Shown: positions 1 to 64,000 of the stretch, piece by piece
Layout of the letters: every line of letters starts with the position of its first letter
Numbering within the stretch: the first letter of the stretch is position 1
From: Octopus vulgaris
Lineage: Eukaryota
DNA: 64,000 nt
Direction of reading: 5' to 3'
Assembly: GCA_951406725.2 (NCBI GenBank)
Contig: OX597822.1
Span: 35,650,001 to 35,714,000, forward strand
Notes under the pieces: generated by a model
Databases searched by the model: none
What the model saw: only the letters and a program-made list of their open reading frames with translations
Told to the model about the DNA's origin: nothing
Position numbers and translations under genes: made by a program

Positions 1-404
1 AAATGACTGAAACAAGTAAAAGAGTAAAGAGTAAAAGAGAGTATATAGAGGCTTCTCTCCTTTGGTTCGGCTTGACATTAGTAATAGTGTAAGGTATATT
101 TTAATTATGGATCACATACTCTTGGGGAGAATGGGTATATATGATATTAGGGAATATATTCTATTGGATGAGTTAGGAAACGACTCGCCTAAAGATGTCT
201 TGCCACAAACATTGAAATGTGCGGAAAAGAGGAACATTTTCCATTCCTATAATTGGAGAAACCTTTTCTATTCCTAAAATGGAGAAGTAAAGATTTAATA
301 ACTATGGTGTCAGGCAAGAATATAGCAGTAGGGTGACAAAATCTTTAGAGATTCCAACAAAATGTTTTACAGTATTTATTCCGGCTTTTACGTGTGTTTG
401 GTGA

Positions 405-520
405 AAGTGCGTGGCCTAATGATTAGGGTGTAGCCCTCACCATCGTCAGATCGGAGTTCGATTTCCGGGCCGGGCAGCGTGTTATGTTCTTGAGCAAAAC
501 ACTTCATTTCATGTTGTTCT
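405..520 (+). mobile_element. tRNA-derived SINE head fragment (family D, CORE-like)
   Basis: A-box-like GTGGCCTAATGATTAG and B-box GAGTTCGATTTC, followed by GTTCTTGAGCAAAACACTTCATTTCA, which is shared with the minus-strand copy at 7310-7542. Confidence 0.65.
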
Positions 521-1085
521 GCTGCTGTGTGGTGAACTGCATGTCAAAGAATAGACCCAACGTTTCCTCTGCATCTCATAAAGGGCGACCAAAAGAATTT
601 CAAATAGGACTTGTACTCCGGCCTCGTAAAACCCACATCAATAACGATAATCCAAACAGAGACCCATCAGTTGGAGTTGGAGGGTTACCACCTGAGTGGT
701 GCAGGGGCATCGTCTGACAGGAATAATGGAGAATCACCAACAAATGGTGGATGCAGCGACGCGCTGTTACACCACATGCCCCTACACTACTACTACTACT
801 ACTTTACGCTTTTAATCTTAATTCCACCGAGATTAATTTTGCCATACATATTTTGAGGGATCGATAAAAATATTGCGCCAATCCATAGCGACGGATTAGC
901 GGAATTATTTGTGCGCTGGACAAAATGTTATTAGATATTTGTTCCGGCTCTTTCCGTCCTGTATTTACCTGAAATGACTCTGGCTGCAAATTGAATCCAC
1001 CGTTGCTATAAAGAGCGAGGTTGTTCTGCATGGGTAACTGTTGCTCTCCTATTAAGAAAACCTTGCCCTGATCTTTCCTCTATTG

Positions 1086-1764
1086 CAGTGGTTCTCAACC
1101 ACGGTCTATATAAGATTTTGCAGGGTCCATGCAACAAAATAGTAAATTGGGGACCCATAATAGTATTTTAAGGGTCCCTGAAAAAATTTTGTTTTAGATG
1201 TATGCATTGGTGTGTATTTCAAGAAACAGCAAGATTTCTTTCTCTAACATTTTATATAGTTCAACCTGTGGAAGCACTCCATCGGTTACGACGACGAGTG
1301 TTCTGGTTGATCCGATCATCGGAACAGCCTGCTCATGAAATTAACGTGTAAGTGGCTGAGCACTCCACAGACACGTGTACCCTTAACGTAGTTCTCGGGG
1401 ATATTCAGCGTGACACAGAGAGTGACAAGGCCGGCCCTTTGAAATACAGGTACAACAGAAACAGGAAGTAAGAGTGAGAGAAAGTTGTGGTGAAAGAGTA
1501 CAGCAGGGATCACCACCATCCCTGCCGGAGCCTCGTGGAGCTTTAGGTGTTTTCGCTCAATAAACACTCACAACGCCCGGTCTGTGTTCAACCTACACAA
1601 GTTAATGTGTGAAAAACAAAATAGAATTTTGAAATAAGTTTCTATAAATCTTGTTTTTAAACATTGAATGGCTATGGGGTCCACCGGAATAAAATAATAA
1701 TCAAAAGATAGATAAAAAAAATAGATAGATAAAAAAGATAGATAAAAAATGGTTGAGACATCTG
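1086..1764. mobile_element. hAT (Charlie-like) MITE interrupted by a SINE
   Basis: TIRs CAGTGGTTCTCAACC / GGTTGAGACATCTG; 8-bp flanks CTCTATTG / CTCTAGAG resemble the NTCTAGAN target duplication of Charlie-type hATs. Confidence 0.75.
1269..1583 (-). mobile_element. 5'-truncated tRNA-derived SINE (family C) inserted in the hAT MITE
   Basis: Near-identical to 23882-24266 and 36428-36812; flanked by the duplication GTTCAACCT (~1260-1267 and ~1587-1594). Confidence 0.85.
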
Positions 1765-2416
1765 CTCTAGAGAAGTATTTTCTTTGAGAAGAACATAGTC
1801 AGTCTTAAAAGACTGCAGCATTAGTGAGGCAAGGATGTTTTCAATTATCCAAGTTATTCTTTAAGAGATAAATAAACGTTAAAAGATTTCATTTAGAAAA
1901 TATAACAACAGACACGAAAATTTATTCAACATCAAATTATTAAAACTGAATATAAATGTAGAACAGAGAATAAAATATAATGTGTTTATTGTGAACAAGA
2001 ATATTTTAATACCCGATACATCTGGTAGTTTTCAGACGTTTATCAAAGACTTTTCAACGGTGATGATTTCTCTTTTTCTTTTATCTTCAGGTTTGGTCAG
2101 ATCAATAAAAACAAGCTTTATAAATCCTTCTTAAAAGATTTACTGTCTTTTTTTATATTTAAATTAAAATTTACGAATGGAAGATTTGGCGAAGGTAGAA
2201 CGGGAGAGAGGGCAGTGTTATGATATCACGAGACAAGAAGACAAGTATATGAAAATATAAGAAAACAATACTAGCGTTGGTATTTTTCGACTAAAGCCTT
2301 TCAAAGCGGTGCCCCAGCATGGCCGCAGTCCAATGATTGAAACAAGTAAACGATAAACTGGCACTTCGTCGGTTACGGCGGCGTAAGTTCCAGTTGATTC
2401 GATCAACGCAACAGCC

Positions 2417-2828
2417 GGATCTTTTCGGTTTGAACGGCAGTTTTTAACATAATTTCTAAGTAACTAAAAAATTTTAAACTTCGTATACTGGTAGAATGTG
2501 TTTATAAAACATCTTTTTCTCTTGGCTTTATTAAGAAAATTCTATAGTTTGTAAGATATTTGTTGTTGTTTTTTCTTCAATTTCTGCAATTTCAACCAAT
2601 CAGTGACGTCTATTGAGTTAAAAAGCATTCTGTGCCGTATGAATATGTCCCTCGTTTAAGAAACAGATTGGGTTTATTTACATCTGTGAATAAAAAAAGA
2701 TACCATTCCCCCACCCCTAACCATAAAATAGATTGAAATGCAATAGATCGATACTAGGGTTATAATTATGGGTGACAATTTCATATGATACCGCTAGAAA
2801 AAAACTGCCATTCAAACCGAAAAGATCC
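2417..2828. mobile_element. MITE with ~29-bp terminal inverted repeats
   Basis: GGATCTTTTCGGTTTGAACGGCAGTTTTT ... AAAAACTGCCATTCAAACCGAAAAGATCC; non-coding interior; superfamily not assignable. Confidence 0.8.
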
Positions 2829-3474
2829 ATTGAAACGGTTGTCTTCACAAATAAAGTCTTTAAACCTCATCAACAGAAAAGTACATGAGAGAGTTAATGA
2901 CAGTATGAGAAAACGTATTGCTAAATCATTAAATCAAACATAATTTGACTGACAGTAGAGGATAGACTTATATTAATAGAACAAGACATTAATGAAAATA
3001 AATGTAGGTTTTCTGATGACTTTCTTAGAAAGTTGAGCGTGTTGTATGATAAGTTATTAATTATATCAAACGATAAATGAAAAGATACAGCGACAGGAAG
3101 TTATATCGTGAAAATAAGATTTGAAATCCCTGTTCTTATAATACATATATATATAAAGATGACATTCTCAAGTTGCTTTTCCGATTGCCAAAGTTAATTC
3201 AACTGGATACAACGAATTAATGCAAATAAGTTAGTTTCCTTCCCACAGACAGTTTTCATTTATTAGCTGTTAGCATGATTTTTTGTTTTTATTGTGAGCT
3301 ATAATCTTTTCTCAAATGTCAACAACATCTAATAAAACATCTGCAATTTTTTGTTTAAATTGTTTCATGTAAGTTGAAGGAAATTTAATTCTTGCGCTTT
3401 TTCCTTTTTCTTTCTAACAGTTTTTCTTTTTACAGCATTTAATTCAAAGCTGAATTAATATTTTCAAATCCTTA

Positions 3475-3695
3475 AGGCGGTGAGCTGACAGAAACGTTAG
3501 CACACCGGACGAAATGCCTAGCGGTATTTTGTCTGCCGTTACGTTGTGAGTTCAAATTCCGCTGAGATCGACTTTGCCGTTCATCTTTTCTGGGTCGACA
3601 AATTAAATACCAGTTGCTTACTGGGATCGATCTAATCGACTGGCCCCCGCTCCCAAAAATTTTGGGTCTTGTGCCTACCTAGAATAGAAAAGAAT
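3475..3695 (+). mobile_element. tRNA-derived SINE (family A)
   Basis: GGCGGTGAGCTG.CAGAAACGTTAGC head, B-box GAGTTCAAATTCC, central GCC.TTCATC.TTT..GGGTCGA domain; many copies in the window. Confidence 0.85.
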
Positions 3696-4343
3696 ATTTT
3701 CGGGTCATTATTTTACTATTTCTCGATGTTCGCTTTCACGACAGAATATATATTGCACGATCCATTTTCCATTGTAATGCTTATATATATTGTCACTATA
3801 GTCCGGGTTTATAATTTTTTTCAAAAATCATTAGTGACGAATGGAATTTAATATAGCCATGGAGAAAATTGAAAAGGTTTGAAAACGAAGTGTTTTTCCC
3901 AGAGTTTTGTTGCTATTATTTGATATTTTAATTATATATCATAAGTTAAATCAGGAAACACTGTGTCAATAACCTTTGCAAGCTTTCATAGAATGATAAG
4001 ATTGATGTAAACATACAAACAAGTTAAATATCTACAGAGGGGGAAATGTAATTGAGTAGAGAAACAAGAACGTTTGTCATGTGTTTATATTGCTTATAGG
4101 AGTGGAAATTGAAGAAGTCATTTGGTAGCGTTCCTTGTTCAAATCCTGCCGAAATCTACCATTCATCTTTTCGAGCTCTAAAATTATTCATTGTTCTTAT
4201 TCAGTTGATATTTCGTGCAGTACATTTAACTTATTTTCATATAGGAGACCCCCTTCGGTCATAAATGACCATGGGATTGCACCTAGAAAGTTACCCTTCA
4301 AGGCACAAGTCAGGGCAAGATTGTTTATGGAAGGCTAGCCGTA

Positions 4344-4437
<94 letters not shown>

Positions 4438-5029
4438 ATTTAATCATTTAATATTTGATATAAATATAAATTTAATAATTTAATATTGTCTCTAAAGGGG
4501 AAAATTTAACATTTAATTTCTGTGTAACAAAATTCTTGACGTGATAGAAAATTTCTGGGGGTTTTTCTGAACTCAGTACCATCTAAATTAGGTAAGACTA
4601 ATTGTAAAAATCATGACAACTAAAATTGCTTTCGAAAATATTTCCTACTGTTATCAATAAAAGTATTATTACTTACAGGCAAGCAATACAATTGTGCTTA
4701 TTCAGGAGATTAAATTGTAGAAAAATAAACCTTGACAGAAGAAGACTGACGGTAGTTTTGAAATCATGATGCCATTTTAAGTCTAAATCAAGTGAAAAAG
4801 CAAACTCAAGAGCAATTATGTTCAAAATTGTTCCCCTTATAATAGAAGTTATAAGTTTAATATAATATTAATTTCTGATTAAATCAAATGGCCTCAGAAC
4901 TATTTGAGATGGAAATGCCGAAATTTCTTTCTTGGAGGGATTGGCTTTGTAGGCGAAACAGAACTGAGTTATTTTAATAAGACGTGTGCCAAATTTAGAA
5001 CTCGTTGGTGGCAATAAATCTTTCTACAT

Positions 5030-5643
5030 GGCGGCGAGTTGGCAGAAACGTTAGCACGCCGGGCGAAATGCTGAGCAGTATTTCGTCTGCCGCTACGTTC
5101 TGAGTTCAAATTCCGCCGAGGTCGACTTTGCCTTTCATCCTTTCGGGGTCGATATATTATGTACCAGTTACGCACTGGGGTCGATGTAATCGACTTAATT
5201 CCTTTGTCTGTCCTTGTTTGTCCCCTCTATGTTTAGCCCCTTGTGGGCAATAAAGAAATAAGATATAAACGTTAGCACGTCGGGTGAAATGCTTAGCAGT
5301 ATTTCGTCTGCCGTTACGTTCTGAGTTCAAATTCCGCCGAGGTCGACTTTGCCTTTCATCCTTTAGGGGGCGATTAAATAAGTACCAGTTACGCACTGGG
5401 GGCGATATAATCGACTTAAACCGTTTGTCTGTCCTTGTTTGTCCTCTCAGTGTTTAGCCCCTTGTGGGTAGTAAAGAAATAGGTATTTCGTCTGTCTTTA
5501 CGTTCTGAGTTTAAATTCCGCCGAGGTCGACTTTGCCTGTTATCCTTTGTGGGGGGGGCGGTAAATTAAGTTGCGTGCTGAGGTCGATGTAATCGACTGG
5601 CTCCCTCCCCAAAAATGTCGGGCCTTGTGCCTAGAGTAGAAAA
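5030..5643 (+). mobile_element. Family A SINE multimer (three partial tandem units)
   Basis: TATTTCGTCTG...GAGTTCAAATTCCGCCGAGGTCGACTTTGCC unit recurs at ~5080, ~5300 and ~5484. Confidence 0.85.
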
Positions 5644-6158
5644 AAAAAAGAAGAAATCCTTCGACATCGCAATACTTTCTCACTTTCAAATATACTTTGT
5701 CTCTCCATTCAGCTTGTTTTTATGAAAATACATTGCTTTCTACTCTCAACAATGTAGTAACTATCAAACAAAATGTTGGAAAATGCGACTAACTGGTTCA
5801 ACCGAAAGCACATAGGACAAAAATGCTTCGTAGCATTTTTTCTGGTTCTTTGCTTTCTGGGTCAAATCCCGCCAGGATCAACTTTACCTACTTCTATTCG
5901 GGATCAATAAAGTCAAGTACCGTGGTTGATGTAATCCTTCCTCAAAATTGGTTGCTTTGAACCCTGAAATGTGCCAGCATCCCGTTTAGTGGGAATGTTG
6001 TGATACTGGCCACTTATATGTCATTGAAACCGGATGACCTACCTGAGGAGTCCTAAGGGTCGAGATAAAAAGAAGAGTCGAAGACATCTTCTGGCAACAT
6101 CTTAGCAGAAGCATTTATAGACTTTTCAAAGGATAAGAAAATAAATTGAAGTTGCATA

Positions 6159-6336
6159 GGCGTAAGAGTGGCTGTGTGGTAAGTAGCTTGCTTACGAACC
6201 ACATGGTCCAGCTTCAGTCCCACTGCGTGTGGCACCTTGGGCGAGTGTTTTCTACTATAGCCTCGGGCCTACCAAAGCCTTGTTAGTGGATTTGGTAGAC
6301 GGAAACTGAAAGAAGTCTGTCGTATATATGTATATA

Positions 6337-6378
<42 letters not shown>

Positions 6379-6580
6379 TGTGTGTGTGTTTGTTCCCCAA
6401 CATCGCTTGACAACCGATGCTGGTGTGTTTATGTCCCCGTAAATTAGCGGTTCGGCAAAAGAGACCGATAGAAGTACTAGGCTTACAAAGAATAAGTCCT
6501 GGGGGCGATTTGCTCGACTAAAGGTGGTGCTCCAGCATGGCCACAATCAAATGACTGAAACAAGTAAAAGAGCAAAAGAG
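6159..6580 (+). mobile_element. tRNA-derived CORE-like SINE (family B) with internal (TA)n/(TG)n
   Basis: GGCGTAAGAGTGGCTGTGTGGTAAG head, CACCTTGGGC.AGTG core, internal microsatellite, tail CCAGCATGGCC..AGTC..ATGACTGAAACAAGTAAAAGA. Confidence 0.85.
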
Positions 6581-6689
6581 AGTTGCTTTTCAGCGACTAC
6601 AGAGTTAGTGATACCCAATATTACAAAAGAAAGAAACACTTGTTAATCAACTAATCTTTAATTTATTCATGAATATATATTGGTTTCAT

Positions 6690-7761
6690 ATTTTGACAGA
6701 AAGCCAGCAATTAAGTATGTGGGGTTAAGTGGATTACATCGATCCCAGTGCTTAACTGGTGCTTATTTTACCGACTCCGAAAGGATGACAAGCAAAATCA
6801 GCCTCGGCGGAATTCGAACTCAGACCGTGAAGACGGACGTAATGCCGCTAAGCATTTTGTCCGACGTGCTAACGTTTCTGCCAGCTCCCCGCTTAAGAAA
6901 AATATATACGAGAGTGTGCTGAAAAGTTCCGGGCCTTAAGGGTTTGGCGGCAGGACTGTTTGGAGGCCTAACCTTCCCAGTTCTTTTACAGGGCTTACAA
7001 AAAGAGGAGTACCGCTGCAAAAAAGTGTGTGAATCTGAGAGAAGAATATGCTGAATAAAATCTAATTTTAGTTCAAACTAGCAATGTTGAGGGTAGGGGT
7101 TAAATCTGTTACATCGATCCCAAATACTTGACTGGTACTTTATATTATCGACCCGGAAAAAGATGACCGACAAAATTGACCTCAGCTAAATTTGGATTCA
7201 GAACGTTAAAAGCCAGAATGAATACGCGAGGCATTTTGCCTGATATACTAATGATTTTGCAAGCTCGCTGCTTTAATTTTTTTCATATAATACTATATAT
7301 AATAAAAATAAATGCGCCCTTTAAAAGCCTAGTCAGGCTCATGGGCCCGGTTTCTCGGTTTCGATGGCGTATGTGTTCCCCAGCTGGACGGGACGCCAGT
7401 CCATCACAGCGTTACTCGTTTTTGCCAGCTGAGTGGACTAGAGCACCGTGAAATGAAGTGTTTTGCTCAAGAAGACAACGCGTCACCCGGTCCAGGAATC
7501 GAAACCACAATCTTATGGTCATGATGCTGACACCTTAACCAGTGATTTCAAATTTTGGCACAAGGCCAGCAGTTTCGGGAGAGGGTGCCAATCGATTATA
7601 TCGACCCCAGTGCTCAACTGGGGTTGATATAATTTTATCGACCCCCTAAAGGATAAAAGGCAGAGTCGACGTCGGCGGAATTTGAACTCAGAGCGTAACG
7701 GCAGCCTGAATGCCGCTAAGCATTTTCCCGGCATGCTAACGATTATGCCAGCTCGTTGCCT
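6690..7761 (-). mobile_element. Cluster of SINEs (family A at ~6690-6892, ~7075-7272, ~7545-7761; family D at ~7310-7542) plus a mariner-derived remnant at ~6907-7060
   Basis: Reverse-complement matches to the SINE consensus; TACGAGAGTGTGCTGAAAAGTTCC resembles a mariner TIR. Confidence 0.7.
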
Positions 7762-8128
7762 TCGTATAATACTAAATATCAAAAATCGTAGACAAAAGTT
7801 GTCATGAAAAGCAGATGGCAAAACAAAATATATTTTTCTCTGTAGACAATTTACTTCTCTAACGCTTGGCATATATATTTTAAACCTCGTTTTGATTTGG
7901 CTTCATGTAATATCACTATAGTTTTAAAGAGAGGGGATTTGAGATTTACTTCAAATTCTGTAATACATGGGTATTAAGTATGTGTTCAACGATCGGCAAC
8001 AGCGACCGATAGGGAAAATACCAGGCTTAAAAAAAAAAAACAGATAAGTCATGGGGTCGATTTGTTCGACTAGAACCCTTCAAGCATGGCCGCAGTCAAA
8101 TGACTGAAACAAGTAAAAGATAAAAAAA

Positions 8129-8163
8129 TTATATATATATATATGTGATCACTTGTGTGTGTG

Positions 8164-8217
<54 letters not shown>

Positions 8218-8296
8218 TATACACATATATATATATATATATATATCTATATATACACATATATATACACATATATATATATATACACATATATAC

Positions 8297-8327
<31 letters not shown>

Positions 8328-8402
8328 CATACATATACGTATATGTATATACATATACGTATATGTATATACATATATATATATACATATATATATACAT
8401 AC

Positions 8403-8441
<39 letters not shown>
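8129..8441. repeat. Compound (TA)n/(TACA)n microsatellite
   Basis: Read directly; source of the YI-repeat ORFs. Confidence 0.95.
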
Positions 8442-9626
8442 ATCCAATTTCAGTGTTACAAGGCTTGAAACTTTTTTTAAATGTGAAAGGATAAAAGAAA
8501 CTATAGTGACCTCGATTTAATGATTTGCAAATATGTAATCTTGTTATTCTGTTCTGAATTCAGATCCCACTGATGAGTGTTTTTGCTCGAAATGTTAACA
8601 ATCTCATTTCCCAATGCCTTATATATCTCCACTGATATTATACATAATATAAGATGCATTTATGTGATGTATTATACTATTCTACTCTTCAATATTATAG
8701 TATATCATCTATGAATGAATTTTGCGTGGTAGGTGCAGTATAGCCGAATGATTAAGAAACTCGTTTTTGCAACCACGAGATCCTGGATTCAATCCCACTG
8801 TATGGCACCTTGAGCAAACGTCATTTTCTATATCCTTGAATGACCTCATACTTTGTGGGCGAAAATGGGTAAACGGAAACTATTGAAACCCTTAGGTGGA
8901 TTGAACCAGTTATTTAAACAGGTGAGCCTTGTTACACTGTCATGCTGATTTTACTTGCGATTTTCCCTTAACAGTGCATATGTCCCTATATCTGGTTGTC
9001 CCTTTATACGTTAATTCAAGAGCAATTGATTCAGTTGAATGACTGACGAAATCTTTGTCGACCAACGACGGAGATCCACTGCTACTAAATCTCACGTAAG
9101 ATTATTTACTCTATTGAAATTATTTGCTAAACGTGAAAATCCAGTCATTCAATGCTTATATTTAAATAAATAATAAGAAGACAAATAATACTGCGGTATT
9201 TTGGTACGAGTTTATACGTAAAGCCTTATAACTAAAGTTATATCCAAAGACATGTATGCATGTATGTATGTATGTATGTATGTATGTATGTATGTATGTA
9301 TTTATGTTTGTATGTATGTATGTTAGTATGTGTGTATGTATGTATGTAATACCGATTTCTTACACTGGCACAAAGCCATATATTTGTAGCTGGAATTCTA
9401 GTTAATTGAATCGCTTCAGTACATGTCTAGGACTTATTGTGTCTGTTCAAAAGTAATAAAAATCGAAATTAAAGCCAACGGAAATTTAAACACCGAACCT
9501 AGGAAAGCCAAACTGAATAATGTAAATTACAATAAATGAAATCTAAAAATATACCGTTCTTGAAATTTCACATTGAAATTTAATATCCTTTATATGTTGA
9601 TTTCTTTTAAGGCATTTGATATACTG

Positions 9627-9658
<32 letters not shown>

Positions 9659-9661
<3 letters not shown>

Positions 9662-10071
9662 AAATTTAGAGGAATGACCACTAAAAGTGGACAGCCCAGA
9701 GCATTCTGTATCTAGTTCTGGAAATTGTGTTTTGTAAACGACAGACTATGCTGATGATCTTGCAGATATTTGCGTGGCCATATACGTAGATATTAACAAG
9801 TGAAGCCAATGGTACATAGGTAATCGTTTTCTATTTCGTATATTTCCATTTGTCTTGCTTATTTTTACATTTTAGTTTTTTGCTGAGATTTTTCTTGAGA
9901 TCACATTCTTCGTGGTAATGGCGATTTGAAGTCTATGTTTAGCATATAGGCTGTCCACTTTTAGTGGGCATTCCTCTAAATTTTGTATGTAACACAATTT
10001 TTAATCTTCGAAATTTTTCAAAATATGCTAAGCCACTGGTTTCAATTGATTAATATCAATTTCTACCCTTG

Positions 10072-10078
<7 letters not shown>
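9659..10078 (+). mobile_element. (TA)n-flanked non-autonomous Penelope-like element fragment with a 5' inverted segment
   Basis: 9659-9696 is the reverse complement of ~9949-9986; contains an HHR motif; (TA)n on both sides. Confidence 0.7.
9746..9819 (+). ncRNA. Type I hammerhead ribozyme motif with long stem II (A15.1->G variant)
   Basis: CTATG-CTGATGA-[TCTTG..ATATTTGCGT..ACGTAGATAT..CAAGT]-GAAG-CCAATGG-TA-CATAG; stems I, II and III all pair. Confidence 0.7.
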
Positions 10079-10130
<52 letters not shown>

Positions 10131-10229
10131 TAGCTCTAGAAATTATTAGGCCAGTAACCCGCTTTCCATGGCGCATAAGTCGCTGAAGCTATACAATTCT
10201 CACAGAATGGCAATGTTATTAGTTGCGTG

Positions 10230-10968
10230 GTTGAAAGCCAGCAACTTTGAAGAAAGGTACAATGAAGTGGATGACATCGACATCAATACTTGACTGGTAT
10301 TTTATTTTATCAACCACGGAGGAATGGATGAAAGGCAAGATCAAACTTGGTGGGCTTTTGAACTCAGAACCTAAAGAGTCGGAAGAAAAACCGGTAATGA
10401 TTTTGTCCAACGTGCTAACGATTCTTTTCTATTAAAAGCACAAGGCGCGAAATTGGGGGTGGGGACTAGTTGAATGGATCGACTCCAGTACGCAACTAGT
10501 ACTTAATTTATCGACCCCGAAAGGAAGAAAGGCAAAGTCGACCGCTGCAGAATTTGAACTCAAAAGAGAATATTTTCTACCCTAGGCATAAGGCACGAAA
10601 TTTGTGGGAAAGGGCTAGTCGATTAGATTGACCCCAGTACACAACTGGTGTTCACTTCATCGACCCCGAAAGGATGAAAGGCAATGTTGACCTCAGCGGC
10701 ATTTGAACTCAGAACGTAGCAGCAGACTAAATACCTATTTCTTTACTGCCCACAAAGGGGCTAAACACTGAGAGAATAAACAAGGACAGACTAACGGATT
10801 AAGTCGATTATATCGACCCCAGTGCGTAACTGGTAGTTATTTAATCGACCCCGAAAGGATGAAAGGCAAAGTCGACCTCGGCGGAATTTGAACTCAGAAC
10901 GTAACGGCAGACAAAATACCGCTAAGCATTTCGCCCGGCGTGCTAACGATTCTGCCAGCTCGCCACCC
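10230..10968 (-). mobile_element. Cluster of four family A SINE copies or units
   Basis: Repeated TCGACCCCGAAAGGATGAAAGGCAAAGTCGACC...TTTGAACTCAGAAC. Confidence 0.85.
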
Positions 10969-11141
10969 TTATAGATTTCTTTTAGTTGCATAAAGATAAA
11001 TTCGATAGGATTATTTGTCCTTGGCACTTATTTTATTGTTCAGTGACAGAAAAAAGATATATAAAACAATTCTGAGAAAATTGATGGAAGTTTCAGTCGG
11101 AAAAGTTTATTTATTGAAGTTAATAAATTTGTATGTGTATT

Positions 11142-11173
<32 letters not shown>

Positions 11174-11427
11174 GGAGAGAGGAGACGAGAATCTAAACGT
11201 TTCAGACCTAAAAAATTCACTGAAGTCGGAATCAGTTGGATCTGGATTCAGGACGTAGAATGATGGAATCACATCTTGCCAGTAAATTTGATGAACCACT
11301 GTTTCTGATATCTCGCCAATGTTTTGCTTATTTGATTCTACAATACCGAAGTTATCAATAACCAGAAACATTGTTGTTGTTCTTTTTAATTATTAATACT
11401 AGCTTTCCTTTCATATATATATATATA

Positions 11428-12687
11428 TTGGGTTGGCAAGAAAGTAATTTCAGTTTTTTAGTGTGAAATAAAAGTCATTTCTTTTTTCATACAAAGAATG
11501 AACTTTAATCAAATATATATTTTCCATTTTGTTCTATGACCTTTTGCCATCTTTCTGGCAACTTCATGATTCCGCGCTCATAGAACTTCTGCGCCTTATC
11601 ACCCATAAACTCAAGCAAGGGCGATTTCAGGTCGTCATCATTATTGAAAGGTTTATCATTCAAAGAATTTTGCAAACTTCGAAATAAATGGTAATCTGAT
11701 GGTGCAGTGTCAGGGCTATATAGTGAATGTGACATTACCTCACAACCAAACTCCAGTAAATTTAGCAAATATATGTGTGGTCTAGCGTTGTCATGGAAGA
11801 ACACGATTCCGTTACGATTTGCCAATTCTGGCCGTTTTTCTTTGATTCCTTCCTCCAGTTTCTTTAGTTGCTAAGAGTAAACCTCTGAATTGAACATTTG
11901 GTTCCTTGAAAGCAGCTCAAAATACACAATAGCTTTGTAATCCCACCAAATTGACAGTGTGACCTTTTTATGCAATTGAGCTTTCCATGTGGTTTGTGCT
12001 GGTTCATTACGCTTGGACCATAATTGTTTTCGATTGATATTATTGTATACAAACCATTTTTCATCAACAGTGATGATTCGTTTCAAAGGAAGTCCATTTC
12101 ATTGCATTTTAGATGTTTGTCGCAAATACTGATTCGTTGTGTTAAGTGAATCTCTTTCAATTTATGTGGAACCCAAGTATCGAGCTTCTTAACGAGTCCA
12201 AGACATTTTAAATGATTTTCAGTTGTTGTGCACGATACATTCAACTTCTCTGCAATCTTTCGCGCAGTTATATGACAGATTCACTTATGGCTTTGATTCG
12301 ATTACCATAAGTTAATCGACCAGAACATTGGTCATCTTTAAGTGAAAAATCTCCAGAACAGAATTTTTTAAGCCATTTCTGACATGTGCGTTCTGTTAAG
12401 CAATCAACACCATAGATTTGGCATACCTCTTTGTGAGCCTCAGCAGCTTCCTTGCATTTACGAAAATAAAAAAAGCAAAATATGGCGAAAATGTTCGTTT
12501 TGCATTCCATGTTAAAATTGACACTGAACTAACAGCTTTAAACAAAATTACGTGCAATTTGCTTCTAAAGTAACTAAAAGTAGCGGCTATCAAATGTCAA
12601 AAGAAAAAATTATAACAGTGACAAAAGTCATGCAAAAAGTTCGTAACTCAATCTATTTGCGAAAAATAAAATTTCTTTCTTGCTAAC

Positions 12688-12691
<4 letters not shown>
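11428..12691 (-). mobile_element. Near full-length decayed mariner transposon (transposase pseudogene)
   Basis: TIRs TTGGGTTGGCAAGAAAG / CTTTCTTGCTAACCCAA flanked by TA; fragments ERTCQKWLKKFCSGDFSLKD, IITVDEKW, HDNARPH, YSPDTAPSDYHLF, split by frameshifts and stops. Confidence 0.95.
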
Positions 12692-12767
<76 letters not shown>

Positions 12768-12772
<5 letters not shown>

Positions 12773-13985
12773 TCATCCAATAAGTTCTGTCCGAGTTTTG
12801 AATAAAGAAAACAAGTGATCAAAAGTTATATTTAATTGAAATTTATTCATCAATGTACTTTCGCTGATTATCTGATTGCCTTCCATCTATCTACAAGCTT
12901 TTTATTCGCATCAATGTAAAACTTTTGGGGTTTCGAAGCGAAGAACTCTGAAATGTCAGTTTCGACCTCCTCCTGGCTTGCGAAAGTTATGTCCCTCAAA
13001 TGATTCTGTAAACTACGAAAGAAATGGTAGTCTGAAGGATCAAGGTCGGAAGAATAAGGTGGATGAGGAATTTCTTCCCAACCAAGCTCTTCGATCTTCT
13101 GTGATATGATTTTTGCAGTGTGGGGTCGCACATTGTCCTGATGAAGCATCACTCCTTTCGATTCACAAAAGCGGATCTTTTTTTCTTCAAAGCTTGGTTC
13201 AAAAGTAGACATGAGCATTGATTGTTGCATTAGGTGGTAACAATTCAAAGTGAATTACCCCTTTGCAATCCCACCAGATAGAGAGAAGAACCTTTTTCCC
13301 CATGAAGTTCCCTTCTCCGTTGTGGTTGAGCTTATTACCTTTTACCAAGCCACTGTTTACGACGTTTAACATTTCGATAGAAGATCCATTTTTCGTCAAC
13401 AGTCACAAGTCTATCCAAAAAGGATGAAATGAGTTTGCGAGAATGGAGGGAGAAGCAGATGTTAACCCGGGATTTGCAGTTGCTTTCGAACAATTCATGA
13501 GGCACTTATTTTCCAAGTTTAGGAAACTTTCCAAGTTGTTGAAGATGACAATGAACAGATGTATGGTTTGAATTATTGCCAGTACTTCAACTGATAATGC
13601 AGGATTTTCTTCAAGTAATGCCTCCAGGAGATTATCATCAAACTCAACTGGACGTCCTGTTCGATCTTCATCTTCAAGGCTGAAATCTCCACTTCTGAAT
13701 TTTGAAAACCATCTTATGCAAGTTATTTCATTCAAGTATTCTTTCCCATAAACTGGGTGTATGTTTCGAGTCGCTTCGACTGCAGTTTCCTTTTTTTGTA
13801 CTCATAAAGCATTATGTGCCTGAAATGCTCTTTGGATACTTCCATGTTAGAAAGGGTTTTAATCAAAGAAATTTTAATTCTATTATTCTGTAAAATAATA
13901 TTTCATTAGTTTAAATGTAAAGGAAATAAAATTAACGATATCCATAAATTTACTTTAATTATAAAATTAGTAAATTAAATAAAAG
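12768..13985 (-). mobile_element. Decayed mariner transposon (second subfamily)
   Basis: WFSKFRSGDFSLEDEDRTGRP, LLSIWWDCKGVIHFELL, HQDNVRPH, HPPYSSDLDPSDYHFF; TIR-like TCAGATCATCCAATAAGTTCTGTCCG at 12768; other end uncertain. Confidence 0.92.
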
Positions 13986-14432
13986 AATAGCTCATTATTA
14001 ACAATAACAGTAACAACAATAACACCAACATACTCCATGTAACCTGATACTAAATATACAACCATTCACCACTCGAAGAAAAATGCACTTGCTGACTACT
14101 GAGCCATTCTTGGACAGCTAGTCACTTGTTATTCTAACCAGCCGAGTTGAAAAAGTCAGAATTTAGGATAATTTTAGAATACTAACACCACGTGTATGAA
14201 ATGTTTGGGCTGAACTTGTATTTAGTTCAAATGGTATCTGAAACACTGTTAATAGGACCCTGAAGAAGCGGCAATTAACACCAAAATGCACACTAAGTAG
14301 CAAAATTTTGCAATGTGCACGAAATTGCAGCAAAAACATATGTAAGTGCAGAAATGGAAAGACGAGACTGACTACAGAAGAAAACTGAATATGTAAATCT
14401 CTGTTCTCCTTATATATGTGTGTGTATGTATA

Positions 14433-14512
<80 letters not shown>

Positions 14513-14601
14513 TATATATATCAATAATACAGTGATTGTTTCTTGTCAGGAACAAAAAGATTAATAGGACAGCTATAGAAGTGCTCTATTGAAAGAGACA
14601 A

Positions 14602-14900
14602 ATATATCAAACTAAGGTTAAAGAACAAACAAATACAAGGTCATCCGCATAACATTTCATAATTCGAACATTTAATCATAGAATATACATTTAAACATCC
14701 CGCAAGATGGAACATAATTCACCTGTACAAGCATATAAGCATATAATAAGGTGCGAAAAAAAAGTTCATCGCGGTTTAGAGTTAATAATTTAGCGATTCA
14801 GAAAAATAAATTTTTTAAAAAAACATTACAACATCTAGAAAGTAAAAATATAATATAAAGTAATATATAAAAATATATAGGTATATAAAAATATATAAAA

Positions 14901-14941
<41 letters not shown>

Positions 14942-15195
14942 GAAGCATATAAAAAATATATAATATATATCATGTAAATAAAATAAAAGTTCATCGTTTA
15001 GAAATTTTATAAAATTATTCAAGTAAGAGAAGCCTTATAGTTAAAAAAGAGGAAACCACATTTAATATGGTTTAAATATGGTTTCCTCTTTTTTAACTAT
15101 AAGGCTTCTCTTACTTGAATAATTTTATAAGATTTCTAAACGATGAACTTTTATTTTATTTACATGATATATATTATATATTTTTTATATGCTTC

Positions 15196-15237
<42 letters not shown>

Positions 15238-15524
15238 TTTTATATACCTATATATTTTTATATATTACTTTATATTATATTTTTACTTTCTAGATGTTGT
15301 AATGTTTTTTTAAAAATGTATTTTTCTGAATCGCTAAATTATTAACTCTAAACCGTGATGAACTTTTTTCTCGCACCTTATTATATGCTTATTGCTTGTA
15401 CAGATGAATTATGTTCCATCTTGCGGGATGTTTAAATGTATATTCTATGATTAAATGCTCGAATTATGAAATGTTATGCGGATGACCTTGCATTTGTTTG
15501 TTCTTTAACCTTAGTTTGATATAT
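14602..15524. repeat. ~920-bp fold-back (two ~455-bp inverted arms) between (TA)n tracts
   Basis: ATATATCAAACTAAGG...GGAAACCA mirrors TGGTTTCC...CCTTAGTTTGATATAT; the mirrored ORFs 14798-15022(-) and 15115-15345(+) give near-identical peptides. Confidence 0.95.
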
Positions 15525-16316
15525 GCATATATATATATATGTATATATAAATAGTATATATATAATATAAATAATATATATATGCATATATACATACAAA
15601 TATGTACATACTTATATATGTATATCCATACGCATATATGGGTATAGGACACCATAGAACGTAAACATGAAATACCAAAACATGGAATACGAACTTTTTT
15701 TGCGAACAACGAAAGAAACAAATGGAAAACAAGACAAGTAACATAAATAATGACCCTTCATCAGTTGTCAGCTGATTTATCTACTTCGCACTTGGAGCAA
15801 TTAGGACAAGATGCGCCTTTGACAAAATAGTTGCTTCCGCAAAGCAAATTAAATAAAATTTGGGATTTGTGGAGGGTCAAAGCTGGTAGCAAAAACAGGA
15901 CAGTGAAAACAAATAGTAAGGGCTGCTAAACCATAACGAGCTGAGGTGGCTACACACACACATAAACACACACACAGACACACATACACACACACACACA
16001 CACACATACACACACACGTCCATAACACGTTCAAAGGCCCGCGGCTTCTCAATACTTAGCTAATTTGCTGAAAGGCCTCACAGATTTACAATGTGTAGAT
16101 ATGGATGTTTTGAAAGAGCCATTAGATAAATTTTTATGATGTACTAGATAAACCTACGTCTCGGCAAAAAAATACAAGGGTGGCAGCTCCGTCAAATTCG
16201 TCGCTTCAGAACCGATCCCGGAGCACAGACCAGTCTAAAATAAACAAGAATTAGTGATAATGACGGAGCTCCTGGATGCCCACAGTTTCTGTCTGAAATT
16301 GATAATAGAAATATAT

Positions 16317-16818
16317 ATATTTCGACTTTTTTTAGAACATGGTTGAATCCATAAAATAGGATTTGACTACACCTCTATTTAGAGCGCAGTTTAAGCTATC
16401 TTTTCGTGGAAGAAGGTTTATGTTAATTCTGTAACCCTTTAAAATGGAAGATAAGAAAGTTCATTTTCGGCACTTGATGCTTTGGGAACCGGACAAAAAT
16501 TGCTGCAGCTCGACTGGGTTGTGTTACCCCACCCCCCATATACAACAGATATTGCTCCTTCGGATTTCCACTTATTCAGGTCTCTGTAGAATAGACTTAA
16601 TGGTAAAAATTTCAATTCCTTGGATGGCGTAAAAAGATACCTTGATGAATTCTTTGCCATGAAACCACCTCAATTCTGGGAAGAAGGTATTTTCAAGTTA
16701 AAGGAAAGATGGAGACGCATTGTGCAACAAAATGGTTTATATTTAGTTGATTAAAAAAAAGTATTTATTGACCTTTTTCTTTCCTTTAAAAATCGGCATG
16801 AACTTTCCGAACAACCCA
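16317..16818 (+). mobile_element. Internally deleted mariner
   Basis: MEDKKVHFRHLMLWE N-terminus joined to PHPPYTTDIAPSDFHLFRSL...ERWRRIVQQNG C-terminus; right TIR-like GAACTTTCCGAACAACCCA. Confidence 0.85.
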
Positions 16819-17216
16819 TACATATATTTATATATATGTATAATACTGAAATGGCAATAATTCTGTAACAGCCGCCAAATGTTATAATAGCTAGCCTGCA
16901 ATAAATCTATTCAATCGGGAAGAATTGTGAAAGCTCATCTAAGCTTGCAATTTTGCAGTGTCATATCAGAGTTGCATATGAAGAGGTGAGAATAATTAAT
17001 AATGTGCGTTCTCAGGTTAATAAAATATTCATTTCTGATTTTATTGAAGACTTTGAAATTATTTGAGACGGAATTGACAAAGATTTTTTTCTCAAAAGAA
17101 ATTGACTATGTAGGCGTTGTGAAACCACGCTGATCGTTGAGAATGGATCTTGTAACTCCAAAATTTAGACTCCCTGAAATTTCAGAGAAATTGCAGATTC
17201 CATGATAATAATAACA

Positions 17217-17255
<39 letters not shown>

Positions 17256-17285
17256 GTTATTGTTGTTGTTGTTGTTGTTATTATT

Positions 17286-17770
17286 GCCCTGATGCAGTAC
17301 CAGGCAGTGGCTCTCATGGCTTCTGATCTTAACTGATTGGAAGGGTTATCATGTACACTGTTTTGTCTTGGTATAAAAGATGCGCTACAGCAAATATTCT
17401 GCTCAATACTAAAGATTTGCTTGTCAGTTGTTTGACCTTAACCAGTTGACCATGTCCCTTACTGGCTGACGATATGTGCATCTCTGATCACGAGCAGAAG
17501 TAGTGGTGTTTCGTTCAACATTCTTAAACAACTGTTATTCAGGGACATTTTGAGCGTGATGGGTTACTCGACCAGAAGAAAATTCTAACTGGGCCCCACC
17601 TGCATGGTCATGCACTGTTTATCTTGATATGAGATCACCATGTCGCGCACATATGGTTGTGATGCCTGTGCCTAGTGTACCCCTATCAGACGGAAAGTCA
17701 TGATGGGTATACTGGGCTTCATATATTTTACCCCAGTGTCATTTTGATAGCATGCACTGCTCTTTCACTC
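17286..17770. mobile_element. (AAT)n-embedded interspersed repeat, copy 1
   Basis: Highly similar to 17937-18480 apart from an internal deletion; bounded by (ATT)n and (AAT)n. Confidence 0.8.
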
Positions 17771-17861
<91 letters not shown>

Positions 17862-17937
17862 ACAACAACAACAACAACAACAACAGCGACAACAACAACA
17901 ACAACAACAACAATAATAATAATAATAATAATAATAA
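17771..17937. repeat. (AAT)n/(AAC)n microsatellite
   Basis: Read directly. Confidence 0.95.
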
Positions 17938-18480
17938 TCTTAACTGATTGGAAGTGTTATCATGTACTCTTAACTGATTGGAAGTGTTATCATGTACATT
18001 GTTTTGTCTTGGTATAAAAGATGGGCTACAGCAAATATTCTGCTCAATACCACAGATTTGCTTGTCAGTTGTTTGACCTTAACCAGTTGACCATGTCCCT
18101 TAGTGGCTGACGATATGTGCATCTCTGATCACGAGCAGAAGTAGTGGGGGAGCATCATAGCCATGTGTTGAGAGGGATTCTTTGGGGTTTGAATAGTTCA
18201 CCTCTGGAAACATGGGTGGTTCTTTCAACATCCTTAAACAACCCTTATTCAGGGACCGTTTGAGCGGGATGGGCTACTCAACCTGAAGAAAATTCTAACT
18301 GGGCCCCACCTGCAAGGTCATGTGCTGTTTATCTTGATATGAGATCACCATGTCGCGCACATATGGTTGTGATGCATGTGCCTGGTGTACCTTTATCAGA
18401 CGGGTAGTCATGATGGGTATATTGGGCTTCGTATATTTTACCCCAGTGTCACTTTGATGGCATGAACTGCTCTCTCACTC
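17937..18480. mobile_element. (AAT)n-embedded interspersed repeat, copy 2
   Basis: Same orientation as copy 1; starts with a ~30-bp tandem duplication and ends CTCTCACTC(AAT)n. Confidence 0.8.
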
Positions 18481-18516
<36 letters not shown>

Positions 18517-19084
18517 GGTTTGAAATTTGGGTTCAATGCCAGCAATTTTAGCGGGAGGGATTAGTCAATTACATCGATCTCTATATTTGAAAAGTACTTG
18601 ATTTCATCGATCTTGAAATGATGCAAGGCAAAGTAAACCTCGTCGGTATTTGAACTCAGAACGTAAAAAGTCAGAAGAAATTCCACTATCCTTTTTATCC
18701 GGCGTGCTAACGATTCTGCCAACTCACCGCCTTCATCATAATATGTGGTTCAACATCCTATTGATGTAACTAGCTTTTTGTAGCAGTAGTAGCTAACCAA
18801 TCAAATCGTTAGTACTTAATTTAATTAGCTAAAGAGCTAAAGTTGAGGAATCGCCATTATCTTCAATAGAGTTTATGACAATTACAATTAGTCTATCAGT
18901 GACTTTATACTTCAACGGATATCATTGTGATGCACAGTTCACTATAAATATCTGACGAGTTACAAAGCATTATATAAAATTGTTGAATCAACATGATCAA
19001 GCAAAGGAATATCTGATATATTCGCCATGATTGATCGCTAGCCACTAAATCATTTCTTTTCTCTCTCCGTTTATTTCTGTGTTC

Positions 19085-19120
19085 CTTTCTGTTGAAGAGC
19101 GTAGGCTCGAAACGTAAAAG
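19085..19120 (+). ncRNA. Minimal type I HHR-like motif (A6->U) in a pLTR-like repeat (~19015-19220)
   Basis: CTTT-CTGTTGA-A-GAGC(GTAG)GCTC-GAAA-CG-TA-AAAG; related copies at 47775-47809(-) and 59945-59979(-). Confidence 0.6.
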
Positions 19121-19299
19121 ACTTTCTCGCTTCCCGAGCGTTAAACTTATTGCATCTGTTTGTTGTTTATACACCCGTCTTCGTCTTTTGTTTTCTTTGT
19201 TTTTCTGTAAATTCCAACTATATATGTATGTATGTATGTATATATACACACACACATATATATATATATAATTTTTCCGTAATGAGATAAAAACCAAGG

Positions 19300-19363
<64 letters not shown>

Positions 19364-19364
19364 T

Positions 19365-19815
19365 AATTTTTGTAAGCCTGACACTTATTCCATTGGTCTC
19401 TTTTCCCGAAGCGTTAAATTACTGGGTTCGAAAACAAACTTACACTAGTTGCCAGGCGGTGAGGGACAGAAACACAAACACAAAAATACGCAGACATAGA
19501 TACACACACACATACACGCATATGTGTATGCATACATATATATAGATACGTATACAAACACACACGCACGCGCTCACATACATACATACATACATACATA
19601 CATACATACATACATACATACATACATACATACATACATACATACATACGTAAATACAAACATAGATACATACATACGTCGGGCTTCTGTCATTTTCCCG
19701 CAATCAAATCTACTCACTAGGCTTTGATCAGTCCAAGTCTATAGTAGAAGACACATTCAGTGGAACTGAACCCGGAACAATCTCGTTGGAAAGTAACCTT
19801 CTTACCACGCAGTCA
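19365..19815 (-). mobile_element. Family B SINE with internal (CATA)n
   Basis: Reverse complement of the family B head and body. Confidence 0.75.
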
Positions 19816-19823
19816 CAAATATA

Positions 19824-19895
<72 letters not shown>

Positions 19896-19921
19896 GAGAG
19901 AGAGAGGGAGAAGTTAATTGT

Positions 19922-20163
19922 TTATTTTACAGCAAATTAATCATCATCCTTTACAGCTGTTTCAATTAATACTCAGTAAATATTAAGAAAATATTAAATT
20001 TATATAACCTGAGCACAATATCTTCAGAGGTAAAAAAAATATGCCCTTGGATGTTTTATGTGTTTATGGATTCACTACAGACTGAATCCATAGACGCGTA
20101 TAAAACATCCAAGAGTATTAATTGAAACAGTTGTAAGGGATGATGATTAATTTGTTGTTAATA
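19922..20163. repeat. Imperfect fold-back
   Basis: ~19925-19975 pairs with ~20112-20160; CTTGGATGTTTTATGTGTTTATGGATTCA pairs with TGAATCCATAGACGCGTATAAAACATCCAAG. Confidence 0.8.
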
Positions 20164-20374
20164 ATGAGCGATTGTGAACTTCCTAAACTCTATTTTATTT
20201 TATATTTTTTATATGAATATAAACTACATGTTTATATATGTATATATATATTATAAAGAAATTAATTCCCCAAAAATACTAGGCATTGAACCAGTATTTC
20301 CTTGGATAAAGCTATCCCTTCATGAAGTGAACACAACCCCTAGTCGAATTATATATATATATATATAATTATTC

Positions 20375-21175
20375 TTCTATTCTTTTACTTCTTTCAGTCA
20401 TTCGACAGCAGCCATGCAGGAGCACCGCCTTTAGTCGAACAAATCGACCCCAGGACTTATTCTTTGTAAGCCTAATACTTATCCTATGGGTCTCTAAATT
20501 ACAGGTATGTAAACACACCAACATCAGTTGTCAAGCGATGGTGGAGGGACAAACACAGACACACACAGAGATATATACATATATATATATATAACAAAAT
20601 AATAAATAAAACATATGCATATATACATACATATATGTACGTACCTACATCTATATGTATATATACATGCATATATGGGTACAGGACACCAAAAAAACCA
20701 TCGAACACAATGAGAAACGAAAACATAAACACAAAACCAAACGCGGAATAGGCGGCTGAAGAAGGGGAATGTTCGTTGTTTAAGAAAAATGTCCATTTCC
20801 TTGGTTTTGTGTTTATGTTTTCGTTTCTCATTGTGTTCGACGTTTTTTGAGGGGGTGTCATGTACCCATATATGCATGTATATATACATATAGATGTAGG
20901 TGCGTACATATATGTATGTATATATGCATATATTTTATTTATTATTTTGTTATTATATGATAGAACGCACGCATCCACTTCTAAGTAAGTTTTATCTTAA
21001 AAATATATATATATATACACATACGACGAGCTTCTTTCAGTTTCCGACTACCAAATCCACTCACAAGGCTTTGGTCGTCCCGAAGCTATAGTAGAAGACA
21101 CTTGCTCAAGGTGCCATGCAGTGGGACTGAACCGGAAACAATGTGACTGGGAAGCAAGCTTCTTACCACACAGCT
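20375..21175 (-). mobile_element. Family B SINE interrupted in its microsatellite by a fold-back element
   Basis: SINE tail at 20375-20570 and head at 21020-21175. Confidence 0.8.
20590..20956. repeat. Fold-back element with ~150-bp arms and a ~60-nt loop
   Basis: ATAACAAAATAATAAATAAAA...CACAAAACCAA mirrors TTGGTTTTGTG...TTTTATTTATTATTTTGTTAT; same family as 45707-46485 (ATATATGGGTACAGGA end). Confidence 0.9.
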
Positions 21176-21177
21176 AG

Positions 21178-21216
<39 letters not shown>

Positions 21217-21862
21217 GGGAGAGAGAGAAATAACAAAACTCTCTTTGTAAATGCCGTAAAATCATTGGGAAATCAACTTAGAATGGATTCTATCTTGGAA
21301 ATTAAACTTCACGTAAACGGAATTAAATAACCCCAGAGTGCAAAACGCAGCATAAAGCCGTGTTGTTCAAATAATAAAATCCTTAAAAGTTAATCTTATA
21401 AATGAAAATTCTGTCCAAAGATTTTAAAGTTAAGCATTTCATCGTTAGTGTAGTTGATCTAATGAATGTTTATTTTTAGCAATGAAGGAAATAAAACAAA
21501 TTATATGTTCGTTCTAAAATCGACCCAGGACCCATAAATTCACAATTTTATCTCTGGGCTTGTCTAATAATCTCTTTTGTGGTACTAGGCCTTATAGCTG
21601 TAGAAGTAAATGAGGCAAAACTGATCTAGTTTACTTTCTAGAAAGAAAATCAGCCCATTTATGCGTTTTTGAATGCATTGATGTTATAACTTTCAGCGTT
21701 GTCGTTTATTCAGAAGGCGTTGAACATATCATAAACTATAGTATGTAAATGTTCTAGGGTATTCGGATTCAATCTCTTTGCATGATATCTTGGGCAGTTA
21801 TCTTCTACTATATGCCGTGTGAATAAATTTGGTAGGCGTAAACTGTGAAAGCTTGTCTTCTA

Positions 21863-22925
21863 CGAGGTGGCATCAAAACGTTCCCGGACTAAGTTTTGTA
21901 ACGCGCCAAAGGACGGCAGCACATGGTTGCGCGTAGTGAGAGCTAGCAGTGACCTTCATGAATCAGTGTGCTGAGTGGAATCGCTTCGTTGGGAAATTGT
22001 GTTTTTTGTGATCACGTGAATGCTGTAGTCTGCGATTTTGTCATAAACAAAAACAAAGAGCCAAAGGCGGCGAGCTGGCAGAAACGTTAGCAGGCCGGGC
22101 AAAATACTTAACGGTAATTCGTCTGCCGCTACGTTCTGGGTTCAAATTCCGCCGAGGTCGACTTTGCCTTTCATCCTTTCGTGGTCGATAAATTAAGTAC
22201 CAGTTACGCACTGGGGTCGATGTAATCGACTTAATCCCTTTGTCTGCCCTTGTTTGTCCCCTCTGTGTTTAGCCCCTTGTGGACTATAAAGAAATAAAAA
22301 AAACAAAGAGCCAAAGTGAAATTTAGCGTTAAACTTGAAAAGTCTGCTACGACGATGAGGCAATGGGTCATACACAATGTTTCGAGCGGCATGGGTACTT
22401 CAAAGGTGGAAGAACGTCCCTGGAGGACAATGAGCCATCTGGAAAACCTACTATGGGCGTTGCCTTCAGAAATGTACATCGAAGATTCGTCCCTCATGGC
22501 CAGGCTGTCAATAGAGAGTTCTACTGTGACGTTTTGAAGTTTTTAAGGGAGGTCATTCGGCGAAAGCGACCGGATCTGCGGAGTGCGAAGAATTGGATTC
22601 GTCACCGAGCTCTCTTTACTCGTGAGTTTCTCGCCAAAAGCAACATAATATTGCTTCCACACTCGCCTTATTCGCCAGGTTTAGCCCCTGCGAACTTCCA
22701 TTTCTTCCCCAAGATGAAAATGCAGCTCTTAACACCGTTACCGAAAGCCATAGCGAAAAGCAGGTCCTCGACTCGCTTACAGAAAACGACTTCGAGGTCG
22801 GATTACAAAAGTGACAGGAATGCTGGGACCGATGTATTGCGCAGGGTGACTATTTTGAAGGAGATGATGAAAAAACTTAAGGTAAATAAGTTATATTTTA
22901 TTAAACATAACTAGTCCGAGAACCT
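21863..22925 (+). mobile_element. Internally deleted mariner with a nested SINE
   Basis: FKGGRTSLEDNEPSGKP, EFYCDVLKFLREVIRRKRP, HSPYSPGLAPANFHFFPKMK; TIR-like TACGAGG..GTTCCCGGACT / AGTCCGAGAAC. Confidence 0.88.
22066..22297 (+). mobile_element. Family A SINE inserted in the mariner
   Basis: Full head; target duplication AAAAACAAAGAGCCAAAG on both sides. Confidence 0.92.
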
Positions 22926-23741
22926 TATGTAGATCAGTCCTGAGGTCACTCAATACATAGAAATGTTGTGCCCTCAGCAAAAGCATCCAGGAAGATTTTA
23001 ACTGCTATCTCTAACAAGCTGAGTGACAGCATATAAATGTCTGGCTGTAAAGATGAACAAGGTTCTTATTCATCGTGTTCACTATTAATTTCATTATACA
23101 GTAACAATGATTAAATTCGTTTCATTTGTTACGTCTAAAAAAGACGCTTCACTTTTGAGCTTCCACATTATTCAAAAATTAAAATTAGCTGAATTTCAAA
23201 TATGAAAATATTTTTTCGATAATCAGTTGCCAGAATCAGCAAAATGAGGTTGATTTTTGTTTTCCAGTTGTTGTGTTTTAGCTTTCTAATTTTCTTTATC
23301 TGTGAGTGTGTGTGTTTTTTTTTTCTGTTCTAAATATTTTCCTTTTTATTTTCGATATTAATATAGATATAGAAACAATACCATTAAGATGCTAACACGC
23401 CTACGAAACTACAACGAAATGTCAAGAAAAGGTTGAAAAAACATAATAGAACTTAAATTTTCATGGAAATCGTATAAATTTCATAAGATTTATTGGAAAT
23501 ACACATAAATAAGTTATGAAAACGAGTATTAAGAAAACATTTCAAAGCGTCTATTGAGAATAAATATGAAGAAGCGGTTGGTGTAATATGGCTTTTGTTC
23601 TTTTTTGTTTGTTTCTTTGTTTTCTTTTTCTATATTTGGATATCAAAGGCAAATGAGACAACCAACAACATTTTTATCTTAAGTAATAATTCTATTTCTG
23701 GTTATAATCCTCTTTAAATATTCCACTCCATTTGTTCTATT

Positions 23742-23785
<44 letters not shown>

Positions 23786-23881
23786 TGGGGGATAAGTTCA
23801 GAAAAGAACAATTCAAACTTCTTGAGAGGTCCAAAAAGATCCATCATATACATAAAAAACAACCAGAGCAAGTAATATGGA

Positions 23882-24266
23882 TGGAAGCACTCCGTCGGTT
23901 ACGACGATGAGGGTTCCGGTTGATCCGAATCAACGGAACAGTCTGCTCGTGGAATTAACGTGTAAGTGGCTGAGCACTCCACAGACACGTGCACCCTTAA
24001 CGTAGTTCTCGGGGATATTCAGCGTGACACAGAGAGTGACAAGGCCGGCCCCGTGAAATACAGGGACAACAGAAACAGGAAGTAAGAGTGAGAGAAAGTT
24101 GTGGTGAAAGAGTACAGCAGGGATCACCACCATCCCCTGCCGGAGTCTCGTGGAGCTTTTTAGGTGTTTTCGCTCAATAAACACTCACAACGCCCGGTCT
24201 GGGAATCGAAACCGCGATCCTATGACCGCGAGTCCGCTGCCCTAACCACTGGGCCATTGCGCCTCC
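23882..24266 (-). mobile_element. Full-length tRNA-derived SINE (family C)
   Basis: Head GGAGGCGCAATGGCCCAGTGGTTAG...GGTTTCGATTCCC; TSD AGAGCAAGTAATA at 23865-23877 and 24267-24279. Confidence 0.92.
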
Positions 24267-25037
24267 AGAGCAAGTAATAAGAATATGAAAGCAGTAGTTG
24301 AAAAATATCGTTATAGGTATAAATATACCATTAACAATTATAGGAAAAATGAAGGAGAAAATAGGATCCAATGCATACGCGTGTTTCAAAGGACAATACA
24401 AATATGTAAGAAAAAAAATTATAATCATAGTAATTATAATTAAATGTATGCATTGTCATTCTAATCAGTGTGAAAACTTTTTGGAAGGACATCAAAAGAG
24501 GTTTAATAAAATAGAGTAAATTAAAATAGGATACAATAAAGGAGAATACAAAAGGTGCAATAGGGAAAATGAGATATTTACAAGCAAATATGTATGTGTA
24601 AGTGTAAGCAGATTCTTTTGTGTGTGTATATGCGTGTGTTGTGTATGTATGTATATGTGTATGGCTGTGTATCCTTATGTAATCGGTAAAACTAAACACG
24701 TGTCTGTTTTGGCACAGAAAGCTGGGGTTAGTTACGGACATTTGGATTATGTAAGTAATTCTTTTGTTAATAGTTGAAACCGCCGGTGTGTGATTAATTC
24801 TGTTTTTTTATATAATTTTCATCTGTCTTGCCCGCCTAATTGTTCTGGTGTTCGCTGAATTTTCCTCTCGAGAACATTCTTTGTAGTTTGATCGTTGGTG
24901 ATCTATTTCTAGCATACGGCCGACTAGCTAGCGGTCTTGCCCTTTGAATATACACATGTATTAGAATTTTCTCTGATTTTTCAGATTTTTGTATGCTAGG
25001 CTACTGGTTTTAAATTAATATTAATTTATCTCCCTCA

Positions 25038-25082
<45 letters not shown>

Positions 25083-25207
25083 TAAAAGGAATTCCAACCT
25101 TGTCTGATTTTCACGTTTTATTTACAATCTTATAATGATATAATATAAGATAATATAATATAATAAAATAAAATAAAATAATAGAATGTTAAATGTTCAT
25201 TTTGATT

Positions 25208-25250
25208 GAACTAGTACTTTCATGCATTAAATTATGCAATCTTCAGGTTC
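25208..25250 (-). ncRNA. Minimal type I hammerhead ribozyme motif
   Basis: Minus strand: GAAC-CTGAAGA-T-TGCAT(AATTTA)ATGCA-T-GAAA-GTAC-TA-GTTC; intact core and palindromic stem III, as in Penelope-like pLTR HHRs. Confidence 0.75.
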
Positions 25251-25490
25251 TTGTAGTAGTGGTGACAGTCATGCTTCACAATTTTTGACTGTAGCGAGAT
25301 GGTTACATCTGTGCCTTAAATACACCTGTTGAGGCTCCAGATTGCTAGGTTTTACAAACTGTATTCTGACCAATCAGTGTGTAGCATCACTCAATTACTT
25401 AAGCTGATTGGTTTAGGCGTCACGCTTTGTTGAACATGTCAAGAGTCCTGTATCTTAACCCTGGCCGAGGCAGCAATATATACACACCCG

Positions 25491-25535
<45 letters not shown>

Positions 25536-25709
25536 ATACATAAGCATACATATACATACATACACAGAAATACACGCACATATATATATACACATATGTA
25601 TATATATACACATACACATATATACATACATATATACACACATATAAAAACATGAGCACAAGGACATAAACATGCCCACACAAGCACACATACGTACATA
25701 TATACATAC

Positions 25710-25740
<31 letters not shown>

Positions 25741-25829
25741 CATACATACATACACACATACATGCACACGCAGAGAATATGTACATACACATAACCTAAG
25801 AGTGTAATAAGAACTAATAAGAAAATGAA

Positions 25830-26520
25830 AAAGAGGTAATCAATAAGACTATTTAAGGTTAATGAAAAGAAATTTGGACATATGTTTACAAGAGAAACTC
25901 TTTCATCTCTCCAATTTAAGATAGAATCATTAATTTTCATAATTATATAAGACTCTTCAAAGCATAAAAAGCACGTTCTATTTCTAATCCTATAAAAGGG
26001 AGCAAAAGAAACAATATAAGAAATTGAGAAATTGATGTTGTCTCTTTTAAGTTGCCATACCTTTTTTGGATAAACTAGTACTACTTTCTTTCCGAGGATC
26101 ATTAAAAGATGATTTATGATTATTCAAACGTAATTTAAAGAGGGTTTACGTGCACCCTGTATAATGAAACCTAGAAAGATCATGTGTTGTAATAGTAGCT
26201 TTATATACATCTTTCATTTTACAATTACCTTTAACCTCACAGGTGCTAGGGATTCTACAGTTACAATTGTTACTAATATTAGACGTACTATTGTTATGTG
26301 TATGTGTGTTGATAGAGGAAGAGTTTGTATGAGTATGGGAATCGTTAGTGGAATATACAGAGCTATTTGAATAATTGGGGTTACTATAAGTTGTAGAGGA
26401 GGTAAAATTCTTGTAGTAAAGATTTAGATTTCTGTTGTTAAAGGAACAAATAATCCCAAATAAGTTAGGAGACTTGCATATCCCAGCATACCTAGATTTA
26501 TTAAAATTTGATAAATAGAT
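25830..26520 (-). pseudogene. Penelope-like retroelement C-terminal GIY-YIG endonuclease fragment (one stop, one frameshift)
   Basis: Hand translation: ...CNCRIPSTCEVKGNCKMKDVYKATITTHDLSRFHYTGCT*TLFKLRLNNHKSSFNDPRKESSTSLSKK/VWQLKRDNINFSISYIVSFAPFYRIRNRTCFLCFEESYIIMKINDSILNWRDE; Cys cluster, VY..YTG (GIY-YIG equivalent), R..NH, and CxLCxEE. Confidence 0.85.
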
Positions 26521-26605
26521 GTTGACATCATAACGAAGTTATAAATTCTTATAACACTAACATCAATTTTCAAAACGGAGAATAGAATTCGAAAAATTGC
26601 TTTGG

Positions 26606-26668
26606 TATAGTGCCAGAACGCCTGTCATGTCTACAGAAGATGTGGGTTCGAGTCCTGCTGTCAGACTT
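26606..26668 (+). other. tRNA-like sequence (SINE head or tRNA pseudogene)
   Basis: A-box TGGTATAGTG and B-box GGTTCGAGTCC; cloverleaf pairing imperfect. Confidence 0.5.
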
Positions 26669-26810
26669 TCACCATTTCTATCCAAAAGGGGTTTTCAGCC
26701 CAATATTTACATCCTGTCATTTATAACTGTATATGTACTTTGAGAGTTAATTCCAGCGTGTATATATGTATGTATACATATATATATATATAAATATATA
26801 CATATAAATA

Positions 26811-26859
<49 letters not shown>

Positions 26860-26994
26860 TTATATATACATATATATATACATATATATATACGTACATA
26901 TATATACATGCATGTACATATACATATATATATACATATATATACATATATATATGCATATATATACATATATATATGCATATATATACATATA

Positions 26995-27374
26995 CTAGCA
27001 GTATCGCCCGGCGTTGCTCAGGTTTGTAAGGAAAATAACTATAAAGCATTTTTAGAGAGTTATAGCCAAAAAATAGCAAAAAAATGGAAAAAAAATGATG
27101 GTAAATTTTTTGAGAGTTAAAAAAGGTGGAGTTGCGTCCCCTAGACGGTCTGTGGTTTGGGTTTCTGATTCTCGACCCCATGTCGAATTTATCGATTTTT
27201 TCAGAACTGGGGGAACTTTTCAAAATTTTCGCTGCGTTAGTTTTGAATTATGACATTGGGCTATGTGTGTGTCAAGTTTCATCAGAATCGGTTGAAAGCC
27301 GTGGTCAGAGTGAGGGTACAACCAAACAGACACACAGAAACACACACAGACAAACTGCCGTTTATATATAGAGA
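26995..27374 (-). mobile_element. Non-autonomous Helitron
   Basis: On the minus strand: 5' TC, short GT-rich tract, subterminal CC.GAGCAACGCCGGG hairpin-like motif, 3' CTAG; same family as 44465-44840. Confidence 0.75.
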
Positions 27375-27512
27375 GATATACATATATATATGCATATATA
27401 TACATATACATATATATACATATATGAACATATATATATGTATATATATATGTATATATATATATATGTATATATGTATATATATATGTATATATGTATA
27501 TATATATATGTA

Positions 27513-27569
<57 letters not shown>

Positions 27570-27808
27570 TATATATATATATACATAAATAATACATAAA
27601 TATATATATACATAGTGTATATACATATACACTATATGGATAACTCTAGTGCTAAAAATAGCTCCGAAGCAACCACAGAAGATCCGTTTCCAACTAGAAT
27701 CAACACACATTTAACTGAAGGAAAGTGAAATGCAACGAATAAAATAGATTAACTCTATACAATTGTTTTTGACGCCCGAATCGATCTAATTAATTGCATT
27801 TCTGACAA

Positions 27809-27884
27809 ACTCTACCGAAGATTTATGGATGCAAGTGTAAGTAAAACTACATATTGCATTAGTAATGAAACAATTGTATAGAGT
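27809..27884 (+). ncRNA. Type I HHR motif with long stem II (U4->C variant), copy 1
   Basis: ACTCTA-CCGAAGA-[..ATGCAA.TGTA..TACA.TTGCAT..]-GAAA-CAATTG-TA-TAGAGT. Confidence 0.72.
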
Positions 27885-28301
27885 CAATCTATTTTATTCG
27901 TTGTATTTCACTTTCCTTCAGTTAAATGTGTGTTGATTCTAGTTGGAAACGGATCTTCTGTGGTTGCTTCGGAGCTATTTTTAGCACTAGAGTTATCCAC
28001 ATAGTGGATAATTCTCTAATAATTTATGTATAAATTTGTATTTTCTCCGTAGTTTTTTGTGCTAAGCCACTTGGTGTTAAATTGACGGTATTATTAAATT
28101 AATATCGATTTTTCACCCTCATTTATAATTTTATAAATTTAACCATGCGGCAGTTAATATTTTATTTGATGCGGCATACGTTTCCAATGGAGTCTAGGCA
28201 TGCTTTTGGCGCGGAATTTGAGACATAACTAAAAATGTAATTGGTTGGACCGCTCGTGTTTTTGACGCCCGAATCGATCTAATTAATTGCATTTCTGACA
28301 A

Positions 28302-28377
28302 ACTCTACCGAAGATTTATGGATGCAAGTGTAAGTAAAACTACATATTGCATTAGTAATGAAACAATTGTATAGAGT
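28302..28377 (+). ncRNA. Type I HHR motif, copy 2
   Basis: Same sequence as 27809-27884, 493 nt downstream. Confidence 0.72.
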
Positions 28378-28628
28378 CAATCTATTTTATTCGTTGTATT
28401 TCACTTTCCTTCAGTTAAATGTGTGTTGATTCTAGTTGGAAACGGATCTTCTGTGGTTGCTTCGGAGCTATTTTTAGCACTAGAGTTATCCACATAGTGG
28501 ATAACTCTCTAATAATTTATGTATAAATTTGTATTTTCTCCGTATTTTTTTTTTTGTGCTAAGCCACTTGGTGTTAAATTGACGGTATTATTAAATTAAT
28601 ATCGATTTTTCACCCTCATTTATAATTT

Positions 28629-28672
<44 letters not shown>

Positions 28673-29619
28673 TATATGTATTATGTACTCTACTTGCATA
28701 GAACATACATATTGCCATATATCTGAAATCTAATGTTTTCTCTTTCCGCAATAGGTTGTGAGTGTTTTCTTATTTTTTAATTTAACTATAGAAAAAATAA
28801 ATCTCATTTCCGTCTATAAACGGTTCTGTGCATTTTTTTTAAACTGCCATTTTCATGAACAATTTAAACAGTCACACTAAACTTCAGAATCATAAAAGGT
28901 AGCGTGAAGAATAAGTTACTTCTTGCATCACTTGAATATTACAATTATTAATCTTTTAATTTGACTGCTATAGAATCATGCAAAATATTCATAGAATTCT
29001 CGAAATTGATGTTATTGCTATTTACAGCAAAAAACATATATGAGATTCAGTGCAGTCACAAACTCTAGCTTCGTAAATCGAGGCCTTTGAAATATCAACG
29101 TCTTTCATTTATTTATTTTTCTTTAACGTTTGTAACCATTCCATTTCATTTATTACGCAAATTTATTTTAGAAGGCAAAAAAAATGAAGGCCACATGATC
29201 TCCTTTCTTCTCAATCGGAAACTTTGTGTTCCTATGTTAGAAATCAATATTACACCATCACGTTTTGCTATCTGAACATTACTGATCAAACAAAAGCCTA
29301 AAATAAACATGTTTGTGCGTATATTTATTTATGTGTGTATGTGTGTATATGTATGTGTACATATGTGTTTGTGTTTATGTACGTGTGCATGTATGTATGC
29401 GCGTTTGTGAATGTATTTGTGTGCGTATGTATTTTTGTATACGTTAGTTGTTTTGTCTTCCTCTGATTGCGATTTTCTGTTTTATCAATCGACTGTCACT
29501 ATAATCCAATTACTCAGATGTGTGTACATTGTTTCTTCATAGTTCTTCGCAGAACTAGATTTAAATCCAAAAAACATAGAACCCCGTCCTACTCAGAAAT
29601 CATTTCTATTATGTCAGAA

Positions 29620-30630
29620 TCGTTTTTACTTTAAGGATGGGGAATTTTGGGGCTCCTGTGTGCTTGTGTTTGTCTTCATGTCAGGTGGAGTATGGAGTGG
29701 ATTGGTGTCTGTAGGGAGTGGTTGGGGTAGAGTGGGTGTTGGTGTGGGCTAGGTGAGTTGGTTGGAGGTCATCCTTTACCGCGTGTATCCTCCTCCTTTT
29801 TCTTTTCTTCTCCTCTATCTCCCAGCTGTCGTTTGACTCCTCTTCCTCGATTCTAGTAGTTGTCTTCATCTGTCGTGCCATATCCTTTTCCTCCACGGGC
29901 TGTGGAGCCCCTACCACTTTCACTCTCTCCTGAGCCTTTTCTTGTGGTCTGCAAGACCACCACGTTCTCCTCAATGCCCAGCAGTACGGCAGCCACCAGC
30001 CAGGCTACATTTACTTCTGGTGGTATGTCCTCCCAAGGTACACAGGTAGCGGTACTACCTCATCCGTTTCCAACGGTGTGGCCGAGTACAGTTTAGCAGT
30101 TACTATCTCTCTAAACTGCACCTCCACCATTCCATATTTCCGTCCCCTGGCAAGGTATGATATTTCCTGCTAGATTGACGTTAGTGCCTTTTCCACCTGT
30201 GCCTCCGACACCACTTCAATTTTCCTTGCTTCCACTGCGTAGGTTCTGTAGACAATCGCCCTTTCTTCCTTATCCTTTAATACTTCTTTGGCGGTGAGGG
30301 GGACAACTTTACATCGTCCCCCCTCCCTTTCAAGCATTTCCTTAAACTAACTCAACTCCTCCAGATTAACTTCCCCATTTTTTTTCCTTTAGCCGCAGCT
30401 GCATAGTTCCTAATTTCCATCTCCTTGTCTATATTTTTCAAGCATTCCACCAACTCCTCCTCAGACGAATCGAATTCTGGGGAAGAATACTTTAACTTCT
30501 CATAACTCCTCGTTCGACACCCCTCCATCACAGAAGAGGGAAAACGTCACAGCCAAAAAAAACATGCACAGCCAAAACACACGTCCGACTCGCTCAAAAC
30601 CAACAAACCAAATGAATCTTGGGAAACCGA
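29620..30630 (-). mobile_element. Decayed ORF1 (gag-like)-only retroelement, copy 1 (internally deleted)
   Basis: Colinear with 31171-32460 in the 5' leader, the IVYRTY / YLARG..GxxEVQ / VAAVLLGIEE coding remnants and the 3' end. Confidence 0.7.
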
Positions 30631-31170
30631 AAGTGAGTTTCTTTATTTCATGGAAATTGGACATAAAGGCCTTAGATAGAGGGGACAGCACAAGGTGGGG
30701 ACAAGGAAAAACAAAACGAATGGAATTAATGAAATTATACAATGAAAGATGAAATGAAGCCGCTCGGCCCCACCTTCGAGCCTCTTCATTGAACCCTTTG
30801 CAACACCATTTACATTAACCTTTTGCAACAACTAATTTATACAACACTTTTTTTAATTACATTAATTTAAAATACCAATAATCCTGCTTTTGTAACAGCT
30901 AGTTTTCTTTTTTAGACAAAACGTTTGTCGTATATTTTTTTAATATAAACAGGTCTTATCAAGTCTGCCATTGTTCTGGTATCTATCCTCTTGGTCATAA
31001 TCGCATTCTTCCTCGTAATCCATTAATTTTACAAGGCACCCCAGGTATACCATCACACAGCGCAAATGCCCGGGTAACACCCTTACTTTTGTTAAATCCA
31101 CCTTAATAATTCCATTCTACGAGTTTATCTCGTTATCAAGATTTTCATTTTCTCCGTCATATAATATTAC

Positions 31171-32460
31171 ATTTTTTTTATTACCGGTAAAGGGTGGGGA
31201 AATTTTGGGCTTCTGTATGTTGCAATTGTTCTTTTGTTTTTGGGTTTTTTTTTGTCAAACTAGGCATAGGAATGGTTGGTGTCTGTAGGGAGTGGCTGGG
31301 GTAGAGTGGGTGTCGGTGAGGGCTGGGTGGGTGTGGGTTGTGGTCATTTTTTACCCTATGTGTCTTTCTCCTCTTCCTGCTTTTCTCCACCATTTCCCAG
31401 CTAGTATTCGATTTTTCCTCCCTCTCGACACTGGTGCCTGTCTTCATCTGTGGTGCCTCATCTCTTTCTTCTTCCTCCACGGTCAGTGGAGCGTCAATCA
31501 CTTTTTCGTTCTGTATCACCTATCTTTTTCTTGTAGTGGTGGACACTCCGCTCTAATGTGGCCTTTCAGGATGCATTTATTGCATCGCAGAATCCACTCT
31601 TCCACTCTGACCTTTAATACTGTCTCTCCAACTGTGATAATCTCGACCATTCTTTTCGCTGTCCTCCTCCGCGATTTGTACCACTATGTTAAGGGTTTGT
31701 CTCTTCCAGATCCTGTTAGGTGTTCTGGTTGCCTGTAGTACCACCACCTTCTCCTCCATTCCGAGTAATATAGCAGCCACCAGCCAGGCTACATCCATTA
31801 CTGAGAGTATTTCCTCCACCCTAACCCTAGAAGCACGCCACCTCCCTAGGTATACGGGTAGAAGAACTACCTCATTCGTTTCAGGGGTGTTGCTGAATGC
31901 AACCTGGCGGTAGCTACCTTTTCAGACTGCACCTCAATTGTTCCAAATCTTTTGCCTCTGGCAAGGTACGAAATCTCTTGCCAGACTGGTCTCAAGGCCT
32001 TTTCAATCTGTGTCGTATTCATGTTTTCAAATTTTCCAGCTGCCATTGAATATGTTCTATAAACTATCATTCTTCCTGCTTTTTTCCTTTAAGACTTCTT
32101 CGGGGGGGTGGATGCCTTCACTTCGATCCCTTCCCTTTTCAGCATTCTCTTGTACTTGTTTACGTCCTCCAACCTTATTTCTTCGCACTTCTCCGTCGCT
32201 GCAGCATAGCTTCTTTCTTCCAAAGTTTTGACTATCTTATCCATGCACTCCACCATCTCCTCTTCTGACGACATATATTCCAAGGAAGGGCAGCCTTCAA
32301 TGCTCGAAACAGAGCGACTCAAAACTTCACAACTTCTTGTTCGACGTCCCTCCATCTCAAGAGGAAAAACGTCACACAGTCAAAAAACACGCACAGCCAA
32401 AAAATGATCCGTCTCGCTCAAAACCAACAAGCCAAAGGAATCCTAAGAAACCGGAAGCAA
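31171..32460 (-). mobile_element. Decayed ORF1-only non-LTR retroelement with a CCHC zinc knuckle
   Basis: 31543-31584(-) encodes CNKCILKGHIRAEC (CX2CX4HX4C); upstream RSYAAA and YLARGKRFGTIEV resemble L1/Tx1 ORF1; ends in AATAAAAAAA without ORF2. Confidence 0.75.
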
Positions 32461-33979
32461 TCTTCTTACCACACAACTATGCCTGGGTTAATATCTTTAA
32501 AATTCACGTGATACTGTTTATGAGCAACTGGGCTAATTTCAATGGTCAGCCTGTTTGGTATAACCAGTGGACATTAAATTGCTTTTTAAAAAAAAACAAG
32601 CATATGAATGACCTTCGGTAAAATGTCAACATCTTATAACAGACCCGACTACAAAATATCGTGTTTCGCACATGCGTGGCTGTGTGGTAAGAAGCTTGCT
32701 TCCCAACCACATAGTTTCGGGTTTAGTCTCTGCATGGTACCTTTGGCACGTTTCTTTTACTATAGTCGCGGGCCGACCACAACCGCGTGAGAGAATTTTG
32801 TAGATGGAAACCGAAAGATCTTTGAACTAAACAAAAACTATATTTCTTGTTTATGGAAGTCAGCAAACAAATTATTTGCTGATATGTACTAATGTCTGCC
32901 AAGTTGACAATAAATTATCATGCGCACGTAAAACAGCCAGGATCAAAACGATGATATATATACTTATTCTTAACACGTTCCGGGGGATTTGAACGGGAAT
33001 ATTTTAAATGATACTATATTTCACCTTGAAAGAAAAACTTCTTTCAAAAAAAATGTTCTGACAATACACTCGATTCAGTGATTCAGGAAAACTTTGTTGA
33101 CGTTTTAGTCTTGATACAGTATTGTATTCGGCTTGTATTCAACAATGGTGCACTATAGATTAAATCTCTCGTATCATTCAGATGTTAGACAAAGATAATT
33201 TCATATTCTCGAGAATGGGGATTTATTCAACGAGATTATGTCTTTCATCATCCGATATACAGCTTTTGACTTAGAAACAAACGTATTTAATGATGATTTC
33301 TTCTTGCAGCTGTTTTGGGTACTGAAGATTTTCATTCAACGTGTTTAGTTCATGTTTTAAGACTTATCAATTTACCCTCGGCAGTATGAAATCTTGCGTC
33401 CCTAAATATTTTAGTTAGTCTTTTTTTTTCTTTCGCATACAATGTAATTGTTGTGTGGTGTGTAGCTGGTTATTTTTATATCTCATTCATTATCATGGTA
33501 TCGAAATGTCTAGCTGTGCAATGGAGATTGTTTACATGTTTTTTTCTCGTTTTGTTATTCGTTTGTGTGGCTTTACGTTGGAAAATTTCATTATCACAAA
33601 CTTTGTACATAACTCCTAGATGTTCCAGTGTGATAGCAGCTGTGCACACAGAGACATTGTATTATATGCGTATGTATGTTTGTAGGTATGCATATATGTA
33701 TACTTGTACAGATGTATGTATTAATGTATATATATCTAGATATGTGTGTGTATATATATATAGATATGTATATATATCTAGATATGTGTGTCTATATATA
33801 TATAGATATATACGAGAAAGAAGCAACAAGAATGGATTAGTTTTATATATATAGATATATATGTGTGTGTGTGTGTATGTATGTGTGTGTGAGTGTGTGT
33901 GTGTACACATGCAAGCATGTATGTATGCCCGCATGCATACTTACATGCGTGCATATATTATTATGAATGCATGCTTGCA

Positions 33980-34140
33980 GGTAGGTAAGTAGGTACTTAG
34001 GTATGTATGTAGGTAGGTAGGTAGGTATGTAGGTAGGTAGGTAGGTAGGTAGGTAGGTAGGTAGGTAGGTAGGTAGGTAGGTAGGCAGGTAGGTAGGTAG
34101 GTAGGTAGGTAGGTAGGTAGGTAGGTAAGTAGGTAGGTAA
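33980..34140. repeat. (GGTA)n microsatellite
   Basis: Read directly. Confidence 0.95.
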
Positions 34141-34866
34141 ATCACAAGCATACCATATCAGGTGCGGATGTGTTTTAACATATACAAAAGTACATACACA
34201 CACATACACACACGCATACATATATATACACATACACATGTGTGTGTATTTGCATACTGATACACACTCACATACACACTGTAACACTGCTGTATATATT
34301 TGTATGTGTGTGTTTCCATATATGCACACGTGTGTACAAGCAATTATTAAGTGCTAAACTTCTGGAATGTTTTACATGTTTTCACAGTGCCATTGACGAG
34401 TTTTTATTGTAACTACTTAATTAGTCGTGTTTTTACTAGATTCGCGAACCCAAACTTCACCTGATTCGTTACAAGGAAATTAAGTACATCTCCAAGTATT
34501 CCAATAATTATTAACATCAATAAAAAATTTTACCTACATCTCTATTCCTTTTACACAACAGGTAGTTTGTTGTTATTTCCTGTTTCTGGTTTGCAAATTT
34601 ATACCCTTCAAAATCCGGGCTATTATACAAAAAGGATCAAAATTGATGATGTCAGATTGCATATTGTGAACTGTGGCTTCAGCTGTTGCACTAACTGCAT
34701 TGTTATACTTCATGATTTTTGGCGCATCCATTTCCACTTCTTGATCCAAGACAGCTTACTTTGGTCTTTTATTTTACTGCTACTTTGATTGTTTTCAAGA
34801 ACATAGCCATGCACCTTCCGATGATATGCAGAAAGATTTTTATTTGATAGTATGCTGCCGGTAGTA

Positions 34867-35281
34867 TGCGGTGAGCTGGCAGAAACGTTAGCACGCCGGG
34901 CGAAATGCGTAGCTGTATTTCGTCTGCCGTTACATTCTGAGTTCAAATTCAACCGAGGTCGACTTTGCCTTTCATCCTTCCGGGGTCGATTAAATAAGTA
35001 CCAGTTACGTACTGGGGTCGATATAATCGACTTATTCCGTTTGTCTGTCCTTCTTCGTCCTCTCTGTGTTTAGTCCCTTGTGGGTAGTAAAGAAATAGGT
35101 ATTTCGTCTGTCGTTACGTTCTGAGTTCAAATTCCGCCGAGGTCGACTTTGCCTTTCATTCTTACGGGGTCGATAAATTAAGTTCTAGTTGCGCACTGAG
35201 GTCGATGTAATCGACTTAATCCCTTTGTCTGTCCTTGTTTGTCCCTTCTATGTTTAGCCCCTTGTGTGCAATAAAGAAATA
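34867..35281 (+). mobile_element. Family A SINE dimer
   Basis: Two tandem units inside one 15-bp TSD, AGTATGCTGCCGGTA (34849-34863 and 35282-35296). Confidence 0.92.
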
Positions 35282-35620
35282 AGTATGCTGCCGGTACAGC
35301 TGTCTAAATTCCAAGGGGTTTGTCTTGGATCATCGGTTAGGAATACTTTGTAAACAGTTCCTTTACAACTCTTATGATATCCTTTGTCTCATACGTACTT
35401 GACCTTTGGATGCACTCCAACGCATACATACACACACACGCGCACGCACACGCACAGGCACACACACACACACACATACATATATAGCTGTTTCTATCTA
35501 CGGAGTAGCAGGTAAGTCTGCCATGTTTTCATATTTTCGTCTTCTACGTCGGTTTATACACACAGACATCCATAGACACAGACATCCACAGACACAGACA
35601 CAAACACATACTCACACATG

Positions 35621-35654
<34 letters not shown>

Positions 35655-35757
35655 CTTAATCCAAACATGAAAACACAAAGAAAAAACACAACAATGCGAG
35701 GACGTGGAACAGGTATAGTGTTATTGGACGCTCAGGAAAGGAAAGAACGAAGGAGGA

Positions 35758-35789
35758 TTTAACGTTTCGACGGGGCTTTTCGTCAGAAA
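35758..35789 (-). ncRNA. Minimal HHR-like motif in a pLTR-like repeat (~35655-35815)
   Basis: TTT-CTGACGA-A-AAGCCCCGTC-GAAA-CG-TT-AAA; stem II is decayed; homologous to 63871-63906. Confidence 0.55.
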
Positions 35790-36427
35790 CATGGGAAAAG
35801 GAAAGATCCAGACGTCACTAAGGTGATTAATGCTGCAAGTCAGCACCAGCATTGTTAGAAATAAGTCAGAACAACCCTTAGAGATGGGGAGGCACTTATC
35901 TAACAACTGCCAAGGGAGACAAGCACGCTACAGCAAGCGATCTATACTTGTGCGTTTTGGTTGAAAACTGCGAATAAGCCATCTTAATAATTTGTATATA
36001 TATATATATATATTTGTGTGTGTGCGTATGTGTTTGTGTGTGTGTGTGCGTGGGCATGTGTGTGTGTGTTCGATCTCACGTATATGTTTGGAAAGATGTG
36101 TAGAATTAAAAATACGTTTGGAATGAGTCATTTATAATTGACAGATTCTTTTCCCCGGAAAGACACAAGTGACATATCACTTATTTATATAGTGACATAT
36201 TGTGTTGCGTCCAAATTGTAAAAGAGAACAGAAGGAAAAGGAAAAACATGAAATATCTTCATACAAAATGCAGAAGATATTGTGAAAACAGTTGCTGGAA
36301 TATATTTTACGATTTTTTTCAAACTTAGACATAAATATTAATTTAAATAACAAATACGGCTATAAACTTCTATGAAACAATACTCCAGACATGTCTCTGA
36401 TGCCAATTATATATATATATTATTAAT

Positions 36428-36812
36428 GGAGGTGCAATGGCCCAGTGGTTAGGGCAGCGGACTCGCGGTCATAGGATCGCGGTTTCGATTCCCAGACCGG
36501 GCGTTGTGAGTGTTTATTGAGCGAAAACACCTAAAAGCTCCACGAGGCTCCGGCAGGGGATGGTGGTGATCCCTGCTGTACTCTTTCACCACAACCTTCT
36601 CTCAGTCTTACTTCCTGTTTCTGTTGTTACCTGTATTTCAAGGGGCCGGCCTTGTCACTCTCTGTGTCACGCTGAATATCCCCGAGAACTACGTTAAGGG
36701 TGCACGTGTCTGTGGAGTACTCAGCCACTTACACGTTAATTTCACGAGCAGGCTGTTCCGTTGATTCGGATCAACCGGAACCCTCATCGTCGTAATCGAC
36801 GGAGTGCTTCCA
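36428..36812 (+). mobile_element. Full-length family C SINE
   Basis: tRNA-like head; TSD ATATTATTAAT. Confidence 0.92.
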
Positions 36813-36842
36813 AAATATTATTAATACGATGGTTGCTGTAAA

Positions 36843-37395
36843 TCGGCGAGCGGGCAGAAACGATAGCACGTCGGGCGAAATCCTTAGCGGTATTTCGTCT
36901 GCCGTTACGTTCTGAGTTCAAATTCCGCCGAGGTCGACTTTGCATTTTATACTTTCGGGATCGATAAACTAAGTACCAGTTACACACTGGGGTCGATATA
37001 ATCGACTTAATCCGTTTGTCTGTCCTTGTTTGTCATCTCTGTGTTTAGCCCCTTGTGGGTAGTAAAGAAACAGGTATTTCGTCTGCCGTTACGTTCTGAG
37101 TTCAAATTCCGCCGAGGTCCACTTTGCCTTTCATCCTTTCGGGGTCGATTAAATAAGTACCAGTTACGCACTGGGGTCGATATAATCGACTTAATCCGTT
37201 TGTCTGTCCTTGTTTGTCCCCTCTGTGTTTAGCCCCTTGCGTGTAGTAAAGAAATAGGCATTTTGTCTGCTGTTACGTTCTCCGTTCAAATTCCGCCGGG
37301 GACAGCTTTTCAACCTTTCGCACTGGGGTCGATGTAATCGTCTTAATCCCTTTCTCTGTTATTGTTTAACCCTACCGTGCGAAATAAAGAAATAA
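36843..37395 (+). mobile_element. Family A SINE trimer
   Basis: Units restart at ~36890, ~37073 and ~37258. Confidence 0.88.
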
Positions 37396-37474
37396 ATGTT
37401 GTTGCTACTATTATTTCTTGAAGTATAATTCTCACTTGAAGTAGTCAAGTACAGATATGATATGTTACTCTTTT

Positions 37475-37856
37475 TTACTCTTTTACTTGTTGCAGTCATT
37501 TGACTGCGGCCATGCTGGAGCACCGCCTTTAGTCGAGCAAATCGGCCCCGGACTTATTCTTTGTAAGCCTAGTACTTATTCTATCGGTCTCTTTTGCCGA
37601 ACCGCTAGGTTACGGGGACGTAAACACACCACCATCGGTTGTCAAGCGATGGTGGGGGACAAACACTGGCACACAAATATATACACACACATACATATAT
37701 ACGACAGACTTCCTTCAGTTTCCGTCTACCAAATCCACTCAAGGCATTGGTCGGCCCGAGGCTATAGTAGAAGACACTTACCCAATGTGCCACGTAGTGG
37801 GAAAGAACCAGGAACCATGTGGTTGGTAAGCAAGCTACTTACCACACAGCCACTCC

Positions 37857-37857
<1 letters not shown>
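37475..37857 (-). mobile_element. Family B SINE
   Basis: Reverse complement of 6159-6580. Confidence 0.88.
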
Positions 37858-37894
<37 letters not shown>

Positions 37895-38124
37895 TGGACG
37901 GATTGTTTGTTTTTCTTTTTCTATATACCAATGAGACAGCGTTCATGATTTCAAAACGAAACCTGTTGAGATTCTAAAGATTGAATATGTCAAAGGTTAA
38001 GACTATTTGGACTAAATGCGATTCAGGATAACTTGTTCGCGACACTTGTAGAAGATCGAAAGAGAGTAATAGGCGCTACCCTTCCTCCTGTCACAGAGAC
38101 ATGAATTCTATTCTTAATAAGAGC

Positions 38125-38271
38125 AGGCATAGTTTTGTATGCTTTGCAACCACATGATTTCAGGTTCAGTCCCACTGCACGGCAATTTTGACAAGTGTCT
38201 TCTGTTATAGCTCTGGGCCGACCTTAGCCTTATGAGTGAATTTAGTTGAATGAAACTATGTGGAAGCTGTC

Positions 38272-38305
<34 letters not shown>

Positions 38306-39140
38306 CAGTGGACAACTGTTATATATATATAACTGTTATATATATATATATACTGTTATATATATATATATATATATATAACTGTTATATATATATATAA
38401 CAGTGGACAACAACATAAGCTAGGCTACACATATAAGCAGCAAAGTTGACATGGCCCGCAGAATGTGTTCCTGGATTCTCAGAACCTTCCAGTCGAGAGA
38501 TTCCCACGCTATTATCCTTCTCTTCTCCACTTTTGCCCGACCCCACCTTGAATACTGCTGTCCACTGTGGTCTCCCTACACAAAACAAAATATTATGAGA
38601 ATTGAAGCTCCCCAAAGGTCAATCACAAAAAAGATAGATGGCATGTCAGACCTTGACTACTGGGGTAGACTAGAGAAGCTGAAATTGTATTCACTCCAAC
38701 GACGCCGTGAACGCTACATTATCTGTATGATGTGGAAAATATTCCATCAGCACTGTCCGAATGATGTTGGCATCACCTTCAAAATGCATCCAAAGCTTGG
38801 ACCACGTGTTATCCGTCCACAACAAAAATCTAAATCGCATCACATAACGACAATACGGCACAACTATTTCACCTCAATTGGACCCGCTCTCTTCAACATT
38901 ACACCAGGACACGTCAAAAAAGAAACTGACCACACAAAATTCAAGAAGTCTTTGGACAAATTCCTTCAAACAGTACCGGACAAACCACCCACACCCGGAT
39001 ATGTCTCCGCAAACAATAACTCTCTGCTCGAATGGGCCTTGGTGCCCAAATCCTGAACTGAAAGACTTCGCCAGGTGGTGCTATTAAGTTAGACATGGCC
39101 TGGGCCAATACTGGCCAAAACCTTTCTAAGTTATTCTAAG

Positions 39141-39198
<58 letters not shown>

Positions 39199-39455
39199 AT
39201 TATGTATGTATATATGCGCGTGTGTGCGTGTGTGTATATGTATGCATGTCTGTTTTTGAATTTGTTTATGCCATCCCACTGCTTGAAAACTGGTGTTGGT
39301 TTATTTATGTCCACGTAACTTAGCGGCTCGGCAAAGCAGACCGATGGAATAAGTACCGGGCTTTAATAAATAAGTACTAGGATTAGTTTGTTCGACTAAA
39401 CCCTCCAACGTGCTGCTCCAGCATGGACGCAAGCTAATGACTGAAACAAGTAGAA
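38125..39455 (+). mobile_element. Family B SINE split by a LINE insertion in its microsatellite
   Basis: Head at 38125-38275, tail at 39260-39455, CR1 fragment in between. Confidence 0.7.
38398..39142 (+). mobile_element. 5'-truncated CR1-group LINE (ORF2 C-terminus, ORF 38451-39056, plus 3' UTR)
   Basis: RPHLEYCCPLWSPY...QRSITK...YWGRLEKLKLYSLQRRRERY...FKKSLDKFL; short tandem tail TTCTAAGTT ATTCTAAGTT. Confidence 0.92.
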
Positions 39456-39624
39456 AGGAATGGACAAAAGAGAAGTAGGGAGAGTGGAGAGCTTGTAAGA
39501 CCAGATGAAGTCGTGGTGTGTAAAGGAATCACAGAACAGAAGGACTGTTTGAGGTACGAGAGGACGTGAGAAAGGGAATGCAACTAAGAAATATATTATG
39601 AAGGCAGAAAAGAGCATATATATA

Positions 39625-39689
<65 letters not shown>

Positions 39690-39693
<4 letters not shown>

Positions 39694-40065
39694 TAATCAA
39701 TATAGGGTAGCAAAAAATTCAGCAGAAATTATTTTGCTACCAGCGGTCTAGTGAGAAAAAGGAAATAGTCAGAGACTATTTATAAATTCAACAGCAAATT
39801 AAGGAACGGCCATAATAGGCCGTTCAACCCACTAGAAATAACAGCCAAGGCTTCAACCGCAAAATAGTAGTAATTCCGTAAATCAGGAGAAAATTTTAAA
39901 AAATTTTAAAAATTAAAAAAATCAGGAGAAAATTTTAAAAAATTTTTTTTAATGTTTTTTTTATTTTCTCCTGATTTACGGAATTACTACTATTTTGCAG
40001 TTGAAGCCTTGGCTGTTATTTCTAGTGGGTTGAACGGCCTATTATGGCCGTTCCTTAATTTGCTG
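39690..40065 (-). mobile_element. (TA)n-flanked asymmetric fold-back element
   Basis: Arms at 39792-39892 and 39965-40065; unpaired terminal segment at 39690-39791. Confidence 0.8.
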
Positions 40066-40117
<52 letters not shown>

Positions 40118-40119
<2 letters not shown>

Positions 40120-40560
40120 AGAGTAGAGACGGTGAATGCAATTGTCTTCTCAATAGCAACATATGGATGCGAGACCTGGACACTAAAGAAAGCTGACCAG
40201 AAGAGAATTAAGGCATTCGAGCTTTGGTGTTGGAGAAGACTTTTACGGATTCCATGGACAGCGAGGCTCACCAATGGAGAAGTTCTTAAGCAGATCAGGC
40301 CGAAACTGTCGCTGGAGGCTAGGATCACCAAGCATAGATTGGTATATTTCGGTCATACTATGCGGAGAAAATCCCTGGAGAAGGACATCGTGCTCGGAAT
40401 GGTCAGTGGCAAGAGAGGAAGAGGCCAACAAAGAACCCGCTGGCTTGACACCATCAAGAGTCATACCGGAATGGACATAGCCAATCTGAAAGAAGCAGCC
40501 CAGGATAGAACTGACTAGAGGACACTGATTCACCGAGAGTCGACTTCGACTGAGCGGATA
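40118..40560 (+). mobile_element. RTE-clade LINE 3' fragment
   Basis: YGCETWTLKKADQKRIKAFELWCWRRLLRIPWTAR...YFGHTMRR..LEKDIVLG.VSGKRGRG...RWLDTI. Confidence 0.93.
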
Positions 40561-40574
40561 GATAGATATATCAC

Positions 40575-40852
40575 CACACCACACACCACACCACATCACT
40601 ATCTGCGGTACTGAACTGAAATCAACACAACAGTTCACATACCTGGACTGCATCATCTCATCCGATGCAAAGATCGACAAGGAAATTGACAATAGACTCT
40701 CTAAGGCAAATAGCTCCTTTGGCAGATTGTTCAAACATGTTTGACACAATAATAATCTGAAGAACAAGAGAAGAATCAGCGTCTACAAATCCGTAGTTCT
40801 CGCTACTCTTCTCTACGGCTCGGAGACCTGGGCCACCTACCGTAGTCACATC
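40575..40852 (+). mobile_element. Second RTE-clade LINE RT/thumb fragment
   Basis: Hand translation: FTYLDCIISSDAKIDKEIDNRLSKANSSFGRL...VYKSVVLATLLYGSETW. Confidence 0.9.
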
Positions 40853-41271
40853 CTGTGAAAATTCTTATTCTAATCGCAAATGAGAAACATATTGTAAAGG
40901 CAGGAAAGGTCTACATTTTGAATTGATGTAATGTTTGCATTGTTCAATTAAATGGAGTCGCATGAAACGATCGTACTGCATTACCTCTGGATATCCTAGT
41001 TGTTTATTTTGATTATATATATATATATAATTAAATTTAATCAAAGGACATACTAAGTATGTCTGCCTACTGGAAATAACAGTCAAAACTCTTAGTAAGT
41101 CCTTTGATTAATTTTAATTTTAACCCCTCAACTATTTGATGATTTTCTTGGGCCCGTGATTGCCTATATTATTAATTCTGCTATTATAGTCATTCCAGAT
41201 GATAAAATTAATAATATCTTGACAAATCAATTTTCGAGAATTTATATTTTTACTCGCGAATTCTTTGTCCT

Positions 41272-41318
<47 letters not shown>

Positions 41319-41543
41319 ATAAGATCTTTAATTTAAATATCGATCTTATCAAGTGGCCAGCATGGGAATAAAAACCTTCAATGGTAATAACTATTATTAA
41401 AATTATAATTTAGGGTATCTAATAGATACTTCCACGCTGGAAATAGCAGCCAAAACTTGACTCTAAAGTCACATTAAAGGTTCATACAGCACCAGGAGAG
41501 AAGACAAAAAGACAAAATAAACTAGCAAAAAAAATACTGGATA

Positions 41544-41602
41544 ATTCCAGATCCCAGATTTCTGAGTTTTGCATAAGAAATGCTTTGCCTCATCAGTGGA
41601 AT
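41544..41602 (-). ncRNA. Type I HHR motif with an intact core and weakened stem II
   Basis: Minus strand: ATTCCA-CTGATGA-[..GCAT(TTCTT)ATGC..]-GAAA-TCTGGGA-TC-TGGAAT. Confidence 0.65.
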
Positions 41603-41901
41603 ATACACAGATATCTGTGTATATTCCACTTATTATAATTTCATATATATATATATATCGTTTATGCGTGTGTGTTTATGGGCGTATGTATGAATGTATA
41701 TGCATATGAACACACATACACACTCTCTTACACACACACACACACACACATATGTATGTATTATAATCCATATCTCATATATGTGTGTAATTGGAATAGA
41801 TTAAGCGATTAAAAGAAGTTTGAATAAATACGAAAATGTATTTATATTTATACAAATATAAATACATTTATCACGTGTGCGTTTGTGTATTTACATAAAT
41901 A

Positions 41902-42749
41902 TTGGGCCATCCCATAAATAATGTGGGTTTTTTTAATTGTGTGAACTAAAACTCGGAGTGGGGCGGGATAAACTACCTGCATCAACTTGCTATAAAAGCA
42001 GGTAGTAATTTTAAGTTTTAAAGAGTGCAGTTCGATTTTAGCAGTTATTTTTTCAAAGCTATAAGGGAAGTGGCAAAGGTGCATATTCGGCATATTTTGA
42101 TCTATGAGTTCGATAAAGTTAACAACGTAACCGAAAGTGCGAGGAATATTAATGCAGTATATAGGGATCGGACAGCCTAGAAGACGAGCCTCGTCCTGGA
42201 AAATCTGTAGAGCTCGGCGAGGACGTCCTGCAAGCCCTGGTGGAACAAAATCCCATCGCAACTGTTGAGGAACTAGCAGAGAAGCTTGGATTTGGTCTTT
42301 CAACAAGTCATTCAAGTCAGCAGTAGAAGAAAAACGACCATCTTTGGTTTGAAGACGAAAGGTGTTCTTCTATCAGGATAATCCTCGGCCACATACAGTC
42401 AGGTTGACATTCCAAAGGCTGGAGTAATTTGAATGGGGAACGATGCTCCACCCATTATATTCGCCGGACATTGCCCCATCTGATTATCATTTATTCTGCA
42501 GTCTTCAAAATCATTTGAACGGGAAAAAAATATGAATTCTGTAGACGAGGTCAGAACAGTACTGGTGGAAATTTTTTCGTTACGGAAAAGTGAATTTTGG
42601 AAGAGGGGCCTTACAAGTTTAACAGATATATGGAAGAGCATTGTAGAAAATGAAGGAGAGTATATTTTAGATGATTAAAAATGACTTTGTTTATCTTAAT
42701 TTTGAAAAATAAAAGTATAGAAAACCGCATTATTTATGGGATGACCCAA
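41902..42749 (+). mobile_element. Internally deleted mariner
   Basis: TIRs TTGGGCCATCCCATAAATAATG / CATTATTTATGGGATGACCCAA with TA flanks; remnants LEDEPRPG, QDNPRPH, YSPDIAPSDYHLF. Confidence 0.92.
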
Positions 42750-42764
42750 TACATTTATTATACA

Positions 42765-42800
<36 letters not shown>

Positions 42801-42986
42801 TATATATAAAAAAATTTAAAGAAGACAAAAATGGAGAAGTATCGATGAACAACAATTGACCTACATCAGCTTTGATCTATGAGTTCAATGAATACTTCTA
42901 GCCCTCAGACGGTTATTTTAACCTCTAACTCAGCTAACATATATATATATGTGTGTGTGTACGTATGTATATGTATGTATGTATGT

Positions 42987-42987
<1 letters not shown>

Positions 42988-43077
<90 letters not shown>

Positions 43078-43090
43078 TAGATATAGATAT
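42988..43090. repeat. (GATA)n microsatellite
   Basis: Read directly; another at 46861-46935. Confidence 0.95.
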
Positions 43091-43621
43091 AAAGCATAAA
43101 CACACAACACACACATATACATAGGGAGGTCGAGAAAGAGTTCCAATTAAAATGAATAAAAGCAACCCAAGCCACCATTGTTGAGAAGCATCGCCTAGAT
43201 ATTCCGAAGTCAGAGGTTAATATTTCCATTCTTATTTTACAGCCTAACTAGAAGCCATTAATTGTATTGTTGTACTGAAACAACCCCCACGAGAAATTAG
43301 ACTGACCAATGCTAGGCATCTACATAACAGAAAAAAATCTTAAAATACATTATGATAACACAAAAAGGAAAATATATTTCAACAAAGCGAAACATATTGA
43401 AGACAAGAATAGCAACAACAAAAATAAATTTGCACATGTTTTGTATTTTATCAAATGAAAATGTAGCCAGCAAAAACAAGGCGCGATCCTTCGGTAGTGT
43501 TCTTTCCAACAAGAAAACCCTAGGTATGAAACCTGTTACTAAAAGAACAGAAGCTTGACCAAAACGAGGACCAGCCTTTCACGGTTTATTAGAGTTGAGC
43601 GAGAGGCAGATAATAACATAC

Positions 43622-44172
43622 CTATTTCTTTATTGCCCACAAGGGGCTAAACACAGAGGGGACAAACAAGGACAGACATAGGTATTAAGTCGATTACATC
43701 GACCCCAGTGCGTAACTGGTACTTAATTTATCGACCCCGAAAGGATGAAAGGCAAAGTCGACCTCGGCGGAATTTAAACTCACAACGTAACGCAGATGAA
43801 ATACCGCTAAGCATTTCGCCCGGCGTGCTAGCGTTTCTGCCAGCTCGCCGCCGATGGCAGAAAATAACATACCTTTGTCTTGCCATAACAGCATCAGCGG
43901 CGAGCTGGTAGAAACGTTAACGCGCCGGGAGAAATGCTTAACGGTATTTCGTCTGCGTTACGTTGTGAGTTCAAATTCCGCCGCGGTCGACTTTGCCTTT
44001 CATCCTTTCGGGGTCGATAAATTAAGTACCAGTTACGCACTGGGGTCGATGTAATCGACTTAATACCTATGTCTGTCCTTATTTGTCCCCTCTCTGTTTA
44101 GCCCCATGTGGGTAATAAAGAAATAGAAATAGGTATTTCGTCTGCCGCTACGTTCTGAGTTCAAATTCCGCC
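43622..44172. mobile_element. Two family A SINEs head-to-head (43622-43852 minus, 43897-44172 plus)
   Basis: Consensus matches; ATAACATACCT is duplicated around the minus copy. Confidence 0.9.
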
Positions 44173-44440
44173 AGAACTTTTTCTAAAACTACTTTAAACT
44201 AGGGATAAAGTAAAAATGTAAAATTCAATGGGTTTTTTTTTTTCAAAAGATGTATTAGTCTTCAGTAATATGCAGCTTTTAGTTTCACCGTAATTGGATC
44301 ATTAGGTCAGAGTTCTAATCCTTTTTATGCTTTGATTATAATCAACCAATTTCAATGAAACTATTAGTTACAATATGACAGAATATAATCCAGCTTTTAA
44401 AACACACGCGCGCGCACACACATACACACATACATACTTT

Positions 44441-44464
<24 letters not shown>

Positions 44465-44472
<8 letters not shown>

Positions 44473-44839
44473 AACGGCAGTTTGTCTGTGCGTGTTTCTG
44501 CGTGTCTGTTTGCTTGTACCCTCACCCTGACCACGGCTTTCAACCGATTCTGATGAAACTTGACACACACATAGCCCAATGTCATAATTCAAAACTAACG
44601 CAGCGAAAATTTTGAAAAGTTCCCCCAGTTCTGAAAAAAATCGATAAATTCAACATGGGGTCGAGAATCAGAAACACAAACCGCAAACTGTCTAGGGGAC
44701 GCAACTCCACCTTTTTACTCTCAAAAAAAATTTACCATCATTTTTTTCCATTTTTTGGCTATTTTTTGGCTATAACTCTCTAAAAATGCTTTATAGTTAT
44801 TTCCCTTACAAACCTGAGCAACGCCGGGCGATACTGCTA

Positions 44840-44840
<1 letters not shown>
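44465..44840 (+). mobile_element. Non-autonomous Helitron
   Basis: Ends CCTGAGCAACGCCGGGCGATACTGCTAG|T; homologous to 26995-27374. Confidence 0.75.
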
Positions 44841-44875
<35 letters not shown>

Positions 44876-45023
44876 ATGTATATGTATTCCAATATTTCCC
44901 TTAAGCATAGCGAGACAAATAACTGGTGTCATCTCTTTTTTCTTATCCCCACTCTATACTCATCTAACATTGTGTATGTGTACGTATATGTGTGTATGTG
45001 TCTGTGTGCTTATATGTGTGTGT

Positions 45024-45081
<58 letters not shown>

Positions 45082-45190
45082 ATGTATGTATGTATGTATG
45101 TATGTATGTATGTATGTATGTATATGCATACGTATATATATATATAGTTGAAAAAAAAAAGATTTGAGATCAATACAAATCAAATTTGTA

Positions 45191-45577
45191 TATATAAAGG
45201 ATGGAGTTGGAAATAGCACACAAGTAAGTCTAAGATATTTCAATTCAAGAAGGAGTTTAATAAAAAGGATTTTAAAAAGTTATTTTTAAAAATCATACAA
45301 AGAAGATATTACCAGTTTCGATGAATCTCGTCTTATCAGAAAAATGTCTGGGGGTGAAGAACATGATCTTGACCCTCAGGCAGAAGATAAACTGGTGTTA
45401 CTTCAAATTTTTGTAAATTTTTACTGATATTTGATAAGATGAGATTCATCGAAAACGGCAATATCTTCTTTATATGTTTTTGAAATAATTTTTTAAATCA
45501 TTTTTATTAAATTCCTTCTTGAATTGAAATGTCTTAGACTTACTTCTGTGCTAATTCTACCTCAATCCTTTATATAT
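45191..45577. mobile_element. Fold-back element with an HHR-like motif in both arms
   Basis: Arms at 45191-45338 and 45432-45577; GATAT-TTGATAA-GATGA(GAT)TCATC-GAAA-ACGG-CA-ATATC at 45426-45465. Confidence 0.75.
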
Positions 45578-45619
45578 GTATGTATATATATATATATAAT
45601 ATATTACATATGCATATAC

Positions 45620-45706
<87 letters not shown>

Positions 45707-45711
<5 letters not shown>

Positions 45712-46485
45712 TATATAGGTACAGAACGTCACCAACGGTGCAAATAACATAATATACGTAAACAAAAGAGGGGAAAAACGAGTGAATTACGTAAACAACG
45801 AGAAAAATGGAAAGCAGGAAAAGTAAACACAGAGGAAGGACCCTTCATCAGTTGTTGGCTGTCTATCTACTCCTCATTTCGAGCATTCAACGATAATGTG
45901 AGTCTTCAAAGACAGTTGCTCCCATAAATTCTAAAATAAAATTTAGGATTTATGGAGGGTCAAAGTTGGGAGCAAAAACAGGATAGTGGAGACATACAAG
46001 GAAACCGAACGAAAACTAACATGGAGGGTCGTTAGACCAGAACGAGAGGAAATAGTGAACGCTGGGAGAAACATCTTTCTCTTTCTCTCTTCTATCTTTT
46101 CTCTTGTCAAAAAAAATGTTTCTCCCAGCGTTCACTATTTTCCTCTCGTTCTGATCTAACGATCCTCCATGTTTGCTTTCGTTCGGTTTCCTTGTATGTC
46201 TCCAGTAATTTTTTTTTTTGTTTCCAACTTTGACCCTCCATAAATCCAAAATTTTATTTTAGAATTTATGGGAGCAACTGTCTTTGAAGATTCATATTGT
46301 CGTTGAATACTCGAAATGAGGAGTAGATAGACAGCCGACAACTGATGAAGGGTCCTTTCTCTGTGTTAACTTGTCCTCTTTTTCCTTTTTTTCTCGTTGT
46401 TTACGTAATTCACTTGTTTGCCCTAGTTTGTTTATGTATTTCATGTTATTTGCACTGTTGGTGACGCCCTGTACCCATATATGCA
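45707..46485. mobile_element. ~780-bp fold-back element between (TA)n tracts
   Basis: Arms at ~45707-46073 and ~46116-46485 with a pyrimidine-rich loop; related to 15630-15930 and 20590-20956. Confidence 0.9.
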
Positions 46486-46544
<59 letters not shown>

Positions 46545-46861
46545 AAATATTAGGGAATAAATCCAAACTTACAGGGAAAAATCAGATTTAGGTTTAAATC
46601 CAATTTTATAGTATAAATATATTATATTATATTATATTAAATTAGAGATAAAACCACTATTAGGCAAATCAAACAATGAAAAACATAAGCCAATACATAA
46701 AATTAATTTAATTTTATTATTTTAAATATATATCAAAAGTATTAAAAGTTTAATGTTTTTATTATAACATAAAAATAAACATTAGTGTGTGTGTATGCGT
46801 ATATATATATATATATAATATTATTTATTATTTAATTGGATGTGACGCATCTATTTCCAAG

Positions 46862-46935
<74 letters not shown>

Positions 46936-47641
46936 TTGTCAAAGCGTCTTATTCAATTTTCAATTATATTATTATCCTCTTAGTTGTAAGTTGTAAGTAA
47001 TTATGCACAGATAAAGTGCATAATTCCATATCCCCTCTAATGACAGACAATTTTAAAAGCTAAATTATATTTATATACATCAAACGCCTATCACGAAAAT
47101 TATCTACCGAATTAAGACATAATGATTAATATCTTGCATTAGAAAACATCTGCCTATTCCACTCACTCATCAACTCTTCCTCATTAGCCAATTATCAAAC
47201 TTTTTTCTCTTTACAGTGACTTTGCATAAAAGTACAATAAATATTTCTCTCGTGAATTTATAGAGAAATTACTTAACTAATCATTTCGTACAGTTCTTAG
47301 CAGTTTCTTAATACTTAAATATCATATGTAATACTTGAATATCACATGTAAAACTTAAATATCATATGTGATACGATGAAATATCTCTGTCCTATTTTTC
47401 TTTTGCATTATAGGTGCACACAGGTGTGTAGTTAAGAAGCTTTCTTGGCAACTACGTGGTTTGGTCGGGTGGTAGTTGAGTCTCACTGCTCGGTACCCTT
47501 GGACAAGTGTCCTCTAATATAGCTCCGGGGACGACCAATGCCTTGTAAGTAAATTTGGTAGGCGGAAATTTGATACACACATACACACATATATATACAC
47601 AAACAACATATATATGCAAACTTGTATATATGTGTGTATAC

Positions 47642-47700
<59 letters not shown>

Positions 47701-47774
47701 TATAGTTGAAATTTGCAGAAAAACAAAAGACGAAAACAGGTGTATTAGTTTGACGCTCGGGAAGGTGAGAAAGT

Positions 47775-47809
47775 CTTTACGTTTCGAGCCGACGCATTTC
47801 AGCAGAAAG
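47775..47809 (-). ncRNA. Decayed minimal HHR-like motif
   Basis: CTTT-CTGCTGA-A-ATGC(GTCG)GCTC-GAAA-CG-TA-AAG; same family as 19085-19120. Confidence 0.5.
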
Positions 47810-48298
47810 GAACACGATGAAATAAACAGATAGAGAATAAAAAGAGAGAGAATATTAAATTTAAATTCAGATGAATATGGTACTTAAATTCACTCTTTGA
47901 CAGTCAAAGAGTGAATTTGCTACTATCATGTAATACTTACAGTGTTTAATAAAATGAAGTAGCATGAAACAATTGTACTGCTCTACCTCGGATATACTTG
48001 TTGCTTATTTTGAGTATATATATATATATATTATTCTTTAACAAGAATAGTACTGACAGTGACTTCGAAGTAAGCCATCATCATCCAATGATGACTGATG
48101 TCACAGTCAATATTATTCTTGGGAATGAATAATAAATTTGTACTCTACCAAAAGGTGTTGAGTAATCCTTCCATTTAATGTAAAATTGTTTTTATTATAA
48201 CATAAAAATAAACATTAGTATGTGTGTGTGTGTGTGTGTGTGTATATGTATGATTGATTCTAGTTTCAGCTCATGAGCTGTGGCCATGCTGGGGCACC

Positions 48299-48330
<32 letters not shown>

Positions 48331-49299
48331 ATAAATATATATATACCAGGCTTTAAAAATACATGAATACTAGTGTCGATTTGTTCGATTAAATCCTTCA
48401 ACGTGGTGCCCCAGCATGGCTGCAGTCTAATGACTGAAAGATGAAAATCTTTCCGTTTTAGAACGACTTGTGTGGACATGAGCGTGGGTGTATGTATGAG
48501 TGTTTGACAAGGTATGTACGTGTTGGAATTGTCTGTTGGCACTCATATAAAGTGTTACAGGTAGATAAGCTTTCTGGTTAGACAGCAATGTACTCCAGTC
48601 GGGGCTCTAATAGAAGAACCGCCTCCACTACTTAAGAACGGCAAAGTTATCCTAAGCGGGGTTTGAATTCAGAATGCAAACAGTCGGAAAAATAGCTCGA
48701 AGCATTTTATCTGATTTTGCGAAATCACCAAATATATTCTATATAATTGAGAAGTTACTATAATTTGTATGAATTGCCATCTTAAGAAAAGCAAATGTTA
48801 GACAATTCTTTATTCAGTGTTCACTCAAAATACTCACTCAAAATACTGAGTCACGTTTAAGCGTATGTTCCGAGATAGTTTTTAAGACCAGATGCTGAAT
48901 TTTTAAGATCTAGAGCAAACATGGCAGGCAAAAATCAGCACCTCTGCAGAAGAATTTCGTGTGTCTGTGGAATGACATTGCTATGCATAAATCTTCGCAG
49001 TCAAGGATTGTTTGGGGTTTACCAATTTTCCTGCTCACAACACAAATATTATATTACGAAGGAGAAAGTACAATATTGGTATGAAAAAACAATTTCTGTA
49101 AGAATGTGAGAGATTTCATGTGATAAATATAGCTTACTTTCGAGAAAAAAAATCGTGCAGGTATCGCACTTTCAACTCTAGATTATAGGCAGGTGTTGTA
49201 TGGGATATTAACGTATGGAAAATTTTACGCATGTTAATATACCATATGTATAATATGTGAAACTATTGCACAGAAACAATTATGGAGATTTGGTTGTAT

Positions 49300-49427
49300 A
49301 TTTGTATGTATGTATGTATGTATGTATGTATGTATGTATGTATGTATGTATTATGTATGTATGTATGTATGTATGTATGTATGTATGTATGTATGTATGT
49401 ATGTATGTATGTATGTACGTATGTATG

Positions 49428-49458
<31 letters not shown>

Positions 49459-49942
49459 TATGTATGTATGTATTATGTATGTATTTATGTATGTACGTAT
49501 GTATGTATGTATGTATGTATGTATGTATGTATGTATGTATGTACGTACGTATGTATGTATGTATGCATGTATGTATTATGTATGTATGTATGTATTATGT
49601 ATGTATGTATGTATTATGTATGTATGTATGTATTATGTATGTATTTATGTATGTACGTATGTATGTATGTATGTACGTATGTATGTATGTATGTAAGAAT
49701 GTATGTATGTATGTATGTATGTATGTATGTATTATGTATGTATGTATGTATTATGTATGTATTTATGTATGTACGTATGTATGTATGTATGTATGTATGT
49801 ATGTATGTATGTATGTATGTATGTATGTATTATGTATGTATGTATGTATTATGTATGTGTATGTATGTATTATGTATGTATGTATGTATGTATGTATGTA
49901 TGTATGTATGTATGTATGTATGTATGTATGTATGTATGTATG
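49300..49942. repeat. Long (TATG)n array with variant units
   Basis: Read directly; second version at ~61460-62090. Confidence 0.97.
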
Positions 49943-50881
49943 TCTCTTCTATTTTTTAATTGTTATAAATCTTCCACTGAGGAGGGAGCCGGTTTCCAGC
50001 AAAGATACAAGGCCCCATCTCTGGGACGTAGTTAACAAAGACAAGTTCATATTTGAAGCTTGAGAAAACGCTATACGACTTCCCGATTAAAAACGTTTGG
50101 TGACTGCAATTAGAAATGAAGGAAAATTCAAATTGACTAGTTAGCTATCAAAGGTATAGAGGAATAGTAATCAAAAGCATATATTTATATATACACTCAT
50201 CTGAAGCAAAAAAAAAAAAATAAATAAAAAGAAAAGAAAAGATATCTACAGTGTACGTCTGAGAAATTTCATATTTTCATATTTACTACAGTTTATTTAT
50301 AGCGTTTTACTGAATATCTGAAAGAGCAGGTATGTCCTGTATGCCCGTTTTGGAATGTATTTTCGGTTAGAACGATATAATATTTACTGTATGCTTTCTA
50401 TTAAAGAATCTTATGTCCGATATAGCAAGGATATAGTAAGGCACTTACCATGAAAGGAAGAAATTTAATATGAGCTGGAAGTGAGTGGTTTTGTCTGTTC
50501 GTACTTCTGAGATTTCTTCTATTCGTTTTGCCTGTAGAAATAGCAAACTTTTTTTTATATAACTGTGATTGAAATTTTTTGTTAAGCTGCTTCTAGCATT
50601 TATGATTAATTTGAAAATTTATTTGCATTATATTTAGAAAGGTTTGCAATACTGGAAATTATGTTCAAGCTAATAGGAGATTGAACCAAATAATTTCCTT
50701 TTCCTGTGTTGCCTTATATATTATGATTAACAAAATATAAATTAATCTTAACACGAATTTTTTCCGTTAGATTCTCTAATTGCTTCAATTAAATTATTTC
50801 TGAAATAATCCAGTTCATGGCTGTTCATATGATGGGAAATTGTTAGTCATTTCGTAACGAACTAAGTTTAATTAAATCTTT

Positions 50882-50981
50882 NNNNNNNNNNNNNNNNNNN
50901 NNNNNNNNNNNNNNNNNNNNNNNNNNNNNNNNNNNNNNNNNNNNNNNNNNNNNNNNNNNNNNNNNNNNNNNNNNNNNNNNN
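50882..50981. other. Assembly gap (100 N)
   Basis: Run of N. Confidence 1.
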
Positions 50982-51292
50982 CTAAATCGCATCACATAAC
51001 GACAATACGGCACAACTATTTCACCTCAATTGGACCCGCTCTCTTCAACATTACACCAGGACACGTCAAAAAAGAAACTGACCACACAAAATTCAAGAAG
51101 TCTTTGGACAAATTCCTTCAAACAGTACCGGACAAACCACCCACACCCGGATATGTCTCCGCAAACAATAACTCTCTGCTCGAATGGGCCTTGGTGCCCA
51201 AATCCTGAACTGAAAGACTTCGCCAGGTGGTGCTATTAAGTTAGACATGGCCTGGGCCAATACTGGCCAAAACCTTTCTAAGTTATTCTAAG

Positions 51293-51350
<58 letters not shown>

Positions 51351-51775
51351 ATTATGTATGTATATATGCGCGTGTGTGCGTGTGTGTATATGTATGCATG
51401 TCTGTTTTTGAATTTGTTTATGCCATCCCACTGCTTGAAAACTGGTGTTGGTTTATTTATGTCCACGTAACTTAGCGGCTCGGCAAAGCAGACCGATGGA
51501 ATAAGTACCGGGCTTTAATAAATAAGTACTAGGATTAGTTTGTTCGACTAAACCCTCCAACGTGCTGCTCCAGCATGGACGCAAGCTAATGACTGAAACA
51601 AGTAGAAAGGAATGGACAAAAGAGAAGTAGGGAGAGTGGAGAGCTTGTAAGACCAGATGAAGTCGTGGTGTGTAAAGGAATCACAGAACAGAAGGACTGT
51701 TTGAGGTACGAGAGGACGTGAGAAAGGGAATGCAACTAAGAAATATATTATGAAGGCAGAAAGAGCATATATATA

Positions 51776-51849
<74 letters not shown>

Positions 51850-52215
51850 CAATATAGGGTAGCAAAAAATTCAGCAGAAATTATTTTGCTACCAGCGGTC
51901 TAGTGAGAAAAAGGAAATAGTCAGAGACTATTTATAAATTCAACAGCAAATTAAGGAACGGCCATAATAGGCCGTTCAACCCACTAGAAATAACAGCCAA
52001 GGCTTCAACCGCAAAATAGTAGTAATTCCGTAAATCAGGAGAAAATTTTAAAAAATTTTAAAATTAAAAAAATCAGGAGAAAATTTTAAAAATTTTTTTT
52101 AATGTTTTTTTTATTTTCTCCTGATTTACGGAATTACTACTATTTTGCAGTTGAAACCTTGGCTGTTATTTCTAGTGGGTTGAACGGCCTATTATGGCCG
52201 TTCCTTAATTTGCTG

Positions 52216-52267
<52 letters not shown>

Positions 52268-53419
52268 AGAGTAGAGACGGTGAATGCAATTGTCTTCTCA
52301 ATAGCAACATATGGATGCGAGACCTGGACACTAAAGAAAGCTGACCAGAAGAGAATTAAGGCATTCGAGCTTTGGTGTTGGAGAAGACTTTTACGGATTC
52401 CATGGACAGCGAGGCTCACCAATGGAGAAGTTCTTAAGCAGATCAGGCCGAAACTGTCGCTGGAGGCTAGGATCACCAAGCATAGATTGGTATATTTCGG
52501 TCATACTATGCGGAGAAAATCCCTGGAGAAGGACATCGTGCTCGGAATGGTCAGTGGCAAGAGAGGAAGAGGCCAACAAAGAACCCGCTGGCTTGACACC
52601 ATCAAGAGTCATACCGGAATGGACATAGCCAATCTGAAAGAAGCAGCCCAGGATAGAACTGACTAGAGGACACTGATTCACCGAGAGTCGACTTCGACTG
52701 AGCGGATAGATAGATATATCACCACACCACACACCACACCACATCACTATCTGCGGTACTGAACTGAAATCAACACAACAGTTCACATACCTGGACTGCA
52801 TCATCTCATCCGATGCAAAGATCGACAAGGAAATTGACAATAGACTCTCTAAGGCAAATAGCTCCTTTGGCAGATTGTTCAAACATGTTTGACACAATAA
52901 TAATCTGAAGAACAAGAGAAGAATCAGCGTCTACAAATCCGTAGTTCTCGCTACTCTTCTCTACGGCTCGGAGACCTGGGCCACCTACCGTAGTCACATC
53001 CTGTGAAAATTCTTATTCTAATCGCAAATGAGAAACATATTGTAAAGGCAGGAAAGGTCTACATTTTGAATTGATGTAATGTTTGCATTGTTCAATTAAA
53101 TGGAGTCGCATGAAACGATCGTACTGCATTACCTCTGGATATCCTAGTTGTTTATTTTGATTATATATATATATATAATTAAATTTAATCAAAGGACATA
53201 CTAAGTATGTCTGCCTACTGGAAATAACAGTCAAAACTCTTAGTAAGTCCTTTGATTAATTTTAATTTTAACCCCTCAACTATTTGATGATTTTCTTGGG
53301 CCCGTGATTGCCTATATTATTAATTCTGCTATTATAGTCATTCCAGATGATAAAATTAATAATATCTTGACAAATCAATTTTCGAGAATTTATATTTTTA
53401 CTCGCGAATTCTTTGTCCT

Positions 53420-53470
<51 letters not shown>

Positions 53471-54927
53471 ATAAGATCTTTAATTTAAATATCGATCTTA
53501 TCAAGTGGCCAGCATGGGAATAAAAACCTTCAATGGTAATAACTATTATTAAAATTATAATTTAGGGTATCTAATAGATACTTCCACGCTGGAAATAGCA
53601 GCCAAAACTTGACTCTAAAGTCACATTAAAGGTTCATACAGCACCAGGAGAGAAGACAAAAAGACAAAATAAACTAGCAAAAAAAATACTGGATAATTCC
53701 AGATCCCAGATTTCTGAGTTTTGCATAAGAAATGCTTTGCCTCATCAGTGGAATATACACAGATATCTGTGTATATTCCACTTATTATAATTTCATATAT
53801 ATATATATATCGTTTATGCGTGTGTGTTTATGGGCGTATGTATGAATGTATATGCATATGAACACACATACACACTCTCTTACACACACACACACACACA
53901 CATATGTATGTATTATAATCCATATCTCATATATGTGTGTAATTGGAATAGATTAAGCGATTAAAAGAAGTTTGAATAAATACGAAAATGTATTTATATT
54001 TATACAAATATAAATACATTTATCACGTGTGCGTTTGTGTATTTACATAAATATTGGGCCATCCCATAAATAATGTGGGTTTTTTTAATTGTGTGAACTA
54101 AAACTCGGAGTGGGGCGGGATAAACTACCTGCATCAACTTGCTATAAAAGCAGGTAGTAATTTTAAGTTTTAAAGAGTGCAGTTCGATTTTAGCAGTTAT
54201 TTTTTCAAAGCTATAAGGGAAGTGGCAAAGGTGCATATTCGGCATATTTTGATCTATGAGTTCGATAAAGTTAACAACGTAACCGAAAGTGCGAGGAATA
54301 TTAATGCAGTATATAGGGATCGGACAGCCTAGAAGACGAGCCTCGTCCTGGAAAATCTGTAGAGCTCGGCGAGGACGTCCTGCAAGCCCTGGTGGAACAA
54401 AATCCCATCGCAACTGTTGAGGAACTAGCAGAGAAGCTTGGATTTGGTCTTTCAACAAGTCATTCAAGTCAGCAGTAGAAGAAAAACGACCATCTTTGGT
54501 TTGAAGACGAAAGGTGTTCTTCTATCAGGATAATCCTCGGCCACATACAGTCAGGTTGACATTCCAAAGGCTGGAGTAATTTGAATGGGGAACGATGCTC
54601 CACCCATTATATTCGCCGGACATTGCCCCATCTGATTATCATTTATTCTGCAGTCTTCAAAATCATTTGAACGGGAAAAAATATGAATTCTGTAGACGAG
54701 GTCAGAACAGTACTGGTGGAAATTTTTTCGTTACGGAAAAGTGAATTTTGGAAGAGGGGCCTTACAAGTTTAACAGATATATGGAAGAGCATTGTAGAAA
54801 ATGAAGGAGAGTATATTTTAGATGATTAAAAATGACTTTGTTTATCTTAATTTTGAAAAATAAAAGTATAGAAAACCGCATTATTTATGGGATGACCCAA
54901 TACATTTATTATACATACATACATACA

Positions 54928-54963
<36 letters not shown>

Positions 54964-55146
54964 TATATATAAAAAAATTTAAAGAAGACAAAAATGGAGA
55001 AGTATCGATGAACAACAATTGACCTACATCAGCTTTGATCTATGAGTTCAATGAATACTTCTAGCCCTCGAGACGGTTATTTTAACCTCTAACTCAGCTA
55101 ACATATATATATATGTGTGTGTGTACGTATGTATATGTATGTATGT

Positions 55147-55237
<91 letters not shown>

Positions 55238-56600
55238 TAGATATAGATATAAAGCATAAACACACAACACACACATATACATAGGGAGGTCGAGAAAGAG
55301 TTCCAATTAAAATGAATAAAAGCAACCCAAGCCACCATTGTTGAGAAGCATCGCCTAGATATTCCGAAGTCAGAGGTTAATATTTCCATTCTTATTTTAC
55401 AGCCTAACTAGAAGCCATTAATTGTATTGTTGTACTGAAACAACCCCCACGAGAAATTAGACTGACCAATGCTAGGCATCTACATAACAGAAAAAAATCT
55501 TAAAATACATTATGATAACACAAAAAGGAAAATATATTTCAACAAAGCGAAACATATTGAAGACAAGAATAGCAACAACAAAAATAAATTTGCACATGTT
55601 TTGTATTTTATCAAATGAAAATGTAGCCAGCAAAAACAAGGCGCGATCCTTCGGTAGTGTTCTTTCCAACAAGAAAACCCTAGGTATGAAACCTGTTACT
55701 AAAAGAACAGAAGCTTGACCAAAACGAGGACCAGCCTTTCACGGTTTATTAGAGTTGAGCGAGAGGCAGATAATAACATACCTATTTCTTTATTGCCCAC
55801 AAGGGGCTAAACACAGAGGGGACAAACAAGGACAGACATAGGTATTAAGTCGATTACATCGACCCCAGTGCGTAACTGGTACTTAATTTATCGACCCCGA
55901 AAGGATGAAAGGCAAAGTCGACCTCGGCGGAATTTAAACTCACAACGTAACGCAGATGAAATACCGCTAAGCATTTCGCCCGGCGTGCTAGCGTTTCTGC
56001 CAGCTCGCCGCCGATGGCAGAAAATAACATACCTTTGTCTTGCCATAACAGCATCAGCGGCGAGCTGGTAGAAACGTTAACGCGCCGGGAGAAATGCTTA
56101 ACGGTATTTCGTCTGCGTTACGTTGTGAGTTCAAATTCCGCCGCGGTCGACTTTGCCTTTCATCCTTTCGGGGTCGATAAATTAAGTACCAGTTACGCAC
56201 TGGGGTCGATGTAATCGACTTAATACCTATGTCTGTCCTTATTTGTCCCCTCTCTGTTTAGCCCCATGTGGGTAATAAAGAAATAGAAATAGGTATTTCG
56301 TCTGCCGCTACGTTCTGAGTTCAAATTCCGCCAGAACTTTTTCTAAAACTACTTTAAACTAGGGATAAAGTAAAAATGTAAAATTCAATGGGTTTTTTTT
56401 TTTCAAAAGATGTATTAGTCTTCAGTAATATGCAGCTTTTAGTTTCACCGTAATTGGATCATTAGGTCAGAGTTCTAATCCTTTTTATGCTTTGATTATA
56501 ATCAACCAATTTCAATGAAACTATTAGTTACAATATGACAGAATATAATCCAGCTTTTAAAACACACGCGCGCGCACACACATACACACATACATACTTT

Positions 56601-56632
<32 letters not shown>

Positions 56633-57002
56633 AACGGCAGTTTGTCTGTGCGTGTTTCTGCGTGTCTGTTTGCTTGTACCCTCACCCTGACCACGGCTTT
56701 CAACCGATTCTGATGAAACTTGACACACACATAGCCCAATGTCATAATTCAAAACTAACGCAGCGAAAATTTTGAAAAGTTCCCCCAGTTCTGAAAAAAA
56801 TCGATAAATTCGACATGGGGTCGAGAATCAGAAACACAAACCGCAAACTGTCTAGGGGACGCAACTCCACCTTTTTTTACTCTCAAAAAAAAAGTTACCA
56901 TCATTTTTTTCCATTTTTTGGCTATTTTTTGGCTATAACTCTCTAAAAATGCTTTATAGTTATTTCCCTTACAAACCTGAGCAACGCCGGGCGATACTGC
57001 TA

Positions 57003-57038
<36 letters not shown>

Positions 57039-57186
57039 ATGTATATGTATTCCAATATTTCCCTTAAGCATAGCGAGACAAATAACTGGTGTCATCTCTT
57101 TTTTCTTATCCCCACTCTATACTCATCTAACATTGTGTATGTGTACGTATATGTGTGTATGTGTCTGTGTGCTTATATGTGTGTGT

Positions 57187-57244
<58 letters not shown>

Positions 57245-57781
57245 ATGTATGTATGTATGTATGTATGTATGTATGTATGTATGTATATGCATACGTATAT
57301 ATATATATAGTTGAAAAAAAAAGATTTGAGATCAATACAAATCAAATTTGTATATATAAAGGATGGAGTTGGAAATAGCACACAAGTAAGTCTAAGATAT
57401 TTCAATTCAAGAAGGAGTTTAATAAAAAGGATTTTAAAAAGTTATTTTTAAAAATCATACAAAGAAGATATTACCAGTTTCGATGAATCTCGTCTTATCA
57501 GAAAAATGTCTGGGGGTGAAGAACATGATCTTGACCCTCAGGCAGAAGATAAACTGGTGTTACTTCAAATTTTTGTAAATTTTTACTGATATTTGATAAG
57601 ATGAGATTCATCGAAAACGGCAATATCTTCTTTATATGTTTTTGAAATAATTTTTTAAATCATTTTTATTAAATTCCTTCTTGAATTGAAATGTCTTAGA
57701 CTTACTTCTGTGCTAATTCTACCTCAATCCTTTATATATGTATGTATATATATATATATAATATATTACATATGCATATAC

Positions 57782-57878
<97 letters not shown>

Positions 57879-58651
57879 TATATAGGTACAGAACGTCACC
57901 AACGGTGCAAATAACATAATATACGTAAACAAAAGAGGGGAAAAACGAGTGAATTACGTAAACAACGAGAAAAATGGAAAGCAGGAAAAGTAAACACAGA
58001 GGAAGGACCCTTCATCAGTTGTTGGCTGTCTATCTACTCCTCATTTCGAGCATTCAACGATAATGTGAGTCTTCAAAGACAGTTGCTCCCATAAATTCTA
58101 AAATAAAATTTAGGATTTATGGAGGGTCAAAGTTGGGAGCAAAAACAGGATAGTGGAGACATACAAGGAAACCGAACGAAAACTAACATGGAGGGTCGTT
58201 AGACCAGAACGAGAGGAAATAGTGAACGCTGGGAGAAACATCTTTCTCTTTCTCTCTTCTATCTTTTCTCTTGTCAAAAAAAATGTTTCTCCCAGCGTTC
58301 ACTATTTTCCTCTCGTTCTGATCTAACGATCCTCCATGTTTGCTTTCGTTCGGTTTCCTTGTATGTCTCCAGTAATTTTTTTTTTGTTTCCAACTTTGAC
58401 CCTCCATAAATCCAAAATTTTATTTTAGAATTTATGGGAGCAACTGTCTTTGAAGATTCATATTGTCGTTGAATACTCGAAATGAGGAGTAGATAGACAG
58501 CCGACAACTGATGAAGGGTCCTTTCTCTGTGTTAACTTGTCCTCTTTTTCCTTTTTTTCTCGTTGTTTACGTAATTCACTTGTTTGCCCTAGTTTGTTTA
58601 TGTATTTCATGTTATTTGCACTGTTGGTGACGCCCTGTACCCATATATGCA

Positions 58652-58712
<61 letters not shown>

Positions 58713-59029
58713 AAATATTAGGGAATAAATCCAAACTTACAGGGAAAAATCAGATTTAGGTTTAAATCCAATTTTATAGTATAAATATATTATATTATAT
58801 TATATTAAATTAGAGATAAAACCACTATTAGGCAAATCAAACAATGAAAAACATAAGCCAATACATAAAATTAATTTAATTTTATTATTTTAAATATATA
58901 TCAAAAGTATTAAAAGTTTAATGTTTTTATTATAACATAAAAATAAACATTAGTGTGTGTGTATGCGTATATATATATATATATAATATTATTTATTATT
59001 TAATTGAATGTGACGCATCTATTTCCAAG

Positions 59030-59107
<78 letters not shown>

Positions 59108-59812
59108 TTGTCAAAGCGTCTTATTCAATTTTCAATTATATTATTATCCTCTTAGTTGTAAGTTGTAAGTAATTATGCACAGATAAAGTGCATAATTCCA
59201 TATCCCCTCTAATGACAGACAATTTTAAAAGCTAAATTATATTTATATACATCAAACGCCTATCACGAAAATTATCTACCGAATTAAGACATAATGATTA
59301 ATATCTTGCATTAGAAAACATCTGCCTATTCCACTCACTCATCAACTCTTCCTCATTAGCCAATTATCAAACTTTTTTCTCTTTACAGTGACTTTGCATA
59401 AAAGTACAATAAATATTTCTCTCGTGAATTTATAGAGAAATTACTTAACTAATCATTTCGTACAGTTCTTAGCAGTTTCTTAATACTTAAATATCATATG
59501 TAATACTTGAATATCACATGTAAAACTTAAATATCATATGTGATACGATGAAATATCTCTGTCCTATTTTTCTTTTGCATTATAGGTGCACACAGGTGTG
59601 TAGTTAAGAAGCTTTCTTGGCAACTACGTGGTTTGGTCGGGTGGTAGTTGAGTCTCACTGCTCGGTACCCTTGGACAAGTGTCCTCTAATATAGCTCCGG
59701 GGACGACCAATGCCTTGTAAGTAAATTTGGTAGGCGGAAATTTGATACACACATACACATATATATATACACAAACAACATATCCATGCAAACTTTTATA
59801 TATGTGTTTATA

Positions 59813-59870
<58 letters not shown>

Positions 59871-60389
59871 TATAGTTGAAATTTGCAGAAAAACAAAAGA
59901 CGAAAACAGGTGTATTAGTTTGACGCTCGGGAAGGTGAGAAAGTCTTTACGTTTCGAGCCGACGCATTTCAGCAGAAAGGAACACGATGAAATAAACAGA
60001 TAGAGAATAAAAAGAGAGAGAATATTAAATTTAAATTCAGATGAATATGGTACTTAAATTCACTCTTTGACAGTCAAAGAGTGAATTTGCTACTATCATG
60101 TAATACTTACAGTGTTTAATAAAATGAAGTAGCATGAAACAATTGTACTGCTCTACCTCGGATATACTTGTTGCTTATTTTGAGTATATATATATATATA
60201 TTATTCTTTAACAAGTAATAGTACTGACAGTGACTTCGAAGTAAGCCATCATCATCCAATGATGACTGATGTCACAGTCAATATTATTCTTGGGAATGAA
60301 TAATAAATTTGTACTCTACCAAAAGGTGTTGAGTAATCCTTCCATTTAATGTAAAATTGTTTTTATTATAACATAAAAAATAAACATTA

Positions 60390-60424
<35 letters not shown>

Positions 60425-60465
60425 ATTGATTCTGTGTTTGCTCATGAGTGTGGCCATGTGGGGCA

Positions 60466-60514
<49 letters not shown>

Positions 60515-61599
60515 AGGCTTTAAAAATACATGAATACTAGTGTCGATTTGTTCGATTAAATCCTTCAACGTGGTGCCCCAGCATGGCTGCAGTCTAATGA
60601 CTGAAAGATGAAAATCTTTCCGTTTTAGAACGACTTGTGTGGACATGAGCGTGGGTGTATGTATGAGTGTTTGACAAGGTATGTACGTGTTGGAATTGTC
60701 TGTTGGCACTCATATAAAGTGTTACAGGTAGATAAGCTTTCTGGTTAGACAGCAATGTACTCCAGTCGGGGCTCTAATAGAAGAACCGCCTCCACTACTT
60801 AAGAACGGCAAAGTTATCCTAAGCGGGGTTTGAATTCAGAATGCAAACAGTCGGAAAAATAGCTCGAAGCATTTTATCTGATTTTGCGAAATCACCAAAT
60901 ATATTCTATATAATTGAGAAGTTACTATAATTTGTATGAATTGCCATCTTAAGAAAAGCAAATGTTAGACAATTCTTTATTCAGTGTTCACTCAAAATAC
61001 TGAGTCACGTTTAAGCGTATGTTCCGAGATAGTTTTTAAGACCAGATGCTGAATTTTTAAGATCTAGAGCAAACATGGCAGGCAAAAATCAGCACCTCTG
61101 CAGAAGAATTTCGTGTGTCTGTGGAATGACATTGCTGTGCATAAATCTTCGCAGTCTAGGATTGTTTGGGGTTTACCAATTTTCCTGCTCACAACACAAA
61201 TATTATATTACGAAGGAGAAAGTACAATATTGGTATGAAAAAACAATTTCTGTAAGAATGTGAGAGATTTCATGTGATAAATATAGCTTACTTTCGAGAA
61301 AAAAAAAATCGTGCAGGTATCGCACTTTCAACTCTAGATTATAGGCAGGTGTTGTATGGGATATTAACGTATGGAAAATTTTTTTACGCATGTTAATATA
61401 CCATATGTATAATATGTGAAACTATTGCACAGAAACAATTATGGAGATTTGTTTGTATATTTGTATGTATTTGTATGTATGTATGTATGTATGTATGTAT
61501 GTATGTATGTATGTATGTATTATGTATGTATGTATTATGTATGTATGTATGTATGTATGTATGTATGTATGTATGTATGTATGTATGTACGTATGTATG

Positions 61600-61630
<31 letters not shown>

Positions 61631-63027
61631 TATGTATGTATGTATTATGTATGTATTTATGTATGTACGTATGTATGTATGTATGTATGTATGTATGTAT
61701 GTATGTATGTACGTACGTATGTATGTATGTATGCATGTATGTATGTATGTATGTATGTATTATGTATGTATGTATGTATGTATGTATGTATGTATGTATG
61801 TATTTATGTATGTACGTATGTATGTATGTATGTACGTATGTATGTATGTATGTAAGAATGTATGTATGTATGTATGTATGTATGTATGTATTATGTATGT
61901 ATGTATGTATTATGTATGTATTTATGTATGTAGTATGTATGTATGTATGTATGTATGTATGTATGTATGTATGTATGTATGTATGTATTATGTATGTATG
62001 TATGTATTATTATGTAATTATGTATGTATGTATGTATGTATGTATGTATGTATGTATGTATGTATGTATGTATGTATGTATGTATGTATGTCTATTTTTT
62101 AATTGTTATAAATCTTCCACTGAGGAGGGAGCCGGTTTCCAGCAAAGATACAAGGCCCCATCTCTGGGACGTAGTTAACAAAGACAAGTTCATATTTGAA
62201 GCTTGAGAAAACGCTATACGACTTCCCGATTAAAAACGTTTGGTGACTGCAATTAGAAATGAAGGAAAATTCAAATTGACTAGTTAGCTATCAAAGGTAT
62301 AGAGGAATAGTAATCAAAAGCATATATTTATATATACACTCATCTGAAGCAAAAAAAAAAAAAATAAATAAAAAGAAAAGAAAAGATATCTACAGTGTAC
62401 GTCTGAGAAATTTCATATTTTCATATTTACTACAGTTTATTTATAGCGTTTTACTGAATATCTGAAAGAGCAGGTATGTCCTGTATGCCCGTTTTGGAAT
62501 GTATTTTCGGTTAGAACGATATAATATTTACTGTATGCTTTCTATTAAAGAATCTTATGTCCGATATAGCAAGGATATAGTAAGGCACTTACCATGAAAG
62601 GAAGAAATTTAATATGAGCTGGAAGTGAGTGGTTTTGTCTGTTCGTACTTCTGAGATTTCTTCTATTCGTTTTGCCTGTAGAAATAGCAAACTTTTTTTT
62701 ATATAACTGTGATTGAAATGTTTTTGTTAAGCTGCTTCTAGCATTTATGATTAATTTGAAAATTTATTTGCATTATATTTAGAAAGGTTTGCAATACTGG
62801 AAATTATGTTCAAGCTAATAGGAGATTGAACCAAATAATTTCCTTTTCCTGTGTTGCCTTATATATTATGATTAACGAAAATATAAATTAATCTTAACAC
62901 GAATTTTTTCCGTTAGATTCTCTAATTGCTTCAATTAAATTATTTCTGAAATAATCCAGTTCATGGCTGTTCATATGATGGGAAATTGTTAGTCATTTCG
63001 TAACGAACTAAGTTTAATTAAATCTTT
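50982..63027 (+). repeat. Copy 2 of the ~12-kb duplication (repeats the CR1 tail, RTE fragments, mariner 54054-54900, SINEs, Helitron 56625-57003, fold-backs and HHR motifs)
   Basis: Colinear with 38830-50881; differences are mostly microsatellite and homopolymer length plus a few substitutions. Confidence 0.97.
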
Positions 63028-63337
63028 TTTTTTTTTTTTTCTTGCGAAGGAAATCTAATACAAGCAATGCTTCCAATACTGAGTTGTTTGTGCCTTCATA
63101 GCCTGCCATTGCAAAAGAAGAATTTTTCCCTGCCTCGATGGCACCAAAAGGAGCTTTTCAAAAATGAAGCGAATTTCTAATATATAATATAACACTAATA
63201 TTAGCATCATTAATTTTGTCAATATACTGGTGAACTCCGAGGTTTTGGTTTGAGAGATTTGGTTATCGACGGATAAACATCAAACTGAAAAAATTGGCAA
63301 ATAAACACTTTGTTGTATTATAAATAATGATACGGTC

Positions 63338-63371
<34 letters not shown>

Positions 63372-63639
63372 ACGACCTCGAGCCCACAAGAATAAATAAG
63401 AGAGACAGAGACAGGCAGAAAGAAGGAAAATGTCCTTTGTATTTGAATACTATGCAAATATTCTTTTAAAACACTTTTCATTGAATTTTTCCAAAATTTA
63501 ATTGTTTTCCATGCTTACAATTGAAGAAGTCTCAATGACTGAAACCGTTACTGATATGTTTTTTATAAAATTATTTTAGAATTTTCTACCTTGACTTTTC
63601 TCCATATATACATATATATGTGTATATATATATACATAT

Positions 63640-63721
<82 letters not shown>

Positions 63722-63870
63722 TTTCCTTCTTTCCTGAGCGTCCAATAAAACTATATATATATATATAAAGTTAATCCAAACATGAAAACACAAAGAGAAA
63801 ACACAACAACGTGAGGACGTGGAACAAATATAGTATTATTGGATGCTCAGGAAGGAAGGGAAGAAGGATG

Positions 63871-63906
63871 GTTTAACGTTTCGAGCAGAGCATCTTCGTT
63901 AGAAAC
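63871..63906 (-). ncRNA. Minimal HHR-like motif (G5->A) in a pLTR-like repeat (~63768-63990), with an inverted fragment at ~63720-63755
   Basis: GTTT-CTAACGA-A-GA(T)GC(TCT)GCTC-GAAA-CG-TT-AAAC. Confidence 0.55.
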
Positions 63907-64000
63907 ATAGGAAAAGGAAAGATCCAGAAGGGGAAGACAGAGAGAAAAAAAATCGCCAACGGTACACACGCGGTCACTTTTTGAATGTTTATATATATAC

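Follow-up and report, generated by a model that had tools for sequence, protein, structure and literature searches.

A covarying RNA fold at the 3′ ends of diverged (TA)n-associated elements in a 64-kb window of the Octopus vulgaris genome

Introduction

The reverse transcriptases of Penelope-like elements (PLEs) are the sister group of telomerase, and a single in vitro system is the source of what is known about how they choose their RNA and their start point. Inserted PLE copies are characterised by a 5′-truncated inverted copy, a partial tandem, a tail at one side only, and (TA)n targeting (PMC8557442). The tail, with published lengths of 30–40 bp (PMC8557442; PMC3846280), is the sequence between two internal reverse transcription start sites located in a stem-loop downstream of a hammerhead, and insertion involves the nicking and extension of both strands (PMC11167929).

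In the stretch of 64,000 nucleotides of Octopus vulgaris DNA analysed here (the window), a first-pass annotation had described a conserved 3′-terminal motif next to (TA)n runs in otherwise dissimilar elements. This motif is real, but it forms only the 3′ segment of a conserved RNA fold that spans ~160 nt in total; the conserved unit is thus a covarying RNA structure that starts ~115 nt upstream of the motif originally reported. The families are united by an RNA fold, located 3′ of a type I hammerhead, and not by identical letters. As this class of elements and its tail were already known, what is new is the fold, together with the connection between it and the two ends.

Results

Architecture and covariation of the fold

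Five diverged elements, located around 9.9 (A), 24.9 (B), 28.5 (C), 39.8 (D), and 41.4 kb (F), have in common a fold in which a three-way junction (P1, P2, a UAUUU joiner, and P3) is combined with two hairpins, P4 inside and P5 at the terminus. In element A, P1 corresponds to positions 9912–9916/10032–10036 and P3 to 9939–9947/10023–10031 of the forward strand, with P2 and the joiner between them. The core pairs of the junction and the joiner are the least variable part, whereas loops and the sequences of P2, P4, and P5 vary freely between members.

The strands of P1 and P3 in elements A to D formed 48 of 48 pairs (11 to 21 of 48 in slid controls), the best result among 24 strand permutations (1/24), with a column-shuffle p of 5e-5, a value that, as all shuffle p-values given here, overstates the case because the five sequences are related and come from one window. 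P3 was complete in the five members (35/35 pairs, p 3e-5, 1/120 permutations), its pairs being preserved by double-sided changes, although the helices and the structure descriptor were tested on the same sequences that had served to define them. In a MAFFT alignment of A, B, and D, double-sided changes were found at 9 of 17 pairs, a count reached by none of 500 shuffles. Sequence alone gave no significant result for D and F.

Thermodynamic folding gave a mixed picture. The unconstrained minimum free energy (MFE) structure was identical to the model for B and D, and also for F once clipped to the unit; with extra flank, F folded differently, with a P3 probability of 0. RNAalifold recovered P3 unprompted, and folding z-scores of the five members ranged from −2.1 to −6.2. 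Free folding of A and C favoured an alternative to P3 (pair probabilities of 0.21 and ~0.3, respectively), relative to which the model fold costs 2.5 kcal in A and 0.6 kcal in C. Computed as single-stranded DNA, the fold was approximately as stable as in its RNA form.

A covariance model built from A, B, and D scored 52.9 bits on the held-out C and 30.4 bits on the held-out F, compared with 29.9 and 13.6 bits for a sequence-only model, a gain in bits that left the E-value of C nearly unchanged (2.4e-8 vs. 2.9e-8 with sequence only). All 11 matches of the covariance model at E ≤ 1 were copies of the family, including those of a 12-kb duplication. The structure descriptor yielded six matches, all of them members, compared with two matches across 30 shuffled windows, and with the joiner freed it retrieved only members within 20 nt of (TA)6. 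Neither model nor descriptor retrieved the long copy of locus E in the window search.

No Rfam match was obtained in the window at gathering score, and separate scans of A, D, and F gave only weak sub-threshold matches; in an E-value scan of the window, the matches listed (150 of a total of 273) were swamped by miRNA models matching microsatellites. A bipartite DNA pattern of the fold had no matches in a collection of bacterial and archaeal genomes. Stops are present in four of the five members, so that protein coding was rejected as the principal reason for tail conservation.

Organisation of the individual loci

Element A is flanked by (TA)n targets at 9630–9659 and 10,078–10,128. Between them lie a short inverted copy (9660–9696, minus strand) comprising P4 and ~10 nt but not the 92-nt tail, a type I hammerhead (9746–9819, plus strand) with intact core and palindromic stem III, and the conserved fold (9912–10,069, plus strand) with P4, P5, and a 2-nt overhang. 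The motif reported earlier at 10,026–10,069 is included in this fold. The hammerhead appears to be a complete type I ribozyme, with cleavage predicted after position 9814.

In element B, a purine-rich 5′ body follows (TA)20 (23,784–24,690, plus strand; 47% A across 24,280–24,600), which is possibly the end of a decayed ORF and carries a SINE-like insert (23,865–24,278) flanked by a 12-bp direct repeat. A degenerate hammerhead remnant (24,718–24,795, plus strand) aligns with the hammerhead of A but has a broken core, and the fold (24,883–25,035, plus strand) is followed by a (TA)n at 25,043–25,079 common to B and to a Hydra-type PLE relic in tail-to-tail orientation. The DNA to the left of B was rejected as its inverted partner (score of 35 vs. 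a shuffle mean of 38).

Locus C begins with a short inverted copy (27,611–27,763, minus strand) that stops inside P4 and is separated from (TA)n by ~25 nt of fold-back filler. It is followed on the plus strand by a 5′-truncated tandem copy, C1 (27,764–28,130; hammerhead-like motif at 27,809–27,884, fold at 27,960–28,119), and by an ORF-less unit of ~500 nt, C2 (28,131–28,632; hammerhead-like motif at 28,302–28,377, fold at 28,453–28,616), with (TA)n from 28,633.

The long copy of D (39,690–39,900, minus strand) carries the fold at 39,860–39,704, with the lowest z-score (−6.2), and is truncated before the hammerhead position; its short inverted copy (39,960–40,066, plus strand) stops 12 nt past P4 and does not include the 102-nt tail. 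At locus E, a short inverted copy (41,030–41,092, minus strand; E-value 0.005 with the sequence-only model) contains the joiner, the 5′ strand of P3, and P4, and stops 17 nt past P4, and a degraded long copy (41,091–41,195, plus strand) starts inside P4 and has an uncertain 3′ boundary. Finally, member F (41,316–41,642, minus strand), overlooked in the first-pass annotation, presents a fold (41,316–41,472) one base shorter at the P3/P1 junction and with an imperfect P1, and a type I hammerhead (41,544–41,602) with intact core and irregular stem II. Second, non-independent copies of D, E, and F (51,842–53,794) lie inside the 12-kb duplication and were left out of all counts except the model searches; the sample consists of five independent sequences from one 64-kb window.

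Hammerhead cores were thus intact in A and F, one base off consensus in both C1 and C2, and degenerate in B, whereas in D the position lies beyond the truncation. The hammerhead of A had no Rfam match, and that of F had a weak one (E 2.4, under the cut-off) and was not retrieved by a strict hammerhead descriptor. The distances from the hammerhead site to P1 were 97, 94, 81, and 77 nt, with 48–55% U in this spacer.

Two kinds of 3′ end and relatedness of the members

An inverted partner was present at four of the six loci (A, C, D, and E), with a tandem in C. All four partners stopped at P4 or at most 17 nt past it, and none carried the tail, of 92 nt in A, 102 nt in D, and ~140 nt in C. The motif of the first-pass annotation is the part that the inverted partners do not contain, so it corresponds to the PLE tail. 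The fold ended 0–16 nt from (TA)n in the five members (8 nt in A, 7 in B, 16 in C2, 14 in D, and 0 in F), and that of the inner tandem copy C1 ended 513 nt from it. What the window shows directly is the fold with its covariation, the position of the hammerhead, 3′ ends of two kinds, and the setting in (TA)n.

All six motif strings quoted earlier were found at their positions. Those of A (10,026–10,069), B (24,994–25,035), and C (28,060 and 28,557) are related beyond chance, as a profile of any two retrieved the third (E 4–5e-7), but the two from C belong to one tandem duplication (98.4% identity) and do not count as independent cases. The looser version in D (39,700–39,752) escaped held-out sequence profiles (E 0.9–3.6) and fully fitted the shared fold. 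That at 41,105–41,127 (E) is kin of the other members but was rejected as a terminal motif, its CCCT lying directly 3′ of P4 and not being the terminal CCCT. By itself, CCCT marks the flanks only weakly; it was found in 8 of 94 (TA)n flanks, compared with ~3.4 expected, four of the eight being members, and F has none. CCCT was consequently rejected as the signal.

The earlier description of the element bodies as unrelated is correct only in part. Four of the pairs among A, B, C, and F gave alignments no better than an unrelated control. However, A and B could be aligned back to the hammerhead over ~350 nt (0/500 shuffles reached the score), and the A–C alignment was marginal (9/500). The families differ at ~24–38% of aligned positions, fold included, and the order of parts is identical across all members.

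Coding content

No reverse transcriptase or endonuclease ORF linked to any member was found within the window, and no ORF was found in A, C, D, or F, which are truncated or non-coding; C alone, with its ORF-less tandem unit, looks non-autonomous. In the upstream part of B, ~400 nt of purine-rich sequence are ORF-like, with no Pfam match in the three forward frames and no match in large protein sets for two frames (phmmer and word-index searches). A likeness of this part to a GIY-YIG remnant was noted by eye only.

The sole recognisable PLE coding relic in the window is the Hydra-type one (25,080–26,560, minus strand), with a CxCX5C linker, a GIY-YIG-like remnant, and a hammerhead (25,250–25,208). 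It is not a member and served as a negative control, ending at (TA)n without the fold. Its recognition was made by eye against Hydra consensi (PMC8557442 supplement). HMM and database searches gave no match, and in the search for relatives outside the window none of 114 pattern matches and 0 of 9 protein candidates were confirmed. With the relic as query, no second one was detected in the unique part of the window.

Discussion

We consider it probable (roughly 0.7) that these elements correspond to pseudo-LTRs with their tails, the 3′ termini of several diverged families within a single Penelope-like lineage with (TA)n as its insertion target, and that the fold is bound by the RT-endonuclease of this lineage. 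Most copies are probably 5′-truncated, and C may be a true non-autonomous family. The earlier interpretation is thus supported in part, in that we infer a 3′ signal acting in cis in retroelements of PLE type that target (TA)n and bear a hammerhead. Most likely, the fold would be the binding site of the enzyme and set its two internal start sites, its shape probably guiding the start of insertion into TA repeats. In this model, an RT/GIY-YIG protein would bind the P1–P2–P3 junction and nick both strands of the (TA)n tract, and two single-stranded, A/U-rich sites would serve for internal initiation of reverse transcription, which would begin either directly 3′ of P4, inside the loop closed by P3, or directly 3′ of P5. 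Head-to-head inverted pairs with a tail on one side (A, C, D, and E) would result when two cDNAs, each extended inward from one of the nicks, become joined through their truncated 5′ ends; a single event would produce B and F, and run-on through a tandem or circular template would give C1–C2.

The fold would keep the same role, and the history would differ, if one autonomous enzyme mobilised several independently arisen, retrozyme-like non-coding hammerhead families carrying its tail, which we regard as rather unlikely. Consistent with it, no member has a recognisable ORF, C is an ORF-less unit in head-to-tail tandem with two hammerhead-like motifs, and non-autonomous PLE derivatives have been described (PMC8557442; bioRxiv 10.64898/2026.07.22.740005; PMC7229834). 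However, 5′ truncation, the norm for PLEs, accounts for short copies without any parasite, the A–B homology extends back through the hammerhead, B has its ORF-like 5′ part, the divergence even within the fold fits separate lineages with their own enzymes, and the neighbouring Hydra-type relic ends at (TA)n without the fold. Plain residual homology of an old repeat with unselected structure would fit the alignability of A, B, and C from sequence and the ease with which AT-rich DNA folds, but decay would break pairs instead of changing both sides of 9 in 17, and loops and P2, P4, and P5 diverge freely, so we judge it highly improbable. Helitron or Helentron-like elements also end in a hairpin near AT-rich targets, and a single-stranded DNA signal of a non-autonomous rolling-circle element would agree with the terminal hairpin 0–16 nt from the end and with the energy of the model fold, which in each of the five members equals the DNA MFE or differs from it by no more than 0.4 kcal. 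Nevertheless, such an origin is improbable in the extreme: the hammerheads are on the same strand and keep a fixed distance, P1 and P3 preserve G-U pairs, there is no fixed 5′ terminus, and, as in PLE insertions, 5′ truncation varies, an inverted partner occurs, and the tail is one-sided.

A role of the fold as a 5′-UTR control element of the next tandem copy, with P3 masking a splice acceptor on one strand (a YAG preceded by the U-rich joiner) and a start codon on the opposite one, would be compatible with the Penelope-like reading, spliced RNA being translated and unspliced RNA serving as template. Introns and the initial codons of the ORF are known from PLE pseudo-LTRs (PMC8557442; PMC11167929), and here the AG in P3 is invariant at the six loci and preceded by a pyrimidine run, donor-like sequences occur at aligned positions (GTAAGT in B and C, AGGTAA in A), and the 3′ strand of P3 contains ATG in A, B, and F, with a frame open up to (TA)n in A. 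However, ATG is missing in C and D, where the pair is retained instead, in-frame stops appear in all members other than A, a donor-like site is missing in F, and GTAAGT occurs 30 times across the unique window, which leaves this role doubtful. Equally tentative is the proposal that the three-way junction RNA could be both an RT-binding domain and a ruler for the two start sites, present only in unspliced RNA and functionally a counterpart of the protein-binding domains of telomerase RNA. As the junction is partly built from sequence 5′ of the masked acceptor, only unspliced RNA could form it, which would explain both the intron retention of PLEs and the inverted pairs with a one-sided tail. 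If true, splice masking bears on intron retention in PLEs. In any case, a covarying fold across barely alignable families provides a concrete, mutable target for the question of how these reverse transcriptases choose their template, and allows "unknown" repeats of (TA)n-rich genomes to be detected and classified by structure.

Comparison with known systems

Naiad clade PLEs, which occur in cephalopods, resemble these elements in (TA)n targeting and in their inverted and tandem structures. However, Naiads have no canonical hammerheads and A has a complete type I hammerhead, so the elements were not assigned to this clade; comparison by eye with five cephalopod Naiad 3′ ends, and a motif search of the supplement, gave no match at the element end. 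The Hydra clade, which includes Hydra-1_Obim and is characterised by a C-terminal endonuclease with a CxCX5C linker and no CCHH, is similar in (TA)n targeting and in the hammerhead style of A and C (unpaired U flanking stem II, short palindromic stem III), but none of six printed Hydra consensi ends in the fold, by eye, and neither does the Hydra-type relic of the window, for which reason assignment to this clade was not made either. Metazoan non-LTR retrozymes (PMC7229834; bioRxiv 10.64898/2026.07.22.740005) are likewise short and low in GC, do not code for protein, have a type I hammerhead, and are linked to PLEs, and C resembles a dimer. Whereas retrozymes consist of tandem units with a complete type I hammerhead in every unit, four of the five members here are single units, and only C is tandem, with both cores off consensus.

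The EN+ PLE pseudo-LTR and tail (PMC8557442; PMC3846280) share with these elements the type I hammerhead near the 3′ end, the 5′ truncation, the head-to-head inverted copy, the partial tandem, the extension at one end, and the (TA)n targets. The differences are the tails, of 92–140 nt here, exceeding the published 30–40 bp, and the lack of a linked ORF, that of EN+ PLEs encoding a telomerase-like RT and a GIY-YIG endonuclease; a multi-helix fold common to families and with covariation is not described in the portions of the EN+ PLE literature covered. In the text on Poseidon_Ac (PMC11167929), no cross-family structure is reported, and the likeness lies in two 3′ ends that define the tail, an AT-rich target, and start sites in structured RNA downstream of a hammerhead. 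The two sites of Poseidon_Ac lie side by side within the ORF, in a single AC-rich stem-loop, whereas the candidate sites proposed here would lie ~90–140 nt apart, on A/U-rich strands that follow two different hairpins.

Recurrence of the 3′ Motif

The window is AT-rich animal DNA, dense in repeats that appear octopus-like, among them several short interspersed families. A direct 12 kb duplication (38830–50881, again at 50982–63027, 98.8% identity, with a 100-N gap between the copies) is probably an assembly duplicate, either an uncollapsed haplotype or a scaffolding artefact, and its first copy alone entered the counts.

All six motif strings quoted by the first-pass annotation were found in place, at the probable Penelope-like (PLE) loci A (10.0k), B (25.0k), C (tandem duplicates C1 at 28.1k and C2 at 28.6k, 98.4%), and D (39.7k, minus strand), and at the related, degraded locus E (41.1k); the follow-up added locus F (41316–41642, minus strand). 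The observation itself was partly confirmed. As a recurring sequence, the motif relates A, B, and C, with a profile from any two recovering the third (E 4–5e-7), but D is not significant by sequence (held-out E 0.9–3.6; F, E 1.4). The unique part (1–50881) holds 47 merged (TA)n runs, and the CCCT said to precede them occurs 4–21 nt 5′ of (TA)n in 8 of 94 flanks versus about 3.4 expected; four of these eight are members, and F has no CCCT. At E, the CCCT proved non-terminal, sitting after an inner hairpin (P4, below). Another CCCT lies 10 nt 5′ of (TA)n at 46542–46760 (minus strand), yet this segment does not fit the fold described below and is possibly the end of an unrelated element.

The element bodies had been judged unrelated. 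This fails for A and B, which align clearly 5′ of the fold (score reached by 0/500 shuffles; A–C, 9/500), and stands for the remaining four pairs among A, B, C, and F, which do no better than the unrelated control (17–261/500 versus 18–219/500).

A Conserved RNA Fold

Alignment revealed a second box about 90 nt 5′ of the motif and complementary to it. In five members (A–D and F), the layout begins with P1 (5 bp), hairpin P2, a UAUUU-type joiner, and P3 (7–9 bp), which encloses hairpin P4 and a U-rich loop. The 3′ strands of P3 and P1 are joined directly, without a linker, and are followed by one or two U, the terminal hairpin P5, a two-base overhang, 0–16 nt, and then (TA)n. Unconstrained folding of B and D gave the full layout, and F folded into it when clipped to the unit, taking a different fold with more flank; A and C formed P1, P4, and P5, with an alternative to P3 favoured by 2.5 and 0.6 kcal, respectively. 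Folding z-scores were −3.7 (A), −2.1 (B), −4.4 (C), −6.2 (D), and −3.8 (F), and RNAalifold on the plain alignment predicted P3, with double-sided changes.

Pairing in P1 and P3, tested in A–D only, was kept at 48/48 pairs (column shuffle p 5e-5; 1 of 24 permutations), against 11–21/48 in slid-register controls, P3 was kept at 35/35 in the five members (p 3e-5), and double-sided changes affect 9 of 17 pairs in A, B, and D (0/500 shuffles). All these figures are biased toward the fold, since the sequences tested are related and are also the ones that supplied the helices. A less circular test used a covariance model trained on A, B, and D: across the whole window, all 11 matches at E ≤ 1 were family copies, the held-out C and F among them (52.9 bits, E 2.4e-8, and 30.4 bits, E 6e-4); E was not recovered in this search. 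A sequence-only model gave 29.9 bits (E 2.9e-8) for C and 13.6 bits (E 3.5e-3) for F, and recovered the short copy of E (E 0.005); structure raises bit scores and scarcely improves the E-value. A descriptor of the fold returned six matches, all members, whereas 30 shuffled windows gave two. Freeing the joiner gave 38 rows (each printed twice), and those within 20 nt of (TA)6 were member rows only.

Hammerheads, Inverted Partners, and Tails

The strand with the fold carries a type I hammerhead 5′ of it. From the predicted cleavage site to P1 there are 97 nt in A, 94 in B, 81 in C, and 77 in F, and U makes up about half of this spacer. The hammerhead is complete in A, deviates at one core base in C, has a broken core in B, and in F keeps an intact core with an irregular stem II (weak Rfam hammerhead match, E 2.4); D is truncated short of this position. 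Head-to-head inverted partners accompany A, C, D, and E, and meet another (TA)n at their 3′ ends. All four stop at or near P4, inside it in C and 10–17 nt past it in A, D, and E. What they therefore lack, 92 nt in A, 102 nt in D, and about 140 nt in C, is the part that contains the motif. Locus C is a partial tandem whose complete unit of about 500 nt holds no ORF. Directly 3′ of the end of C1, in a stretch not copied at the end of C2, an ATG-started 27-codon frame (28143–28226) could be a remnant ORF start. The upstream part of B includes about 400 nt of purine-rich sequence that had no match in database searches and may be a decayed ORF end.

Other Repeats

A second, partly palindromic group of (TA)n-anchored elements (15521–15911, 20585–20958, 45652–46541) ends in a different, CCTGTACCCATATATGC-like motif, with hammerhead-like or half-core motifs 5′ of it, and is probably a further PLE lineage with its own tail. 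Two further small families (19053–19270 and 47653–47843; 35650–35800 and about 63720–63900) show TA-rich-run ends and minimal hammerhead-like cores, and an isolated hammerhead-core-like motif lies at 8570–8592. Both arms of a near-perfect inverted repeat at 14602–15524 (934 bp, 95%) contain (TA)n runs, and a 445 bp repeat (26948–27392 and 44443–44887, 93%, opposite orientations), presumably Helitron-like, lies inside (TA)n.

Decayed mariner-type transposases were found at 12868–13801 and 22339–22914, and also at 11505–11870 and 41848–42369; three of five frames matched Pfam (E 7.5e-6, 1.7e-9, 0.01) and the last two had no Pfam match. Open frames at 38424–39056 and 40118–40518 (about 210 and 130 aa), which we take to resemble LINE C-termini, had no Pfam match either. 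A tandem pair (17327–17805 and 17968–18515) carries an (AAT)n run at the end of each copy, and an old duplicated segment (29694–30633 and 31269–32457, 65–75%) contains coding-like relics on the minus strand.

Proposed Mechanism and Alternatives

Published PLE insertions have inverted 5′-truncated copies, partial tandems, and a one-sided 30–40 bp tail (PMC8557442, PMC3846280). On AT-rich DNA, a purified Poseidon protein nicks each of the two strands and extends it, starting internally at two sites within a stem-loop downstream of the hammerhead; the tail is the sequence between these sites (PMC11167929). What we observed is the fold with its covariation, the two classes of end, and the target context. 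We infer a mechanism to which we give a probability of about two in three: the protein would bind the junction formed by P1, P2, the joiner, and P3, the strands that follow P4 and P5 would serve as the two start sites, and inverted pairs would arise from two inward-growing cDNAs.

The parasite history put forward in the first-pass annotation, if taken strictly as one enzyme mobilising several independently arisen non-coding hammerhead families, we consider unlikely. Somewhat less likely again, and compatible with the junction-binding mechanism, is a splice and translation switch: a YAG in P3 is invariant at all six loci, A, B, and C have donor-like sites, and in A, B, and F the other strand of P3 contains an ATG, but four of five frames contain stops, C and D have no ATG, and F has no donor. 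Neutral homology as the source of the shared fold appears very improbable, and a DNA rolling-circle signal would be more surprising still.

Comparison with Known PLE Ends

The feature is real and, with high probability, functions like the 3′ end of a PLE; the assignment to PLEs is an anatomical one, since no ORF is linked to the members. A microsatellite-interrupted PLE relic (26560–25080, minus strand), with a CxCX5C linker, a GIY-YIG-like remnant, a hammerhead, and a (TA)n end, stands tail-to-tail with B across one common (TA)n run. On inspection, its sequence is similar to the Hydra consensi of PMC8557442, an identity that no HMM confirmed. The fold was absent from this relic by descriptor and covariance model and, on inspection, from six Hydra consensi (PMC8557442) and five cephalopod Naiad 3′ ends, whereas A–D and F carry it; therefore, the signal is not common to all (TA)n-targeting PLEs. 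Rather, the fold marks one PLE lineage, not placed in a named clade, and is not filed under Hydra, Naiad, or retrozymes. Searches of the open-access literature returned no description of a cross-family PLE 3′ fold, which is a weak negative. The element class, hammerhead, target, and tail are already known; the covarying fold common to the members, and its match to the two ends, appear to be new.

Follow-up and report, generated by a model that had tools for sequence, protein, structure and literature searches.

The window analysed here is a 64,000-nt stretch of Octopus vulgaris DNA. It contains a short repeat array embedded, as had been predicted, in (TA)n, with TA tracts on both sides (Table 1). 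Alignment of the direct repeats (27764–28134 and 28257–28631, 375 nt aligned) gave 98.4% identity at a period of 493 nt. The predicted 493-nt-period repeat in two copies was therefore present, but its supposed ~370-nt unit was not: the repeat unit is 493 nt long, and ~370 nt is only the portion that occurs twice in an array of 1.75 units. No stop-to-stop frames longer than 50 aa were found within the element, in agreement with the predicted absence of an ORF.

Table 1. Features of the hammerhead array and its flanks, in window coordinates
Feature	Position	Strand	Basis or remark
Left (TA)n-rich target microsatellite	27363–27629	.	Sequence
Second (back-to-back) arm	27630–27768	-	Runs from inside GAAA, across the cut site; halts ~20 nt before S1
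5-nt microhomology linking the 5′ ends of both arms	27764–27768	.	Overlap of arm coordinates
Main arm, 1.75 units of the 493-nt repeat	27764–28631	+	Terminates at S2
Type I hammerhead 1, predicted cut after 27878	27809–27884	+	Sequence, covariation; activity predicted
Predicted 493-nt monomer between both cut sites	27879–28371	+	Sequence, circular fold, closed contigs
12-bp hairpin, then ~9 nt on to 3′-end site S1 (monomer ~146)	27989–28024	+	Again at 28482–28517
~107-nt S1-to-S2 tail	28025–28132	+	Ends at S2 (monomer ~251–254)
Type I hammerhead 2, predicted cut after 28371	28302–28377	+	Identical to hammerhead 1
Right (TA)n target microsatellite	28629–28681	.	Sequence

The inverted arm was 97.8% identical to 28361–28499, and it starts one base into the GAAA. 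Thus, the inverted copy was confirmed, but the meaning attached to its start was not. Among the 88 arms mapped at 56 loci (see below), only two had a 5′ end 10 nt or less from the cut site, against 3.6 expected; the start at GAAA is therefore a coincidence. Because 5′ ends were scattered over the 88 arms, we rejected the idea that the hammerhead sets the inversion point. The inverted piece is an additional arm, primed independently of the first. A ~26-nt fold-back-like stretch follows its end.

Other repeats were recorded in the window. Immediately left of the element, in the same (TA)n tract, lies a ~376-nt dispersed repeat (26995–27370) that is 95% identical to further copies at 44465–44840 and 56625–57003; its ends recall, we assume, those of non-autonomous Helitron-like elements. 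A 12.1-kb tandem duplication (38830–50881 and 50982–63027, 98.9% identity) is either a recent duplication or an uncollapsed haplotype. More long back-to-back inversions occur at 14602–15524, 45639–46550, 57806–58718, 20582–20962 and 43622–44126, several of them in TA repeats; these probably represent insertions with two arms from other families, of Penelope or SINE type. Lastly, a 191-aa frame at 22339–22911 resembles part of a mariner-type transposase.

The hammerhead and its variant core

Both hammerheads have the stem I ACTCTA/TAGAGT, the core CCGAAGA followed by GAAA, and a GUA cleavage triplet, with a spacing of 45 nt from A9 to G12 (a long stem II). Stem III consists of 2 bp with a palindromic loop (palindrome CAAUUG), and a U-U mismatch (U10.1-U11.1) lies at the base of stem II. 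All motifs predicted for the two type I hammerheads were thus present, and so was the U4-to-C change in both copies. The exact motif pattern had 165 genomic matches and none in the reversed control, so more than chance explains it. Genome-wide, a hammerhead pattern that combines the canonical core with this stem III had 1,857 matches, and the control had four.

The proposed check against Rfam gave no match: scans of the region returned only microsatellite-driven miRNA matches and sub-threshold ones, with no hammerhead up to E = 10. In the fold check, the minimum-energy fold of the single motif left stem III unformed (z = −1.9). The circular fold of the 493-nt monomer had z = −4.7 against 40 shuffles.

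Covariation was assessed in 20 representatives hand-picked from four related families; these share kinship, and the shuffle control is not a probability. Across them, 91% of cells pair. Changes on both sides were seen in 5/6 pairs of stem I and in 4/4 of basal stem II, far above the slid controls, whereas the middle of stem II pairs poorly (58%) and stem III is invariant. Stems I and II therefore covary across the four families, as the prediction had implied.

Position 4 is C in 116 of 117 family units, and the lone U sits at a CpG; core positions 3 and 5 are unchanged across all 117. We therefore rejected local decay: U4C characterises the family and does not reflect damage to this copy. Only 29 of the 165 motif matches carry U4, 28 of them in a sister family whose unit is 530 nt long and one in this family, leaving 136 matches without U4; all others among the 100 matches listed carry C4. 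C4 occurs also in the other related families, and position 10.1-11.1 is G-C in two related families and U-U here and in most of the sister family. A short hammerhead-like family with a C4 core, unrelated in sequence and likewise in TA repeats, was seen at L080 (position 2713) and L086.

Elsewhere, U4C lowers hammerhead activity in vitro, and is weaker there yet sufficient for viroid infectivity, while U10.1-U11.1 is tolerated (PMC3088659). Short palindromic helices III act via dimers in tandem repeats (PMC4209133). By analogy with these ribozymes, the hammerhead would be slow and dimer-dependent.

The family and its insertion ends

A search of the 2.8-Gb genome with the 493-nt unit returned 2144 candidates, of which 40 were scored; these held 149 matches, most of them 93–100% identical. 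In keeping with the original prediction, the element proved to be multi-copy rather than single-copy; it belongs to a young dispersed family, and the locus is one recent insertion. A related pattern had 1,429 further matches, in families of 534–535 nt. The four related families each keep their own period (493–535 nt) and have in common the stem III palindrome, an apical hairpin in stem II and two terminal modules.

We examined 56 loci, namely the 40 from the unit search and 16 of 19 further loci chosen among the motif matches listed, a sample that leans to longer, hammerhead-bearing copies. All consisted of arms with the 493-nt period, which border on TA repeats, on a second arm or on unrelated DNA. 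Each arm is made up of head-to-tail units only, and its 5′ end varies from arm to arm; the median length is 1.04 units and the longest 7.1, and 12 arms have at least 2.5 units. With its 493-nt period, multi-unit arms, type I hammerhead in every unit, lack of coding sequence and absence of LTR architecture, the family fits the definition of an animal non-LTR retrozyme at the sequence level.

Results showed two fixed 3′ ends, ~146 nt (S1) and ~252 nt (S2) past the cut site and each directly 3′ of a hairpin. The 88 arms ended at monomer 133–155 (S1) in 43 cases, at 238–259 (S2) in 41, and elsewhere or unmapped in four; TA repeats were found at the ends of 86. Thirty loci were two-armed, with the arms joined 5′-to-5′, many with short overlaps. 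Among these, 27 clearly paired S1 with S2, two were compatible with that pairing and one (L132) was unclassifiable; none had both arms at the same site. The compatible class comprises the window’s own locus, with an S2 end and an arm ~20 nt short of S1, and L138, where an interrupted arm has its far piece ending at S1.

All features of Penelope-type products were present: 5′ truncation, an inverted partner copy, a one-end tail and a microsatellite target. A Penelope protein cuts and extends both strands, starting at two internal sites that bracket the tail (PMC11167929), and the Penelope tail is found at one end only (PMC8557442 section 11). Our loci are most simply explained if the two cut strands prime at separate fixed sites. 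Because the arms terminate in the manner of this genome’s autonomous Penelope-like elements, we read the family as a Penelope-type retroelement, and its Penelope-type mobilisation is nearly certain. The prediction of a non-autonomous, hammerhead-bearing Penelope-type retroelement was accordingly upheld in the multi-copy, young and non-coding family with covarying stems and Penelope-like ends.

Template and candidate enzymes

Units differed at 0.54% of positions within arms, 0.78% between the arms of a locus and 2.6% between loci. Thirteen of 14 locus-private variants present in at least two units were fixed across their locus, and none was partial within an arm (84 others were singletons), although private variants may stem from source loci outside the sample. 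Both arms had the same haplotype at 17 of 21 testable loci and differed at four, against 22 matches in 616 cross-locus pairs; a clonal transcript pool would likewise make arms alike. Long arrays come in many haplotypes, nearly all homogeneous. Near-clonal units together with long arrays in many haplotypes led us to conclude that a single-monomer bottleneck, then amplification at or near the insertion, is very probable. One 7.1-unit array, L152 (G000:C17:37329930-37333551), grades between two haplotypes and reflects either template switching, recombination or an assembly artefact. We found no support for fixation of RNA edits, the 14 shared private variants including 3 A>G and 5 T>C, a small number.

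The bases around the scissile bond were intact in 130 of 130 crossings, and exact over 16 nt in 126. A ligated circle fits this better than jumps between cut monomers, and we consider a covalent circle the probable template.

The 493-nt unit was present in 19 sequencing runs from seven studies, none recorded as RNA. Three of the four runs assembled (X1, X9 and X10) each yielded one self-closing 523-nt contig (493+30) that kept C4, at depths of 135, 15 and 28, respectively; another X1 contig, which enters TA at S1, had a depth of 5. The X1 cycle equals exact units of L003 and L004, and the X9 and X10 cycles lie one and two changes, respectively, from the nearest sampled unit. Run X2, labelled as another species, had ten A>G changes, most of them grouped on two contigs of low depth; six of the ten do not occur in 138–147 genomic units, which hints at A-to-I editing of the hammerhead strand. 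The RNA status of the runs is guessed, and closed contigs also result when an assembler collapses a tandem repeat; at this assembly level, the contigs weakly suggest release of the predicted 493-nt monomer.

The element contains no ORF for an RT with GIY-YIG, as an autonomous Penelope-like element would. Two young autonomous families were found in the same genome. In a Hydra-type family, copies are 97–100% identical and contain an intact 841-aa frame with DKT, YRDD and CxCX5C; its two-armed loci paired S1 with S2 in 10 of 10 cases, with ends assigned by distance. It shares the CAAUUG stem III with our element. The S1 termini of the two align with a score of 31, matched by one in 3000 shuffles and by none of 2000 background windows. 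The S2 terminus of the element is ambiguous, scoring 28 against S1 of the Neptune-like family described below and 26 against Hydra-type S2. The candidate helper (L235/L170) has the Hydra-clade features, namely a C-terminal GIY-YIG, CxCX5C linker, DKT, CxxC, CxH, a hammerhead and a (TA)n target, while the RWK motif reads KWK; clade placement is by motifs against PMC8557442 section 11. In L235 (636–6946; also L170) the unit is ~6.3 kb with an Asn-rich 841-aa frame, and in L235 the 3′ non-coding part of ~4 kb is internally repetitive. This is much longer than the <3 kb given for the Hydra clade.

A second young autonomous family has an 811-aa RT-GIY frame, and we take it to be Neptune-like. Both families insert in (TA)n with two ends. 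At L175 (minus strand) the Neptune-like element has two ORFs (495 and 811 aa) and a terminal hammerhead-like motif with a compensated U3-A8 core. As a helper it is possible and less favoured, given its different stem III, U3-A8 core, 41-nt tail and lack of S1 similarity.

Only the ~30-nt S1 motif and stem III are shared between the element and the Hydra-type family. Extended or terminal homology was absent in 17 + 20 autonomous-type loci, a sample of the genome’s Penelope families; no in-register ORF-bearing parent occurred among the loci examined, and 19 more divergent Hydra-type loci, tried as parents, had no terminus in common with the element. On its motifs and termini, the Hydra-type family would be the likeliest helper candidate, ahead of the Neptune-like one, and we think it reasonably probable that it serves this family.

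Mechanism, alternatives and known systems

Our preferred model, which we hold to be fairly probable, is that the element is a variant animal non-LTR retrozyme copied by a Penelope-type RT-endonuclease, probably of the Hydra clade, around a self-cleaved, circularised monomer. The array would be transcribed on the hammerhead strand, a step for which support is weak, and the tandem hammerheads would then cleave, probably as dimers through the palindromic stem III. A host ligase may close the 493-nt circle, by comparison with newt, axolotl and mussel retrozymes. The presumed enzyme would nick both (TA)n strands, and each DNA end would prime at S1 or S2, as the footprint of fixed ends indicates. 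Each cDNA would roll for 0.1–7 units and stop at a variable point, and the two cDNAs would be joined 5′-to-5′, often by microhomology; both steps match footprints at the loci. Against the model stands the fact that one predicted ribozyme combines U4C with a U-U mismatch at the foot of stem II and a stem III of only 2 bp. The mosaic array L152, the four discordant arm pairs, the ambiguous S2 terminus and the lack of extended homology to a helper also weigh against it. In Xenopus, eight of nine retrozyme dimers failed to cleave and one was active (10.64898/2026.07.22.740005).

It is also conceivable, if unlikely, that the Penelope machinery copies uncut linear multimers, with a weak or vestigial hammerhead and with long arrays arising from long source loci or from post-insertion tandem expansion. 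In vitro, a Penelope element starts internally on unprocessed RNA and can insert without its hammerhead (PMC11167929); amplification in place is the course of events envisaged in 10.64898/2026.07.22.740005. U4C plus U-U and the median arm of just 1.04 units also agree with it, and the closed contigs could derive from one transcribed tandem locus. However, the 12 long arms occur in several haplotypes, nearly all homogeneous, and repeated monomer-to-multimer steps are therefore needed. Moreover, the lack of private variants partial within an arm is unlike unequal crossing-over, and invariant core positions 3 and 5 and covarying stems do not suit a vestigial ribozyme. If instead the monomer were cut but stayed linear, multimers would come from template jumps of the RT between clonal monomers or from RNA-to-RNA copying. 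This would account equally well for clonality if the expressed pool were one haplotype, as in each of three runs, and the mosaic L152 and the four discordant arm pairs show that more than one template is usable. We judge it very unlikely, as 5′ ends do not pile up at the cut site (2/88) and no bases were gained or lost in the 130 crossings of the scissile bond. Template jumps usually leave scars.

Still more improbable is that the copies are detached pLTRs of an autonomous Penelope-like element not yet found. Such pLTRs do carry hammerheads of this kind and form partial tandems and inversions (PMC8557442, PMC4209133). Against this, every one of the 56 loci has the 493-periodic arms and the borders described above, the four related families each have their own period, and the 17 + 20 autonomous-type loci show no terminal homology. 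Within our preferred model of a copied circle, we tentatively entertain a further possibility, which we rate as doubtful: a dimeric Hydra-type enzyme may copy one 493-nt circle from two starts at once, one per cut strand, with U4C as a selected brake that would leave the circle closed for as long as rolling requires. If true, this would explain why the C4 family (136 matches) outnumbers its U4 sister (28) and appears younger, and why C4 is found in two other related families.

The return of retrozymes to DNA, and the enzyme responsible, have been proposed before and not shown. This family offers a footprint that can be counted: clonal arrays, junctions free of scars, and a pair of fixed starts of which each DNA strand uses one. 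With a young, intact candidate helper in the same genome, the question is testable in vitro with one RNA and one protein. The C4 family and its U4 sister form a natural ribozyme pair whose stem II is unusually long; Rfam did not recognise this shape here. Our search of main-text literature, to which supplements may add examples, found no paper that describes retrozymes of cephalopods or paired start sites in any retrozyme. Retrozymes as a class are already known; what sets this family apart is its 45-nt stem II, its family-wide C4 and the paired-start footprint.

Retrozymes have been linked to pLTRs (10.64898/2026.07.22.740005), and circle-templated tandem cDNA synthesis by Penelope-like elements has been proposed for them (PMC7229834). 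Our element resembles the animal non-LTR retrozymes in its basal helix II U-U, seen also in axolotl HHR_Amex2, and in having Penelope-like elements as proposed helpers (PMC7229834; 10.64898/2026.07.22.740005). It differs in its stem II, which is 45 nt long and has a conserved hairpin at the apex, in its family-wide C4 and strict (TA)n targeting, and in two fixed 3′ ends and back-to-back arms, which the consulted portions of those papers do not describe. Circle expression is shown for those retrozymes, whereas for the octopus element it is a prediction.

Hydra-clade elements share with it (TA)n insertion, canonical hammerheads and a one-end tail (PMC8557442 section 11). Tail lengths are 107 nt for our element, 86 nt for the local Hydra-type family and 30–40 nt as given in PMC8557442. 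That local family agrees with our element in stem III, in a motif resembling S1 and in the pairing of S1 with S2; our element differs in having no ORF and no extended homology to it. Anolis Poseidon in vitro likewise cuts and extends both strands, with two internal RT starts bracketing the tail and an AT-rich target; in contrast, it is autonomous, uses a linear template and does not need its hammerhead for insertion (PMC11167929). Chlamys elements such as MRC1 are also non-autonomous and Penelope-type with multicopy head-to-tail insertions, but they are algal, belong to a clade mostly without canonical hammerheads and have 3′ sequence in common with their helpers (PMC8557442). Lastly, the viroid U4C hammerhead variant (cited in PMC3088659) has the same core change, compatible with function in vivo; there it is a viroid variant, whereas here it is fixed across the more than 100 units of a genomic family.
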